From the IMG/VR virus record IMGVR_UViG_3300030430_005214, positions 1 to 64,000 of that record: a stretch of DNA of 64,000 bases; one strand, given 5' to 3'. Below the pieces are notes generated by a model. The model had not been told where the DNA came from. It ran no database searches and saw nothing but the letters and a program-made list of their open reading frames with translations. The position numbers and the translations under genes were made by a program. Of the stretch, positions 1-64,000 are shown in pieces (the first letter of the stretch is position 1; each line of letters begins with the position of its first letter). Source of the stretch: a virus.

Positions 1-1071
1 TTTATCTTTTTGTCGCTCATTCAAGGAGATGCTATTTAAAATGCGGTTTTGGTAGAGCAGTTTAGCGTTAGACAAATTGCTCTCGTCTAACTTTTGCTTA
101 AGTTGCTCGATGACTGTGCCATACTTTTGTACTTTATTTTCTAACAACTGGACTTTGTTGTTCATTTTCTTTTGCTCTCTTAGGAGAGTTTTGTTTTCTT
201 TCTGGAGGAGTTTAGACTCGTTTTGAGTTTTCTTTTTAATGATGGCAGCTTGTAATTCATCAGGAAGATTCTTCTTTTGCTTGCCTTTAAGAGAAGGATG
301 ATCATCGTGTTTTTCGGTCTTTTCTTCTTCGATCTCTGCTTCCTCAAGTTCTTTTTTCTTCTCGTCCTCTTTTTCTTTTTTCTTTTTTGGTTTTTCTCTT
401 GTTAAATAATCCTCAAGTCCTGCCATTGCAGCAGCCTGTGCGCTATCGTATTCGAAGTGATCGCTCGCCATTCCTTCATCAAGATCAGGACCAAGCTCGT
501 CTTCTTCCTCGGAGAGAAGTTCAGCGATGATGTCGGCTAGATTAGCTTCATCAATTTCTATTTCCTCGTCTAGATCAAGATCTTCTTCCATTTGTTGTTT
601 CCCGGCCAAAGCGTCTGCGAGTGCTTCATCATCAATTTGAATTGTTGCTTCGTCTAGGTCATCTTCTTCTAGAAGGTCATCAAGATCTTCATCAAGCTCA
701 ATTTCTTCGTCAAGTTCGCCTTCCAGCTCTTCAAGCACCTCTTCGCGCTCTAACATATCTGCTGGATCTAGCGTGCCCTCTTCGATTTCTTGTGCCATCA
801 TTTCCTCTAGTTTATCAAGATTAATTTCTACGATGTCCTCTTCTTCTGCTAGCTGTGCGGCCGGCAATTGATCTACGATCTTACTGCCATTTTCATCAGC
901 AACCATCGCAGCGTCCTCTTCTTCCAAGGGCTCTTCTTGTTCTAAAATTGCATTAACAGCCTCTTTTATCTCAGACTGGTACTTCTCAATAACAGCTTCT
1001 TCAGCGGTTCTTTGAGCCGTTTCTTTTAGTTGTTCTGCATCAATAATGGCTTGTTCTAACATTGAGGACAT
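1..1071 (-). CDS. Prohead core scaffolding protein (T4 gp22-like), partial; runs off the left edge
   Basis: Not in the ORF track. ATG at 1071 with AAGGAG SD. Reads MSSMLEQAIIDAEQLKETAQRTAEEAVIEKY, then a very acidic middle rich in LxE/IxE, then a coiled coil ...LDESNLSNAKLLYQNRILNS. No stop before position 1. Follows protease/bS21, the usual slot before the major capsid gene. Confidence 0.75.
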   Translation of the reverse strand, partial: MSSMLEQAIIDAEQLKETAQRTAEEAVIEKYQSEIKEAVNAILEQEEPLEEEDAAMVADENGSKIVDQLPAAQLAEEEDIVEINLDKLEEMMAQEIEEGTLDPADMLEREEVLEELEGELDEEIELDEDLDDLLEEDDLDEATIQIDDEALADALAGKQQMEEDLDLDEEIEIDEANLADIIAELLSEEEDELGPDLDEGMASDHFEYDSAQAAAMAGLEDYLTREKPKKKKEKEDEKKKELEEAEIEEEKTEKHDDHPSLKGKQKKNLPDELQAAIIKKKTQNESKLLQKENKTLLREQKKMNNKVQLLENKVQKYGTVIEQLKQKLDESNLSNAKLLYQNRILNSISLNERQKDK

Positions 1072-1096
1072 ACAAATCTCCTTTTATAACTAACAT

Positions 1097-1103
1097 TAAT
1101 TAG
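1097..1103 (-). promoter_or_regulatory. Putative late promoter motif CTAATTA upstream of scaffold
   Basis: Copy of the CTAWTTA motif found in most intergenic gaps of the window. Confidence 0.6.
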
Positions 1104-1122
1104 TTATTAAAATACTAAAAAC

Positions 1123-1365
1123 CTATTTTTGTCTTTGTTCTTCGCGTAGTTGGCGCTCTCGATTAAGTTTTTGAATAAGTCTTTTTTTTCTTAATTTCTC
1201 TCGGCGTCTTTTAATTGACGGTTTTTCATAGCGTTTTTTAGATAAAACTTTTTCAATAATTCTTTCGTTCTTTACTTTTTTAGTAAAACGTCTAATTAAT
1301 TTTTCTACGGGTTCGTCGCGATGTCTTGGTTTTACCTCGACGTTAATTGGTCTTTTGTTTCCCAT
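1123..1365 (-). CDS. rpsU: Phage-encoded 30S ribosomal protein bS21
   Basis: 80-aa basic protein with V-x-V...E.VEKLIRRFTKKV...RYEKPSIKRRRE, the bS21 signature (YEKPS); GAGG upstream of ATG. Confidence 0.9.
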   Translation of the reverse strand: MGNKRPINVEVKPRHRDEPVEKLIRRFTKKVKNERIIEKVLSKKRYEKPSIKRRREKLRKKRLIQKLNRERQLREEQRQK

Positions 1366-1373
1366 AATAACCT

Positions 1374-1793
1374 CTAAATCATTTTTGACCAGTCACGATT
1401 AGCAACTGCCATTATACCAGCGATATCTACACCGGGATCACTTGGTGCAACACCGCTCAATGCGCCTGCTTGACCATTGGAAGGATCTGCTGCTTCCTCT
1501 ATTGGCTCTGTCCCGCTAAAAACATCTACACCAAAACCGGCAGCGTCTAATAGTTTTCTTTTTTGTTCTTTCATCATTTCATATTTTTGTTCTTGCAACT
1601 CTTGACGTTGTTGTTGCATAAGTTTATTTTCTTGCATTACAGGTCTTTGTTGTATAGGAGATTGTTGTAGCGGCTGGATGCCTTTTACAACCTCTGAAAT
1701 AATGTTGGATAATAAACCTTTTTCTAGAAGTACTTCACTAATGCACTCTTCTACGATAGGCTTAATAACTCTTTTAAGTTGTGATTTTTTCAT
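1374..1793 (-). CDS. Hypothetical head-associated protein
   Basis: 139 aa between protease and bS21; MKKSQLKRVIKPIVEECISEVLLE start with several [IL]-x-E motifs. Confidence 0.55.
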   Translation of the reverse strand: MKKSQLKRVIKPIVEECISEVLLEKGLLSNIISEVVKGIQPLQQSPIQQRPVMQENKLMQQQRQELQEQKYEMMKEQKRKLLDAAGFGVDVFSGTEPIEEAADPSNGQAGALSGVAPSDPGVDIAGIMAVANRDWSKMI

Positions 1794-1794
1794 T

Positions 1795-2442
1795 TTAACC
1801 TTTTAAGATTTCATTTAGTGCGCGATTAATTCTATCGCCTTTTGTAAAAAATTCTTTTGACTTATTTTCAGACATTCGAAGCTTTATATCACCCTTGTGC
1901 GGTTCTAAAACATAAGCACCAGGAGATGAAGGTTCTGAAACAGCATCAAAACAAATAAGTTGTAAATCGTCCTGCACAACTTGAATAGAGTTTCCTTGTG
2001 CGTCACGACTTTCTTTTAGTGAGCCCATTGCTCTTGATGAAAAACCAAAAAGCACACCACTTTCGTAAAGACCTCGGAGGATATCCCCAGAGGGTGTTTT
2101 AAGAACTTTTATTGTTCCTAATACGCTGTCGCCATCCCAATACATTCTTGTAATCATATGGGATGCATTTTTAAGATTAATAACTGAGTCATCCGGATGA
2201 TCGCATTCGCCAATGGCTCTGTTTTCTCTAATCAACTTTTGATAATTTTCAACTTCTCTTTCCAGCACGTCGCGAGGATAAGTTCTGCCATTTCCATTTC
2301 TAACATTGCATTGTTGCAATTTTGCAGGAAACATAAGAAAGCCCTCAGAAAGCATTTTCTTTTCACTCTCATTTAAGAGATCGCGGCAGCCTCTATCATC
2401 GCATTTAAGTTCAAAAAATTCTCGTAAAAGTTGTTTAGCCAT
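1795..2442 (-). CDS. Prohead core protease (T4 gp21-like)
   Basis: NxNGRxYP, GECDHP, ASH, GFSSRAMGS and FDAVSEPSSPGA motifs typical of gp21-family proteases. Confidence 0.93.
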   Translation of the reverse strand: MAKQLLREFFELKCDDRGCRDLLNESEKKMLSEGFLMFPAKLQQCNVRNGNGRTYPRDVLEREVENYQKLIRENRAIGECDHPDDSVINLKNASHMITRMYWDGDSVLGTIKVLKTPSGDILRGLYESGVLFGFSSRAMGSLKESRDAQGNSIQVVQDDLQLICFDAVSEPSSPGAYVLEPHKGDIKLRMSENKSKEFFTKGDRINRALNEILKG

Positions 2443-2542
2443 TGTTAATCCTTGTAGCGGGCGTTACCCGCCCGTCTATCGATCCGCTGCAACAGCGGCG
2501 AACAGGTTGTAATTTCCACTTTAAAGTCCACTCGTTACGCAT
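2435..2542 (-). CDS. Unannotated 35-aa micropeptide MRNEWTLKWKLQPVRRCCSGSIDGRVTPATRINNG
   Basis: AAGGAG SD 5 nt before ATG 2542; fills the gap between two genes; TAA at 2435-2437, so the ORF overlaps the first 8 nt of the protease gene. Confidence 0.6.
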   Translation of the reverse strand: MRNEWTLKWKLQPVRRCCSGSIDGRVTPATRINNG

Positions 2543-2544
2543 TT

Positions 2545-2853
2545 TTACTCCTTTTGGTTTACTTTTAAACCAAAGTCATTAACAAGCATCGCTAATAAAT
2601 AACTTGTTCCAGAGGATAAACATCCCAAAAGAAAAGCATTTATTAAACTATAATCAAATGTAAATAGTTCTGTAAAAGGGTTTATGCTCCATAAAAACAC
2701 CCCGGCCCAAAAACCAAAGCACAGAGGGCATCTGTAAAGCTTTCCATAAAACCCTGCTTTATCCATTAATTGTCTGAATTTTTCAAATATAGAACCGTAG
2801 ACGACGATCATTGTTAGACCGTAAGCACATAAAACAAAATGTAATAAATTCAT
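2545..2853 (-). CDS. Small membrane protein with CxxC (DUF1360-like)
   Basis: Three hydrophobic segments; YRCPLCFGFW motif. Confidence 0.6.
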   Translation of the reverse strand: MNLLHFVLCAYGLTMIVVYGSIFEKFRQLMDKAGFYGKLYRCPLCFGFWAGVFLWSINPFTELFTFDYSLINAFLLGCLSSGTSYLLAMLVNDFGLKVNQKE

Positions 2854-3417
2854 TTATTCCTCGTAGTAGTAACCGACAAGACCATAGGCAGCGGTTGAAC
2901 CTGGATAAGTGTTCACCGTGCCCTGTCTTGGCTCGTGGGGGATTTTTCCTAGTCGGGTTGTATCCTCATCAGAGGGCTCTGTTAAAGTCTTATCAAAGCT
3001 ATTTTCATAGTCTCTGTAAGCTTTTACGCCAGGGGCCTCTTCATGTAGGAACTTCGCGATTGAGTAAACAGTAACGTCGATAGGGCTAATATCTTTTTGC
3101 TTTTCTTCAGGAATAAGAATAGTTCCCTCTAGAGATCCAAAAACATTACCACCTCTAACCATACCGGGATCAACGACACCATGTTTAGTAAGATATTCAA
3201 ACATTCTAGATTGTGTTGCATAAACATGATCACCGTAACGATCTTTAGAAAGAGCAAATACTTTATTTTTTGACGGAGAAACTAGAATATCAATATCTGG
3301 GTGGTCAAATATCATAATATCACCAGCCATGGTTTTTCTTGCTTTAAGTTCAACTACTGCATCTGGCTTATCTATTTTGATGCGGACTGGTTTTTTATTG
3401 TCGATTGTTATTTTCAT
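2854..3417 (-). CDS. Hypothetical protein (head operon)
   Basis: 187-aa ORF, TAATG-coupled to the upstream gene. Confidence 0.6.
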   Translation of the reverse strand: MKITIDNKKPVRIKIDKPDAVVELKARKTMAGDIMIFDHPDIDILVSPSKNKVFALSKDRYGDHVYATQSRMFEYLTKHGVVDPGMVRGGNVFGSLEGTILIPEEKQKDISPIDVTVYSIAKFLHEEAPGVKAYRDYENSFDKTLTEPSDEDTTRLGKIPHEPRQGTVNTYPGSTAAYGLVGYYYEE

Positions 3418-4229
3418 TATGATAAAATCTCTTTTTCTAACTGTTGAATTTGTAAAACTTTATGAAGGGTTTCTTTGTTAATAGGCTCTTTACTGACATT
3501 AGATAAAATATCATAAATTTTCAGTAAGTTTTCCTTAATGGTTTTATCATTCTGTGTTTCTTCTAACTTTTGAGCTTCAATGACAACATTTTTTAATCGG
3601 CCGATCTCTTCACTTAAATAAAAGTTAAATTCCAAGCCGTTATCGGAAAAAGAAGAAATATAATTAGAAAGTAGTTGCTTTTGGCTTTCAAGTAGTGTAG
3701 AGTAAGAATCATTAAATCTTTTAGTAAAAGCCTTAACAACCAACGAAGACGCTCGTGGGGTTTCTGTTTTTTCTGCTGGTTTAGAGGTTAGGCGTTCTAC
3801 TATTTTTGTTTCTAAAAGAACTTTTGTTTTTGGTCCCCCAACGGATCCAAAAATCTGTGATATAGTAGCTAAGTATTTATAATTTGGAACAAAGTTGTTA
3901 AAGACACTTCTTGATAGTTCTTTATTTATTTTTGAAATAGTTGCACTTTGCTCTTTGAAAAGTTGTTTTTGGTCAACCATTGAATGTTGATGCTTTGTTT
4001 CTATTAAAACCTTTTCGGCTATTTTTTCTTGTAAATTATTATTTTCTAAAAGAGTTTTATATAATTCTAACTCTTTGCGAAGTTGTGTTTCTGGAGCAAA
4101 CGATTCTTTCATTATTTTTATAGCAACGTCTCTTTTGCTATTGTTTCTAGCTACTGATTGTTTAACAATTTCTCGTATCAGAGCCTCGTAGATAAAAGCA
4201 GTGTTTCTTTTCTTGTTATGCCTTGCCAT
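3417..4229 (-). CDS. Hypothetical helical protein directly downstream of portal (prohead core/assembly candidate)
   Basis: 270 aa; MARHNKKRNTAFIYEAL start; position between portal and protease. Confidence 0.6.
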   Translation of the reverse strand: MARHNKKRNTAFIYEALIREIVKQSVARNNSKRDVAIKIMKESFAPETQLRKELELYKTLLENNNLQEKIAEKVLIETKHQHSMVDQKQLFKEQSATISKINKELSRSVFNNFVPNYKYLATISQIFGSVGGPKTKVLLETKIVERLTSKPAEKTETPRASSLVVKAFTKRFNDSYSTLLESQKQLLSNYISSFSDNGLEFNFYLSEEIGRLKNVVIEAQKLEETQNDKTIKENLLKIYDILSNVSKEPINKETLHKVLQIQQLEKEILS

Positions 4230-6233
4230 TTAGTCTTGCTCCAAATCTTTAAAGATTTCTTTTATTTCATCTCTAACTTCGAAGATCTGTTTTTCTTCTT
4301 CTTCGTAATTAGTTGTTTTATTCTCAAAAATGCCTTTTCCTGTAGTCTTGAAAGAATCTAAGCCTAGCATTGTTGCCGCGTCTTTCGATAAGTTCATTCT
4401 TACTTGACGATCTGGCATTCTTGATATTTCATGTGAATGACTTGCCCTGTAAGAGCGCTTTCTAGCTCCCCCATCTCTTTTGTCAACTTTAACCGGAGTA
4501 TACATTTTGCCTTTTGAATTTGTAGTTGTAGTCTGACCAGTTTTTTTATTAACTATTTTATAATTTGTATCGTCGCGCTTTCCTGGCGGTTCTGCCGCAG
4601 GCTCCGCACCGGGTTCAGCGAGTAAAGGCGTGTCATCTGCTTCGGCAGCAGGCGGCTCTTCAGCTGGCGGTTCTGCGCCTAAACCTTCATCACCAAGACC
4701 TAGACCGCCGCCTTCGTCACCGCCGAGGTCTCCTAAGTCACCACCACCAATATCTCCAAGGCCGCCGACGCCGCCAGTGTCTGCTGTTTCTTCAGCTACT
4801 TTTTCTAGTGCTGTGGTGACTTGTCTATCGTAAAAAATCTCTCGCTGGTTTCGCAAGTATTCGTCTTCTGAAACATCAAATATGTTTTCAGCAATCCAAC
4901 GTTTTGAGAAATAACCCTCTGTTGCTTGAGAAGCCACACTAAACTTCGTATTCCAAGTTTCAAGCTCTTGTAGCTCAGAAATCTTTGAAGGATTGTTAAG
5001 TTTTAACTTAAAGTTAATTAAATCGTCACCGCGGTAGCCAAGAACGTAAAGATGAATGGTCGCTATTTTTTCTAATTCTGATATTATAGAACGTTGCATT
5101 CTTTGAACTGTTCTGGCAAAACGTATGTCTTTTTGAGCTAATGCACCCTTTTCTTCTTCGCCGCCATCACCTCTAATAAGATAAGATTGTGGTATCTTAA
5201 GAGCAGAAAACATTTTATCTCGTAGATACTTTACATCATCGATATCACCTGTAAAAGTGCCGCCGGGGAGCGATTGAATTTCAGTTTTTACTCCTCCGCG
5301 AACTGGAATGTAGTAATCTTCTTCAACAGACATCGGGTTATAACGAAGGTCAACTCGACCTGTATCAGCATCTACAACTTGATTTCTCTTCATAGATGTA
5401 ATAAATCGTTGCATAAAGTTTTCTATATCTTGCGGTGGAATATTACCAACATCAACATAAAATACTTTTCGCTCTGGCGAGCGGACGATACGATAGGCCA
5501 TCATTGCGTCTTCAAGAAGTGTTAGTTGTCTCCATATTCTACGAGCGGGATCTAGAACTGAAGTTCCATATGGTGCAAACTTATCGTTTCCTAAGATACG
5601 GAAATGAGCAACCTGCCAGTTTTCAAAAGTGACGCCGGCGCTATTCCACTGAAATTGCACATAATTTGGATTTTGTTTATCTTCACCTTCAAGTCTCTCG
5701 ATCTCTCTAGAAGGCAGGCCAATAACGTTTTTTATACCAAGGTGTGAATCAATATCCATGTAAAGATAAAAATCACCGTACTTACACATAGTTCTTGCCC
5801 AGCCAAAAAGATTAAACTCAATGTTAAGAACTTTATAGTAAAGCGTTTCTAATATTTGTTTTATTTCTTCATCATGACATTGTATCTTTAGCATTCTATT
5901 ATAAACGTTAAATGTTGTCATCTCATCAGCAAAGATATCTAGAGCAGAGGCGAGTTCTGGGGTATACTCCATTTGTTCAAAGTCGGCATAACGAACCAAG
6001 CGACTTTGTGTGCTCATGTTGTAGTTTGAAAAATTATCTAATGGGTTGTAACTGGATCGTTCAAATTTTTGACCGGCTACATCTTTAAAAGTGTTCGCAT
6101 ATTTATCAAGTCTTCTTCTGCGAAGCTGTCTAGTGTTTTGCGTTCTGTAATTAATAATTGGACCAGAAAATAAACGCGTTAATCTTTTAAAAAGTGGTGA
6201 TTCTGTATTTTTAGTATTTTCGTTTCCAGCCAT
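4230..6233 (-). CDS. Portal protein (T4 gp20-like)
   Basis: LLEDAMMAYRIVRSPERKVFYVDVGN, EDYYIPVRG, DIDDVKY...ALKIP and DIRFAR motifs; directly follows TerL. Confidence 0.95.
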   Translation of the reverse strand: MAGNENTKNTESPLFKRLTRLFSGPIINYRTQNTRQLRRRRLDKYANTFKDVAGQKFERSSYNPLDNFSNYNMSTQSRLVRYADFEQMEYTPELASALDIFADEMTTFNVYNRMLKIQCHDEEIKQILETLYYKVLNIEFNLFGWARTMCKYGDFYLYMDIDSHLGIKNVIGLPSREIERLEGEDKQNPNYVQFQWNSAGVTFENWQVAHFRILGNDKFAPYGTSVLDPARRIWRQLTLLEDAMMAYRIVRSPERKVFYVDVGNIPPQDIENFMQRFITSMKRNQVVDADTGRVDLRYNPMSVEEDYYIPVRGGVKTEIQSLPGGTFTGDIDDVKYLRDKMFSALKIPQSYLIRGDGGEEEKGALAQKDIRFARTVQRMQRSIISELEKIATIHLYVLGYRGDDLINFKLKLNNPSKISELQELETWNTKFSVASQATEGYFSKRWIAENIFDVSEDEYLRNQREIFYDRQVTTALEKVAEETADTGGVGGLGDIGGGDLGDLGGDEGGGLGLGDEGLGAEPPAEEPPAAEADDTPLLAEPGAEPAAEPPGKRDDTNYKIVNKKTGQTTTTNSKGKMYTPVKVDKRDGGARKRSYRASHSHEISRMPDRQVRMNLSKDAATMLGLDSFKTTGKGIFENKTTNYEEEEKQIFEVRDEIKEIFKDLEQD

Positions 6234-6236
6234 TTT

Positions 6237-7814
6237 TTATCCTTTAAATATCCAAGAAAAATCTTTTCTTAATTTTTGTTCTTCTTCATATCTTTCATGT
6301 AAAGAAGCTTTATATTGACCAGGGGCTCTTGTATCTAAATTAGTTCTGCTGGTAGCTATGCTATTAATAAAAGCTTTTCTATATTCAACGTCTTTTTGAT
6401 TTTCTATAATAGCAGTATCTCTCACCCAACAGCCAATTGCAGCAGCCATTACTAAATCATCATTATAGCCCCGCTGTGCTTCTGGTCTTCCATTTCTCCA
6501 AATAAATGTATCTAATTCGTTTGCTAAACGTTTAGAATAAATAGTTAATACTTTATTTCTTATGAACTCTTCAAACTTTGCTATTATTAAAGGTCTTGTT
6601 TTGAGAGATGTAGTAAAACCAGGGACAACAGATGAATCCCCCAAAGCAGCATACTGTTCCACATACTGATGAGAACCTTTCTTGCTATGGTAAACATTTT
6701 TATACCCTTTTTCTAAAAGTTTTTCTAAAACACTGAAGCCAACGTTGTTGTTTTCCACCACTAACATTGCTTCTTTATATTCTAACCCAGTTGTGTAAAG
6801 TATTTCAGAAAAAAGATCTGAGGTCGGCTTACCTTTGTATTCTGCAACTATCTCCATCGTTTGAAGTTTAAAGACGTGAAAAGTACTTGAGTCTGCACCG
6901 TCACCTCTGGCGACGTCAGCAACTAATAAATAACTATGTCCTTCTTGTGCTTCTTCCCAAATCCAAGTATTTCTATCAAAACCTACTCTATATTTTGGCT
7001 CCACTAAACTTTCTTTTATTCTTAATATGTCATCTCCATGAATAACAGTATCTCCTGAAGTATTAAAGTTGCATTCATACTCTTGCGCGATTTGGCGCCT
7101 GGACATGTTTTTAGTCTCTGTTTTAAACCATTCGTCATCTCTATCGGGATGTACATCCCAAGGAAGATTTACAGGTAAAAATTCATTGTCGCCGCCTTCT
7201 GCTCCAACATATGTCTCATGAAACCAATCACCTACGCCATTCGGAGTTGATATGGCGATACAGCGCCCACCGGTAGAAATTGTAGGATAAAGACCGGTCC
7301 AGAGTTCATCAAGCCCATCAATGTGTGCGGCCTCATCAATAACTAACAATGATAGTGCTTCTGAACGACCAGCATCACCAGATGTAGATGATGCTTTAAC
7401 TTGACTTCCGTTTGTCAGTTCTATACTGTTTTTATTATCTACACTAAAATTCGCTATCTTTAGCCACGGAGGTAAGTTTTTTAAAATTGTTTTTACTTTT
7501 TTAACTAAGTTTGCTGCGGTCGCTAATTTTGTTGCAACGATGAGGACATTTTTATCACGATGAAAAAGCACAAGCCATGCGACATAAGCAGCAGTGATAG
7601 TTGAAATTCCTAACTGTCTTGCTTTGAGAACGACTATAAAGCGATGTAATGCAAGGTTTTCTACTAAATCTCCTTGAAAATCATAAGTTTTAAATGGAAT
7701 AAGACCTTTACCTGGGTGTGGTATTTTACAATAGGTGTTTATAAAATAGACGGGCTTCTTACCAGATTTTACAATCTCTTTTACTATCTTTTCTTTTGTG
7801 AGTTTGTAAGCCAT
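6237..7814 (-). CDS. terL: Terminase large subunit (T4 gp17-like)
   Basis: KARQLGIST Walker A, LLVIDEAAH Walker B, ISTPNG motif III, nuclease ADVARGDGAD...DDLVMA. Confidence 0.95.
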   Translation of the reverse strand: MAYKLTKEKIVKEIVKSGKKPVYFINTYCKIPHPGKGLIPFKTYDFQGDLVENLALHRFIVVLKARQLGISTITAAYVAWLVLFHRDKNVLIVATKLATAANLVKKVKTILKNLPPWLKIANFSVDNKNSIELTNGSQVKASSTSGDAGRSEALSLLVIDEAAHIDGLDELWTGLYPTISTGGRCIAISTPNGVGDWFHETYVGAEGGDNEFLPVNLPWDVHPDRDDEWFKTETKNMSRRQIAQEYECNFNTSGDTVIHGDDILRIKESLVEPKYRVGFDRNTWIWEEAQEGHSYLLVADVARGDGADSSTFHVFKLQTMEIVAEYKGKPTSDLFSEILYTTGLEYKEAMLVVENNNVGFSVLEKLLEKGYKNVYHSKKGSHQYVEQYAALGDSSVVPGFTTSLKTRPLIIAKFEEFIRNKVLTIYSKRLANELDTFIWRNGRPEAQRGYNDDLVMAAAIGCWVRDTAIIENQKDVEYRKAFINSIATSRTNLDTRAPGQYKASLHERYEEEQKLRKDFSWIFKG

Positions 7815-8356
7815 TAATCATTTGGTCTGGTGTCATTTTCGGGTCTTTTATCAGAAGACTGCTCAAGAAACTTTTTAAAGTTGTCTTCTAATCTATCCTC
7901 CGATGGTTCGGCAACTGGTGTCACATCTTTCATGTTACCCACCGTGTACACTTTTGAAGCTTGAACCCATGTTCTAATTTTAGACATGTTTTGTAATATC
8001 ATACTAACCGGGCCATCTTCAGTCAGGTTAAGAGTTTCACCACTAACATTCTTATATTCTTTTTTTAAAAACTTTGAAATGTCAGCAAACGTTTGCTCTA
8101 ATTCTTGATCCAAATTTGTATTGTGAAAAGATGATACGGGCATTTCTGACTGGTAGGATACGATGAGTTTTGGACCGCTCATACGAACTTTAAATCCGTC
8201 CATCACTCTAGAATCATTTAAGGCACAGCCTTTTTCTCGTTTTAATCCAATTGGATCGTCTTCTCCATCTACTCTAAATCGTCCATCTTGCGCACCATCA
8301 TAAGCATTTGCAGCCGCTTGGTTAATTCCTTTAATAATATCGTAAACTGTAGCCAT
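7814..8356 (-). CDS. Hypothetical protein
   Basis: 180-aa ORF, TAATG-coupled on both sides. Confidence 0.6.
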   Translation of the reverse strand: MATVYDIIKGINQAAANAYDGAQDGRFRVDGEDDPIGLKREKGCALNDSRVMDGFKVRMSGPKLIVSYQSEMPVSSFHNTNLDQELEQTFADISKFLKKEYKNVSGETLNLTEDGPVSMILQNMSKIRTWVQASKVYTVGNMKDVTPVAEPSEDRLEDNFKKFLEQSSDKRPENDTRPND

Positions 8357-8736
8357 TAATTTTGCTCCTTATCAGGTCGCCAGCCCTCTAGCCATCTTTC
8401 TTCTCTATCTTCTATCCATTGAATATAACAACTTTCGCAACATTCAAATTTATTCATGTAAAGATCATCTTTACCAGAGAAAGAATAAGTTTCGCAAACT
8501 GGGCAAACTCTATTTATATCTTTATTAATTAGGTTTCTGGTAATGAAAAAGCCGTCTTCATTTATTTTGTCTTCAGCTTCTTTGGATTGTTCAGAATAAA
8601 ATTGTTTCAAATCTTCTAAATATTGTTTTTCTTTTTCATCATCCCAGCCAGACTTTGGATTAACAATTGATTCTTTTCCAAACTTTTTAGACATTGCTTT
8701 TTCTATTTTTGCAATTTTATTTAGATCTTTTTTCAT
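8356..8736 (-). CDS. Hypothetical zinc-binding protein
   Basis: CPVC...CCESC motif and C-terminal EERWLEGWRP; first gene after a promoter motif, upstream of TerL. Confidence 0.6.
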   Translation of the reverse strand: MKKDLNKIAKIEKAMSKKFGKESIVNPKSGWDDEKEKQYLEDLKQFYSEQSKEAEDKINEDGFFITRNLINKDINRVCPVCETYSFSGKDDLYMNKFECCESCYIQWIEDREERWLEGWRPDKEQN

Positions 8737-8776
8737 TTATAACCTTATAGAAATAAACATCATTGTAACACTATAA

Positions 8777-8783
8777 TAAATAG
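8777..8783 (-). promoter_or_regulatory. Putative late promoter motif CTATTTA for the packaging/head operon
   Basis: AACTATTTAT directly after the terminator, about 40 nt before ATG 8736. Confidence 0.6.
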
Positions 8784-8788
8784 TTTTT

Positions 8789-8817
8789 AAAAAAAAAGGG
8801 AGGTCCGAAAACCTCCC
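8789..8817 (-). terminator. Rho-independent terminator after the large fibre gene
   Basis: GGGAGGT-TTTCGG-ACCTCCC hairpin (UUCG-type loop) followed by 9 T on the minus strand. Confidence 0.9.
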
Positions 8818-8845
8818 CCAGAGAACTTATATTATAAGTAAAAGA

Positions 8846-11647
8846 TTACTTGTTCTCTAACTGCTTCTTAAGTGAAGCGATCTGTGCAGACTGCTCTTGG
8901 ATAGCAGAAACAAGGATTGCGGAGAGACGACCGTAATCGACACCGTAGAGTCCTTCTTCCGAACCGTGAACAGCTTGTGGTATGACTTGCTTAAGCTCTT
9001 GCGCCATGAAACCGAAGTCTCTGGAGCCGTCCTTCTTCCAAGTAAAGTTAACAGCCTTAAGGTTGTTAACAGTCTCAAGACCGTTCTGGATAGCAGAAAC
9101 ATCAGTCTTAAGTCTTTCATCGGAGTAAGTTACGAAAGCTGCAGCACGAACTTTATTCTTGTTGTTTGAACCGTCAGCAACATCAACTGCAAACTCAGAG
9201 GTAGCATCACCACCTATGGTTACGTGTGCAGCACCAGAAGCATCGGTAAACTTAAGAGTATGATCGGCCGCGGTGTACTTTAACAACTCGTTGGCTGCAG
9301 CACCGTGGAAAGAAACATCTTTACCGGAACCATCAGCACCGAAAACACTTGTGTCATTAAAGTGAAGACCAGCAGAACCACCGTCAAATCTAACTACGTT
9401 AGCAGCAGATATGAACGAGATGCTACCATCATCGTCATCACCAAAAACAAGAGCTTGATCATCAGCGACAAGACCACCTTGGCTTAAAACAAGTTCTTTA
9501 CCAGCAGTAATCTCTTCTTGGCCATCTGTAGTGACAAATTTCAAGTAAGAGGTTGCGCCCTCTAAAACATCAAGCGCAGCTGCGCGGTTGTCTGTAAGTG
9601 AAATAACCACATCGTTGGCGTCGGCTGCAATAGTATCAAGTAAAATACGACCAACATTAGTGATGTTACCATCATTAACATCCAATGAAGTGAAGCTACC
9701 TGCGCCAGCTTCAATACCATATGTTAAACCGCCGCCGCCAGTAAGACTTAGAGATCCACTCATTCGAATACCATTGGCAGTCGAACCGGAAATCTCAAAC
9801 ACATCAGATGCACTGATGTATCCTAAAGAGCCAGATGCGCCAGCATCAGCCTCGTCGGTGCAAAACTTAAACTTCTGATCGTCGTCCATATTTGCGCCTG
9901 CTTGGAACTCAAACTCTTTCTTAGCGAAGATACCTTCGCCGCCATTGGTAGTTTCAAACTGTAAGTATACGTTTGAACCTTCTTTGATCTCTAGAGCAGC
10001 GGAGCGGTTATCTGTCATGACAAGATCAATATCGTTGCCATCAGCAGAAATGCTGTCCAGAGCAATGTCGCCAACGTTAGTAATGTTGCCATCGCCAACG
10101 CTTAGTGAAGTTACGCTAGTAGCTTGGAAGCTAGCTTGACCAGCTTCAATGCCATACGTTCCGCCACCGCCACCGGTGAGACTTAAAGAGCCACTTACGC
10201 GAACACCATTAGCAGCAGAACCAGAAATTAGTAATACATCAGAAGCTGAGACGTATGATAAAGAACCTGAAGCGCCACTTCCGGCTTCATCAGTAGCAAA
10301 TTGTAGTTCTTTGTCATCAAAAACAAGACCACCTTCCTGAAGTTCTACCTCTTTCTTGACTGTGATGCCTTCTTCGCCATTAGCTGTGCTAAATACCATA
10401 TATTGGTTAGAGCCTTCCTTGATTTCAAGAGCGGTTGCGCTATTGTCCGTGAGACTAAGATCGATATCTGTGCCATCAGCAGAAATGCTGTCAAGCGCGA
10501 TGTCACCAACATTTGTGATGTTACCATCGGTAACGCTTAATGAAGTAACAGTTGAAGCACCGGCGCTGAATGTACCAACACCAGTAATGTTTTGACTGTT
10601 TGCATCAAGTGCCTCACCAAGTTGATCGATAAAAGCTTGACCATCAATGTAAAGATTCTTGTACTGCGCCGCGGCTGCACCTAAATCAACATCATTGTTG
10701 GTTTCCGGACGTAGTACGCCGTCTTGCAAACGAACCTGAGTTGTACCACCGATGTTAAGGTCAAGGGCAGTATTTGCGTGGTCATAAAGAACAGAAGCAA
10801 CAGTATCACTTCCACCAGAACCACCAATCTGTAAACCACCACCAGTGGCTGCAGCCGAAGCTGAACCAGATGCGGCCAAGATTAATTTATCAACAACCTC
10901 TAGAGTTGTCTCAGTGCGTGTTACGCTATTAATTTCATTAACATCAAGAACGTCAATTTGAGCGTAAGTAGCGGTTAAGTGAGTAATGGTGCCAATTGCT
11001 TTATTTGCATCAAGAACTAATGCCTTGTTTGCAGCGGCCGTACCATTGGTAATGCCATCAAGCTTCTCAAGGTCAGTCTCATCCATATCGGCAGAACCGA
11101 TGATAAAAGAGCCTTCTGCTGTGACGTTACGGAAGCCAGAAGCGTCTTTGCTAGCGTCGACGACAACAGCTTTATTAGCAGCAACAGTACCATTGGTGAT
11201 ACCGTCAAGCTTTTCAAGATCAGTCTCATCCATATCAGCGGAACCAATGATGAACGAGCCGCCTGCTGTGACATTGCCAGTTGAAGTAATGTGACGGAAG
11301 CCAGAGGCGTCCTTATTGCTATCAACAACAACAGCTTTATTAGCTGCGACAGTGCCATCAGTAATGCCATCTAGTTTTTCAAGATCAGTCTCATTGAGAT
11401 CAGCATTTCCAATAACAAATGAAGAACCAGCTGTGACTGAACCATTAAACACACCATTTCCTAAGAATGTTGCGTCAGAAGATCCAGAAACGGTACCAGC
11501 TGCTTTGGTACCAACGTTAAAGTGAATTAACTCGGCTGTATCAGAGCCGGAAAGATAAATTGAACCAGAATTTTCTGGTTGTGTGCCTGTAAAATTTTGT
11601 AGGTCAATAAACTTACCATACTCAGTTACAGTTGCGGGACTAGACAT
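8846..11647 (-). CDS. Repeat-built tail fibre/spike with C-terminal intramolecular chaperone (peptidase S74)
   Basis: YSDERLKTDV...FGFMAQEL...VDYGRLSAILVSAIQEQ S74 domain; G/A/S/T/D-rich body with internal repeats; AAGGAGG SD. Confidence 0.85.
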   Translation of the reverse strand: MSSPATVTEYGKFIDLQNFTGTQPENSGSIYLSGSDTAELIHFNVGTKAAGTVSGSSDATFLGNGVFNGSVTAGSSFVIGNADLNETDLEKLDGITDGTVAANKAVVVDSNKDASGFRHITSTGNVTAGGSFIIGSADMDETDLEKLDGITNGTVAANKAVVVDASKDASGFRNVTAEGSFIIGSADMDETDLEKLDGITNGTAAANKALVLDANKAIGTITHLTATYAQIDVLDVNEINSVTRTETTLEVVDKLILAASGSASAAATGGGLQIGGSGGSDTVASVLYDHANTALDLNIGGTTQVRLQDGVLRPETNNDVDLGAAAAQYKNLYIDGQAFIDQLGEALDANSQNITGVGTFSAGASTVTSLSVTDGNITNVGDIALDSISADGTDIDLSLTDNSATALEIKEGSNQYMVFSTANGEEGITVKKEVELQEGGLVFDDKELQFATDEAGSGASGSLSYVSASDVLLISGSAANGVRVSGSLSLTGGGGGTYGIEAGQASFQATSVTSLSVGDGNITNVGDIALDSISADGNDIDLVMTDNRSAALEIKEGSNVYLQFETTNGGEGIFAKKEFEFQAGANMDDDQKFKFCTDEADAGASGSLGYISASDVFEISGSTANGIRMSGSLSLTGGGGLTYGIEAGAGSFTSLDVNDGNITNVGRILLDTIAADANDVVISLTDNRAAALDVLEGATSYLKFVTTDGQEEITAGKELVLSQGGLVADDQALVFGDDDDGSISFISAANVVRFDGGSAGLHFNDTSVFGADGSGKDVSFHGAAANELLKYTAADHTLKFTDASGAAHVTIGGDATSEFAVDVADGSNNKNKVRAAAFVTYSDERLKTDVSAIQNGLETVNNLKAVNFTWKKDGSRDFGFMAQELKQVIPQAVHGSEEGLYGVDYGRLSAILVSAIQEQSAQIASLKKQLENK
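9340..10546 (-). repeat. Three ~140-145-aa tandem repeats in the fibre (TSLxVxDGNITNVG...LTDNxAxAL..EG...)
   Basis: Units start near 10546, 10111 and 9691 (435 and 420 nt periods). Confidence 0.85.
11000..11437 (-). repeat. Three 49-55-aa tandem repeats (VTAxxSFxIGxADxxETDLEKLDGITxGTxAANKAxVxD)
   Basis: Units start at 11437, 11272 and 11125; near-identical protein with synonymous DNA divergence. Confidence 0.9.
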
Positions 11648-11677
11648 ATTTTAAAATCCTCCTTGTAAGTCTAAATG

Positions 11678-11702
11678 CCGGGTGGTACAAAATCGCACCC
11701 GG
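11678..11702 (-). promoter_or_regulatory. GC-rich 5'-UTR hairpin before the fibre gene
   Basis: CCGGGTG...CACCCGG inverted repeat between the CTATTTA motif (11709-11715) and the AAGGAGG SD; no long U tract. Confidence 0.55.
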
Positions 11703-11708
11703 GTTAGA

Positions 11709-11715
11709 TAAATAG
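11709..11715 (-). promoter_or_regulatory. Putative late promoter motif CTATTTA
   Basis: Intergenic copy of the recurrent motif. Confidence 0.6.
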
Positions 11716-11719
11716 ACTT

Positions 11720-12691
11720 CTAAGTCGGTTCAGTCCCTTGTTTTAAACACTTTATTTCGTCTATTAAATTATCTATTTGATTTTGTTGAAATTTAATTCC
11801 TTCAAGGAGGATAGGTATAATACGAGTATAGTCCATACTCATGGCTTGAGGAGAATTTTCGGAGTTATTTCTGTCCCATTCTACAATAATAGGTAGTTCT
11901 CTACCCACCTCTTCGGCAATAAACCCATAATCTTTTTGATCATTTTTTTTCCACGTAAATGTAACGCCGCGAAGGTTTTGTATGGTTTTTATAGGATTAT
12001 CAATAACTTCGACGTCTTTCTTAAAGCGTTGCGAAGAATAGGTCATATAGGCGTTTGCTTTGATTTTTCCACTATTATCTGCTACATCTGGTAGTGTTAT
12101 GCCGTGAGTTACGCCACCAATTGGTATGCCAATGCCGAGTTTTTGATCTACATGCACTGCAGACCCGGATATAACTACACCGCTTGTTGAGCCAGATATT
12201 TCTAAATAGTTTTTTGAGGCCGCGGCAAATGTAATGTGTGAGTCATTATCATCTCCAAAAAAAAGTTTAACATCATCTCCGAACTTCATGCTGGGTGATG
12301 TGCCATCTGATCCGGGCACCATTTCTAGCGCTCCACCGATCTTAAGAGGAGAGCCACCTTCTAATTGACCATCTATTTGTACTATCGTACCTGATAAGGA
12401 TATGCCAGCTGCAGATCCTGATATTACTAAAAAATTTTCTCCGGCCTCATCATATTCTATAAACGAATCATCATCAGTACCGAATATCAATCTTGTATCA
12501 TCAGCTATTTTTAAATTTGTATCATCAAAAGTAAATGGAGTGATTGCGCCGAAACTACCGCCATTATTAAATTGTATTTGATTATCTGATCCGGCTGGAT
12601 TGGCAGCAACGCTACTATCAGATGTTACGTCCTCGATAATAGCATCTAGCTTTCTTCTAGAATACCTGCCAATTGTGGCGCGGCGTCCCAT
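11720..12691 (-). CDS. Short tail fibre with C-terminal S74 chaperone
   Basis: GSDNQIQFNNGGSFGA fibre motif; YSSQRFKKDV...YGFIAEEV...MDYTRIIPILLEGIK. Confidence 0.8.
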   Translation of the reverse strand: MGRRATIGRYSRRKLDAIIEDVTSDSSVAANPAGSDNQIQFNNGGSFGAITPFTFDDTNLKIADDTRLIFGTDDDSFIEYDEAGENFLVISGSAAGISLSGTIVQIDGQLEGGSPLKIGGALEMVPGSDGTSPSMKFGDDVKLFFGDDNDSHITFAAASKNYLEISGSTSGVVISGSAVHVDQKLGIGIPIGGVTHGITLPDVADNSGKIKANAYMTYSSQRFKKDVEVIDNPIKTIQNLRGVTFTWKKNDQKDYGFIAEEVGRELPIIVEWDRNNSENSPQAMSMDYTRIIPILLEGIKFQQNQIDNLIDEIKCLKQGTEPT

Positions 12692-13152
12692 TACCTACCA
12701 GTTCCTGCGTCCACCGCATAAACAACAGCAATGGTTAAACCAATGCCAACTATAACACCACCGACTGCCCACCAAGTCGTATAGTCTTCTTTACCCGCTG
12801 CTAAATCGGAAAGCCTTTTTATTTCATCGTCCTTAATATTCATTAAGGATGTATGTTTTTCTTGTAGGGCATCCAAGCTGGCTTTTTGAGATTGTATGGT
12901 TAGGTCTAATTTTGCTTTTTGTTTGCCCAATTCATACTGTAGTTTTAGTTCCCATTGTTCTTCAAAGTGTTTTTTATCTGAAAATATTCTTGCTGCGGCA
13001 ATGTTATCTAACAATACACCAGTATAAGGTGCGTGCTCACCTTTAGCCAATCCAGTTATCTTGCCTTTTGGAATGGGAGTATCTTCTGCAAAGCATACAG
13101 GTGCGTATACTAACGAAAAACAAACAATTAAAGATATTATTTTACTCCACAT
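12691..13152 (-). CDS. Exported coiled-coil protein with C-terminal TM helix (spanin-like candidate)
   Basis: N-terminal signal peptide (...APVCFA-EDT), central coiled coil, C-terminal WWAVGGVIVGIGLTIAVVYAV. Confidence 0.5.
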   Translation of the reverse strand: MWSKIISLIVCFSLVYAPVCFAEDTPIPKGKITGLAKGEHAPYTGVLLDNIAAARIFSDKKHFEEQWELKLQYELGKQKAKLDLTIQSQKASLDALQEKHTSLMNIKDDEIKRLSDLAAGKEDYTTWWAVGGVIVGIGLTIAVVYAVDAGTGR

Positions 13153-13546
13153 AATCTATTCCATACCTCTCAGCTAAAATTTTTGCCAGATCATCTGGTC
13201 TATCGTTAAACTCTTTTACTATCTTTTTTATCTCTTTCTTCTTTTTAGTATCTAGCTTCATGTTTTTTTCTTCGTAGTCTTTTTCTAGCTGAGTTAGAAC
13301 ATTATCATAATTTTTTAATATTTGATCTCTTGCCTCTATTTCTTTTTTATGAACCTCTTCTATTGTTTTTATTTGACTCTCATAGCTTTTAGAACGAATT
13401 TCTAAAACCTTTAAAGCTCCTGCTTTATCTTTAAACAAAAACCAAAGGACTAATGTATAAATAATAACAGCTGGTACATACCAATTGTGTCTGAGCCAAG
13501 CCCAGGTTTTTTTCAAAGTTGATTTTAAAGTCAATAAAGTTAACAT
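13142..13546 (-). CDS. N-terminally membrane-anchored coiled-coil protein (i-spanin-like candidate)
   Basis: Start most likely ATG 13546 (TAATG overlap with holin stop); TM WYVPAVIIYTLVLWFLF then long charged coiled coil. Confidence 0.5.
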   Translation of the reverse strand: MLTLLTLKSTLKKTWAWLRHNWYVPAVIIYTLVLWFLFKDKAGALKVLEIRSKSYESQIKTIEEVHKKEIEARDQILKNYDNVLTQLEKDYEEKNMKLDTKKKKEIKKIVKEFNDRPDDLAKILAERYGIDYVE

Positions 13547-13764
13547 TATTTTCCATGCTTCCATGTTGCTGCTATGTCCGCGATACCTTGGATACCAATA
13601 TAAGCAAGTGAAACAGCCACCCAGTCTTCACTGGTTAGGGCACCACCTACTAACATAAAATAAGTAGCAGTCATCCAGACCATAAGCTTTCTTGAAAGCA
13701 ATCTTCCTATTGTTTTATCTAAAAAAGGTTTAACTTGTTTAGCTTGTTCTTTAACTTCTGTCAT
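13546..13764 (-). CDS. Holin-like small membrane protein
   Basis: 72 aa; LLSRKL motif, two hydrophobic helices, basic C-terminus; GGAG SD. Confidence 0.55.
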   Translation of the reverse strand: MTEVKEQAKQVKPFLDKTIGRLLSRKLMVWMTATYFMLVGGALTSEDWVAVSLAYIGIQGIADIAATWKHGK

Positions 13765-13778
13765 TTTTATTCTCCATG

Positions 13779-15101
13779 CTATCCATTCCCTTCGTTTCCA
13801 GCATCTACTTTATAGGCCGTGTCTCGTTGTCGAATGTTTGCTGGACCAGGTATGGTTATAAAATATGGCGCTTGTCTATTTGCACGAGTGACGCCAAATC
13901 TTCTTGTTGATAATTTGTTTTCTGTCCTCCGTATGGTAAAATCACTAGCTAGTGTTCTAGAAAAAGACTCGGTTCCATCGGTGCTTGTAAACGGGTCTGA
14001 TGATATAAATTGATAAGCACCAATGTCATAAGGCGCAGATCTAGAAGTGCCATCAAAATCAACCGTTACGGCAGCTATTGTTTTACCGGTGCCAATACAG
14101 GGCGAGCCTGATTGCAACTTAAGGCCCCCGGCACGGCCAGTGGGACTAGATGCATCGACAAAAAGAGGATCAGATCCTGAACCGGTTATGTGCCCACCGC
14201 CATCAGTGGCTCCGGCGCCGGTGTTATCTTGTATCGCGCCCTTTCCTGAAGCACTTCCAAAGCTTCCATTAACGCAGTTATTTGAATACGAGACTCTCCC
14301 ATCTATTCCCACTAAATTCGTATCAACATTTTGTGGACCGCCTGAAACACTGGCGGTGGTAATATTTTTAATAATTATATTCTCAACAACTCCCATCCTG
14401 ACGACTTCTACACCAGTAACTCTATCCACTAAAAGTGTGCAGTTTCTAATAATAGTATCCGCAGTAGCATTGTCGCCCATAGAAATATATTCTTGCGTAG
14501 TGTGAGAGGCGGTGTTGTGAAAAATACAATTTTGAATTACCATATTTTCTGAACCGACTATGCTATCGATAATCTTATCATTACACCCATCTCTTATTTC
14601 ACATCGATCTAACAGGTTGGGTGTGCCGGAAGTCGCAGGCGCAGGATCTACAAAGATTGGCGATCCATTCATGTTTTGAAATATGCAGTCAGTATATTGC
14701 ACAGTTGGGGCGCCACCACCAGCGGTGGTGGTTTTGACAATGGTATTATCGGTAGTTCTAAAGTCATCAAAAGTGATACCTTGAAAAGTTATAGTTTCCC
14801 CTGGAGACATACCGACACCACTAAAACCAGTTTTCGTCACTGCACTTGAAGCTCTTGCACCAGTGCCAGCAAATATTGGAGTTTGACCATCTGCGGCAAC
14901 AAAACTAAGACTTTCAGATAAAATCATTCTGCCGCCATGGGCATCAAGACCCGGCTGATAAGTATTAGAATCTAATATTTTAATCGTGTCGTTTTCACTG
15001 GCTCTACGAAAAGCAGCAAAAATTGTTGCCACCGGAGCGCCTTCCGATGTGCCTGAATTGCTATTATCTCCTGAACCAGATGAAACAAATATTGTAGCCA
15101 T
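13779..15101 (-). CDS. Right-handed beta-helix (pectin-lyase fold) protein with choice-of-anchor-Q-like end; possible spike/depolymerase
   Basis: IFVSxGSGDNSNSGT start; repeated I-x-N/D-C-I/T-F rungs; DPLFVD...LQSGSPCIGTG...DFDGTSR...YDIGAYQF. Confidence 0.7.
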   Translation of the reverse strand: MATIFVSSGSGDNSNSGTSEGAPVATIFAAFRRASENDTIKILDSNTYQPGLDAHGGRMILSESLSFVAADGQTPIFAGTGARASSAVTKTGFSGVGMSPGETITFQGITFDDFRTTDNTIVKTTTAGGGAPTVQYTDCIFQNMNGSPIFVDPAPATSGTPNLLDRCEIRDGCNDKIIDSIVGSENMVIQNCIFHNTASHTTQEYISMGDNATADTIIRNCTLLVDRVTGVEVVRMGVVENIIIKNITTASVSGGPQNVDTNLVGIDGRVSYSNNCVNGSFGSASGKGAIQDNTGAGATDGGGHITGSGSDPLFVDASSPTGRAGGLKLQSGSPCIGTGKTIAAVTVDFDGTSRSAPYDIGAYQFISSDPFTSTDGTESFSRTLASDFTIRRTENKLSTRRFGVTRANRQAPYFITIPGPANIRQRDTAYKVDAGNEGNG

Positions 15102-15109
15102 TTAGAACC

Positions 15110-18100
15110 TCAAATCATAATGTGCGCGAACCCCTCTTTTTTATCTATTGTGATTTGCTGGTCCACACAATCTTTAAGATGGTCAAGATGTGATATCAAA
15201 ATGACCGTTTTAAAGTATGTCTTAATTAGTTCTAAAATTGAAATAAAACCATCCATATTCTCGGCATCTAACGCAGTCCCTGGTTCATCAAGAATAAAGA
15301 TGTTGGACTTTGGAAGAGATGAGACGGATAGAAGGGCAAGCCGGATTGCCATGGCAGCTAGTGTCTTTTCCGCGCCTGAGCCCATTTCTATTGGTCGTCT
15401 ATCATACTTTGGATGCTTAATAAAAATATTAAGTCTTTTTTCTTCTGCCTCAAAGAATATCTCAAAGTCGACAACATTAGCTAAGATACGAGACATTTCA
15501 TCATTGATAATAGGCAATTTCTTTTTAATGATGTCATAAGCTATGCCATTGGGGTGCATACACTTCATTAGCAGGTCAAAAGCTGTAATCTCATTTTGCA
15601 GATTGTGCAGCCATTCTTTCTTTTCTTGTAATGTTTGCACTTGTTGTGCTAATGAGCCATTTTCTCTATGTAAGCCTAATAACTCAGTGCGGCATTTATC
15701 TATACTTTTCTGTTTCTTGGCTATGTCTTTGGTTACATTTGTTAACTGCAGGATAAAAGTTTCCTTATTCTCAATAAGACTTTTATTTTTATTATAATCA
15801 TCAATCAGTATATTGATACGCTGTAATTCGTTTTGTGCTGAAAGTGCAGAGTTTTCCCATTTGCCTTTTTCAAGATCTGTTTTCAAAACAACTCGTTCAG
15901 CTTCTCTTCTTTTCTCCATTAGTTTTTTATAGTTTTCCAAATGAGAATTTATTTTTTCTTCATTTGATCTATTTAAAAGTCTTTCTGCTTTTTCTTTTTC
16001 ATTGTTTATTGATTGAACTTGGCCCACAAGATCAACGAGTGTTTCTTTCGAGCAATGCGCATCTTTAATAAACTTGCAAGATTTAAACTTGTCTCCGCAT
16101 GGAACCTCACCAAGAAGTTTAACTTTTTTCTCATTTAGTTCTTTAAGTTTTTCAGCATTTTCTAGTTCTGTTACAAGATTGCTTATTTTAAGAAGTTTTT
16201 CATCTATTTCGTCTTTTTGATTTTTAACAGAGACAACATCAAATGAAGCTTCAAACTTCGCTATTTTATCTAAAAGTTCGTTTTTTTCAGCAAGTATTAT
16301 ATTGCAATTATCGACATTGGAATTGTATGTAGATATATCTTGTTCTTGTTTATTTCTATCTTTTAAAACTTCGCATATATCAACCACTTCTGCTGGAATA
16401 GAATCTATCTTTGTTTCCAAATCTTTTTTGTCGAGCTGCAAAGACATTAGCTCTTCATTTAAGCTTTCACACATTTCGTTTTGTTCAGTAATTTTATTTT
16501 CAGAAAACATCATTTGTTTTTCTATTTCATATATCTCACTGTCATAATCTATATCTTCTGCTTTGCGGAGTGCGCCTCGAAGATCTGCAGCTTCATCCTT
16601 AATGAGTTTGTACTTTCTTTCAAAAAACTGAAGATCAAGAAACTTTGCTAGCGCCTCTTTTCTTTTTGTAGAACCCTCATTGATGAAACGAAGAGAATCT
16701 ATCTGTGATGACATGGAGGTCATTAAAAAGTCATCAACATTTCCAAAATGATTTCTAATGATAGCATCAGTTTCATTTCTAGTTGTGCCGTTTAGAATAG
16801 TCTCTTCATCGGTAACAAGATCTCTTACTTTAAACAAAATATCTGTTTTTGCTTCTAGTGTTTCTTCGCCTTTTAGCTTTTTAACATACTTTTCGCTTTT
16901 ACGATCTATTGTATATCGCTTGTGTCCAACATCAATAGTGACTATTCCATCAGCTTCCTCTTTGTTTTGGTTGATAATATTGAGATTTTTGCGTTCGTTT
17001 TTGCTTGTAGAATTAAAAACAGTATACAACATACTGTCAATAACGGAAGACTTACCAGAAAAGTTTTTACCAAAAATACCAACAATACCATTTAACTTAT
17101 CAAAATCTATGGAGTTGCCTTCACCATAATTAAATAAGTTATTCCAATGCATTGTACGTAAGTTCCAGTTAATGTTTCGCTGAACATCTTCTTTCTCTGC
17201 TAAGGTAGCATTACATTTGCGATTTAACTTAAAGACTGCTTCTAGCTGTTCATCTGTAGGTTCAAAGTCTTTAAGATATTCTTTGATAAGCTTTTCTTGT
17301 ACGGTAACGTCGCGTAGGTTTTCTTCTACATCATCAGTTGCCAAGTCCTCTACGTTACCTCGCTGGCCAGCCGAGCGATTAAGATATCCAATACTCTCTG
17401 GTTTAAATTTGTGTTTAGCTGCATCCATAGCACGTTTCATTGTACTGACGGGTAAACTGTTTTCTGATACTAACCGTATTCGAGCACCAAGGGGGCACTC
17501 AACATTCTTGGGTAGGCGCCCAGTTCTTGTCAAATTGATAGTGACAAAAGGTTTTGGATTTGGAATTACGACGTGCTTAACCGTAAAGTTTTCTTTGTCT
17601 TGAATATCCCATATAAGAAAACCTTTATCATTCGTCTCTCCGAAGTTCTGCTGAACAGTAGAACCTGGATACCGGATCTTTCCTGCGTCGTCTAGTGCTT
17701 GATTTGTTTTATGGATGTCGCCTAAAAAGGCGTAGTCGAATTCGTCAAAGATCGATATCTCGTTTTCTCCGTGCTGCATTGTCCAGCCGACATCCGTGCG
17801 GCAATTTGAAATAGACCCGTGATACAAACCAATGTTAATAACATTATAGTCGGTAGGATCTCTCCAATTATCTCTATCAAATACGCTAAGAACGTTGAGA
17901 CATATTTCTTCATTTATTTTTACCTCTCCGCTATTCTTCAATAAGAAGAGGTTTGGAAGATCCAAAGCTTCAACTATTGGAGTAATAGCATCTTCTCGGC
18001 TACTATTTTTCAAGTTGCCGTCATGGTTTCCAAGTATTATATAGGTCGGTGCAACAGAATTTAACCCACTTAGGAATTCTGAGCACAGTTTTACAAACTC

Positions 18101-18268
18101 TGGAGAGATGTTTGTCTTGGAGTGTGCAATGTCTCCGCAGTGAACAATGTAATCCACCTTCTCTTCACGTAAATGCTCGAAAAGCTTAGAGAAAACCTCA
18201 CGATATTCTGTGTGGTATTTTAGATTTTTTATGTGCGTGTCTGCGATATGGGCGATTTTATAGCTCAT
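15110..18268 (-). CDS. Fused Mre11/SbcD nuclease-Rad50/SbcC ATPase (T4 gp47-gp46-like)
   Basis: DTH, GD, GNHD and LGDIH phosphoesterase motifs; GKNFSGKSS Walker A; coiled coil with Cys hook; GSGAE signature, FILDEP Walker B, ISH H-loop; single ORF. Confidence 0.92.
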   Translation of the reverse strand: MSYKIAHIADTHIKNLKYHTEYREVFSKLFEHLREEKVDYIVHCGDIAHSKTNISPEFVKLCSEFLSGLNSVAPTYIILGNHDGNLKNSSREDAITPIVEALDLPNLFLLKNSGEVKINEEICLNVLSVFDRDNWRDPTDYNVINIGLYHGSISNCRTDVGWTMQHGENEISIFDEFDYAFLGDIHKTNQALDDAGKIRYPGSTVQQNFGETNDKGFLIWDIQDKENFTVKHVVIPNPKPFVTINLTRTGRLPKNVECPLGARIRLVSENSLPVSTMKRAMDAAKHKFKPESIGYLNRSAGQRGNVEDLATDDVEENLRDVTVQEKLIKEYLKDFEPTDEQLEAVFKLNRKCNATLAEKEDVQRNINWNLRTMHWNNLFNYGEGNSIDFDKLNGIVGIFGKNFSGKSSVIDSMLYTVFNSTSKNERKNLNIINQNKEEADGIVTIDVGHKRYTIDRKSEKYVKKLKGEETLEAKTDILFKVRDLVTDEETILNGTTRNETDAIIRNHFGNVDDFLMTSMSSQIDSLRFINEGSTKRKEALAKFLDLQFFERKYKLIKDEAADLRGALRKAEDIDYDSEIYEIEKQMMFSENKITEQNEMCESLNEELMSLQLDKKDLETKIDSIPAEVVDICEVLKDRNKQEQDISTYNSNVDNCNIILAEKNELLDKIAKFEASFDVVSVKNQKDEIDEKLLKISNLVTELENAEKLKELNEKKVKLLGEVPCGDKFKSCKFIKDAHCSKETLVDLVGQVQSINNEKEKAERLLNRSNEEKINSHLENYKKLMEKRREAERVVLKTDLEKGKWENSALSAQNELQRINILIDDYNKNKSLIENKETFILQLTNVTKDIAKKQKSIDKCRTELLGLHRENGSLAQQVQTLQEKKEWLHNLQNEITAFDLLMKCMHPNGIAYDIIKKKLPIINDEMSRILANVVDFEIFFEAEEKRLNIFIKHPKYDRRPIEMGSGAEKTLAAMAIRLALLSVSSLPKSNIFILDEPGTALDAENMDGFISILELIKTYFKTVILISHLDHLKDCVDQQITIDKKEGFAHIMI

Positions 18269-19184
18269 TCATACTCCAATAAATATTAAATATACTTTCT
18301 AGATCGATCCGTGATGCCTCTTGTTTTAATTCCTCTGCCTCTGTTTTCGTAATAGATCCGATGTCTTCTATTTCAGAAGTGTCCAATTTATAGACATCTA
18401 ATCCATACTCAAGAAGCAAAGATATAATTTTCATTGATTTATTTAAGGCATCTTCGTCTAAACCAATGTAAACTTTTGTTTGTTTTTCAACAATCTTTTT
18501 AAATAACTTTGTTGTTTCTTTTAGGGTCGATCCCAATATAGGAATAGAATTTTTCATCTTTATAGAATCAAATGGACCTTCTACTAAAGTTATTGGCTCA
18601 TTCCAGTTAATCAAAAGATCATTAAAAATAATATTTTTTGACGCTGGAGGGTTTTTATAAGACAACCAATCACCACTATATGACCTAGCTGTAAAATAAT
18701 TACAATTACCCTCATCGTCAAAGGACGGTATTATTATACGCTTTTTATACTTTCCTGTCAAGCAAAATCCTATCTTGTGATACAATATATCTTTTTGTCC
18801 AATACCTCTAGACCACAAATAAGATATAGCCTCATTAGCAGCAGCAGGTAAATCTTTTTTTGCTAAACACATATATTCCGAGGGCAGCTTGACAGGCGGC
18901 AGCTTTTCTTCTGGTTGATTAAAAATCAAATCCATTGTAGAAAAATCGACTTCTTGATCTAGAAGCGCCCAATCGTGACGGTCATCTATTGTTCCAAAGC
19001 GTTTTATAAGATAAGATATTGCACCTTTTGTATCACAAACCCAACACTTAAAAAAACCTTTGGTCACATTGACTGATAGTTTCTTTTTATGGTGTTTACA
19101 AAAGGGACAATGATAAAGTGTTTCATCTCTTGAATCATATCCAGACCCAAGGACTTCTCGTAATATATTTTTTTTATTTCTCAT
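18258..19184 (-). CDS. DNA primase (Zn finger + TOPRIM)
   Basis: CPFC...CWVC Zn finger, RIIIP, YKNP, VEGPFD and LDED TOPRIM motifs. Confidence 0.88.
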   Translation of the reverse strand: MRNKKNILREVLGSGYDSRDETLYHCPFCKHHKKKLSVNVTKGFFKCWVCDTKGAISYLIKRFGTIDDRHDWALLDQEVDFSTMDLIFNQPEEKLPPVKLPSEYMCLAKKDLPAAANEAISYLWSRGIGQKDILYHKIGFCLTGKYKKRIIIPSFDDEGNCNYFTARSYSGDWLSYKNPPASKNIIFNDLLINWNEPITLVEGPFDSIKMKNSIPILGSTLKETTKLFKKIVEKQTKVYIGLDEDALNKSMKIISLLLEYGLDVYKLDTSEIEDIGSITKTEAEELKQEASRIDLESIFNIYWSMNEL

Positions 19185-19642
19185 TTGGAATGTTTGTCTG
19201 CGACTACTGAAGCTGCAAAAGAATCAGGCTTGATTTTACAAGCAAATCCAGATCCAACTGCGTAGCCTACTAGCATTTTAGCCATAGGTGAGGTTCTATT
19301 ATTACATTCTTCTGGTGAAATGTCAATATGTATTTCTACATTTGTTGATGGACACAGTTCTGTTATTTTCATGGCCATGTTTATTGATTTCTCTGCTTCT
19401 TTAAGAATGCGATTGTAAAATCTATCAGGGTCATTATACTTTTCTATTTTATAAAAGTAAAGACCTCCTTTCTGATTTTCTGCACCAATAAGGACGATGG
19501 TGGTTGTAAATGTGCATTTTCCCGTTTTTACATGAGAATCTGTGCCTACAATTACTTGTCCTTTGTTCTTATTATGAGATTTAATTTTTTGTGTAATGTC
19601 GAAAAAGTTTATGGATTTACCTGCGCCGGTAGTCCAGTTCAT
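19181..19642 (-). CDS. RNase H-like protein (YkuK/DUF458 family)
   Basis: VIVGTDS, RILKEAEKS, EIHIDI and KPDSFAASVVADKHSK motifs. Confidence 0.85.
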   Translation of the reverse strand: MNWTTGAGKSINFFDITQKIKSHNKNKGQVIVGTDSHVKTGKCTFTTTIVLIGAENQKGGLYFYKIEKYNDPDRFYNRILKEAEKSINMAMKITELCPSTNVEIHIDISPEECNNRTSPMAKMLVGYAVGSGFACKIKPDSFAASVVADKHSK

Positions 19643-20151
19643 TTAAGCCCTGCCTTTGCTACTACTATTGCATCAGCAATATCAAAATATTTTGGTCGGG
19701 GATTACCCTTGTGAGTATATTCTACACTAAAATCAGGGCAGTTGTCAAGCACCCATTGTAATATTTGTTTCTTTGTATCTTTACCCTTTTGAACTTTTAT
19801 TTCATTAAGTTTTCGCGCTTGCTGGGCAGTAAAGTAGATTGGTTGATGCTTGAACGTCTCATAACATATCCAAGAGATTGTACCATTAAACTTTTGCAAA
19901 GCTGCCATAGTTTTTGCCGTTGAACCTCCGGATCCAAAAAACATAAAAGGTTTCTCTATAAATACTTTCTGAATTGGGTATTGAACTTTTATTTCTTGCA
20001 GTCCATCTTTGACGTGCTGAACTTTGTCAAAAAAAGTTTCAAACTTATTTTTATTTCTTGTATCCCAAACTCCAGAGCGAATTATCTCTCCTTCTCCGTC
20101 CAAGATACAAAAACCAGTTATGCTGGTGCTTATATCTAATCCTAATATCAT
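19639..20151 (-). CDS. RuvC-like Holliday junction resolvase
   Basis: ILGLDISTSITG, FIEKP and DIADA catalytic motifs. Confidence 0.85.
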   Translation of the reverse strand: MILGLDISTSITGFCILDGEGEIIRSGVWDTRNKNKFETFFDKVQHVKDGLQEIKVQYPIQKVFIEKPFMFFGSGGSTAKTMAALQKFNGTISWICYETFKHQPIYFTAQQARKLNEIKVQKGKDTKKQILQWVLDNCPDFSVEYTHKGNPRPKYFDIADAIVVAKAGLK

Positions 20152-20164
20152 ATGGTGGTTTCCT

Positions 20165-21346
20165 TTAGATGTCTAATTTTAACTTAAAAGTGAAATCTCT
20201 TTCAGCTGTTTTTTTAATTGGAGTGGCCACATTCGCTATAGCTATGAGATTCTTTTTTTCATCGTATATACCTATTTTGTTTATAAACGTCTGGTGTTTG
20301 AATTTTTTTTCATAATTATGAAAAGAAGAGCTAACTGTGTTTATTAAAGGTATATCTTTATTTTCAGTATACTGGTTACTTGATGTTATTGGCGACATCG
20401 TAGAGGCCGATAAATAATTTAAATATGTTTTATTTGTAGAAAAGTTCAACTCATTTTTATTGGCATGAGCAAACATGGTTAGAGTTTGAACTTTTTTTAT
20501 GCCATTGAATTCTATAGAAAAACTGGCAGATGGAGATACGGTTGCGCTTGCATCATTAGCACCCGCTGCAAAAGTAATCCAGCTTGGTCTTTCAGCAGAG
20601 CCTGCGCCAAGGTTATAAGTTCTTGCATCTAAATCCCAACTGCCTGTTAAAAGAAAGACGCCTTCGTTATAAAGAACTACACCAGCTGTTTTGTTTGAAC
20701 CGTTAGTTTGGGCAAGAATAGTACCCGTTGTTTGTATTAATTGTCCGTTATGATACAGATCTTGGGCTCTTGCAATTAAAGTTCCAGATATAAAAAACTT
20801 TAAATCTACAGTTCCGCGATCAATCGTGGTGCCATAAAAAATTGACGGGACATAAATAAGCGATATCTCTTGTATAGATTTATCACCCAAATTTGAAGAG
20901 AAAGCATAATGAGGGCTAAGTGACGTGTAATAGTTTAAAGTGTTTTTTAATGCCAAAACATGAGAACCAGTAGGGTTATTTATGCCATGATTAGCAGCAA
21001 ATCTTTCTCTAGAGATACTAGCTGATAAAGGGTAAGAGCCACTTATTTGATCTCCATATTCAAAAATGGAATTATAATCAGCTTTACTTATACCTTGCGG
21101 CACTTCAAAACTTCCATCTTTCGTTATAAAAGGAAAAATTAAAGAGTTTTCTGGCCTGTCAACATTAATTTCATATAAATTGGTGTGACCCACAGGAACG
21201 TGTGTGATATTATCAGTAAAAGCACCGCTAATAGCATTCCGTTTATTTAGATATACCTTACTATCATTGACGTCAAATTGAACCAAGGGTTTGGTTTCTA
21301 ATGTGTTATAAAACACATCATTTTTTGTAAATTTATAGTAAGGCAT
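20165..21346 (-). CDS. Virion structural protein (collar/fibre-attachment-like C-terminal motif)
   Basis: C-terminal FINKIGIYDEKKNLIAIANVATPIKK...FKLKLDI; paralogous to the neighbouring 371-aa gene. Confidence 0.65.
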   Translation of the reverse strand: MPYYKFTKNDVFYNTLETKPLVQFDVNDSKVYLNKRNAISGAFTDNITHVPVGHTNLYEINVDRPENSLIFPFITKDGSFEVPQGISKADYNSIFEYGDQISGSYPLSASISRERFAANHGINNPTGSHVLALKNTLNYYTSLSPHYAFSSNLGDKSIQEISLIYVPSIFYGTTIDRGTVDLKFFISGTLIARAQDLYHNGQLIQTTGTILAQTNGSNKTAGVVLYNEGVFLLTGSWDLDARTYNLGAGSAERPSWITFAAGANDASATVSPSASFSIEFNGIKKVQTLTMFAHANKNELNFSTNKTYLNYLSASTMSPITSSNQYTENKDIPLINTVSSSFHNYEKKFKHQTFINKIGIYDEKKNLIAIANVATPIKKTAERDFTFKLKLDI

Positions 21347-21349
21347 TTT

Positions 21350-22465
21350 TTAATAGTCTAGTCTAACTCTTAGCGTCAGTTCGCTCGATGGTGTTTTCTT
21401 CAGAGGCTCTGAAAGCTTGGCTACAGCCAATAATTCATTATCAGAAGAATATAAGCCGACTGTCGTTACATATGAAACAGGATCAGCTAGTGGATTATTA
21501 CCTTTAACAACAATCTCCGATGATTGGAGATAAGTTGGATTTGCTGAATAATTAAATTCTGTATTGTTTGCACGACAGAAATAAATTGTAGAGTTTAATT
21601 CTGTTGTGTTGTTAAAATCAATATCATCATAAGCAAATCTCAAATGGTTTCCTATCTCGTCAATTGTTCCAGATCTAAACAGATGCATTACAGAACCAGT
21701 GTTGATTGTAGACGCAGCAGAAGCTGTTGTGTGAGTTGGCGCAAAGCCTGAGACGATAGATGAAGTCAAAACAGCCACGCCAGCTTGATAATAAATATGA
21801 CCTAGAACTGGGTTTGTGACATCACTAGGGGGATTTGAACTAGATCTAATAAGCCCATATTCGCCGGCTGGTGAATCTGTTAGATAGGTTGTTTGGGCAT
21901 TGTAATCACCAAGTGTTATTGGGCCGTTGCGCGTCTGATGGCTGCTAGATGGGGTAATCATCAGGTCGCCGCAGTCTGAAAAGAAATTAAATCTAAAGGA
22001 ATCTTTTTTAATTTCATCTTTGCCCAAAAGTCTAGCAAAATTAATAAAAAAGCAAGAGTCCATTTTCGTAGCTTCAGTTGCCGCACCAGATGGAGTAAAT
22101 ATTTGAATTTTTCCATTTACATCATAGCCAACGAGGACTTGAGCAAACTGATTATAAACATTAAGTTTCTTTTGATCTTGAACTGAAATTATGTCATGCG
22201 TTCGACCAGCAGCCGTTTCGGAGCCAGTAAATGAAAAAGCAGACCCAGAGGCGTACCCTGCAGTTATATCAAAAATATGGTTTGCAGAGGAACTTAAAAA
22301 AGGATAGTCATAGACTGCTTCATACATGCCATGAACAAAGTATTTTACATTTTCATCATTATACGTGCCCGAAACTATTGTGCCTGTAATCGGAATTGCC
22401 TCATGAAGAAGTGTTCTTGTGCTTGCCACGTCCTCTGGTAAAAGTGTCTTGAATGAATTAGCCAT
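21350..22465 (-). CDS. Virion structural protein (collar/fibre-attachment-like C-terminal motif)
   Basis: EFNYSANPTY...YVTTVGLYSSDNELLAVAKLSEPLKK...RVRLDY. Confidence 0.65.
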   Translation of the reverse strand: MANSFKTLLPEDVASTRTLLHEAIPITGTIVSGTYNDENVKYFVHGMYEAVYDYPFLSSSANHIFDITAGYASGSAFSFTGSETAAGRTHDIISVQDQKKLNVYNQFAQVLVGYDVNGKIQIFTPSGAATEATKMDSCFFINFARLLGKDEIKKDSFRFNFFSDCGDLMITPSSSHQTRNGPITLGDYNAQTTYLTDSPAGEYGLIRSSSNPPSDVTNPVLGHIYYQAGVAVLTSSIVSGFAPTHTTASAASTINTGSVMHLFRSGTIDEIGNHLRFAYDDIDFNNTTELNSTIYFCRANNTEFNYSANPTYLQSSEIVVKGNNPLADPVSYVTTVGLYSSDNELLAVAKLSEPLKKTPSSELTLRVRLDY

Positions 22466-22482
22466 TATTTTCCCCTAGTTTA

Positions 22483-23448
22483 TTAAGTTGTTAGTTTTGC
22501 AAAAGTTACCGGTACATCAATGTGATATCCCGTTGTCACACCGGTGACTTTAATTGTTGTATTAATAAGTTTATAATTTTTTGTATCTAAAGTAGCAGTG
22601 CTACCAATTGTATCAAAAAGGTGATCGCTATGTTTTAAATTTGAACTAGCCATTACACCAAATCTCAATCTAGTTCCGCGAGGCCCAGCTATAACTTCAT
22701 AATCTGGAGTTGTTGCAGCCCCAGGTTCGCCGCCGACACCTTCTAAGGGGCCGGTTTTACATAAAGTTACATAACTTCCAACATTTCGAGTAACATAATA
22801 AGTTGCTATTTGATCATCATCAACAAAAGAAAAAGAGCCAATAGTGCCGCCGGCGGCGGCATCAGTAATCGTGCCCAATCGATTATCTATCTCTATTATA
22901 TATTGTTGCTCAAGTAGTTCTGCATTTAATTGATTATCTGGATTTAGCTTTGTCGTGGTTAAACCTTGATCTACTCTAATGTGATTATCGGTGGCGCCAG
23001 TTGCTTTATTTCCTTTAAGAAATTTTCCACCAATGGTGGTATCAGTATTAAGTTCATCCTCTGTATCGCTATTAACCGATATCAAAAACGAGTTACTAGA
23101 AAGAGCCGTAGTGGGTGTCCTTACTGTTAGAGGTTGATTGGTATTTTCATTAAGCACCAACTGCGGTAAATACAAAAGATTATTATTTGTTAGAGTTATT
23201 AATCGACTTTTTAAACTTGAACGATTATTCGTAAAGGCTTCTAGAATTGGTGTTTGTAATATTTCTAAATCAAAATACGCAGAGCCGCTAGTGTGATTTG
23301 GATTATAACTACCATAATTAATTTCGTCGTCACCAAAAGCGTATTTAGTCACTTTAAAAGTGCCATCGCCCCTTGCCAATCTTTGTCGGCCGGCGTCAGT
23401 AAGTACAGCGTCTAATATAATATCGCCTGAATTGTCTAGAAAAGCCAT
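22483..23448 (-). CDS. Virion structural protein (collar-like N-terminal motif)
   Basis: DAVLTDAGRQRLARGDGTFKVTKYAFGDDEINY; AAGGAG SD; preceded by promoter motif. Confidence 0.65.
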   Translation of the reverse strand: MAFLDNSGDIILDAVLTDAGRQRLARGDGTFKVTKYAFGDDEINYGSYNPNHTSGSAYFDLEILQTPILEAFTNNRSSLKSRLITLTNNNLLYLPQLVLNENTNQPLTVRTPTTALSSNSFLISVNSDTEDELNTDTTIGGKFLKGNKATGATDNHIRVDQGLTTTKLNPDNQLNAELLEQQYIIEIDNRLGTITDAAAGGTIGSFSFVDDDQIATYYVTRNVGSYVTLCKTGPLEGVGGEPGAATTPDYEVIAGPRGTRLRFGVMASSNLKHSDHLFDTIGSTATLDTKNYKLINTTIKVTGVTTGYHIDVPVTFAKLTT

Positions 23449-23468
23449 ATATAACTCCTTTTATTCTA

Positions 23469-23475
23469 TAAATAG
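23469..23475 (-). promoter_or_regulatory. Putative late promoter motif CTATTTA
   Basis: TAACTATTTATAG about 20 nt upstream of ATG 23448. Confidence 0.65.
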
Positions 23476-23527
23476 TTAGTAACTTAAGTTAATTTTGTTT
23501 ATCGATAAAACTAATAGTCGTATCTGT

Positions 23528-26500
23528 TTATAAATCATCCGACGTGATTACTTTTGCCTTCTCATTATATTGTGAAGCTGCGTCGTCTGTATTTATAAAA
23601 TTTGATTTAGACTCTATCTTATCTTTATCTTTGTCAATTAGATCCATACCAAGAGATTGTTTTTCCGTGTCTATTTGTTTACTTAAATATCTCTCGCTTA
23701 TATTTTTCTTAAAATCTAAATTAATATCTATCTTTTTACCTGTTTGTTTGGATGTAATTCTTATCTTATATTTTCTAAGCGGACCTTCTTGAAATAAACG
23801 ATCTATATCGGTGTTGAAGAATGTTTTTCTATATGATATATTTGTTTTATTTATATCATCTCTGTTTGTATACAACCTGGTATCGTCGGCCAATCTTATT
23901 TTTAAATATTTTTTAAAAGTTTTTTCTCTTACCAACCCCTTTCGTGCTTCAGAAAAACTATAAACCTTTAAAACCATGTATGGAGGAAAACCACCTTCTT
24001 TAACAATTCTTAGTTTGTATATTGCAGTTGGATTAGAAAAGTTGCCATGTATATCTTCAAATCTTGCAAAGTAATAATAATCTATATTTGGCGACAAGAT
24101 ACTTTCAAATCCAGAACTTTGCTCATTATTTATTTGTGCTATGGGTTGATTAACAAAATCAGTCCAGCTCGTAGGCATTCTATCTGTCCGATATATTTTA
24201 AAAGTGCCGGCAAAATCATCTGTTCTATATAAGACGCGTCTTTTGAGCGAGCCTCTATCTATCTCAAGATCTGATTGGCTCTCATAATACTTAATTATTT
24301 GCTCTGTGTCTTCCGGAAAAACCTGCACTGGAAATAATTTTCTTTCCCCATAATTTACATTTAACAATATCAACACTTTATCATCAACATCTTTATAAGG
24401 ATAAAATGTCATTTCTGGTGGCAATGGAGGTTTGTCCATTAATTTTGTTATTTTTTGAGTTCCAAATGACACGTTATTGTAATAAGGCGCTCTTACGATA
24501 ATTGGTTTTGGAGTTCCACCCACTGGTTGATCTTGTTCGGGGAGCACGAAGCTGGGGGAAGGGAAGCCGGTGCCGTCATCAGCGACATTTTGCAGTGACA
24601 GAGCTTTTTCATCTAAAGAGAATTCTGGTCCAGATTGAGTAGTGGCATCATTAACTCTTCCCAACTCTGAAGTATATTCTGTGCCGACAACTAAAGAAAT
24701 AGAGTAAACTTCGTACGTGTAATCTTTTTCGTAAAACACTTGAGTGTCAATATAGGATAGTGGACTGTCGCCAACACAAGGTATAAAAAAGCTTTGTAGT
24801 ATTGTTTTTTGGCCATTTGCACTTGAGCTTTTGACAATTTCAAAGCCCAACATCTCTGAATAACATTTGTCGCCATTTTTTATCCCTGCGTATGGTAATG
24901 TTTTGTTTTTAGAATAATTTTTTATCGTATCACCTAAAAGAAGTACATTATATGCCGAAGCAAAACCCCCATCTACTTGTGGCATTACAACTGAATTAGA
25001 AGCAAATTTAACTAAGCTATTGTCAAGGAGATAGTTTTTATATTTTTGCGTGTCAAGCACCATGGAGTTTACATCTAGAACTTGCATTGTAGAAGCAAAA
25101 AGATTAGTTCCACTACCGTCTCCATCGTCGGATGAAAAACCAGAAAACGTATGTAGGGCACCCTTTCGATAATCTATGCCGCCTGGAGCGGGTCTGCCCA
25201 AAACATCTACCGCTCTATCACCAAAATAGTTACAAATAAAACTCATGAACATGTCTAGAAAGTTTTGTTGTTGCAGTTTGTTGATTAAATTTGAATTTAT
25301 ACGCGGTAGCTCTATTTTATTATAATAAGGAAAGATTTTCTTAATTGCATCGACATCTTTAGTAATTTTTTGAACGTTATTTCCAAAACTTATATTTCTA
25401 TTTCTATAAACATTAAGAAAGTTTTGTGCGACCTCACCAGTAAAATTGGCACTTTGAGGGGCCAACTGACTTGGATCACTTGAGGCATTTGAAAATCCAT
25501 AGTATCTTTCAAAAGTTAGTTCTTCATCTAAAACACCATTTAAAGCTTCAGGATTTAAACCAAAAGGTGTTATTTTTATTAAATCTGAGTAATACTTTGA
25601 TAATTTGTTTTGTTTTTTAGAATTTAAAAAAGAATAATAAGTATAGGCATTTGGCAGCTGCCACTCAGTAGAAACGTTTGAAGGAAAGTCTTCAGCATAA
25701 CGCTTATAATAATTATACGAAGAACCAACCTTTACGAAATTAAAATCACTATAAGGCAACATATCTGCCACCAATTCCGTGTTCACAGATCTGTTTAAGT
25801 CTGTAACAAAGTAAATATGTCTTGGGATTGCATTTGGATTTGTGGCGATAGGATAGAGTAACCTTTGTAACAATATAAGAAGATTATTTGTATATTGCTC
25901 TGATTTTTCCGTTTCAAATATCAAATAGTTAAGTTGTGTCGGGCTAGGTGGAGAGGGTATCGCATCTTTTGTTGTTAAGGAATTGCTATTTGCATCAAAC
26001 CCAAATATTACCTTATTTAACCCACCCAGAAACGGGTTCACAATACCATCTGAGGAGTTATCTAACAATCCATCAAAATTAAGATTTATGCCGTCACCAG
26101 CTAAAAAGTTTGAAAGGGCCAGGAATTCTTGGTTTTCAATATTGTTGTTTAGTTTGCTATACAAAACATTATTGTTTTTAATTTGTTGACTCAAAACACC
26201 GGGTTCAGCAAATTGAAAATAAAAATCTAAATCAAATAGATTTTTAAGGTACAGAAAATTGTCACTTTCGCTTAAGCCTGTCTTAGTGTATTTTATCTGT
26301 AAGTTATTGTCTATATAAAATCTTTGACTAGTGATGTATCTAAACATATCAGGCAGATAAGTGCCCAAAGATCCAAAGTTTTTTGCTGTTGTATTATAAG
26401 GTTCGGTTTGTTGTTGATATCTAGCGTCTTCCAATTGAGAATATATGGTTTCATTTGCTTTTACAAAATTAATTTTGTCAAGTTTTTCTTCTGTTTTTGT

Positions 26501-26629
26501 TTTTATTGCTTGACTTTCACCTATAAATTTTTGAGTTCCAGAGTCATCCAAACGTTCATTAAATCGATTGGCGACCGGACTTAAATCTAATTTATCAAAG
26601 TTATCAAATATTGTGTACTTGTCTAACAT
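23528..26629 (-). CDS. Large putative virion protein with FN3/Ig-like C-terminal modules
   Basis: 1033 aa; YIDTQVFYEKDYTYEVY, PPLPPEMTF and PNIDYYYFARFED patterns. Confidence 0.55.
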   Translation of the reverse strand: MLDKYTIFDNFDKLDLSPVANRFNERLDDSGTQKFIGESQAIKTKTEEKLDKINFVKANETIYSQLEDARYQQQTEPYNTTAKNFGSLGTYLPDMFRYITSQRFYIDNNLQIKYTKTGLSESDNFLYLKNLFDLDFYFQFAEPGVLSQQIKNNNVLYSKLNNNIENQEFLALSNFLAGDGINLNFDGLLDNSSDGIVNPFLGGLNKVIFGFDANSNSLTTKDAIPSPPSPTQLNYLIFETEKSEQYTNNLLILLQRLLYPIATNPNAIPRHIYFVTDLNRSVNTELVADMLPYSDFNFVKVGSSYNYYKRYAEDFPSNVSTEWQLPNAYTYYSFLNSKKQNKLSKYYSDLIKITPFGLNPEALNGVLDEELTFERYYGFSNASSDPSQLAPQSANFTGEVAQNFLNVYRNRNISFGNNVQKITKDVDAIKKIFPYYNKIELPRINSNLINKLQQQNFLDMFMSFICNYFGDRAVDVLGRPAPGGIDYRKGALHTFSGFSSDDGDGSGTNLFASTMQVLDVNSMVLDTQKYKNYLLDNSLVKFASNSVVMPQVDGGFASAYNVLLLGDTIKNYSKNKTLPYAGIKNGDKCYSEMLGFEIVKSSSANGQKTILQSFFIPCVGDSPLSYIDTQVFYEKDYTYEVYSISLVVGTEYTSELGRVNDATTQSGPEFSLDEKALSLQNVADDGTGFPSPSFVLPEQDQPVGGTPKPIIVRAPYYNNVSFGTQKITKLMDKPPLPPEMTFYPYKDVDDKVLILLNVNYGERKLFPVQVFPEDTEQIIKYYESQSDLEIDRGSLKRRVLYRTDDFAGTFKIYRTDRMPTSWTDFVNQPIAQINNEQSSGFESILSPNIDYYYFARFEDIHGNFSNPTAIYKLRIVKEGGFPPYMVLKVYSFSEARKGLVREKTFKKYLKIRLADDTRLYTNRDDINKTNISYRKTFFNTDIDRLFQEGPLRKYKIRITSKQTGKKIDINLDFKKNISERYLSKQIDTEKQSLGMDLIDKDKDKIESKSNFINTDDAASQYNEKAKVITSDDL

Positions 26630-27007
26630 TTAGTATCCGCTTCCTCCACCAATTGGTGTCCCCGAAGGCAGACCTGTGGCACTATCGGCGGGGGATCCCA
26701 TGACCTCTAATCCAGCGTTTTCGGCGGCAGGTGCACCAATCGCTTCATTACCTTGAAACCCCGATGTATCAATTGGGCCAATACCAGGGCCGTAATCAGG
26801 TTCGGCTTGTTGTGCACTAATGATTTCATCGCCTGTAAAGTCTGATGTATCCAATGGGCCTGGTAAATTACCACCTGGAAACAAAGGAGGAGACGTTTCA
26901 ACTGGTAGCCCTGGTAGCTTAAAATAAACAATCCCCTGGTTATCAGACAATAATTGTGTTGAATCTAAAAGGAGTGTGTAGCTATTATTAAGATAGAATT
27001 GATTCAA
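26630..27007 (-). CDS. Small Pro/Gly-rich protein with duplicated TSxFxGxExI motif
   Basis: TTG start with AAGGA SD; preceded by CTAATTA at 27026-27032. Confidence 0.55.
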   Translation of the reverse strand: MNQFYLNNSYTLLLDSTQLLSDNQGIVYFKLPGLPVETSPPLFPGGNLPGPLDTSDFTGDEIISAQQAEPDYGPGIGPIDTSGFQGNEAIGAPAAENAGLEVMGSPADSATGLPSGTPIGGGSGY

Positions 27008-27025
27008 TTTAATATTCCTTATAGT

Positions 27026-27032
27026 TAATTAG
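27026..27032 (-). promoter_or_regulatory. Putative late promoter motif CTAATTA
   Basis: Intergenic copy of the recurrent motif. Confidence 0.6.
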
Positions 27033-27044
27033 TAACTAATCTTT

Positions 27045-30000
27045 TTAGTATGGCCCAGTTGGTGATGTTCTAGGTAACTGTACCTGCTCTTTAACACCGG
27101 TCATAGGTGATTTTACTGCCTGTTGATTTTTAATAACTTTTTTAATTATTTCTATTTCTGTTTTTGGATCCAATTGGGCGCCTCGTGTAGCTGGAACTCC
27201 AATCGCTTCGTCCCCTTCAAATCCTGATGTACTAACCGCGGTCGGCGTACCCGGTAATTCGACTGCTCGGGCTGTTCTAGCTTCTGCTACAGCAGCCTGG
27301 ATTGCTTCTTGTTCTAATCTAAATTCAGAATTAGAGCTAGCTACCGCAGGATTTTGATTTACATTGTTTAACTCATCAATAGCATCTCGGGTTCTTCCGT
27401 CAAGTAGTTGATCAACCAATGATAAATCTGTTGGGGCGCCGATCAAAAACAGTTCATTTAAATTATAAAAATCTTTAAATAAATTTATAACTTTTTCATC
27501 AAATAGTGGTGTTATGTCTTCACCCTCAAACAGCACTATTTTGCAAAGAAGTTGTTGACCTGGGAGTAAAGAATTTAATACCCCAGGTGTTAGCTCTCTA
27601 AAGTCCATTGCCTTAATAAAATTATTGTTGTTTTGTGTAAAAAATGAAAACTTTGACGGTCGATTTGCGAATGCACCAATATCTCTTTGTTTAAACCCAT
27701 GTAAATAATGCACTTTTGCAAAAATATTTAAGTAATAAGAATATGTATCATAATGCTCAAATAAAGCATTTTTAGTTATTAAAGAAAAGATATAATAAAG
27801 CAAATAGTTTCTAACCACTGAAGGCTGGATAAGATTTGCCACGTTTGCGGTTGAAAATACATTTGTTGTGTGGGGGACATTTTTGTTTGCCGTGTTAAAT
27901 TCCGTATCTAAAATAATTTCATCACTAACTAATTGCGCATAAGTTTGATTTAAATATTTTAAGCTTCTTCTTTGGTAAACATTAGTATTTATTAAATTTA
28001 CTAAAGATATAGCAGTATTATATGGATAATCTTCAAATGGGCCACCGGTCCATTCATAATCTTTTGAATCTACAGAACCATAAGCTAGAGTTTCTGCATC
28101 TGATTTGCCTGGAGCCCCCATTGCTTCTGGAAGTGATATTACAAATGGCGAACCAAAGTTATCAAGAACTCCTTGTGTGCTATTGCCAATTACACTTGAA
28201 GGAATTTCATCTTTATCGTAAGCTAATTTATCTTGAAGATAATTTGTAACCGTCTCTTGTTTTAAAGGAAATTTAATGCCAAATGTTCCTAAAATCTCTG
28301 GTATCAAAACTGACTTTGGGGTATTTGTTATGTTTTGTATTAATTTATTTCTTATCGCTCTCAAGTAATTATTGTCAAAATTTGTTTCATCTGTTTTTTC
28401 GTATTTTAATATAGATGGAGCAAACATATTCATAAACGAGTAACTATAATCATTATCTTTTCCAACCAAGTCTTTGCCTTCAAGTGTTAAATAATTCATC
28501 GTTTCATTACCTTTGACCAGTTGCTTGTACGAATCGACTGAAATAGGCTTTAAGGGGGATGAGGAAATATTCTCCAGAGCCGGCATGGGCTCAACCCAAT
28601 CAAAAGCATTTTTTGTTTTTGATAAATCTAAAACATTTTTAAACTCGTGTTCATATTCTACAACAAAAACACTTTTATTTTTAACATTTGTCGATTGAAT
28701 ATAATCTTTGTCTGTAAAACCAGAACTTTTTTTAACAACCTGTTCGGTAGAATACAACGTTAACAAATCTTCAGTTCTAGCTCTTATTATATCCAACAAA
28801 GATCTAGTTTTTTCTATTAACTCAGGTGTTGTCACTGATAAAGTTAATGATGATCGAATGAAATTTCTGATATTGTCTATTAAGGAGAAATAGTTTTGCT
28901 CAGTTCCGGTGAAAAAATATGAATTAATTATGACTAAATATGTACTAAGACTATCTAGCAAACTTGCACCAGTCGGGTCGACTATAGGAAAAGCAGAATT
29001 CACACTATCTGGTAATTCACTTTGTTTGTCGAAAGAGAAAGACAAAGGCACCAGTGGATTTACACTACCATTGATAGTTTGTTGGACAAAAGTTGGATTT
29101 AATTCTTTTTGAAACCTATCATAGATAGCGACAAACTTACCAGTTAATGGGTCTGGGATCATAAAGTTTGTTTTTTGAGACAACTCGTCCAAATTCGCAA
29201 TTATAGTTCTAAGCTGCTCTAATCTATCATTTAAATAAGACATCACAGGGTCTTTATACTTTAGTTTTATCTTATAAGCATACTTGCCATTATCTTTTAT
29301 CGCATCAATTTGACCGTCAAAAAATTCGTATAAGCACGTAGTATTATTTTCATTGCCAGCCGGCGTAAAAGTTTTAGAGGTTTTATTAACAAAAACCATT
29401 GGATTAGTTATGTTTGAGCCATTATTATCTTGTTCGCTTAAAACTATATGTTTTTGATCATTTGGTGCGATTATTAGCACGTCACTGGTTTTTGTTCTTT
29501 TATTAATTCTAATAATTTGAAAACTAATAATATCAATATTTTGTATAATTGCATCGTATAATTCAATACCCAAAGATTTTAAGCCCACCACTTTATCTAA
29601 AAAATTTGGCACTTTCGTTGTATATTTCAAAAGACTTTCTTTATCAATTGAAAAGAATAATGCTGGCGATCTATATTCCGAACTTAAAACTTGGCTGCCG
29701 CTACTAAGTTGAGTTTTTTTCTGTCCAGTTCTAATAGAATATTTTAGTTCAGATACTATAGCTTTGTTTTTTATAAAATCATCAATCAACTTATTCTTTT
29801 TTTGTCCAGTGTATAAAACATTAGAACTAGCAGCTAAAATGGCCTCGTATATAGATGACTTATATGAAAACAAATCCTCAAATGCATTCATACCTCTAAA
29901 ATCAATAATTTTACTATTTCCTCGAACGATATATCTTAAAAAGGGGTGAGGTATTGTGTTGTCATGCTGAGCGCCTGCCATGGCTCGAAACTCTCCAAAA

Positions 30001-30857
30001 TTTGGACTATTTTGATTTGTTTCTTTATGAAAGTGTATCGGACCAGTCCAAATATCATCGGGTGCCCCATATAAATAATTAACTTGTTGATTTCTATCAG
30101 TTGGCACGTTGGGTAATATAGATTCGCCTGTGGCTGGATCAATTAAATCTAAGTTTGTTGGTATTTCAGTTTTTGAAAGTATTTGCTCTTGGCCGTTATG
30201 TTTGAATGTTGTATCGATAATAAAATATCCCGTTCGGGTCACAATCTGTTGATTGTCAAAAATAATCTCTGATCCAATTGAATTTTCAACAAAGCCGGCC
30301 AATTGATTTCCAAAATCTGCAGCTAAATAATAAATAAATCCTAGAAAGTCTGGTGTAGTGGTAGACGGTAAAATAAAATCACTTTGAACTGGAATTGTCA
30401 ACATTCTTTGTTGCTTATCTTGAAATGATTTTGGGCTGACTATAGAGATATAATCTTGTATTTTTTTTCCATTAAAAAAGTTTTTTAATTCAACGTGAAA
30501 AGCCTTTGTTGCATTTTGACTAATGTATTGTTTTTTTTCTGCTTCAGATAATTTTACAAAATCTGTCATCTCCTGTTTGGATAATATAGGAATATAAAAT
30601 AAAGAAGATTGAGTTAAGATATTTTTCAAACTTACATTTATTGTAAAATTATTTGGTGAATAACTTGCAAGCGCTTTAATATAAAAATCCAATGTTATTC
30701 TTATTCTGTCTTGCCCAGATTGCAAGTCTTCATCTGGATTATCGTAATATAAATCAACTTGGCTTTTGTTTTGAAAATTGTTTTTATTAGTACTTTCTAA
30801 AATAATACTTTTTAAAAATGGCTTTGGAGCACTGGTAAGACCCTTTAACATCAGCAA
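27045..30857 (-). CDS. Large putative virion protein
   Basis: 1270-aa ORF in the structural block; His-rich WTGPIHFH...MAGAQHxxxxxH motif. Confidence 0.6.
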   Translation of the reverse strand: MLMLKGLTSAPKPFLKSIILESTNKNNFQNKSQVDLYYDNPDEDLQSGQDRIRITLDFYIKALASYSPNNFTINVSLKNILTQSSLFYIPILSKQEMTDFVKLSEAEKKQYISQNATKAFHVELKNFFNGKKIQDYISIVSPKSFQDKQQRMLTIPVQSDFILPSTTTPDFLGFIYYLAADFGNQLAGFVENSIGSEIIFDNQQIVTRTGYFIIDTTFKHNGQEQILSKTEIPTNLDLIDPATGESILPNVPTDRNQQVNYLYGAPDDIWTGPIHFHKETNQNSPNFGEFRAMAGAQHDNTIPHPFLRYIVRGNSKIIDFRGMNAFEDLFSYKSSIYEAILAASSNVLYTGQKKNKLIDDFIKNKAIVSELKYSIRTGQKKTQLSSGSQVLSSEYRSPALFFSIDKESLLKYTTKVPNFLDKVVGLKSLGIELYDAIIQNIDIISFQIIRINKRTKTSDVLIIAPNDQKHIVLSEQDNNGSNITNPMVFVNKTSKTFTPAGNENNTTCLYEFFDGQIDAIKDNGKYAYKIKLKYKDPVMSYLNDRLEQLRTIIANLDELSQKTNFMIPDPLTGKFVAIYDRFQKELNPTFVQQTINGSVNPLVPLSFSFDKQSELPDSVNSAFPIVDPTGASLLDSLSTYLVIINSYFFTGTEQNYFSLIDNIRNFIRSSLTLSVTTPELIEKTRSLLDIIRARTEDLLTLYSTEQVVKKSSGFTDKDYIQSTNVKNKSVFVVEYEHEFKNVLDLSKTKNAFDWVEPMPALENISSSPLKPISVDSYKQLVKGNETMNYLTLEGKDLVGKDNDYSYSFMNMFAPSILKYEKTDETNFDNNYLRAIRNKLIQNITNTPKSVLIPEILGTFGIKFPLKQETVTNYLQDKLAYDKDEIPSSVIGNSTQGVLDNFGSPFVISLPEAMGAPGKSDAETLAYGSVDSKDYEWTGGPFEDYPYNTAISLVNLINTNVYQRRSLKYLNQTYAQLVSDEIILDTEFNTANKNVPHTTNVFSTANVANLIQPSVVRNYLLYYIFSLITKNALFEHYDTYSYYLNIFAKVHYLHGFKQRDIGAFANRPSKFSFFTQNNNNFIKAMDFRELTPGVLNSLLPGQQLLCKIVLFEGEDITPLFDEKVINLFKDFYNLNELFLIGAPTDLSLVDQLLDGRTRDAIDELNNVNQNPAVASSNSEFRLEQEAIQAAVAEARTARAVELPGTPTAVSTSGFEGDEAIGVPATRGAQLDPKTEIEIIKKVIKNQQAVKSPMTGVKEQVQLPRTSPTGPY

Positions 30858-32014
30858 ACTTCTCCCGGCTCAACCTCTGGTAATGCGGTGTAAGGATCAA
30901 TGCTGATATCTTCCTCTTCTACAAAACCGTCACAATCATAAACGTTACTCATATAAATGTTTTGAGATTTAAGTCTCTTATCTCTACCTATTAAATAACA
31001 TGCTAAAGTAGCATTGATTTGGCCATCTGTTTCTATATTAAAAACACTCTCGACCGCAGTTTTTGATATGTCTGGACTTTTCATTACAAACGAGTTGGTC
31101 AGATCATCAGTTTCATCCATAAAATACATCTTTTCTAGTTCTTCTTCCTCTTCACCGTTTTCATTTGTTTTTGTTGTTACTTCATAAACTTCTATCATAA
31201 AATTTTCATTTAAAAAATCAACATTTTGCTCCTCTAGCGATAAGAATAAATAATCTTTTATAACAAAAAAATTACCACCTTCGGCAGAAACTTTTTCAAA
31301 ATGAAAGCCGCTTTGGTCTTCGCTTTGCACTTCTCCATCTAGACTGATTGCGCTAGCGTTTTTACCCAGGCCATCAAAAAAGTTTACCGGTTGAGAGAGT
31401 GTCTCAAATGGATTGTATTTTTCATCCATCCTATAAGCAACATCTTTAAGTTGGCAATTTATTTGTGGAACGTTTGTAAAAACATCTTTTTTCTTATAGT
31501 ATGGAGCAGAACTAGAAATCTCACCTTGATAAAATAATGTGTTAAAAGCTGGACTAAGGTTGTTTAGAAATGGTTTTGTACCAATTAAATTTTCTAAAAG
31601 CTTCTCAGATTCAGCAAAGCTGTTTTTTACTTTTATTTTTTGAACCTCTTCGACATATTCTTGTATCGTAGAAGTCTCTAGAACACCAGCTATAACTTCG
31701 TCAATTATAATTGGCTTACCAGAATTAAAATCTTTTAAAAGGTTTGTCTCGGCAAATGAGTTAAATATGGCTCTCTCTGTGCCTACCTTTCTATGTAAAG
31801 CTTTAAGTCTGGGTGTTTCTTCTTGAATTCTTTGTTCAATGTAAGATTGTGAATCGTCTTTACCGGAGCCAATCGCCCAAGTTCCGTCATAAAGCACATT
31901 GTCATCTGAAAAAGCATAATAGACTGGCTTAAACAGCCCTCTAGATAAAAGCTGCTTTCCGTAGCTTGTTAACTGAACATCTATCACATCCTGCTTTTTA
32001 TTAAAAAATTCCAT
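30851..32014 (-). CDS. Virion structural protein, N-terminal paralog of 22483-23448
   Basis: DVQLTSYGKQLLSRGLFKPVYYAFSDDNVLY. Confidence 0.6.
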   Translation of the reverse strand: MEFFNKKQDVIDVQLTSYGKQLLSRGLFKPVYYAFSDDNVLYDGTWAIGSGKDDSQSYIEQRIQEETPRLKALHRKVGTERAIFNSFAETNLLKDFNSGKPIIIDEVIAGVLETSTIQEYVEEVQKIKVKNSFAESEKLLENLIGTKPFLNNLSPAFNTLFYQGEISSSAPYYKKKDVFTNVPQINCQLKDVAYRMDEKYNPFETLSQPVNFFDGLGKNASAISLDGEVQSEDQSGFHFEKVSAEGGNFFVIKDYLFLSLEEQNVDFLNENFMIEVYEVTTKTNENGEEEEELEKMYFMDETDDLTNSFVMKSPDISKTAVESVFNIETDGQINATLACYLIGRDKRLKSQNIYMSNVYDCDGFVEEEDISIDPYTALPEVEPGEVC

Positions 32015-32022
32015 TAAATTTG

Positions 32023-35000
32023 TTATTCCTCTTCATTATAAGTAGGATTAAATGTAGTTATTGAGTTTAGTTTTGCTAATTCGATTAAAGAGAAAAAGTC
32101 ATAAGGCCAATTGTAAGAATATAAAAAGTCATTTGCCTGCTGTGGTCCTAAGTCTTTTCTAATATACTCTGTTCCGTTAAGATTGATTTTACCAACCATA
32201 GAGTTGTAATTCATTGCCGCTCTTTTTTTAACTTTAAAAACAGCCCATCTTGTTTTAGTTGAATCAAAGAATTCGTTTAGTCCCTTTTTGGGGGCAAAAT
32301 AAGGGTGATATGGAATTTTAACGTCAGTCGCCGGCTGTCTTCCCTGCGCTTTTGTTGTAGGCATTAAATGCAAGCTTGTTTCGCTTTTAACTTTCAGCGC
32401 TTTCCTAGCAAAAGTTGGCTCAACGTTTTGCCACATATTTTGCAAATCTTTCTGTGTGAGATTAATAGAATATTCAATCATAAACATCACAAATGGGCTC
32501 ACCTTATCATTATGTAGAAAGTCTAAGTGAGGTGGTATTACATACTTTCTCATTAGCGACATCAAATCATATAACTCTTTACTTTCATCCAACACTGAAG
32601 GAGATTTCTCTTTAATTTCATTAAATGTTCTTATGTTCAGCGTTGTTAATGGATCAAAACGGTCATCAATAGACTTGTATAGATTACTTTTAACTAAATT
32701 AAATTGTTCTTTATCTATGTGGTAGAATTCAGTTTGATTTATGATCTCATTATATTTGAAAGGTATTGCAATAATAGCCTCACTAAATTCTCTTTGCGTC
32801 GTAGGTGCCGCAATATTTGATATACTTAAATCACCGCTTGAATTTAGCTTGCCCACTTTACTAAATTGTGTTGTATCTATGTTTAGCAATCGAGCCAAGT
32901 CTTTAAGCCCTGGATAATCGGCCGCTACGTTGTTATTGGTTATAAATTTTCCATTAGGTCCTTCGGCCTGCAATTTAATCCCATTATCTCTTTCTGGTAT
33001 TTCGCCGTATTGATGCCACATTCCTTTGGCAACATTACCAGAAATAAAACTAGTTTGTGGAGAGGCGTTTGTAAAATCTAAAACTGGACATTCCCATCTT
33101 GGCTTAAATGCCACCAGCTGTTTTTTTGCTGTTGCACCATCTTCAGTTTGAAATTCTTGTTTTGTTTCATATAAAACGTGATTTGGATTTTCATCCCCCA
33201 AGAATAATGATGCAGAAAGCTGCATTTTATATCTGTGATTAGTTGTCTTATAAGCATTCAAGAGTGCAGTGGCATAGTTCCCAACGGTTGGATATGAAAA
33301 AGTGGGTAATCTGTTATATGAATATGAGGCAGTTGCAAATATTTCCTCTCTGGTGGTAACACCTTCTTTTAAGTTAGCAAATATTTGCACTGTGCCAAAC
33401 CCATTGTAATAGGCCGGCGTGAACGGATCAAAAGCAGAACCAGTAATGCCAAAATCACTATTAATTGGACCCATCTTAAAAGCACTAGTACGGTCTTGTT
33501 TACCAAATTCACCAGTTTCGACTGGTGGGCCAAAAGAGGAACCATATAAAAACGGATCAATATTAAAACCAGTAATAGCTCTATCGTACATTGTGACAGA
33601 AGCGGTGTTTACTTGCAAACTACTAGTTATATCAGCATTGCCAACTACATAGTCGTATGGGGAGACCCGCATTATTGCGTCTTGTTCCAAATAATCCGCA
33701 ACATTTTTAATATTCATAGAGTTCATTAAATTGAGATACATTGTGTACGTGCCATCTTCTGGTATTATTATCTCAGCGTCAACTTCGTTATCTTGATTGG
33801 ATCTAATCATAGCTTGCTGATTTGCGCCGCGGCCAATAAACAAGTTCATCGTCTCAGCCAAAAAGTTACTCATAGCAAAAGTATGATCATCTTTTACATT
33901 GACGATAGACGCAGTAGAGTCCAAAGCTAAATCTGGGTCAACTTCAGCGTCATAAATTCTAATATTTTTTGGTTGCACTAAATCCCCAAAGGGAATTCTT
34001 GTATCAAAATTACCACTTATCGCATGGCCCCAACAGAGACTAGGAGTGGCAGTAAAACCACCTTCATTAGTAAAAACTGGGTAGTCAACTGCAATGCCAG
34101 ACTTAATTGAATTGAACAATATCCCTGGCGCAAAGAAAGGCTGCGCCGCCGTTCTAACATTTTTTTCAGTGCCGAACAGATCCGCAGTTAAAGATTGGAA
34201 AAAGATTTTACCCAGCTGTGTTGTTCTCTCTGATGGATAAAAACCATCATATGGTAAAAACTTTAATATAGCCTCGCAAGTTAGTTTATGCTTGGTTGTT
34301 CTAAGCTTGGTATCGGTAGGTACATCGGCAACGCCTCTTTGGTCTTCGAAATCTTCTTCTACAAGTTTAAAATAATCATAGAAGTCACTAAACACATATC
34401 TGTTTAAAAATTCTTCTGTCGTTGCAAAATTATCTGTACCTGTTAAAGAAAGCAAACCGAATTGTATTTGTAGATCTTTTGACATGTTCATGGATACATC
34501 AAAGAACCCAGCGGGGCTGTAAGAGTCATACTGTAAATTATTAGCATTAGCTATAAACCTACTCATATAATCGCTAATAATAAACTCTGGGAGGACTGTG
34601 CCATCTTTTAAATTTCTAAACCCTTCTTCAGCGTACTGATCGTAGTTATCATAAAACGGTTTATGGTCATTGCTGGAAGTTGCCTCCCAGAACGTGTCGC
34701 CAACTGAGGCACTGTACCTTGCTATAGCAGAAGCACTTTGTAAAGTTGCGAATGTAGGGAAATAATATAAATCTGCCTCTCTTGCACGTAACTCTGCTGG
34801 TGCCGACGACGGAAATTCATCCTTGTCTTGATAAATTAATTTGATTCTTCTATTATAGTTTATGGTCGCAACAACATCACTACCAGTTTGATAATGAAAC
34901 AAGGAATAACAATTTTGTAATTCGCCTACGCCATCTTGCTGTGTCATGCCACCCTTATATGGAACAAACTCAGCGTTTTCAGCAAAATCATCGTGAGAGT

Positions 35001-38000
35001 CTAGTTTCCAAATACTAGAGGTTAATATTCCTTGTTCTCTTGAATTGGGCAAAAGATTTTCTGTTCTATGTTCTCTAGTATCTCTCCAAAACTTATTTAC
35101 AAAATTAAGTCTTTTCCTAGTGCCAGAAAGATAAGTATACAAGCCTTTTGGATAAATTGTTTCAGCATATGATACTTCCGCTATATCTTTAATATTATTT
35201 TCATTCAAATAGTTTAAAAATGCCGCGTACGGAGAGTAACTTTTGTTAAACAACAATTCCGGTCTAATTGGTATGATGTTGTCTAGATGCCTACCTGAGT
35301 ATTGTCGTGAAAGTTTAGACTCTTTTGTGTGATCTGTAAAATGTTTTTCAATATTACCCAAGCTGCTTAAAGCGACAGTAATACTTCTTTCCTCTCCTGT
35401 TTTAAATTTATAAATAAGAGGCTTATATTTCGATGTTACAGGTGGCTCAGTAAAGTTTTTAACTAATGAAGGTGGACGCTCAGGATCTTTTACACCAATA
35501 ACTCGCTCTAAATATCCAATTTGATTATGATTTTTTTGATGTCTTACAATTGGATGATTATCTTTTCTGTAAAGCTTCCAGTTTGCCCCGCCATATGGAC
35601 CCTGACGGTTTAGGAGTATAGAGTTTAAATATGGTGTTAGCGCGGGATTAAACACTGTATTTATTAAAGAACCAACAATGTCATTGTTATAACCGCCATA
35701 AAATATGCCAAATGGGTCCGGGGTTAATCCTAAGCTTAACAGTAGCTGTTGGCCGACGATGTTATTATCCGGATCGAATTCGTCTCGCACGATTGTGTTC
35801 AACCCTACAAAATCAATTTCATAGAAAGTGGTTGTTGCTGCTTCTTTGGTAGTAGGAAATCGTATGTTAGTTTGATTTGGAACTATTTGACCACCGACAT
35901 CACTAGAACTTACAAATACTAAATCAGAAGAAGCAAAATCACCCCTGCTAGTGTCTTTTTTCTCATAATCAAATAAAGCAGAACCAGTATAATTTTGTAT
36001 TAAGCTGGCTGTAATCCAAGCATACTGTACATCTGTTTGTGGAATAGCATGTTGTACGTGAAAGTTATCATATTTAACTGTTTGCTCAAAAGGATCATCT
36101 CGGCGCCGGCCAAGCGACTCGCCAAATGTAATCGCTGGTCGACCATTTCTATTAACCTTATGAAACGAGCCAGTACCGCTATAATCTTCAAAATTCACAG
36201 TTGAAAATCCACCAGGGTATGGTGCGAAGCCGGCTTCATCATAAGCAGCGACTGTAAATTGATCACTAAAGAAACCAAATTGATTAGAATGATCAGAATA
36301 TAATTCATTTAGAACAGTTCGAACAGGTAAATTTCTAAATGGCATCGCATTATACACACTAAATTCTGCAGCTGCGATGTCTAACATACCCTCTGTCATA
36401 GTGCTAACATCACCTGGTGCAGAGAAGCGATTTACAATAATTGCTTTATTAGATCCAGTCAAGTCTCTTCTTACCAAAGGAAAATCAATAACACCAGAGA
36501 CAAAAGCCGAGTCGCGAGAACTTATCTCAGTTGGCAAATTTCCCTCAGACTCTACTAGATAACGATTGTTTAATGAGCGGCCATTAGTCATAACAATTTC
36601 ATAAGTCTCTGAATAATTACCTATTTTTGTAACGCCGTTTGCGTCAGTCGCTTGGTCTTCTGTTTCAACAGGAGCTGTTAATTGTTTAATATTTTTAATG
36701 TTTACCGGGCGTTTTGCATACTCTTCACGGAAATACACAGACTTTGGATTTTCCGGTGCGATATTAAGCAAATCTATCCCTTCTGCAGATCCAGTTATGC
36801 GCCAGCCCTCTAGTCTCTCACCTTCGCTATCAGGAGGATCATTATCAGGGGTAAAATTTGTCATTACGTGACGATATGCTCGACCACCGACATATTTTTC
36901 TGTAAACGGACCTTGCATCGGAACATCGCCAAAAGGACCATAACTATCATGGTGTAAGTTTGTGATGGCTAAGTTGATTTGAAAGTCTGCAATCGGGGCC
37001 ATAGCAGCTTCGTTTTTGATAGAAGAGCTATACAGTCCAAATGGAAACACCAAATCACCTTTAAAAACATTACTAAAATCATCACCCCCATCAATAACCG
37101 AAGCAACTGAAAATTTGTATTTTCTTTTGCCCCTATTTAATTCTAAATTATCGTCGCAATCTTTAAAAGATTCAAGCTTTGAATCAGGAGGTTCAATAGA
37201 AATTAATCCTCCCTCTCCTGGTGTGGATTGTGTTGGTCGCTTTCTTATAGAATCCCAAAAACCAACTTTTTTATTCTGATAGGCGTTTCCACCACCATGA
37301 ATGTCTGGCTGGTTTATACCCTTTACCTTATATGGTCTAGCTAGTCTTCTAGTGACATATGTTGACCCTTGATACGTCTCAGATGTTTTAACGTTGTAAA
37401 GCGTTGGAGCTGTCGCATTTGTTTCGTTAACAATGGAATCTAATTGAGTTTGTCGATTTATGTCAACATTGGAATCACCAGAAGATATTATTGGGTTTGC
37501 TCGCTCTGATCTCTCTTTAAACCAAGTGCAATTATCAGCTTCGTCATTTGTTATTGGTGCATGACCCTCTTTCCATGGGTAACTTAGTTCATTAACTCCA
37601 AGTATTATCCCATCTGGTTCACTTTTTACGTCTTTTACAAGGGAATACTTATTTGTAAATTTACTTCTATCACCTAAAACAAAATTTTCAATAACTGTTG
37701 ATATACCATCTTCAAAAGTTAACATAGACATTGGTATTAATTTAACCAAATATCTAGACACGGCATAATCAATAAACTTAAAGTATTCTACGTACTTATC
37801 AAAATCGTAATCATTTGCAACCTTTTCAAAGAAAAGATCTGCTGCTTTTTTAAGTTCTTTATATTCTCCACGATAAGCATTTACCGGAGTTCCAATCATA
37901 TTGTTAAACCAAACAACAGAACCAAACATGTTTAACATTTCCTCTGAAATATCTTGGAAAAGGTTCTTTTCTATTGAAAGATGATAGGTTGTTGGTCTGG

Positions 38001-41000
38001 TATTTCTATTAAAAAACTCGTCATCTTCGGAAAGAATTCTTGTTAAATTAGAATCCATTAAAACTTCAGGTACTTGAGGTTGAAATGTTGATCGTTCTAG
38101 AGACTCAACGGCCTCTTTTGATGACGCAAGGAAGAAACTTCCAGAAGCAGTGTGTCTTCTGGACACTAAGCCACTAAACCATCCATATCTATTATCACTA
38201 AGTGAGCCAGAAGAAACATCCTCGACCGCGAACTCTCCGTTTGAATCTGAACCGGTTACACTTGTAAAGTCCCAAAGCAAAGCTAATGTATGAGCTTGAG
38301 GTACGTACTTATCATTAATGCTATTTTGATATAAAAATGCATTTTGTGTTGGCCTTTCTGCGCCGAAATTACCTAGTTTTATGTTGTGATTGTCTATAGT
38401 GCCAGTTGGTAAACTAGCATACCACGCACGACAAGACTCTATTTTAGTATCGGCAAAGTCAACTATACTTCCAGTAAAGTTATTTCTATGCGCTCCAACA
38501 AACACGCGCTTAGGGCTAGATAATATTTTTCGACCAGAATCATTACTGATCGTACCAGTGACTAAAAATTCTTGGGCCTTATAGTCAGCTATATGATTTA
38601 CACCATAAAAACGAACAGTGTAGCCGGACTCTTCGGATCCGCTCACTTGATTTATTGACTCTATTTTTGTTGGCGCGACAGTAACAGAAACCGTCCACAG
38701 CTGATCGTCATATACGTCGTCAAAGATAGAAGACGTCATCTCTGGTATAAGTCCACCGGTAGTGCTGCTTAATTTAAAGTATGCATTAGATGAAAACTTA
38801 TCGTCTTTAACTATTGAAACTTGAAAGTTGGCATAATCATTTGTATCCCATGTTAAATCGTTTTCAACATATGGATCGGCGGTGTGTACACCAAATAAAC
38901 TAGTTTGCTTATGAAGCGGATATAAGTTGGCTGCCGTGCCTTGATAGCTCTCTTTAACCGTAGCATAATCAGCTATAGACACTCGATTAGGTAAAATCGC
39001 GTTTGCTTCTAAGGTAAAAGCTAACCCTACACCCTCAAAAGTTCCATCTGTAACGCCTGTTCCTGAAAGAAAAGACGTTGAATCATTATCAATTTTATAT
39101 TGGAAGATTGACGCATCATTGTTGCCTATTTTGTTAAAATTAGCATAGTTTTTCTTTTTCGTAATTAATCTGAGATTGTCCTCTAGTTTATATACCGTCT
39201 CATTGCCATACAGATTAATTTTTAATACATTGTCACCAATTCCAAAACACCTTAAAAGGTTTCTAAATGACTTTTCACTACCTTTTGTTTTATAGATATA
39301 ATTTAAGTTATTGTATATATTTTGATAAATAATGTTTTTTACTTCTTGTAAGTTTTTTTCAAACTTAATTTCTTCATCTCTATTATCAAACTTTTCCAGT
39401 AACGTTGCGTCAACAAATATCTCCGGTGCGACAAAACCAACAGACTCAAGAGACTTCTTGTTAAAAGGAGGCGGCGTGGCCTCACCACTATAATATTTTA
39501 TATTATTTAACTCTGGTAGTTTTTCTAAAAGTATTGAAGTTTCGTCAAAATAACTTGAAACAACTTGTAATAGATTTAACAGTTGGTTTCCGTCTAAATT
39601 ATCTCTTTCTGTTTCACTTTGTTCTAAAATCCAACCGGGCATATATGATTTTAAAGAATTTGCATTAGTGTCGTCATATATGCTGCCGCTTTTTGACATT
39701 CTAGACAAATAACTTAAAACATCCGGGTGGAAATCATAAACGATTGGATCTTTAAATTCTATTGTACTAGCAGAAGATTCTAATATAGCAGAGCCAATTT
39801 CTCTAGATCCTGCAGGATTATAACCCGTCCAAGAACCATTGCTTACTCGACCGGAGTAATCTAAAACAGTGGAATCAACGGATGTATTTTCTGTGATACC
39901 CTCATTAAATTTAAAGTAAACACCAAGGTCTGTATTCGATATGTCAGTATTTGTACCTCCACCAACCTGATCAAACCAGCGAGTTTGTATCTGTTTTGAT
40001 GTTCTCCATCGTTTCCAATATCTAAATTCATCAATTGAGCCTGAAAATGGCGACCAACCGCGGTCGCCGCGAGCGGCTGTACCATCATAAAATTCTGCTG
40101 CTTGCGCGCCAATTGTAGAAACGATTGCGCCGGAGACATAGCCAACTGGGAAAACTCCGGTTGAAGAATCGTTATATTCTCCGTCGACAAACAAATCAAA
40201 AAGTGTCTGATTTCCCTCAGTTTTCATTCTAATCGCGTAATGGTGCCAATTTCCATCTGCGATAGAAGAAGTCGTCAGCGTAGGGGAACCCATATATAAT
40301 CTTATATTATTTGTGCTTCCCGAGGCATAACTTACAAAAAAGGCTTGATTGTTGACATTAGCGGCCGTGCCAGTGGTGGCAAGAGCTATCGACAGACGAC
40401 CGTAATTATCACTAGTATGTGTTGTGCCGGTTACATGAGCGTCAACAATAAATTCAAAATATTCTTGGTCAGGAACATAAGCATCTTTCTTAAGCCAAAA
40501 TTCTACGGTATTACCTTTATTTCCATCAATTAAAAGATTATTTTCTCTATTATCATCCAAATCATATATGTTGGCATCTTTACGATAAACAACATTATCT
40601 GTAACTTGGTTATAATATAGGCTATTTCCCGATCCGGCGTGTGGGCCACCTTTTGCTAATATATACTCAAAACCCTCGGTCAGATAATTTACAGGAGGAA
40701 AAAACCCACCTTCGGCACCTGCAGTAGCGGCTCCCGTCAAAAAATTGGCATATCCAGTTGTTCTTGGATATCCATTTTCAAAAAGGTACAAATCTATAAG
40801 AGAAGAGGATACTTCCCAAAGAACTTTTTCTTTTAGTGATCCATCGTAAGGGTAGGTGTCGTGAATTCGTTTAATTGAATCTTCATAGTATTTTTCTGCT
40901 AATCCAAAACGAGCAAAGAAAGCAGGACTATCAAAATTTTCAATCGCTTCAAATCTTGCATTTCTTTTATTGATTGCAGCTGCATAATCAAAAGATTCAA

Positions 41001-41082
41001 TCTCACCTTTGAAATCATTCTTTGATAAAGGTTCTTCTGATTTTAAGTTCTTTTGCTCTTTAAATAAATCTTTTAAGGACAT
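32023..41082 (-). CDS. Giant baseplate wedge protein with LamG/concanavalin-A-like domain(s)
   Basis: 3019 aa; TVEFWLK...WHHYAI...FSGSIDEFRYWK LamG motifs; NLNYIYKTKGSEKSFRNLLRCFG wedge (gp7/gpI-like) motif; two genes downstream of gp6. Confidence 0.7.
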   Translation of the reverse strand: MSLKDLFKEQKNLKSEEPLSKNDFKGEIESFDYAAAINKRNARFEAIENFDSPAFFARFGLAEKYYEDSIKRIHDTYPYDGSLKEKVLWEVSSSLIDLYLFENGYPRTTGYANFLTGAATAGAEGGFFPPVNYLTEGFEYILAKGGPHAGSGNSLYYNQVTDNVVYRKDANIYDLDDNRENNLLIDGNKGNTVEFWLKKDAYVPDQEYFEFIVDAHVTGTTHTSDNYGRLSIALATTGTAANVNNQAFFVSYASGSTNNIRLYMGSPTLTTSSIADGNWHHYAIRMKTEGNQTLFDLFVDGEYNDSSTGVFPVGYVSGAIVSTIGAQAAEFYDGTAARGDRGWSPFSGSIDEFRYWKRWRTSKQIQTRWFDQVGGGTNTDISNTDLGVYFKFNEGITENTSVDSTVLDYSGRVSNGSWTGYNPAGSREIGSAILESSASTIEFKDPIVYDFHPDVLSYLSRMSKSGSIYDDTNANSLKSYMPGWILEQSETERDNLDGNQLLNLLQVVSSYFDETSILLEKLPELNNIKYYSGEATPPPFNKKSLESVGFVAPEIFVDATLLEKFDNRDEEIKFEKNLQEVKNIIYQNIYNNLNYIYKTKGSEKSFRNLLRCFGIGDNVLKINLYGNETVYKLEDNLRLITKKKNYANFNKIGNNDASIFQYKIDNDSTSFLSGTGVTDGTFEGVGLAFTLEANAILPNRVSIADYATVKESYQGTAANLYPLHKQTSLFGVHTADPYVENDLTWDTNDYANFQVSIVKDDKFSSNAYFKLSSTTGGLIPEMTSSIFDDVYDDQLWTVSVTVAPTKIESINQVSGSEESGYTVRFYGVNHIADYKAQEFLVTGTISNDSGRKILSSPKRVFVGAHRNNFTGSIVDFADTKIESCRAWYASLPTGTIDNHNIKLGNFGAERPTQNAFLYQNSINDKYVPQAHTLALLWDFTSVTGSDSNGEFAVEDVSSGSLSDNRYGWFSGLVSRRHTASGSFFLASSKEAVESLERSTFQPQVPEVLMDSNLTRILSEDDEFFNRNTRPTTYHLSIEKNLFQDISEEMLNMFGSVVWFNNMIGTPVNAYRGEYKELKKAADLFFEKVANDYDFDKYVEYFKFIDYAVSRYLVKLIPMSMLTFEDGISTVIENFVLGDRSKFTNKYSLVKDVKSEPDGIILGVNELSYPWKEGHAPITNDEADNCTWFKERSERANPIISSGDSNVDINRQTQLDSIVNETNATAPTLYNVKTSETYQGSTYVTRRLARPYKVKGINQPDIHGGGNAYQNKKVGFWDSIRKRPTQSTPGEGGLISIEPPDSKLESFKDCDDNLELNRGKRKYKFSVASVIDGGDDFSNVFKGDLVFPFGLYSSSIKNEAAMAPIADFQINLAITNLHHDSYGPFGDVPMQGPFTEKYVGGRAYRHVMTNFTPDNDPPDSEGERLEGWRITGSAEGIDLLNIAPENPKSVYFREEYAKRPVNIKNIKQLTAPVETEDQATDANGVTKIGNYSETYEIVMTNGRSLNNRYLVESEGNLPTEISSRDSAFVSGVIDFPLVRRDLTGSNKAIIVNRFSAPGDVSTMTEGMLDIAAAEFSVYNAMPFRNLPVRTVLNELYSDHSNQFGFFSDQFTVAAYDEAGFAPYPGGFSTVNFEDYSGTGSFHKVNRNGRPAITFGESLGRRRDDPFEQTVKYDNFHVQHAIPQTDVQYAWITASLIQNYTGSALFDYEKKDTSRGDFASSDLVFVSSSDVGGQIVPNQTNIRFPTTKEAATTTFYEIDFVGLNTIVRDEFDPDNNIVGQQLLLSLGLTPDPFGIFYGGYNNDIVGSLINTVFNPALTPYLNSILLNRQGPYGGANWKLYRKDNHPIVRHQKNHNQIGYLERVIGVKDPERPPSLVKNFTEPPVTSKYKPLIYKFKTGEERSITVALSSLGNIEKHFTDHTKESKLSRQYSGRHLDNIIPIRPELLFNKSYSPYAAFLNYLNENNIKDIAEVSYAETIYPKGLYTYLSGTRKRLNFVNKFWRDTREHRTENLLPNSREQGILTSSIWKLDSHDDFAENAEFVPYKGGMTQQDGVGELQNCYSLFHYQTGSDVVATINYNRRIKLIYQDKDEFPSSAPAELRAREADLYYFPTFATLQSASAIARYSASVGDTFWEATSSNDHKPFYDNYDQYAEEGFRNLKDGTVLPEFIISDYMSRFIANANNLQYDSYSPAGFFDVSMNMSKDLQIQFGLLSLTGTDNFATTEEFLNRYVFSDFYDYFKLVEEDFEDQRGVADVPTDTKLRTTKHKLTCEAILKFLPYDGFYPSERTTQLGKIFFQSLTADLFGTEKNVRTAAQPFFAPGILFNSIKSGIAVDYPVFTNEGGFTATPSLCWGHAISGNFDTRIPFGDLVQPKNIRIYDAEVDPDLALDSTASIVNVKDDHTFAMSNFLAETMNLFIGRGANQQAMIRSNQDNEVDAEIIIPEDGTYTMYLNLMNSMNIKNVADYLEQDAIMRVSPYDYVVGNADITSSLQVNTASVTMYDRAITGFNIDPFLYGSSFGPPVETGEFGKQDRTSAFKMGPINSDFGITGSAFDPFTPAYYNGFGTVQIFANLKEGVTTREEIFATASYSYNRLPTFSYPTVGNYATALLNAYKTTNHRYKMQLSASLFLGDENPNHVLYETKQEFQTEDGATAKKQLVAFKPRWECPVLDFTNASPQTSFISGNVAKGMWHQYGEIPERDNGIKLQAEGPNGKFITNNNVAADYPGLKDLARLLNIDTTQFSKVGKLNSSGDLSISNIAAPTTQREFSEAIIAIPFKYNEIINQTEFYHIDKEQFNLVKSNLYKSIDDRFDPLTTLNIRTFNEIKEKSPSVLDESKELYDLMSLMRKYVIPPHLDFLHNDKVSPFVMFMIEYSINLTQKDLQNMWQNVEPTFARKALKVKSETSLHLMPTTKAQGRQPATDVKIPYHPYFAPKKGLNEFFDSTKTRWAVFKVKKRAAMNYNSMVGKINLNGTEYIRKDLGPQQANDFLYSYNWPYDFFSLIELAKLNSITTFNPTYNEEE

Positions 41083-41083
41083 A

Positions 41084-42943
41084 TTATTCTACTCTAAACC
41101 TAAACCTTTCTGGTTGCTGAACATAGCTTCCATTGATTAAATAAGCAAAACTTAGCTCATAAACCGTGTCCGTATCAAACAAGTCCATTTCTAAATCAAA
41201 GTAGCTGCCACTCGCATCATAAGACAATCGAGTATGGTTTATAGAACCAGTCCCAAAAGGAACAACTTCTAGATTATCGTTTACTCTAGTGAACCGATAG
41301 TAAGTATTATCAATTATACTTGTTTCTATTTTATTATTCGCTACTGTATAAATAGTTGGGGACCAATCTTTTTGACGAGTATAAAGTCTAAATCTAACCT
41401 TTTCATTTTTAGAATAAGTAGAACGTAGATTGATGACTTTAGAAACATATTTTTGATCAAAATTGTAATTTTGACTGCCAAACGTTTTTACTTTTATCGC
41501 TGAACCAGTGTGGTATTCAATTCCTCCGCTATGCCAAACATCAAATATGGTTGTTATGCTAGCAGAATCGTATGCAAACGAGCAAGAATATATACCAGTT
41601 TCTACGTGAGAAGCTGTTATGTTAATCATAGTGGCGTCATTGGCAACACCCCCGCCGACTGGTAAGGATAGCGGACTTCCAATAGGGGTAGTTGAACCAC
41701 TGTATATATTTACATTCAACACTTGAACACCAGAATTTTCACCCAAATCAGGAATATCTTTTAATTGTCCTTTGACAACATTATAAAGATATAGGTTCAT
41801 TAAGTTATCTGGACCGGTAACAAGCGATGAGCTTAAAAAGAAATCTCCTCGATTATCTTTTTTGCTATCATCCCAACGGGCTTCAATAATCGGGCGCTTA
41901 TGAAAAAATTGTGAACCTCTTGCAAAAAACTTTTTAGTGTAAAATGAATTATTTGCCGTTTCATTTGAACCTGTAAGGCGTACACCAAAGCCAAAATTTG
42001 ACAGGCCAGCGCTGGCTGGTCCTTTTATCCAATCTTCAACTAGATGACTTACATCTAGTTCTAAATTTTCAAAACCTGTGTCAAATGCTTGAGTGAAGGT
42101 GTACTCCTCACTGTCAACATAGCTACCACCTTCAACGTTAGAACCGCTAGTGAAGTTGTTGACAACAAAAGCACCCATACCTGAGTCTTGTGCGTTCGTT
42201 TTATTACCTGCAGTGCCAGGAGTATTTTGGGTAATAAGAACATTGTTGCCTGTTTTCGATGCAGTGAAACCAATATTTGTGCCGGCATTAATCCGTGCAA
42301 TGATTTGATCTGCGGTGGCTCCTGCATCACCGCCAGCCATGCCGTCGATACCAATATTGACAGTAGTACCAGGAGTATATGCTGTAGTGTTTGCCGATAC
42401 GTTTACACCTGTTACAAACCCATATGTTGTTGAGGTACCGGCTGCGTCAGTCAATGTAAATGTACCTGCAGTCAGCAGCTCTTTCACCACGGTTTCAATT
42501 GTCGCGGTGGCTTTGCCGGTGATGTCTGCCCAAGGCGTGTCACTTGAAGCAGAGAGATAATTTGATGCATCTTCATCTAAATATTCTTCCATATCTAAAC
42601 CAAGACCTTCATTCCAAGATTGAGATATTGGCTGGACTACAAGTGTATAATTTTTTGGAGTTGTTTGTGTATGTTCTGCATTATACATCTTTAAAAAGAA
42701 ATTAACGCTACCGGAGGCCGGTATTTTTTTCGCGGTGCGATCTGAATTAATTTCAGTAACGTCAAATTCAATAAGAATACGTGACAGTTCAGAAGATGAA
42801 GTTGTAGCCTGAGCATATATGCTAAACACCTCCAATGTGTCTGACTGGCCCATGTTTCCAGCAGTGCCGCGGGTTCGTAAATTCGCCTTAAAAGCATTTG
42901 TAATTGTATTGTCTTTTGTAGCATAATATCTTTTTATTGCCAT
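41084..42943 (-). CDS. Virion/baseplate protein (DNRLRE/CBM96-like N-terminus, Ig-like C-terminus)
   Basis: KDNTI...SRILIEFD...FFLKMYNA...PISQSWNEG.G...LDVSHLVEDW pattern; directly after gp6. Confidence 0.6.
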   Translation of the reverse strand: MAIKRYYATKDNTITNAFKANLRTRGTAGNMGQSDTLEVFSIYAQATTSSSELSRILIEFDVTEINSDRTAKKIPASGSVNFFLKMYNAEHTQTTPKNYTLVVQPISQSWNEGLGLDMEEYLDEDASNYLSASSDTPWADITGKATATIETVVKELLTAGTFTLTDAAGTSTTYGFVTGVNVSANTTAYTPGTTVNIGIDGMAGGDAGATADQIIARINAGTNIGFTASKTGNNVLITQNTPGTAGNKTNAQDSGMGAFVVNNFTSGSNVEGGSYVDSEEYTFTQAFDTGFENLELDVSHLVEDWIKGPASAGLSNFGFGVRLTGSNETANNSFYTKKFFARGSQFFHKRPIIEARWDDSKKDNRGDFFLSSSLVTGPDNLMNLYLYNVVKGQLKDIPDLGENSGVQVLNVNIYSGSTTPIGSPLSLPVGGGVANDATMINITASHVETGIYSCSFAYDSASITTIFDVWHSGGIEYHTGSAIKVKTFGSQNYNFDQKYVSKVINLRSTYSKNEKVRFRLYTRQKDWSPTIYTVANNKIETSIIDNTYYRFTRVNDNLEVVPFGTGSINHTRLSYDASGSYFDLEMDLFDTDTVYELSFAYLINGSYVQQPERFRFRVE

Positions 42944-44745
42944 TAGATCACTTCCCCATTAATATCAACAGTCGGGAATTTAATTTCAAAAACAGTATTT
43001 TCAGGAGCAATTAAATATCTACCATCCTTTGAAATCATTTCATCATAGGATACAGAGTACGAAGAGTATCCAAAGCCTTCTTTTTGTGTTACAGTAACCA
43101 ACTTGGTGTCGACAACAGATGGTATATTGTTCAATAATTTATAAACATCTGTAATTTTAAAAGGCTCTCCAATATCGTAATATCGATCTGAATAAAACAA
43201 AGCTAGAGTGTTGATACATTCAGTAATAACATCAAACTTATTAACATTAGCAAACGAGACAACTTCAAAATCAATTTGTAAATTTATTATTCTTCCATCT
43301 AATATATCAACAGTGTCACCAATCATTTTATATTGATTAATCCAATTTCTTAAATTTTGTTTAACAATATTATTTGTAGTCGTAAATTGATTTGTGCTAT
43401 TGAGTGACAAAACATATAAATTTAAATTTTTTCCGTTAAAACTAGTTTGATCTCTAATGATATTAGCTCTTTTTATTTGGCCAAAGTTTGATGGCATATT
43501 ATAACAAAGAGAAATATAATCATCTTTTGTTACTGCTCTATATTGTGATGAGTATGCGCCTTTTGCTCTTGCCTTTACTTCATCGATATCTGGACGTTGA
43601 CTGTTTGATCCACCATTAATTTGTTTTTCGTTTGTTAATTCTAGACTATCTCTAACTAAACTAATTTCAGCTGGACTAAGAGAAATTTCATCAATAAAAG
43701 AAAAATTAGCACCGACAGGGTTTACTATGGTATCAACTGGGGCATTAACCGACACTGATGTATTTCTTCTATATACAACAGTTAAAACCGTGTTACTTGG
43801 TGCAATCCCAAGTTTGGTTGTTTTTGTTAATACTGTTGGGTCAAAAGACTTTTCAGTTATGTGGTCTTTTCCAAATATATCTAGCGCCATAGTGGTTGGA
43901 TCTAAAAACTTCTCTTCATTGTCTTCAGTTCCATAGCCAAACTGAAGCTCTGCGCCGTAAAGGGTCGGTTCTGCGGTAAATCGTCTTGGTACCGATATTG
44001 GCTTATATATGTTCTTTGCAAAGCTCTTGTTATCATTTGTATTTAGTACCGGCACATATACAACGTCTTGAGTTAAATAATCCACCTCGTAATAATTGTT
44101 TCCCTTGGTATCAAAAACAGAAACAATTTCTGTTAGGTTGCTATCAAAAAGATCTATTTTAAGAAATCTTCTGTAGTCTCCAATATTAAAAGTTTTACTT
44201 TGCAATTCGCCTGAAACTACCACGCCTTTTGCTTTTAAAGCAAATCTAGTGGGAGATGTTCCGGCTGGGTTTGATGCGGCAACTAAAATGGAATCTTCAG
44301 TTTGTGAAAAGTCTATATCCTCTATTAAAGTAAACAAGCTTCCATTCTGTGAAGAAAATGTAGAATTTTTTCTCAATATTGGCGCATAATTATAATCTGG
44401 CGCGGCACCATTACCAACGGCGGGTACCGTGACAAAAAAACTAACTTCGCCAAAAGCTGATGCATTTGGTCTATATTTATATCCATACTGCTTTACGAGT
44501 TTTAATATATTGGAAAACTCTAATGAAGTTTCTAAATATGCTTCGTTGGCTTGGTAATCAGTATAAAATGATACTATATCGCCAACATAGGCTACCATAT
44601 CTAAAAGCAAAGAGCCAAAAGATGCTTCATTAAAATCTCTAAAAGTTTCCGGGTAGTATTTTTGAGCGTAGTTTATTAAATCTCTTTTAATGCTAGCAAA
44701 ATCTCTAGAAGAATAATTAATTATCGGTTTTTTTATCTCAGGCAT
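42943..44745 (-). CDS. Baseplate wedge subunit (T4 gp6 / baseplate J-like)
   Basis: INYSSRDFASIKRDL...YPETFRDFNEASFGSLLLDMVAYVGD...QANEAYL; QYRAVTKDDY. Confidence 0.9.
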   Translation of the reverse strand: MPEIKKPIINYSSRDFASIKRDLINYAQKYYPETFRDFNEASFGSLLLDMVAYVGDIVSFYTDYQANEAYLETSLEFSNILKLVKQYGYKYRPNASAFGEVSFFVTVPAVGNGAAPDYNYAPILRKNSTFSSQNGSLFTLIEDIDFSQTEDSILVAASNPAGTSPTRFALKAKGVVVSGELQSKTFNIGDYRRFLKIDLFDSNLTEIVSVFDTKGNNYYEVDYLTQDVVYVPVLNTNDNKSFAKNIYKPISVPRRFTAEPTLYGAELQFGYGTEDNEEKFLDPTTMALDIFGKDHITEKSFDPTVLTKTTKLGIAPSNTVLTVVYRRNTSVSVNAPVDTIVNPVGANFSFIDEISLSPAEISLVRDSLELTNEKQINGGSNSQRPDIDEVKARAKGAYSSQYRAVTKDDYISLCYNMPSNFGQIKRANIIRDQTSFNGKNLNLYVLSLNSTNQFTTTNNIVKQNLRNWINQYKMIGDTVDILDGRIINLQIDFEVVSFANVNKFDVITECINTLALFYSDRYYDIGEPFKITDVYKLLNNIPSVVDTKLVTVTQKEGFGYSSYSVSYDEMISKDGRYLIAPENTVFEIKFPTVDINGEVI

Positions 44746-44758
44746 CCTTGTGTTTTCC

Positions 44759-45130
44759 TTATAATTCTATGCTTAAAGTTAAATTGCTTAAACTAACAGA
44801 AGGCACGGAATAAAAAATTCTCACGGCTAAAATTTGCTCACTGTCTCCATGAAACTCCAGGTCATCTATGTTGATAAAAGGCATATATGTGTTCACCTGC
44901 TCATTTATCTTTTCGGCAATTTCTGATTGTGTGGATAATTCATTGCTCTCAAACAAATAGTTTCTTAATCCAACTCCAAAATCTGGTATCATAACTCTTT
45001 CACCAGGCGCCGTCAAAACTAGATTTTTAAAGTTTTGTTGTATGTTTTGCGCTAAAGTTTTTGTCAAAGAGTAAAAACCGTCAGTATCATCTCTTTGTAA
45101 TGGTATAACCGGTGATATTCCAAAAGCCAT
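44759..45130 (-). CDS. Baseplate wedge/sheath initiator (gp25/GPW family)
   Basis: IQQNFKNLVLTAPGERVMIPDFGVGLRNYLFE. Confidence 0.92.
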   Translation of the reverse strand: MAFGISPVIPLQRDDTDGFYSLTKTLAQNIQQNFKNLVLTAPGERVMIPDFGVGLRNYLFESNELSTQSEIAEKINEQVNTYMPFINIDDLEFHGDSEQILAVRIFYSVPSVSLSNLTLSIEL

Positions 45131-45148
45131 TTAAAACCCTCTTAAGAG

Positions 45149-45155
45149 TAATTAG
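45149..45155 (-). promoter_or_regulatory. Putative late promoter motif CTAATTA
   Basis: About 20 nt upstream of the gp25 ATG. Confidence 0.6.
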
Positions 45156-45172
45156 ATAAGTCAAATATTTTA

Positions 45173-48100
45173 TTAACTATCCTCTTCATCTTCATTACCT
45201 GATTGGTAAGAGTTAATCAGTGTGTTAATCAAGTCAGGAGAAATAATATTAGTTTCATTACCACCAAAGTTACTACTTTGTACAATTTGGTTGATCAAAT
45301 CTAAGTTGACAGCACCCGATTCCGATCCTTGATATTGTTGTAAATAATTTTCAAAGAATTTACTTTGTTGTCCAATCTTATCAAGACAAGGTGCTAAAGG
45401 TGGTTGTTTTTGTTCTTCTACAGGCCCTTGTTCATCACCATCTTTATCTTGATTTATTAATTTAGCAGCGATGCCGAACGGTGTCAGTGGACCAGGAAGC
45501 AACCATGGCGTTTGCCAAGTCGGATCGACTATGTTTGCAAACGCTGATAAAAATCCCTTTAAAAGACCCAAGCCTATTTGCCCTGCGGCCTCACCAATTT
45601 CATCTAATGTTACAACGTCTTTAGCGCGGGTAGGATGATAGATATCGCCATTTGCAGCGGCAGCTGCTGACAATAAAATATTAAGAGAATTTTTAATTGA
45701 TGGATTAAAATTTGTTTCCATTTTGGGATAATTGGTCTCAACAAATATTTTATGTAGCAAAGAGATTATAGTTGTTTGCTCTTTAAGGAAAACAGATTTT
45801 AAAAGTTTTTCAAATGTTTCTCTATTTTCTTGGCCGGCATACAACATTATGATAAACAAATCAAAAATATTCATCTTATTATCTATAAAAACAGGAACCA
45901 AGTCTTTATTAACAGCCAATCCACCGCGTATTGCACGATATTTAATTGGAAATTGAAGAAAGTAAAACTCAGAAAGCCCACCTACACCTGGTATAGATTC
46001 GACCAGGGCTTTTCGATAACCTAAATGGTTTTCTGGATCACCGGCGCCGAATGAGTAGCCATCACCCAGAATAGTGCCATCCATGGCATATTTTCTATTT
46101 GGACCAGTAGGACTATAAGGTAAAGGATCGGAATAAGGAAATACAAATTGATCCTCAAATTTAGCAGGTTTAAACTTTTCATTTAGCTTATAGCCTATTT
46201 TTTCTACGTCATCGTCATTGTACTCTGCCCAACCGAAATTATATTCCCACTTTAATTGTATGTAAGGTCTTATTCCTGTGGCCCAATCGCCATTATCCAA
46301 AAATGATGATCCAGCTGCTTCTCCAGATACATCAAAAATCTTTTGTAGGTGCGCCTTGACTAAAATATTGTATTCTTGCCTAGTCAAGAATTGATTTGAT
46401 TCAGGAATATTTTTACTTAGAAATAAAGGATATTTTATTTGATTTTGAGAGCTTATAGGGCCTAAATCATTGTCATCAGTCACCGTACCCAACGACCCAA
46501 AGCTTGGTTCACCAATAAATTGATCCGCTATAGATTGAAAAGATTTTAAAGATGCTTCCGTTAAAGCATTCGAAATTAATTCTTTATTTTGATGACCATC
46601 AATAAATAAAGCATCAAGAATATCGGTTAAAGAAAGAAACTCACTGCCCGCAAAAGGGTCATCCAGTGATTTGCCAACATTCCACCAAATATTATTAAGA
46701 TAAGAGACTTTCTCTATCGTATTAACAGAGCTTTTAGAAAAATTTGAATAGCTTTTAAGTTTATAAAAATAACTATATATATCATTTTTATTATTTGAAA
46801 ATACAAATTCATTAATGTTATTCGTGTTTAGTATCACACTAGCATCAAGACCATCGATGTTATAAAAATTTTCATCAAAATAATACCCTGCTTTGTCAAT
46901 TTTTATAAAAAAGTCAAACCAGGTCAGTTCCTGCTTAATTGGTTGTTTCAATTCAAAGAAGGGAAGTTGAAGGGTGCTTGATTTTCTTTCATGTCCAATT
47001 TTTTCTTCTATGAGTGTTTTTTGTTTTGTATAAGCAGTTAATGGCCCAAGAAGAGGAGTTGGAGCAGTGTTTTCAAATACAGAATTATAAAATTCGGCAG
47101 ATATTTGACCAGTAAGATCAGCTATTTTTGTTTCTATTCTGGTTACAGTATTAAATTCGTAAATATCAGAAATCTTTTGAGAATATAACCACTGAAAGAA
47201 GTTTCTGCCTTTAACATATATAACATTGTCAATTGTTGTTGAAATATTAAATAGTGGTTTTTGTTCCAGTAAGCTACCTTCGAGGAGTGCTTTTAGATCT
47301 TGCATGAATATGTTTTCATTACGAATGAGCTGAAAAAATTCTCCTGTTCTAGAATTTAATTCTGGGTTTACATAATGTGAATTTGGATTATTAATAAATA
47401 ATGTATCAATTGTTAGATTATTTAATTGGTTTGTTGTTTCTGTATCTAAAAGTTCATTTTGAATGTCAAAAATATCTTTTGACTGCAATATATTAAGACT
47501 ATCGTTATCAACTGGGTAAGTAAATCTTCCTAATAAACTTTCAACATCGCTTAAATAAGTTTTTCCAAAAACAGACATGTCAACAAAACCGAACAATGAA
47601 CTTTTCGAAAAAGAAGTATACCAGTTAAGATTATCCAAATTAGCAAAAAAGTTATCTTCAAAATTATATTTAAAAAACCAATACATTAAATCAAACCCGA
47701 CGTCCGGATTTAAATTAGTATATTGGAATATTGGACTAGAGGCGTCTTCGTTGTCTAAGTTATCTATAAACTCAATTATTTGCGGAAACAACATAAATAA
47801 TCTCGTATCATACAAAAACATTTTTAATTTTTTTTTGTAGTTGTCGGTGCCGATACCGGGTTCAACATATTTACCTAAGAACAACAAAAACGTTTCAATG
47901 AGTTGTTTTAACTGTGGGTCGGAAAAGAAATTTGTTTTTGGCTTAATTTCAATATATTTTTCTAAAATTAAACCATCTTTAGGTATTGTTTCTATTCCCG
48001 GTTGTTTATCCGTGGCTGTAAAATTATAATTAAGCTCCGGAGCTAAATCCGATGCGGCGGCTAAAAAGTAATTAAAAGAATTTTGTTCGCCAACTACGGC

Positions 48101-51100
48101 CAAAGGATAAGTGCTAATATTTCCTTTAAAAGAAATTTTCGTTTTACCATCATTTATTGGAAGATAATCGTTTATTAAAGCATCAACTTGATCTATTCTA
48201 TCTGCTTTTTTAATCGGTGGTGGCGCTGCTTCATCACTGATAATTTCAAATTCTGAGCTAGCCTCAGATGCGTTTTCGGCTAAGAGTTGATATTCTGATT
48301 TATCAAAAAGAATTTCTTCTTCACTAAAAGTGTTTGCAAATAAAGAAGAAAATTCACTTTTAATAAATGCTATCTGTGAGTCAATTTCAAATTGCAATGC
48401 AAATTCATCTGTTAGTGCTTCATTCTGAAATAAAATTCTTGTAATTTCAGTTATAAACTTTTTTAAAATTTGATCATAAAAATCTTCAAATTTATAATAA
48501 TCTGATTCAAATCTTTGATTTAAAGAGTTTATTATTTCAGATCTTAAAATTTGTTCATAAATACTTTTTGGGACATTAGAATTAAAAAATCCAAAGCCGC
48601 GGGGGAACACACTAAAAACAAAAATTGATTTTAAGAATTCTTTTATTGTAATACTTCTAATAAAAGCGTCAGTAGCTACTTTTACAACTGCAACATTTAT
48701 AGGAGTTTCTGTTGCTGAATTCGGAGACAAGCAGACTAGTCTTTGAGAAAGCTTTACAACCTGATCTATAAACGCACTTTTATTCATAAAGCCTAAAAAG
48801 CATGTAGACTCTGTGCCGCCGGCACTTGTAATTGAATTGATGTTTTTATTAAGATTAAGTTTTTCCCAATTTTCTCTCTCGTATAATCCTAATTTAAAAG
48901 TATCTAAAGCTAAATCAAAAAACATTCCATTTATAATTTTAGAATAAAAATCATTTTTTAAAGAAAGCTCACAAACTTTTTGTTTAACAATCTCATTGTA
49001 TTTTGGTTGATTAATTACACCTGTATCGTATTTAAATAAAATCTCCTGGGCTGTTTCTCCAGATTCAAAATATTGATTTTCTTTATAACTTGCTAAAGTG
49101 AAGACGGAGCCGCCGGCGTCTGCTTCTTCGGTGGCGTCCTCATCGACGTTTTGAATATGATACGCAAAATCAGTAATATTTCCAGCAGAAGAATAAACAA
49201 AATTAATACCCCTTTTTATATTAAAATTGTCAGGTTCACTTTCAAAATTAAAAACGAGGCCCGGGCCGGTGAGAGCGCTTTGACCTTGAAATCTTATTTG
49301 ATTATTGTTGAATGCCTCTAAATAAGATGTATATACTTTTGAACCGACAATATTTCGACTTTTTTGAATTTCTGTTAAACTGTCAAGGTTGTCTTCAATA
49401 AATTGCTCTGTCGATACAAAAGTTCCGGGTTGGACATCTCTAAATCCATCTATTCCTTTTTCAATATCTTCAAAAATAATTTTATAGTTAGATATATCAC
49501 CTTCAAATAATGTATCTAAATTTCCAAAAACAGAGTCTGCTAAAATTTTAGCATTACTTATCTCCAATTCAGTTAATTTAGCGCTACCATCCTCACACGG
49601 ATCTAAAGGTCTATTTTCTTTAAAAAGATTATTGATATCAGGTATAAGATTTCCTAATATAAGAGTTTTAAGCGCTTTGTTTGCAGCTAGAGCATCTTTT
49701 ACACCATCGGGGTCAATTCCATTGCTAAACACATCTGCTAGTGTTGTTTCATCTAAACCCATACATATTTCAAATAATTTTGATTTTTGATCATTAAAAT
49801 CTTTTGCCGCTTCTGCACAAAAAGAAAAATCAAAATCTTTGTTTATGAATGAAAAAAGTTCTTTTATACCTTGAATATTTCCATAGTATGCTAAAAAATC
49901 TGTGTCTTGAAGAAAACTTAACTCACTTATCAATCCAATTGCTGCTTCGTATAATCTTGGACCGGCTGTTTGATCTATCATTGAACAAATCTGTCTAATG
50001 GAAAAATTAGCAGATATAAGATCCAGAATTTGCTTATATATATCAGGTGTTATAGTATCGTCAATTTTTTTGGCTTCTTTATAGGATTTACTATTATCAA
50101 TGGAGCCGATTTTTCCGCCAGTTTTTGACTTTGAGTCGATTATAAAATTAGATAAATCGATTGCACCGAATGGGTCAAATGGTGTATTTACAAGCTCTTC
50201 TTCGGAACAAAATTCTGTAATTTTACCTATAGTGTAGAATATGCCACTTAAAATCAAATCCCTTGCCAAATTTAAACCTATCTGTTTAAATTGTTCTAAC
50301 AATTCTTCAAAAATGTCTCTTACAGGATAATCTGTTCTTAAGAACATTTGCATTTTTCTTTTAAACGCTTTACCTACAGAAGCTGCATTATCTTCAAAAA
50401 ACTCTCCAACCTCCTTGGCATCTCTAAAAAGCTGATATATAAAATATATAACTGCTGGTACGGTGCCGTAAATAGCTAAACACAGATAGTATCTTTTTGT
50501 TCCGTCTTCGGCGCTAAATATTTCATTAATATATTCGTCAAAAGTCTCTACTCCAAATTCTTCAAACTTTTTAAGAGTAATCCATGGCGAAGTATCTCGC
50601 TTTTGCAGCTCTTCTAATGTGGCAATTATTTGCTTAAACTTGATTAAATTTATGTCAAATATATTTTTTCGGCTTTGAAGATCTTGAGCCATGTAATTTT
50701 CAGGAAAAAGAAATGCTGTCCCGTCAGAGTTTAAATAATCTTGCGGAACTGCAACACCAGATTTTAAATTGCTGTATATTTGTCCACTAATGTTATTAAG
50801 ATTATTTATGGTTTCTGCAATCGATTCATTACCAGCTAATGTTCCGGGTGAGCCAAGCGAGCCAAATAATTGATTAGCAGCATAACTGCTCTTGACTTCT
50901 GCCTTTTCAGCTTGTGTTAAATGCGGACAAACAATAATTAATCTAGGTATAATATCCTCCATTAATGAACGATATATAAATGCTTGATCCTCTCCGTTGT
51001 TCTTTGCAGCCGTTAGACTACTTATTTGTGAGGTTAAAGATCCAATTTGTGTATTATAATATTTATCTAGATTTACTAAATTTTCTGGCGGCGTTTGGCC

Positions 51101-52984
51101 AGGAATGTCTGTAAATACTTTATTTTTATCATTTTGTACATTTTGATTGTCTACAAGTTTATCTCTTCTATCTATTAAGCTTTTAATTCTGTCATCAATT
51201 GTACTTCTCCCAAAAGTACTTTCTAAAGACTTTCCTAATTGATCATTAAGTTGTGCTGGGCTTAACCCTGATGACGCACCTACAGCATCAATCACTGCTT
51301 CGTATGAAATTAACATTCTACTTATAAAGCTTTTCATCAGCGGACCCGTCGTCCAAGAATAGCTTTGATCTGCATCTTTTAAAATATCTGTCGTATTTTG
51401 TATTGATCTTGATATTATATCTTCGCCCCACTTTACTTGTGGATCTAATATTTTGTTGAAGTAGATATCACCCAATTCTTTTGCTAAATCTTTGGCGATT
51501 CCATCGTCCATTTCTTCTAAGCCTTGAACTATTGCCTCTTTGTGATCATCGAATGCTTTCAAAATATCTTTACATATGATATCTAATAATTCATCTACAG
51601 GAATTAATTTTAAAAGACATTTTACCGATAAAGATATTAATGAGTCGACATCGATATAATTCAAAAGCTGTTCATAGTAGTCTTCTACGCTATTAATTTC
51701 TTGAAATTTTCCTGCAATAAAAGAGTCACCAAGTAAATCTCCGATAGCTTCATATTGCTTAGACATTTCTTGTTGCATTTGGTCTTTAAATGCGTCATTA
51801 AATCTTTCACCTGTTGGGAAATAATTTTTATAATATTCATCATCTAGTAATCTAACATCTCCTAAAATAAAGCTTTCTATTAATGCCTGTGTGACTTCAT
51901 TGACAACTATGCTACTTCTGGGAAACAAGTATTTATTCAAAAACATTTTCGTTTCATCAGCATTGACAAAGACACTTGAATTAACTGGGCCGCCTTGTGG
52001 GGCAGTGGCTTTCTCATTTAGCTGAAAGTTGAGATTATACCTGTTATATATTTTGGACAGATTAAACACTAATGAGTTTAATGTACTGTCGTTAAAGTAA
52101 GAGGGAGTGCTTGTCGTTGAATCCACAAGAAGAACCGATAGACTTCCTGGGCGATCGGCCGGTAATTGCGCTAGGCCCCCAGAGCCCGCAGCTGCATCGG
52201 CACGCTTAGATAGAAAAATTTTTTCAAATTTATAGTCATCTAAAGAAAATTCAATTTTTACATAGTCATTTACAATATCTGCATTCACCTTCCCACCAGA
52301 AGTTGTATAGTCATTAACTATTCCAACAACAGCATCGTTTAAAGATCTTATTTGCGTAGCTAAATAATTTAAGTTAATTGGTCTATCAAGCGTTATATTA
52401 TAATAGTCAATTTTTTGTTTTAGTAGCTGCATGACGCGAGATGCGACATACGACATTAATTTTAAATCAGCTATTTTATATACAACAAATCTTTTGTCGA
52501 CCCCCGTTAGCCCGGAAACAATAGAAATATTAGAAGTAGATATACCCTTGGGTAAGTTGCCGGCGACAGTAGTGCCCGGAGAATTCAACTTTGAAGCTGT
52601 TTTTGTAGAAAGGAGACCTGGGTTCATCGATTGAAGTACGTCTCCTCTCATAAAAAAGTAAAACGTTGCTCCCGGGCCATTTATGGGGTCGCCCTTAAGA
52701 CCGTCAGTTGTAAAGAAATCTCGGGGTTCTTGACCATCTGGTGGGTTATTGTCGACATACACTATTTTATTTTTATCGAGAAAGTCTTTTAAAAACTTGT
52801 TTTCGAGAACGCCAAGGGAACCAGGCGCAATGTTTTCACCAAAAAAATTACATGTATTGCGAAAACCGCCATTAGTTTTGTAAAAAATTAATTTGTTATA
52901 ATATTTTTTGGCTAATTTTCCGGCTTGAAACTCTTTGATTAGCTCTTTTTGTTTTTGTTTTGGTTCTATTATTATGTTGCTCAT
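45173..52984 (-). CDS. Very large helical protein of unknown function (hub/ejection protein candidate)
   Basis: 2603-aa ORF between spike and gp25 with a few hydrophobic segments. Confidence 0.6.
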   Translation of the reverse strand: MSNIIIEPKQKQKELIKEFQAGKLAKKYYNKLIFYKTNGGFRNTCNFFGENIAPGSLGVLENKFLKDFLDKNKIVYVDNNPPDGQEPRDFFTTDGLKGDPINGPGATFYFFMRGDVLQSMNPGLLSTKTASKLNSPGTTVAGNLPKGISTSNISIVSGLTGVDKRFVVYKIADLKLMSYVASRVMQLLKQKIDYYNITLDRPINLNYLATQIRSLNDAVVGIVNDYTTSGGKVNADIVNDYVKIEFSLDDYKFEKIFLSKRADAAAGSGGLAQLPADRPGSLSVLLVDSTTSTPSYFNDSTLNSLVFNLSKIYNRYNLNFQLNEKATAPQGGPVNSSVFVNADETKMFLNKYLFPRSSIVVNEVTQALIESFILGDVRLLDDEYYKNYFPTGERFNDAFKDQMQQEMSKQYEAIGDLLGDSFIAGKFQEINSVEDYYEQLLNYIDVDSLISLSVKCLLKLIPVDELLDIICKDILKAFDDHKEAIVQGLEEMDDGIAKDLAKELGDIYFNKILDPQVKWGEDIISRSIQNTTDILKDADQSYSWTTGPLMKSFISRMLISYEAVIDAVGASSGLSPAQLNDQLGKSLESTFGRSTIDDRIKSLIDRRDKLVDNQNVQNDKNKVFTDIPGQTPPENLVNLDKYYNTQIGSLTSQISSLTAAKNNGEDQAFIYRSLMEDIIPRLIIVCPHLTQAEKAEVKSSYAANQLFGSLGSPGTLAGNESIAETINNLNNISGQIYSNLKSGVAVPQDYLNSDGTAFLFPENYMAQDLQSRKNIFDINLIKFKQIIATLEELQKRDTSPWITLKKFEEFGVETFDEYINEIFSAEDGTKRYYLCLAIYGTVPAVIYFIYQLFRDAKEVGEFFEDNAASVGKAFKRKMQMFLRTDYPVRDIFEELLEQFKQIGLNLARDLILSGIFYTIGKITEFCSEEELVNTPFDPFGAIDLSNFIIDSKSKTGGKIGSIDNSKSYKEAKKIDDTITPDIYKQILDLISANFSIRQICSMIDQTAGPRLYEAAIGLISELSFLQDTDFLAYYGNIQGIKELFSFINKDFDFSFCAEAAKDFNDQKSKLFEICMGLDETTLADVFSNGIDPDGVKDALAANKALKTLILGNLIPDINNLFKENRPLDPCEDGSAKLTELEISNAKILADSVFGNLDTLFEGDISNYKIIFEDIEKGIDGFRDVQPGTFVSTEQFIEDNLDSLTEIQKSRNIVGSKVYTSYLEAFNNNQIRFQGQSALTGPGLVFNFESEPDNFNIKRGINFVYSSAGNITDFAYHIQNVDEDATEEADAGGSVFTLASYKENQYFESGETAQEILFKYDTGVINQPKYNEIVKQKVCELSLKNDFYSKIINGMFFDLALDTFKLGLYERENWEKLNLNKNINSITSAGGTESTCFLGFMNKSAFIDQVVKLSQRLVCLSPNSATETPINVAVVKVATDAFIRSITIKEFLKSIFVFSVFPRGFGFFNSNVPKSIYEQILRSEIINSLNQRFESDYYKFEDFYDQILKKFITEITRILFQNEALTDEFALQFEIDSQIAFIKSEFSSLFANTFSEEEILFDKSEYQLLAENASEASSEFEIISDEAAPPPIKKADRIDQVDALINDYLPINDGKTKISFKGNISTYPLAVVGEQNSFNYFLAAASDLAPELNYNFTATDKQPGIETIPKDGLILEKYIEIKPKTNFFSDPQLKQLIETFLLFLGKYVEPGIGTDNYKKKLKMFLYDTRLFMLFPQIIEFIDNLDNEDASSPIFQYTNLNPDVGFDLMYWFFKYNFEDNFFANLDNLNWYTSFSKSSLFGFVDMSVFGKTYLSDVESLLGRFTYPVDNDSLNILQSKDIFDIQNELLDTETTNQLNNLTIDTLFINNPNSHYVNPELNSRTGEFFQLIRNENIFMQDLKALLEGSLLEQKPLFNISTTIDNVIYVKGRNFFQWLYSQKISDIYEFNTVTRIETKIADLTGQISAEFYNSVFENTAPTPLLGPLTAYTKQKTLIEEKIGHERKSSTLQLPFFELKQPIKQELTWFDFFIKIDKAGYYFDENFYNIDGLDASVILNTNNINEFVFSNNKNDIYSYFYKLKSYSNFSKSSVNTIEKVSYLNNIWWNVGKSLDDPFAGSEFLSLTDILDALFIDGHQNKELISNALTEASLKSFQSIADQFIGEPSFGSLGTVTDDNDLGPISSQNQIKYPLFLSKNIPESNQFLTRQEYNILVKAHLQKIFDVSGEAAGSSFLDNGDWATGIRPYIQLKWEYNFGWAEYNDDDVEKIGYKLNEKFKPAKFEDQFVFPYSDPLPYSPTGPNRKYAMDGTILGDGYSFGAGDPENHLGYRKALVESIPGVGGLSEFYFLQFPIKYRAIRGGLAVNKDLVPVFIDNKMNIFDLFIIMLYAGQENRETFEKLLKSVFLKEQTTIISLLHKIFVETNYPKMETNFNPSIKNSLNILLSAAAAANGDIYHPTRAKDVVTLDEIGEAAGQIGLGLLKGFLSAFANIVDPTWQTPWLLPGPLTPFGIAAKLINQDKDGDEQGPVEEQKQPPLAPCLDKIGQQSKFFENYLQQYQGSESGAVNLDLINQIVQSSNFGGNETNIISPDLINTLINSYQSGNEDEEDS

Positions 52985-53007
52985 TGTTGCCTTTTAAGTG
53001 ATTAAAA

Positions 53008-53014
53008 TAATTAG
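53008..53014 (-). promoter_or_regulatory. Putative late promoter motif CTAATTA overlapping the upstream stop codon
   Basis: AACTAATTAT about 24 nt upstream of ATG 52984. Confidence 0.5.
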
Positions 53015-54738
53015 TTTGTTCTGTTTTTCTCGCTTAATATTTTATATGATCCCAATTTACTAAAAGCAGCAGTATCATTATTTATTCTGTTTTGACCAGC
53101 AGCTTTACAACCTGTCGTTTGTATCATGTTGTTCAGCATGGCGTCTCTGCCAGCGTTTACAACTTCAGGAGAAGTGTAATTTTTCCCTCCACCAAGAGCT
53201 AAAGGATTAGTGCCATTCGTAGACATAAAACCAATCAAAATAGCAAACGGGTCATAGTGTGTGTGTTGGGCTAAAGCAGCGTTAAATTTAAATTGTGATT
53301 GAAGAAAATCTAACAGAATAGCTGAGACTTCGCCTACACTTTTAGACAATCCCTCTAAGTAAGTTGTTAGATTATCTCCTTTTACCAGTGGTTGCAAATC
53401 TTGATCTTCATTACCAGCGATTAAATCAATTCCAAACTTAGAATATTGTTCTCCACCTCTAGAATTTGTTTTATCCGTTCCTGTGATCAATCTTATACCA
53501 GACGTTCTAGACATAAGAACTACATCGTCAGCTTTTACTGCCGCGACTGATATTCCCTGTCTTGTTTCAGTTGGACTAAACTCTTTAATTTTGCTTATAA
53601 CTTTTGAATACGTTCCGCCGGCAACCCTTAATAAGTTATCAACATCGGACTTTTGAGATAGGTAAACATATGCAGCATCTCCAATTAAATCATTTGGCTT
53701 CACAACTGGTGCTGGAGGGCCGGCCTGTCCTTCTGGTAGTTGTTCCATTATAATATTGTCGGGTGATCTACCAGCAAACATATATACGGCGCCGGATTTG
53801 GTATGCCCTCTTAATTTATAAAATTCATCTCTCGTTGCGATGATACCAGAGTTATTTTTACTTTGCAATACAGCATCTCCAGGCTTTGCATCCAAAGGGG
53901 GCACTGGTTCAATAAGGCGACCGCCACCGATGCCATTAAGATATCCCAGCTTAAGCTCTTCGGCTGTCTCATATATTCTTTGATCTTCTGCGGATAGACC
54001 AGACAAATCGAAAGCTGGAACTTTATTCAAAGACTTTGGCTTATTTATTGCCGGCATATCACCAGGCGATGCACCTTGATTAATCGATGCAGGTCCTGAA
54101 TTTATCTGACTTTCATTATAACCAATTTGACTCGGCTGATTACCAACAAGACCTAAATTTGCCTCTAGATTACCCGCTATAGAAACTCCAGATGCGATTG
54201 ATTCATAACTATCAATCTCTATCTCGTCTTCAATTTCATCTTCGTTTTCATCAGTGGCGCCATGCTCCCCTCCAGAAAGCTGTTCATCTAGACTATCGAG
54301 AAAACCCTCTGGGGCGGCCGACTCATATTTTTCTAGATCTTTTTGTTGTTCAGCAACAATGGCATCGATTTCGTTTTCTAATGCATTTGCATTTTGACTT
54401 AAAATAACATCTATAACACTTGTATTTTCTTGCGAAGTGAGATTTGCAAGTTCTTTGCGAAAATATAAATTAACCTTTTCGTAATCTATTTTGCTTTTAT
54501 CTATATTTAAAAAGTAAAAAACTATATTTGCATTATATTCATCTTTGGTTGTATTAAGTATCGGATCAGGATCATTAAAATAAACATCTGCTGATGTTTC
54601 AAGCTCTGCGCTGTCTTTAGGTATCGTGTAAACTTTTTCAGTTTTACTATATTCGCCCTTTAATATCTTTAGTGTAGATATTGTTAAAGAAGGCTGCCCA
54701 CCATCTAATTGTGACGCAAAAGCTTGTAAAAATCTCAT
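53011..54738 (-). CDS. Baseplate central spike (gp5/gpV-like C-terminal part)
   Basis: DAAYVYLSQKSDVD, AVKADDVVLMSRTSGIRL, QPLVKGDNL and HxH (QHTHY) metal-binding tip motif. Confidence 0.65.
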   Translation of the reverse strand: MRFLQAFASQLDGGQPSLTISTLKILKGEYSKTEKVYTIPKDSAELETSADVYFNDPDPILNTTKDEYNANIVFYFLNIDKSKIDYEKVNLYFRKELANLTSQENTSVIDVILSQNANALENEIDAIVAEQQKDLEKYESAAPEGFLDSLDEQLSGGEHGATDENEDEIEDEIEIDSYESIASGVSIAGNLEANLGLVGNQPSQIGYNESQINSGPASINQGASPGDMPAINKPKSLNKVPAFDLSGLSAEDQRIYETAEELKLGYLNGIGGGRLIEPVPPLDAKPGDAVLQSKNNSGIIATRDEFYKLRGHTKSGAVYMFAGRSPDNIIMEQLPEGQAGPPAPVVKPNDLIGDAAYVYLSQKSDVDNLLRVAGGTYSKVISKIKEFSPTETRQGISVAAVKADDVVLMSRTSGIRLITGTDKTNSRGGEQYSKFGIDLIAGNEDQDLQPLVKGDNLTTYLEGLSKSVGEVSAILLDFLQSQFKFNAALAQHTHYDPFAILIGFMSTNGTNPLALGGGKNYTSPEVVNAGRDAMLNNMIQTTGCKAAGQNRINNDTAAFSKLGSYKILSEKNRTN

Positions 54739-56258
54739 TTATCTAATCCCAATTCCTTTACAATATCTTCGCCCTCTACTCCTAAAACCTGCAGTATGTT
54801 TGGGACCCTCTCGTCGACTTCATGAAGAAAATTATCAAAAGGCATTTGACGAACCCTTTTCTTACTGTTTGCAATCTTTGGTTTTCTTTTCTGAAAAAGT
54901 GCCTTTGATCTTCCAATGTAATTTGCAACATTTGCCAACTCATCAACGCCTTTTCTATTAAAATTTTTGCTTTTAAGTGTTCTCAAAGCCAGATCAACGC
55001 GCCAGCCAGAATATGGTGTGCCTTTATTGCTGGACGTAGTTATTCCTCGTGCAACGTAACCTTTCTTTGGCGCAACATTGTGTTTACTTTCCTTTACGGT
55101 TCTTCCGCTGCATAGGTCGTCTGAGCCATCACCATTTAAATCCATATCAAGATAAAATATACCTCGTTTCTGGTTTCCTTGTTTTTTGCGGCCGAGCACG
55201 GTGGCTACGCCAAAATAACCTTCAAAATCATAATGCACGTTCGCTGATGAGCCAGGACAGCAGCCGCCTTTTGAAGTACTACCAGCCTGATCAAGTCTTG
55301 GACCAGTAATACCTACAGGCTTAGTAGATCTTGGTCGCGGTATACATGATGCAGTCTGTCCAGTTTCATCCCCTGTGGCTGCCACATTAGTCGATAAATT
55401 GAGATACATCCCAAGTTTAGCACGAGGGAGCCTACCCTCATTAACAAGCAGCGCTATGGAATTGTGATATTGTAGGACTGGTATAATATATTTTCTTCCA
55501 TTGTAAGTGCATTCCACCATCGAATCAGAAGCAATACCGTAACCATGATTACCTTTATCTGGGCTTTGTCCGGGATATCCGCGAGAATAAGAAGTAACCA
55601 CAACTTTAGGATTACTAATGTGTGGACTTAATTGCCAATATCTTGTAACAACCTCACAAAACGCAGCTTGCAATCTAGCAAAATGTTTCTTTGCTAAAAT
55701 AAATTCTTCTTCAGTAAAATTCTTTCTAATGTGTTTTTGTATTTCAGGCTTGCCTCCTCTTTTATAACCTGTGCCGCCGCCTCGTGGGTCAATTTTTCCA
55801 CCGCGCAGATTATCAGGCACTGGGAGTGGCTGTCCTTTATCGTTGTACTTTAACAGACCTTCATCAACCATATATTTTCTTTTTAAGCCGATTGGAAAAG
55901 ATTTTTCTACGTCTTTTATAAATTTATCGTATTGTGCTCTAGACATTCTAAAATAATCAGTTGGATTTTTAACATCGTATGCATTGGAAAGTTTATTGAT
56001 TTGTTTTTTTAACTTTCTAATCTTTCTCTGGATTTTTCTTTTTTGCTTCTTATCAAAAGGGGGATCAGTGGAATTAGGATCGTTTGTGCCAGCAGACAGT
56101 ATACTTTCTTGTGCAGCTAAATCTTTTTTTATCTCATTAACTTTGTCAGAATAGGTGGCTATAAAGTCAATAGCGTGACCAGAATCAAATTGAGATTGAG
56201 AACTTGTGTTGATTGGTTCTGATACTGGATCAAATGGTTTATGTACAAAGTTACTCAT
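54735..56258 (-). CDS. Basic protein with peptidase M15-like (Zn, LAS-fold) peptidoglycan hydrolase motifs
   Basis: VVTSYSR...GNHGYGIASD...LGMY...NVHYD matches the TSGYR/HxxGxAxD/GxY/VHxD pattern; AAGGA SD. Confidence 0.6.
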   Translation of the reverse strand: MSNFVHKPFDPVSEPINTSSQSQFDSGHAIDFIATYSDKVNEIKKDLAAQESILSAGTNDPNSTDPPFDKKQKRKIQRKIRKLKKQINKLSNAYDVKNPTDYFRMSRAQYDKFIKDVEKSFPIGLKRKYMVDEGLLKYNDKGQPLPVPDNLRGGKIDPRGGGTGYKRGGKPEIQKHIRKNFTEEEFILAKKHFARLQAAFCEVVTRYWQLSPHISNPKVVVTSYSRGYPGQSPDKGNHGYGIASDSMVECTYNGRKYIIPVLQYHNSIALLVNEGRLPRAKLGMYLNLSTNVAATGDETGQTASCIPRPRSTKPVGITGPRLDQAGSTSKGGCCPGSSANVHYDFEGYFGVATVLGRKKQGNQKRGIFYLDMDLNGDGSDDLCSGRTVKESKHNVAPKKGYVARGITTSSNKGTPYSGWRVDLALRTLKSKNFNRKGVDELANVANYIGRSKALFQKRKPKIANSKKRVRQMPFDNFLHEVDERVPNILQVLGVEGEDIVKELGLDK

Positions 56259-56294
56259 ATTGTTTCCTTTAAACTATATCGACTATCAATTTTA

Positions 56295-56747
56295 TTACGG
56301 ATTGTGTCGAACAGCGACGATTTTCGGCTCAGTAAAATTGTCTATATTTCCAAAAGTTACAGTAATTTTTGTTCCTGCTAAGAGTATGTCTCCTGCGCTT
56401 TTTAATATACTCATTGGGCCTGTAAAAGTAGGATGCATTACTATAGATGCCATGTCGTTCGCGCCTAGCGGTACAGGGATTAAATTATGTAATTCTGGTA
56501 TTCTTGCTTTTACTCTAAATTCGTTTCTAACGATATCTTGTTGAGTTTGTATAAAGTGAACTAACACCACAGCGTTAAAATTTTGTTGTTTGCTAAGTTT
56601 ATCTTTAGTGTATGTTCTTTCAATCGCTTCAAATAATTGATCTTCTGCGGTTTTAAGTAAATTAATTTCAACCACTTCATTATCTGATGGTTCTATTAAT
56701 GCTGGGTTTGGGGCATCACTAAACTCGGCAAATGGATCAAAAGACAT
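56295..56747 (-). CDS. gp5-like N-terminal OB-fold module
   Basis: FNAVVL...FRVKARIPELH...GTKITVTF...PKIV, resembling the gp5/VgrG OB fold. Confidence 0.5.
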   Translation of the reverse strand: MSFDPFAEFSDAPNPALIEPSDNEVVEINLLKTAEDQLFEAIERTYTKDKLSKQQNFNAVVLVHFIQTQQDIVRNEFRVKARIPELHNLIPVPLGANDMASIVMHPTFTGPMSILKSAGDILLAGTKITVTFGNIDNFTEPKIVAVRHNP

Positions 56748-57043
56748 TATTTTTCTCCTTGAATTACATCAAAAAGCGACTTTTTGTCCTCTTCCGATAG
56801 TTCAACACTAGTATCGGCTTTCTTAGCCATAATGGACGTAAGTTTTACCAATTGTTCATTAGATCGCTGTAAGGTTTCCACATATTTAGCTGCAATAAAA
56901 CCCAAGTCTTTGTGAGTTTCTTGCCCGTTAGTGATTTCTGCAAAAACTTGTGTTAGCAAGGTAGAGGTAATATCTCTATCATCTCTAATATTCGCAATTG
57001 CTTCTTGAATATAATTTTCTAAATCTTTTATTGATCGTCCCAT
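56747..57043 (-). CDS. Hypothetical helical protein
   Basis: 98-aa ORF overlapping the sigma gene end; TAATG-coupled downstream. Confidence 0.6.
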   Translation of the reverse strand: MGRSIKDLENYIQEAIANIRDDRDITSTLLTQVFAEITNGQETHKDLGFIAAKYVETLQRSNEQLVKLTSIMAKKADTSVELSEEDKKSLFDVIQGEK

Positions 57044-57726
57044 CCCTTTTTAAACTCCGCATAACGTTTTCTTACTTTATTAAGAGAGCTTACAACTTGC
57101 TTGGTATTTAGCCCGGTAATTTCTCTAATATACAAGTAAATAGCTTTTTTGTTAAAAATTTCTATGTTATTAGCCTCATTGAAAAGAATTTCAATAGCTT
57201 GAATAGTTTTAACTTCGTTTTCTCTAAGAGGCATTTTTTTCCAAGATTCTATTTCTTTGCTAAGGTGCAAAAAGAATTCGTGTTTGTTGCGGTCTTCAAT
57301 GTAGGTATTACGAACAACTAGCTGCTGTATTGAAGGTGTGTTTGATGTATCAGAGTGGGTTAGAAAGTACTCTTCTAGGTGGGTTTCTCTTTTTGCTTTT
57401 TTTGATGTCTTTTTTACTTCAGCGATAAACCAATTTTTTGAAACAACGCTAAAGTAAGTAAATGCTTTTGACCCTTTGTCCGGATCAAAGTTATTAAGAA
57501 CTGTTATAAGCCAATTTTTACAATCATCTTTAAGAGAATCAATGTTAGGAAGAGATGTAAATTTATAAGTATAAACAATTTTATCTACCATTTCATCAAA
57601 AACTGGGCCAATAAACTCTTTATAAAGATCATTGCGTCGTTTGGGATCTTGTGTTTGACAATATTCTACTATTGCATCTTGATGTTCTTTTCTAAAATAA
57701 TGGTTTTTAGTTCTCTTCCTCGGCAT
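57028..57726 (-). CDS. Phage late-transcription sigma factor (T4 gp55-like)
   Basis: N-terminal HYF; region-2-like NFDPDKGSKAFTYFSVVSKNW; C-terminal HTH-like IREITGLNTKQVVSSL. Confidence 0.75.
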   Translation of the reverse strand: MPRKRTKNHYFRKEHQDAIVEYCQTQDPKRRNDLYKEFIGPVFDEMVDKIVYTYKFTSLPNIDSLKDDCKNWLITVLNNFDPDKGSKAFTYFSVVSKNWFIAEVKKTSKKAKRETHLEEYFLTHSDTSNTPSIQQLVVRNTYIEDRNKHEFFLHLSKEIESWKKMPLRENEVKTIQAIEILFNEANNIEIFNKKAIYLYIREITGLNTKQVVSSLNKVRKRYAEFKKGWDDQ

Positions 57727-57994
57727 ATTCTTCCTCTTGTCTTAAGACACGTTGAAAACTTTGGCATTCCTCAACAAGTGCCTTTGAGTGACGAAGCAAA
57801 TTTGCTAAAGTTTCATCTCCATAAAAGCGCTCAAGTCCATTAACAATGTCAATGTGATCTCTATATTCTTCTAATGTTTCACTAAAAGTATCTAATTCAT
57901 CTTGAAAAGTTAAGAATCTTTTTAAAAGTTGAATAACATACCAAATAAAAACAAAGTTAAGAATAATTGAAAGAGCCAAGAAAAGTTGTGTCAT
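57707..57994 (-). CDS. Small protein with N-terminal TM helix
   Basis: LFLALSIILNFVFIWYVIQLL followed by an acidic helix. Confidence 0.55.
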   Translation of the reverse strand: MTQLFLALSIILNFVFIWYVIQLLKRFLTFQDELDTFSETLEEYRDHIDIVNGLERFYGDETLANLLRHSKALVEECQSFQRVLRQEEEYAEEEN

Positions 57995-58239
57995 CTGCTA
58001 TTATCTAGTTCCTTTATTTGGTTTTTAAGGTCCTCTTTAGAGCTTTCAATAAACTCTTTAGTTAAATCACCAGTTTTTTTCTTTTTTGTTTGTTTATTAG
58101 TATTATATGAGAAGTTACTAGGCTTCCGTCCAATGTTTCTTGAAGAACACCATGGGCATTCTTCTATTGTCTCAGACATTAAGTGATTTTCTTTCCACTC
58201 CCCTAAACAATCTCCACACTGATAAACATATATCGGCAA
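57991..58239 (-). CDS. FmdB-family zinc-ribbon protein
   Basis: MPIYVYQCGDC...ECPWC signature. Confidence 0.85.
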   Translation of the reverse strand: MPIYVYQCGDCLGEWKENHLMSETIEECPWCSSRNIGRKPSNFSYNTNKQTKKKKTGDLTKEFIESSKEDLKNQIKELDNSR

Positions 58240-58250
58240 TTTTTATCTCC

Positions 58251-58472
58251 TTATTCTGGTTGATCGCAAACAACATCCCAGTCAGCTGTTGTTTCTTCAT
58301 TAAGTTTAACCAATGGCGGGTTCAGTACAACCAAACCCTCTGGTGAACTAGTCATCTTAAACCCCTCTAAAACAGGTACAATATCAGATTGTTCTAATAA
58401 AGATTTTTGTAATGCCATCATAAGTGCACCGATGGCCTGTTTCGATAGGTTTGTGTGTTGTATTTCAGTCAT
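58251..58472 (-). CDS. Hypothetical protein
   Basis: 73-aa ORF with AAGGAG SD. Confidence 0.55.
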   Translation of the reverse strand: MTEIQHTNLSKQAIGALMMALQKSLLEQSDIVPVLEGFKMTSSPEGLVVLNPPLVKLNEETTADWDVVCDQPE

Positions 58473-58481
58473 ATTTTCTCC

Positions 58482-59321
58482 TTATTCTTCGCTAATTGCG
58501 CGACCTTTAAGTTGTTCCCAATCTCGTTCGGGTCTAACCTCTAAATTTTTACCCCAAGTAGATTTTAATACCATCGGGTTTACATCAACTTTTTCAGCAA
58601 AGCTGATTAGAGCGTTAACATCTTTTGGAAAACAAGAACCTCCAAAGCCGAACTTACCGTCTGGACCTGGGGAGCTAAAATGAGTTCTCCCTATTCTTTG
58701 ATCGTAAAGACCATACTCTACTACTTTATCATAATCTACGTTAATTTTTTCACATATTTGTCTAATTTCATTAGAAAAACTAACTTTTGTGGCCAAAAAG
58801 CAGTTAGTAAAATACTTTACCATTTCTGCAGTGTTTGAACCAGTCTTTATAATAGATGCTGATGGATAGCATTTTCTATAGAGATTTTTCACTTTTGTTG
58901 TTCCTGGTCTTGGGCCTCCGATGATAACTCTATTTTGATTTTTAAAATCATCAATAAAGTTTGCCTCCGTTAGAAACTCAGGGTTAAAAATAACTTGTAA
59001 GTTTTGGCACTCCTTGTTAAATTTTTCTGTTGTTCCGGGTAAAACGGTTGACTTTATAACAGCAATATTGTTATTGTTAAAAGAATTTAATTTATAGATT
59101 GTGTTTGAAACTATTGATAAATCACATTCTCCATTTTTTCTCATCGGTGTTGGCAAACAAACAAATATTATTTCTGCTTTTTCGCTTAATTCTTCTAAAG
59201 AGTTGCAAGTTGATTGTTTAAATTTATCATAAGTTTCAATATTAACAAAATTTTTAAAGCCTTCTCGTATCGCCGTGCCGACAAAACCTTGTCCGATTAC
59301 CCCAATAGTATTATTGTCCAC
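58482..59321 (-). CDS. UDP-glucose/GDP-mannose-family dehydrogenase, short form without the C-terminal domain
   Basis: GVIGQGFVG, FVCLPTP, IKSTVLPGTT, NPEFL, AEMVKY and GFGGSCFPKD (catalytic Cys). Confidence 0.9.
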   Translation of the reverse strand: MDNNTIGVIGQGFVGTAIREGFKNFVNIETYDKFKQSTCNSLEELSEKAEIIFVCLPTPMRKNGECDLSIVSNTIYKLNSFNNNNIAVIKSTVLPGTTEKFNKECQNLQVIFNPEFLTEANFIDDFKNQNRVIIGGPRPGTTKVKNLYRKCYPSASIIKTGSNTAEMVKYFTNCFLATKVSFSNEIRQICEKINVDYDKVVEYGLYDQRIGRTHFSSPGPDGKFGFGGSCFPKDVNALISFAEKVDVNPMVLKSTWGKNLEVRPERDWEQLKGRAISEE

Positions 59322-60174
59322 CTTTCAACTCCTCAAAACAATTGTTTATTCCTGCTTGGATTCCAACTTTAGCTTTCCACCCAAGATCTCTTAAAGGACC
59401 AATATCTGCCTTGGTTAACATAACATCGCCTTTTCTATTCTCAACATAATCAAATTTTAAATCAGGAAAATGATTTTGAATTATTTGTTTAATTTCATTT
59501 AACGAAATATTGCTACCGGTGCCGACATCAAAGTTTTGTCCACAAAAATCTTGTGTATACTCCATTGCAAAGATATTTGCACTAACAACATCAGATACAT
59601 GCACCATATCTCTTCTTTGCTCTCCATCGCCAGTAATATAAGGTGTTTTGTTTTCTCTTATTGTTTTCATCCAACTAGCAATAGCGGTTGCATAAGGTCC
59701 ATCTGCTTTCTGATCTTCTGAATATACATTAAAGTATCGTAAAGACACTGTATCAACGCCGTATAAGTCAGCGTACAGTTTACATTCCATTTCCGAAACC
59801 AGCTTTTGTAGTGCATATGGACTTGCAGGGCCGCTGCCGTTTCCAACCACCGAAGAAGAGCTGGAATAGATAACTCTTTTTGCGCCCATATGCTTGGCAA
59901 AGTTTAAAACATTGCTAGCCGCTAGTACATTGTTTTCCATGGTCAGTATCGGATTTTCAACACTATACGCCACGCGGGGAAAACAAGCTAAATGAAAAAT
60001 GTATTCTGGTTTAAAATTAAAATAAGCCGGATGAAATTTTTCTCTTAAATCATTCAGGATATTATGATCTTCAACAAGATCGATGCCCATGACTTCGTGA
60101 CCCAAATCTTTTAACTTTTTATACAAGTGAGAGCCAATATACCCTTTGTGTCCCGTTACTAAACATTTAGCCAT
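59311..60174 (-). CDS. NAD-dependent NDP-sugar epimerase/dehydratase (extended SDR)
   Basis: VTGHKGYIG, FHLA, YSSSS, SPYALQK (YxxxK), LRYFNVY, GDGEQRRDMVHV. Confidence 0.92.
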   Translation of the reverse strand: MAKCLVTGHKGYIGSHLYKKLKDLGHEVMGIDLVEDHNILNDLREKFHPAYFNFKPEYIFHLACFPRVAYSVENPILTMENNVLAASNVLNFAKHMGAKRVIYSSSSSVVGNGSGPASPYALQKLVSEMECKLYADLYGVDTVSLRYFNVYSEDQKADGPYATAIASWMKTIRENKTPYITGDGEQRRDMVHVSDVVSANIFAMEYTQDFCGQNFDVGTGSNISLNEIKQIIQNHFPDLKFDYVENRKGDVMLTKADIGPLRDLGWKAKVGIQAGINNCFEELKGGQ

Positions 60175-60175
60175 T

Positions 60176-60979
60176 TTATTTCCTCTCTCTAATACTTTTT
60201 GCTACTTGTTCTGAAATTGGACAATCTCCAGTAATGCCAAGTTTTTTATATATCGGCTGGTCGTATACAACTCTTGGATAGTGTCCTTTTTCGGGTCCTC
60301 TTAATCCTAACTCTGCTTTTACACCAGTCATATGTAATTTCATTTGTTCTAGAGCCATCAAGCACAAGGGCTCTGCTAGTCTAAAATTAAAGCCTATATA
60401 TTCGTGATTATATTTTCCTACTTGACCTTGATCGCATATAGATCTAATTTTCTTATGATCAAGTTTCGATCCTTTTGGGATGCATATCATTCCACCTTCA
60501 AACGTAGATATGTTTTTGGTTTTGTAAAAAGAAAACGTTCCACAATCAGCCAGCATTCCTGCAAATTTACCACAATGACATTCGGCACCAAAAGCTTGAG
60601 CCGTATCTTCAATAACAACAAGGTCATGTTTTTTTGCGATCTCGTTTATTTTCTCCATTTCACACACCCTACCGTATAGGTGAACTGGTATGATTGCTTT
60701 TGTTTTGGGAGTTATTGCAGCCTCTATTTTTTTAGGATCTAACAAATATGTGTTTGGGTCTATATCGACGAATACTGGTTTTGCACCAGCAATTAATATT
60801 GCATTACTAGTGGCTATAAAAGTAAAAGGAGTTGTGATTACTTCATCTCCTGGTTGTAAATCTAGTGACCACAAAGGAGCGATTAGGGCTGCTGTGCCAT
60901 TATTGACAGCTATACAATCTTCTAGATCAAATCTCTCTTTTACATATTCTTCAAATATATTTCTAATAACTACCGGCAT
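60176..60979 (-). CDS. DegT/DnrJ/EryC1/StrS sugar aminotransferase (WbpE-like), shortened
   Basis: NNGTAAL, PGDEVITTPFTFIAT, IIPVHLYG, IEDTAQAFG, SFYKTKNI (PLP Lys), EGG. Confidence 0.88.
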   Translation of the reverse strand: MPVVIRNIFEEYVKERFDLEDCIAVNNGTAALIAPLWSLDLQPGDEVITTPFTFIATSNAILIAGAKPVFVDIDPNTYLLDPKKIEAAITPKTKAIIPVHLYGRVCEMEKINEIAKKHDLVVIEDTAQAFGAECHCGKFAGMLADCGTFSFYKTKNISTFEGGMICIPKGSKLDHKKIRSICDQGQVGKYNHEYIGFNFRLAEPLCLMALEQMKLHMTGVKAELGLRGPEKGHYPRVVYDQPIYKKLGITGDCPISEQVAKSIRERK

Positions 60980-60980
60980 T

Positions 60981-61460
60981 TTAACCTCTTAAAATTTTTG
61001 CTGGGTTTCCTACGACTACTGTATCTGGTGGGACGTTCTTTGTTACAACAGAACCGGCGCCAACTAAAGATCTTTCACCGATTACATTGCCACAGACTAT
61101 AGTGGAATTAGCGCCAACACTACAACCCTCTTTAAATAATGTTTTTCTAAATCGATCTTTCCAATCACCAGTTGCTGTTGGTCTTATGTCGTTTGTTGTA
61201 ACCACATTTGGTCCGATAAAAACATTATTCTCTATTGTGACGCCTTCATATATTATTGAGTTGTTTTGTATTTTTACATTATCTCCAATAATGACATTAT
61301 TGCCTATATGTACGCCCTCTCCAATTATACAATTATTTCCTATTTTTGCACCACTCATAACATGAGAGAATGCCCATATTTTTGTATTCTCTCCAATTTG
61401 CGCGCCACTATCAAGTATTGAAGTTTCATGTAAAAAGTATTTTTTTTCCGCTGTAGGCAT
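60981..61460 (-). CDS. Hexapeptide-repeat N-acetyltransferase (WbpD-like)
   Basis: IGENTKIWAFSHV...VKIQNN...FIGPNVVTTND.RP...VGAGSVVTKNVP...GNPAK. Confidence 0.9.
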   Translation of the reverse strand: MPTAEKKYFLHETSILDSGAQIGENTKIWAFSHVMSGAKIGNNCIIGEGVHIGNNVIIGDNVKIQNNSIIYEGVTIENNVFIGPNVVTTNDIRPTATGDWKDRFRKTLFKEGCSVGANSTIVCGNVIGERSLVGAGSVVTKNVPPDTVVVGNPAKILRG

Positions 61461-61491
61461 TAAACAATTGTAACATGACGCTCTTTAAAAT

Positions 61492-62214
61492 TTAAATTTC
61501 CCAAATTATTTTTTTATGCTTTTTCTTTTTAAATCTTTTTATTTTTAAATGTTCAAAGTAGCAATCTTTATGAGCAAACATTTTATATTTTCCATCTTTA
61601 ACAATTCTATAGCTTATTTGGTGATCAGAGGCTCCTCCGGTGCTGCGGTTCCCGTAAGTATATAATCCATATTCTTGCAGGACATGTCTTTTAAATGACG
61701 TTAAAGAAAAGCCAATTCCATAAGTTTCGAAAATATCCTCTTCTATATTTTCCATTAAATACTTACGTGTATATTTTGCATGATCAATATTTTCTTCATG
61801 TGGGTACCATGGATAATCTGTTTTTCTAGGAGATTTGGTTGGACCTCTTAATGTTAGTTTATTACCCCATTTAGCAGGTAAAACATTAATTTGTTTCGAA
61901 TTGGGATTTAAATTGCAATACCCGGTTAGCACATCATATTTTTTATTGTTATTTACAATTACATCAATATTTTTTTGATTTATAATCACATCATCAGATA
62001 TTAATATGTAGTTTTGATATATTGGTGCTACATCTAAGTCGCTTCCGTTTTTGCTAATATTTTCGCCATTCACTATTTTCATAATGGATGATAAGGCATC
62101 CCTTTCATTAAACCCACTTATCCAAACTTTTGGAATGGCCACGCTTTTAAGAGAATCTACACAGACCTTTTCATCTCTTGGGTTTAAAATTACTAAAAGA
62201 TCTTTATTTGACAT
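61492..62214 (-). CDS. GT-A fold (GT2-like) glycosyltransferase
   Basis: YILISDDVII (DxD-like); GIGFSLTSFKRHVLQ; SDHQISYR...FEH pattern; AAGGAG SD. Confidence 0.55.
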   Translation of the reverse strand: MSNKDLLVILNPRDEKVCVDSLKSVAIPKVWISGFNERDALSSIMKIVNGENISKNGSDLDVAPIYQNYILISDDVIINQKNIDVIVNNNKKYDVLTGYCNLNPNSKQINVLPAKWGNKLTLRGPTKSPRKTDYPWYPHEENIDHAKYTRKYLMENIEEDIFETYGIGFSLTSFKRHVLQEYGLYTYGNRSTGGASDHQISYRIVKDGKYKMFAHKDCYFEHLKIKRFKKKKHKKIIWEI

Positions 62215-62226
62215 GAGTTCGCTCCT

Positions 62227-62259
62227 TAATTAGCATTAGCCTATTAGCTAATTAATTAG
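62227..62259 (-). promoter_or_regulatory. Two CTAATTA motif copies within GCTAAT-rich repeats
   Basis: Copies at 62227-62233 and 62253-62259 upstream of the GT2-like gene. Confidence 0.4.
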
Positions 62260-62403
62260 CGATGATGAAGCAGTTATATCCTCTAATCTTACAGTTTCTG
62301 GGAAATGTTTTTCTATGTTATTCGTATAATCAAACCTTGTTTGTCTAACAAAGTTATTAAAACTTTTATAATTAGCTTGATTTATAAAATTAATTTTCAC
62401 CAT
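62248..62403 (-). CDS. Unannotated 51-aa ORF MVKINFINQANYKSFNNFVRQTRFDYTNNIEKHFPETVRLEDITASSSLIN
   Basis: TGATG overlap with the upstream stop; TAG at 62248-62250. Confidence 0.45.
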   Translation of the reverse strand: MVKINFINQANYKSFNNFVRQTRFDYTNNIEKHFPETVRLEDITASSSLIN

Positions 62404-63236
62404 CAAACCTCATATTCATACTTTGAAAAAAAGTTAACCTTTTCTAAATATTTTTTATTTTTCCATTTTGTATGTCCTTTTGCAAACCATATTTTATTAT
62501 TATCGCCAAATAAGGTATCACAATAGGGATTTAAATCTCTAGGAGTGTTTATGGCAGTTTCCATTTTTATTTTTACGTTGTTTTCCATTTGATAATTAAT
62601 TACAGATTTAACAAAATAGTTCATATCTGAAAATGTTTTGTTCATTGAGTCAGTGTTTTCTATTAATTTTATCCAACGATTGATAATATCAATACACACT
62701 TGATTCTTTCTCATTGCATGTGTTCCCAATAGAACAACTTTACCAGTTGTTGTTTTTAGTATATCATCAATACTGTTACCTTGTTCAACTAACATTTGTA
62801 CATCGTTTATACCACAAACTTTTTTTGGCTCAAGTGAAAATATATTATTTTTAGAGCGTTCTAAAAAAACAAAATCATTATGATCTAAGTGTTCTTCAAT
62901 GTAATTTAGATTATCGAACACAATGCCGTTGGCGCCAAAAGTACAAAGCTTTCCACTTTTACTATTTTTTAAAAGTTCAAGGAAAAGTCTTGGCCTATAG
63001 TTTCTGTAAAATTCTATTTTGTTATGAACATTGAAATTATTATTTTCTGAACTAGTTCTGATAAAATTTATTTTTGTATCTTTAGAAAACTTATTTTTTA
63101 CATTATAAAAGTCTTTATCAGTAAAGTCAAGTAAATTAAAGTGTATTAAGTTTTTATTCCCATGATATCTAATGCTTCTTATTAAAGCATTTGCAAATTT
63201 AAAATACTTTGGGTCGCACCAAGTTAAGATCTCCAT
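62403..63236 (-). CDS. Putative nucleotide-diphospho-sugar transferase (divergent GT-A)
   Basis: Start most likely ATG 63236 (TAATG overlap); ILTWCDPKYFKFANALIRSIR N-terminus and IINRW...SDMNYF resemble GT8/GT77-type folds; no clear DxD. Confidence 0.45.
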   Translation of the reverse strand: MEILTWCDPKYFKFANALIRSIRYHGNKNLIHFNLLDFTDKDFYNVKNKFSKDTKINFIRTSSENNNFNVHNKIEFYRNYRPRLFLELLKNSKSGKLCTFGANGIVFDNLNYIEEHLDHNDFVFLERSKNNIFSLEPKKVCGINDVQMLVEQGNSIDDILKTTTGKVVLLGTHAMRKNQVCIDIINRWIKLIENTDSMNKTFSDMNYFVKSVINYQMENNVKIKMETAINTPRDLNPYCDTLFGDNNKIWFAKGHTKWKNKKYLEKVNFFSKYEYEV

Positions 63237-64000
63237 TATGAAACCATCTCTAAGGCCGACAAAGCATGAACAATATGACATCCTGTTGGTTGTTCACCCC
63301 TCACAAACTTTACAAAACTATGCAATTCTTCATAAAGAGGTTCGCTTTTTTCTACAGGCACTGCTTCACATTCACCGGTGTATGAAATATATTGTATTTC
63401 TTGCTTAATATAATCTAGAAAATATTTACCTTCGTTACATATTAATTCAAGTGTTCTAATTTTTTCTGGTTCAACCCAAGAAGCTTCAGACAGCAGTATT
63501 GTATTTTGATCGTTTTTATATTTACAGATTAAAGTTGCGTAATCGGTTTTATTATCATCTCTGGTTTTATTAGTGTATAAAGAGTGATCATCAAATTTAG
63601 AATCAATAAGATAATTAGCAACATCTGCATCGTGCACTAATAAATCTAAATTGACATAATCAGATGAGCGAGCAACAAAGTTCCCCAATCTTCTAGTTCT
63701 TATTAAATTAATACCGGTAATTTTTTTTTCGTCAATCATTGATTTTAATTTTTGTACAGCAGGATTAAATCTTTCAATGTGCCCAACAAATATATTTTTA
63801 GAGTATACCAGTAACTTTAGTGCTTTTATTCTATCATCGTCAATTGGCTTTTCTATAAAAAGTTTTAAATTTTTATTAATTTTTAACAATTCTAAAGATA
63901 TATCAACGTGTTTGTCACTTGGTGCACAAATCAATACCGCATCTAATTCGTTTATTTGATCCAAAAAAAGTTCTTTATCATTATATTTTTCTATATTGGG
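63236..64000 (-). CDS. Gfo/Idh/MocA oxidoreductase (WbpB-like), partial; starts beyond the right edge
   Basis: DAVLICAPSDKH, FIEKPI, VGHIERFNPAV, DLLVHDAD, EASW; frame open to position 64000. Confidence 0.88.
   Translation of the reverse strand, partial: PNIEKYNDKELFLDQINELDAVLICAPSDKHVDISLELLKINKNLKLFIEKPIDDDRIKALKLLVYSKNIFVGHIERFNPAVQKLKSMIDEKKITGINLIRTRRLGNFVARSSDYVNLDLLVHDADVANYLIDSKFDDHSLYTNKTRDDNKTDYATLICKYKNDQNTILLSEASWVEPEKIRTLELICNEGKYFLDYIKQEIQYISYTGECEAVPVEKSEPLYEELHSFVKFVRGEQPTGCHIVHALSALEMVS

Follow-up and report, generated by a model that had tools for sequence, protein, structure and literature searches.

Chloroviruses, which are eukaryotic viruses, encode glycosyltransferases (GTs) that attach N-linked glycans to the major capsid protein. 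In Bacteroidota, general O-glycosylation takes place in the periplasm, on exported proteins, at the sequon D-[ST]-[AILVMT]. The serine-rich repeat (SRR) adhesins are glycosylated by the GtfA/GtfB priming complex and by later GTs, for example, GalT1 (PMC6973325, PMC5207161). Among tailed phages, virion glycosylation is described for mycobacteriophages: according to PMC12619734, which cites Freeman et al. (2023, Cell Host Microbe), it involves phage GTs, the glycans were detected by mass spectrometry, and they are located on C-terminal extensions of capsid and tail-tube subunits.

Here we analyze a window of 64,000 nucleotides (the whole stretch of DNA examined; positions 1–64,000 of IMG/VR record IMGVR_UViG_3300030430_005214) from an uncultured, aquatic, T4-like phage. 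An earlier note, made from the letters alone, had pointed out that [ST][GAS][ST] tripeptides recur in several dissimilar structural proteins of this phage and suggested that they form a dispersed O-glycosylation sequon on exposed virion surfaces. Our analysis shows that the order of residues within the motif matters, that the signal resides in the protein sequence, and that enrichment is limited to certain virion proteins of a single phage clade. Literature searches turned up neither a description of the tag nor one of glycosylated tails for this clade.

An ordered tripeptide in certain virion proteins

The main set that we studied consists of four virion proteins (393, 371, 619, and 3019 aa; Table 1), non-homologous apart from the 393/371-aa paralogy. 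In each of these, [ST][GAS][ST] is over-represented compared to 1000 composition-preserving shuffles (z of 4.7, 3.8, 4.1, and 7.4, respectively), and the pooled count is 80, against 27.5 expected from global shuffling or 30.2 from shuffling within 30-aa windows. The recurrence described in the earlier note survives control for composition, and its hand counts (about 11, about 11, about 14, and "dozens" in the same order; many in both fibers) agree well with the exact ones. The motif is also, as claimed, nearly absent from TerL (2 sites), portal, Mre11-Rad50, and the gp6-like protein (none in each), and the 2603-aa protein (5 against 8.2 expected); the window's other 35 proteins show no excess (34 against 42.5 expected).

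Table 1. Motif-carrying proteins, a comparator, and the sugar cluster in the window (sites are matches to [ST][GAS][ST] unless specified)
Feature	Coordinates	Strand	Sites or remark
933-aa tail fiber, C-terminal Peptidase_S74 chaperone domain	8846..11647	-	17 sites
323-aa fiber paralog, Peptidase_S74	11720..12691	-	4 sites, ISGS-type
440-aa Ser/Thr/Gly-rich protein	13779..15101	-	10 sites, z 1.9
393-aa virion protein	20165..21346	-	11 sites
371-aa protein, paralog of the 393-aa protein (C-terminal 26% identity)	21350..22465	-	11 sites
3019-aa giant wedge-like protein	32023..41082	-	42 sites
619-aa baseplate-module protein, adjoins the gp6-like gene	41084..42943	-	16 sites
gp6-like inner baseplate wedge protein (comparator)	42943..44745	-	0 sites against 2.8 expected
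18-kb sugar cluster, start	58482..64000	-	runs on past the window end

For the core form, [ST]G[ST], the pooled count in the four main proteins is 40 against 8.6–9.3 expected (z ~10.5), and across the outer tail, baseplate, and fiber proteins of this phage and its relatives, the ordered Ser/Thr-Gly-Ser/Thr occurs at 4–5 times the chance level. In the four main proteins, neither of the permuted controls, G[ST][ST] and [ST][ST]G, departs from expectation, and [ST][^GAS][ST] is rarer than expected. Of all tripeptides that are not rare, TGS and SGS show the strongest over-representation, exceeding also the dipeptide (Markov) expectation (z ~4). Thus, the global and 30-aa shuffles, the permuted motifs, and the Markov expectation rule out composition or low complexity as the source of the excess. 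The Ser/Thr residues before and after Gly are coupled, with an odds ratio of 5.7 (p = 2e-9) in this phage, 6.4 in Microcystis phage Mel-JY01, and 3.7 in Flavobacterium phage immuto. Hydrophobic residues (phi) flank the sites, at position −1 in 54% and at +3 in 49%, and the 5-mer phi-[ST]-G-[ST]-phi has 28 matches, all of them in seven proteins; the remaining 14.4 kaa contain none. The codons at the sites are diverse, and hence a DNA-level motif was rejected. Replacement of labile Asn-Gly/Asp-Gly turns was dropped as well: NG is only mildly depleted in the four proteins (16 against 22.5), to an extent similar to that in the other proteins, and this reading leaves the Ser/Thr after Gly unexplained.

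A domain common to the carriers was sought and rejected, given that BLAST reveals only the 393/371-aa and the two-fiber paralogies. Pfam identifies no domain in the 393-, 371-, and 619-aa proteins, and comparison of the 393- and 619-aa families with hhalign indicates no homology (probability 0.15%). The 3019-aa protein is the sole carrier of Laminin_G_3 (PF13385; aa 186–366, E = 4e-10) in the main set; 6 of its sites are inside this match, including fSGSIDEFR at the C-terminal end, which fits F-x-G-x-I-D-E-v-R, presumably, a conserved strand of LamG_3. The AF2 model of the 393-aa protein (pLDDT 71) has no significant match among PDB structures, and its closest look-alikes in BFVD are ConA/LamG-like, baseplate wedge, and uncharacterized proteins. 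For the 619-aa protein, the low-confidence model (pLDDT 62) consists mainly of beta strands and yields in Foldseek nothing better than low-TM matches, which are to Ig/FN3-like tandem domains. In the models, the Gly-type sites are located at the turns of hairpins, at the ends of strands, and, in one case, at a helix N-cap. In the 933-aa fiber, ISGS/VSGS occurs every 7–10 aa in two repeated blocks.

The excess is present in 117 homologs, in the complete 185-kb relative G003, and in phages immuto and Mel-JY01; in the 371-aa family, over 79 related loci, there are 439 [ST]G[ST] against 97 expected. Homologs of the tagged proteins number in the thousands in ocean metagenomes. The motif Ser/Thr stay Ser/Thr in 82–85% of homolog residues, compared to 64–71% for other Ser/Thr, and 8 of the sites in the 393-aa protein are kept in at least 65% of the 117 homologs. 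At 45–53% identity, orthologs keep the number of sites, yet only half of the positions or fewer are shared, and at aligned columns Gly swaps with Ser or Ala. All 18 sites of the G003 sheath lie at aa 142–618, outside the conserved C-terminal core; in the same genome, the motif is also found in a gp13-like adaptor, and the probable major capsid protein is weakly enriched (z 1.7). In the sister lineage G019/G020, enrichment is confined to the 371/393-like protein, with no excess in the 619-like, wedge-like, and other large tail proteins (pooled [ST]G[ST] 3 against 6.1 expected); in Rhodothermus phage RM378, the excess is weak and patchy. We also considered whether non-virion proteins avoid the tag and dismissed this: the deficit comes from a few conserved enzymes pooled across related loci and is not proteome-wide, with 40 observed against 28.9 expected in G003.

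Outside the clade, there is no motif excess in T4, cyanophage S-SM2, XacN1, and PA5oct, including T4 gp7, gp10, and gp12, the giant proteins of XacN1 and PA5oct, and the 4156-aa gp7 of S-SM2 (22 against 16.7 expected). These four phages rule out a generic property of tails, giant wedges, or beta-sandwiches; the excess is a trait of the clade. The frame phi-x-G-x-phi occurs at chance frequency and is about equally common in T4, S-SM2, and this phage (~16 per 1000 aa), but Ser/Thr occupies both x positions in 27% of the frames of this phage and in 21% and 31% of those of Mel-JY01 and immuto, respectively, compared to 2% for T4 and 6% for S-SM2; the window's other 35 proteins have no such frame (0%). 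The hydroxyl residues therefore are the clade-specific element, which points to a clade-specific reader.

Sugar genes and the glycosyltransferase module

The earlier note had described the end of the window as a nucleotide-sugar pathway with two GT-like genes. The first part of this description is correct: this region encodes a UDP-sugar dehydrogenase, an SDR epimerase, a DegT aminotransferase, a hexapeptide acetyltransferase, and a Gfo/Idh/MocA oxidoreductase. However, Pfam and NCBIfam identify no GT there, and the ORFs at 61492–62214 and 62403–63281 have no match in these databases. The GT genes are found in the contig beyond the window, four in all (GT1, GT2, GT4b, and GT4a) at 71.5–76.6 kb, in a stretch closed by a PD-(D/E)XK nuclease gene (within 71.5–77.4 kb). 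GT4a and GT4b are two adjacent 427-aa GT1/GT4 proteins. The cluster also carries acetyl- and methyltransferases; we saw no gene for a flippase, a polymerase, or a priming transferase there. A Kdo8N pathway, considered on the strength of a DHQS-like gene together with DegT, was dropped once that gene was assigned to the AroB-related sugar-phosphate cyclases (TIGR04425).

The GT4a/GT4b pair is kept in immuto, Mel-JY01, G003, and G019, the orthologs being syntenic and 31–37% identical among the lineages of this phage, G003, Mel-JY01, and immuto; GT1 and GT2 genes are present in all four complete relatives. The nuclease-GT4a-GT4b-GT2 module is vertically inherited in the clade, and the nucleotide-sugar genes are variable. 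There are roughly 400 GT4b clusters. Among 50,697 phage records, only 7 contain GT4a orthologs (four of immuto, Mel-JY01, RM378, and LR756508, where the region comes without structural genes). A further weak match is in siphovirus S-CBS4, which has a single distant GT4 with a GT2 and a methyltransferase in its morphogenesis module and shows no Gly-type enrichment. Conservation of the module in phages of Flavobacterium, Microcystis, and Rhodothermus makes a host-specific polysaccharide role less likely. The E-x7-E motif characteristic of retaining GT4 enzymes is kept by GT4a and, in four of the five lineages, by GT4b. Against models of protein-glycosylating GTs, the two proteins score marginally (16.7 bits for GtfA, where the TIGR02918 cut-off is 574.6 bits, and 19.9 bits for SdgA). 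In PDB, the best sequence match of GT4a is glycosyltransferase B736L (3OY2; E = 8e-9), a chlorovirus enzyme, and that of GT2 is GalT1 (5HEA; E = 1e-8), over the N-terminal 60 residues only.

All four enriched lineages examined (with close relatives counted as one) encode the orthologous GT4a-GT4b module, and we found no GT-lacking relative with equal enrichment. The co-occurrence of motif and GT genes that had been anticipated thus holds for G003, immuto, and Mel-JY01, but not throughout: in G019/G020, the PD-(D/E)XK, GT4a, and GT4b genes are located beside the baseplate genes although enrichment is not broad, and RM378 combines GT4a with a weak excess. The link between GTs and tag is, accordingly, loose, and the co-occurrence is confounded by phylogeny, being observed in essentially one clade, with all GT-free control phages outside it.

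DNA is an unlikely substrate of the GT module in immuto. The thymidylate-synthase/hydroxymethylase family (PF00303) has no match in the four complete relatives, and a TET/JBP search gave no match in the relatives and none in the control genomes either, and is hence uninformative. In immuto DNA, G is replaced by a 7-deazaguanine, with fdPreQ1 instead of dG in nucleoside LC-MS, and dA, dC, and dT are canonical (bioRxiv 10.1101/2023.04.13.536721).

Possible readings of the motif

The survival of the composition control, the presence of GT4a-GT4b in every enriched lineage, and the presumably outward-facing carriers make a trans-acting clade-specific reader, for example, a glycosyltransferase, plausible. 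We tentatively propose that the tag phi-[ST]-G-[ST]-phi, with Gly at times replaced by Ala or Ser, is the recognition site of a phage-encoded cytoplasmic system of protein O-glycosylation. Under this scenario, GT4a and/or GT4b would, prior to or in the course of assembly, place the first sugar on the tag Ser/Thr in tail, baseplate, fiber, neck, and outer sheath domains. The glycan would then be extended and trimmed by GT2, the extra GT1, and an FkbM-type methyltransferase, with sugars supplied by the adjacent genes via a WbpA/B/E/D-like diacetamido-uronic acid route and Kdo-type CMP-sugars. In this way, the outer tail would acquire a coat of sugars, perhaps, protecting against proteases, aiding adsorption, or counteracting recognition by grazers. 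On the scale of the clade, a dispersed sequon and a clade-specific GT4a/GT4b pair might, in our cautious assessment, glycosylate the outer tail, baseplate, fibers, and neck of aquatic far-T4 myoviruses (marine uncultured phages, immuto, and Mel-JY01). The original suggestion of a sequon on exposed surfaces fares well, then, with respect to composition, GT co-occurrence, and the likely location of the carriers, and less so with respect to the loose GT link and the hydrophobic, turn-like contexts of the sites; the flanking residues and the modeled strand-end and hairpin positions are consistent with a structural turn, in which the hydroxyls may be hard to reach once the protein is folded.

That the motif is an unmodified structural idiom of the clade is a possibility to be taken seriously, even if we are inclined to doubt it. 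Ser/Thr-Gly-Ser/Thr between hydrophobic residues would then be favored for building tight beta-turns, beta-bulges, strand ends, or helix N-caps with ST-turn-type side-chain hydrogen bonds, inherited and spread through ordinary sequence evolution in beta-rich outer tail proteins. Such an idiom would be in line with the flanking hydrophobic residues, the AF2 placement of Gly-type sites, the match of fSGSIDEFR, at the end of the LamG_3 domain, to a canonical LamG strand motif, the similarity of the 7–10 aa spacing in the fiber to a beta-helix repeat, the ~8 sites per protein kept in position, and the presence of the GT pair without broad enrichment in G019/G020. Turn physics is universal, however, yet T4, S-SM2, XacN1, and PA5oct, in which phi-x-G-x-phi frames are just as dense, carry Ser/Thr at both x in only 2–6% of them, and the clade's own inner or non-virion proteins lack the motif; moreover, the carriers are non-homologous, the structural contexts of the sites are heterogeneous, and the exchange of Gly for Ser/Ala at the same columns would be unusual for a positive-phi turn glycine.

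The arguments from clade and protein-class specificity apply equally to another trans-acting reader, such as a different modification (phosphorylation, O-acetylation, O-methylation, or phosphoglycosyl transfer), an assembly chaperone, or a cement protein, with the GT module serving another substrate, either a single fiber protein or a host envelope glycan, to block superinfection. The loose relationship between GT presence and breadth of the motif, as well as the acetyl- and methyltransferases of the cluster, leaves room for such a reader; nevertheless, we consider it unlikely, given that no candidate kinase or chaperone was identified and that the GTs are the only conserved clade-specific modifying enzymes found beside the sugar genes. 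That the signal is an artefact of statistics or composition, caused by low-complexity stretches rich in Ser/Thr/Gly, by repeats, or by a motif at the DNA level, appears most improbable. The carriers are somewhat Ser/Thr-rich, the fibers contain internal repeats, and the motif was defined post hoc; still, the signal stands at z ~10 after the 30-aa local shuffle and ~4 against the Markov expectation, with permuted motifs at expectation and diverse codons, and holds in sequences other than those in which it was first noticed (G003, Mel-JY01, immuto, and 80 IMG/VR loci).

If glycosylation of the tag is real, the system would be the first of its kind described for phage tails, namely, cytoplasmic O-glycosylation directed by a sequon, and virion glycosylation would reach well beyond mycobacteriophages, into abundant environmental T4-like phages. 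A simple sequence rule would then predict glycosylated surfaces from genomes, and the "LPS-like" sugar clusters of marine phages, usually read as host-modifying, would gain a function. If the motif is structural, it is still an unusual lineage- and protein-class-specific tripeptide preference that needs an explanation. Cultures of immuto and Mel-JY01 exist, which makes the question directly testable.

Comparison with known glycosylation systems

The proposed system resembles that of the mycobacteriophages in that a tailed phage presumably uses its own GTs to modify virion proteins while these are still in the cytoplasm, prior to release. Unlike in mycobacteriophages, the candidate sites here are short tags dispersed in tail, baseplate, fiber, neck, and outer sheath proteins, not confined to Ser/Thr-rich C-terminal extensions of capsid and tail-tube subunits, and the GTs are a different, clade-specific GT4 pair with a GT2. 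Chloroviruses, too, combine virus-encoded cytoplasmic GTs with atypical sequons; the similarity of GT4a to B736L reflects only the generic GT-B fold. The likeness to the Bacteroidota sequon lies in its three residues and in the hydrophobic residue that follows the acceptor (the third-position Ser/Thr is followed by A/I/L/V/M/T in 58% of our sites). The sequon itself, D[ST][AILVMT], was rejected as an explanation, being not enriched in the four proteins (12 against 16.4 expected), and that system is periplasmic, whereas phage tails assemble in the cytoplasm.

With the GtfA/GtfB system, the phage module shares two adjacent GT4-type proteins followed by GT2-type extenders and, as predicted here, cytoplasmic O-glycosylation of Ser/Thr spaced by small residues (S-A-S and S-V-S in the adhesins). 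In contrast to the non-catalytic GtfB, GT4b mostly retains E-x7-E, and the phage protein scores far below the TIGR02918 cut-off, outside the GtfA family. There is no accessory Sec system here, unlike in the SRR adhesin systems, and instead of the long low-complexity repeats of these adhesins, the putative substrates are folded beta proteins with isolated tags.

Recurrent Ser/Thr tripeptide in virion proteins

The window comprises the first 64 kb of a linear, 104-kb IMG/VR contig with a CheckV completeness of ~42%, and all its genes lie on the minus strand. The gene products recognised in PHROGs and Pfam searches are TerL and a T4-type portal, a primase, an Mre11-Rad50 fusion, a RuvC-like resolvase and a gp6-like wedge protein, together with two fibres that carry Peptidase_S74 chaperone domains. 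The 393-, 371-, 619- and 3019-aa virion proteins have no family match, except for a single Laminin_G_3 domain in the 3019-aa protein. In portal comparisons, the nearest cultured phages are Microcystis phage Mel-JY01 and Flavobacterium phage immuto (~42%), followed by an uncultured 484-kb phage and Rhodothermus phage RM378. The Mre11-Rad50 fusion is retained, with 53% identity, in a complete 185-kb relative (G003). In G003, the positional counterpart of the 2603-aa gene carries, in its first 948 residues, three endolysin/peptidoglycan-binding-type repeats (PHROG endolysin families, E 1e-42), which suggests a virion-borne giant protein that degrades the cell wall.

The earlier note had counted by hand a tripeptide, [ST][GAS][ST], that recurs in the four proteins; its counts were borne out, with 11, 11, 16 and 42 sites in the 393-, 371-, 619- and 3019-aa proteins, respectively, and the proteins described as nearly free of this tag contain it at or below expectation. 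The excess persists when composition is controlled for (80 sites in the four proteins pooled; 27.5 expected from global shuffles, and 30.2 when shuffling is restricted to 30-residue windows). Half of the sites and the bulk of the statistical signal come from [ST]G[ST] (40 versus ~9 expected; z ~10.5), and tags with a middle Ala or Ser are in about twofold excess. The permuted controls, G[ST][ST] and [ST][ST]G, occur at expectation, and Ser/Thr pairs separated by a residue other than Gly, Ala or Ser are rarer than expected. Of the non-rare tripeptides, TGS and SGS show the strongest over-representation, which also holds against a dipeptide-based expectation. The Ser/Thr residues preceding and following Gly are coupled (odds ratio 5.7, p 2e-9), and the flanks are often hydrophobic, in 54% of the cases at -1 (background 32%) and in 49% at +3. 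The 5-mer [ILVFYWMA][ST]G[ST][AILVMTFY] has 28 matches, versus ~2.6 expected, in seven carriers (the four proteins, the 933- and 323-aa fibres, and a 440-aa protein), and none in the other 35 window proteins (14.4 kaa). The codons at the tag sites are diverse, so that selection acts at the protein level. Proteome-wide avoidance of the tag in non-virion proteins was looked for and not found.

Conservation of the tag among related phages

The observation is solid and replicates out of sample. The 393-aa protein has >3,400 homologues, mostly from marine metagenomes, and all 117 full-length homologues examined contain 7-16 sites each (z at least 2.6); 8 of its 11 sites are kept as a class in 65-99% of the 117, with SGS, TGS, SGT and TSS interchanging. 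At the tag Ser/Thr positions of both the 393- and the 619-aa family, 82-85% of the homologue residues are again Ser/Thr, versus 64-71% for other Ser/Thr. Across 80 related IMG/VR loci, [ST]G[ST] reaches 5.0x (393 family) and 4.5x (371 family) expectation, and at most 1x in the enzymes adjoining these genes. The 393 and 619 families show no detectable homology (hhalign probability 0.15%), so that the recurrence is not accounted for by a domain in common.

In G003, the orthologues of all four proteins are enriched, along with the fibres, a gp13-like neck adaptor, and a 968-aa tail sheath. Identity between the window and G003 is 36% for the 3019-aa pair and ~50% for the other three; the number of sites is maintained, and 5/11, 3/11, 8/16 and 17/42 (393, 371, 619 and 3019 aa) are positionally common. 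The 18 sheath sites all fall within residues 142-618, and none is in the conserved core at the C-terminus of the sheath; the non-core domains of T4 gp18 face outward. The syntenic tail modules of Mel-JY01 (for example, a 718-aa protein, 9 versus 1.0, z 8.3) and immuto (1053-aa tail spike, 28 versus 9.9) are enriched as well.

Sugar cluster and glycosyltransferase module

At 58.5-64 kb, the window encodes a WbpA/B/E/D-like set of a UDP-sugar dehydrogenase, SDR epimerase, DegT aminotransferase, hexapeptide acetyltransferase, and Gfo/Idh/MocA oxidoreductase. The two genes previously called glycosyltransferase (GT)-like in this region match no Pfam or NCBIfam family. The cluster extends 13 kb past the window, to 77 kb of the contig; its nucleotide-sugar repertoire is unusually rich for a phage, with no sign of a flippase, polymerase or priming transferase. 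Truncation, splitting or decay may have affected the dehydrogenase and DegT genes of the window; further along, the cluster also has a DegT of full length (390 aa).

Features of the window, of the contig beyond it, and of related or compared phages
Feature	Source	Position	Details
Mre11-Rad50 fusion	window	15110-18268	single 1052-aa ORF; Mre11 (SbcD-like) aa 2-347, Rad50 (SbcC-like) aa 186-1047
2603-aa gene	window	45173-52984	
UDP-sugar dehydrogenase	window	58482-59321	279 aa; without first ~64 profile positions and C-terminal domain
DegT aminotransferase	window	60176-60979	267 aa; spans only positions 29-235 of 360
ORF	window	61492-62214	240 aa
ORF	window	62403-63281	292 aa
Cluster beyond window	contig	64-77 kb (L004:1111-14420)	
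FkbM methyltransferase	contig	64-77 kb	
Kdo-8-phosphate synthase	contig	64-77 kb	
Two CMP-sugar synthetases	contig	64-77 kb	
SIS isomerase	contig	64-77 kb	
TIGR04425 AroB-related sugar-phosphate cyclase	contig	64-77 kb	438 bits
PseC/LegC-like aminotransferase	contig	64-77 kb	
GT1, GT2, two adjacent GT4 proteins (GT4b, GT4a)	contig	64-77 kb	GT4 proteins 427 aa each
PD-(D/E)XK nuclease	contig	64-77 kb	
MptE/Maf-like ORF	contig	64-77 kb	weak; 21 bits, below cut-off
2462-aa protein	G003	57156-64544 (L088:17156-20000)	counterpart of 2603-aa gene
GT4b orthologue	RM378	10616-11893 (L102)	22% identity, very divergent
GT4-like, GT2 and SAM methyltransferase genes	S-CBS4	9916-12282 (L106)	between portal and head-protease genes

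G003, immuto and Mel-JY01 share the syntenic gene order PD-(D/E)XK, GT4a, GT4b, GT2, and the GT4a and GT4b orthologues show 31-37% identity, a level close to that of the structural genes. GT1 and GT2 genes are present in each of the four relatives rated complete. Among 50,697 phage records, GT4a orthologues were found only in immuto, Mel-JY01, LR756508 and RM378, with an additional weak match in the Synechococcus siphovirus S-CBS4, where the GT genes sit inside the morphogenesis module and [ST]G[ST] is not in excess. RM378 GT4b has lost the second Glu of the E-x7-E signature, which is otherwise intact in both GT4 proteins; tag enrichment is also weakest in RM378, an anecdotal coincidence. In many relatives (G001, G002, G004, G005, G010; GT4b clusters P0241-P0247), GT4b and GT2 are fused in one 660-705-aa protein, which supports their action in one pathway.

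Because the module is vertically inherited in phages of differing hosts (Flavobacterium, Microcystis, Rhodothermus, and unknown marine), its substrate is more likely a phage molecule than a glycan specific to the host. Modification of DNA is unlikely given that dA, dC and dT are canonical in immuto, with dG replaced by formylated preQ1 (bioRxiv 10.1101/2023.04.13.536721), and that no hydroxymethylase-family gene was found in four complete relatives; a TET search also came up empty, but did so in its control genomes as well, and is uninformative.

The proposed co-occurrence of tag and GT genes held in part. G003, immuto and Mel-JY01 have both, whereas RM378 has GT4a with only patchy enrichment, and a sister lineage has the GT4 pair with no broad excess. 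This lineage (G019, IMGVR_UViG_3300024261_002332; G020, IMGVR_UViG_3300010149_000051) was reached via one distant representative in a representative-level GT4b search (413 clusters at E 1e-30 or better), and its nuclease-GT4a-GT4b module directly adjoins baseplate genes. No enrichment is seen in the large tail proteins of this lineage, the 619-like and wedge-like ones among them (pooled [ST]G[ST], 3 versus 6.1), nor any other [ST]x[ST] excess; the sole enriched protein is 371/393-like (6 versus 1.3 in G020). Both contigs are very AT-rich (tail proteins with 11.8% Asn and 3.7% Gly) and 12-13% complete, so that the genomes are probably >300 kb. Thus, presence of the GT pair does not predict broad tag excess. 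The GT-free controls all lie outside the clade, and the association of tag and GT genes counts as roughly a single evolutionary event.

Possible readings of the tag

The tag could be a purely structural idiom, which we consider a real, if lesser, possibility. In AF2 models of the 393-aa (pLDDT 71) and 619-aa (pLDDT 62) proteins, Gly-type sites are predicted where strands begin or end, in a hairpin turn, ahead of a helix, or in loops, and Ala/Ser-type sites more often within strands. The fibre sites are spaced by 7-10 residues, as in beta-helical repeats, and the fSGSIDEFR site, with which the LamG_3 match ends on its C-terminal side, resembles the conserved terminal strand motif of this domain. 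These contexts are compatible with structural turns, but they are heterogeneous, which speaks against the idiom. The tag is, however, clade-specific, protein-class-specific, hydroxyl-specific and coupled, across unrelated folds, and for these reasons the best explanation of the pattern is a factor, particular to the clade, that reads the tag. A reader unrelated to glycosylation appears improbable; no conserved clade-specific candidates were found other than the GT4a, GT4b and GT2 enzymes, and on this ground we tentatively favour, at somewhat less than even confidence, a candidate O-glycosylation tag.

The excess is not a general property of tail proteins: there is none in the baseplate, sheath and fibre proteins of T4, in gp6, gp7 and gp8 of the marine cyanophage S-SM2, or in the giant wedge proteins of XacN1 and PA5oct. 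Hydrophobic-x-Gly-x-hydrophobic frames occur at chance frequency and at nearly equal density (~16 per 1000 residues) in T4, S-SM2 and the window, whereas the share with Ser/Thr on both sides is 27% in the window phage, 21% in Mel-JY01 and 31% in immuto, versus 2% in T4, 6% in S-SM2 and 0% in the other window proteins. Thus, compared with T4 and S-SM2, the clade has not more glycine turns but hydroxyl residues around them, limited to certain of its virion proteins.
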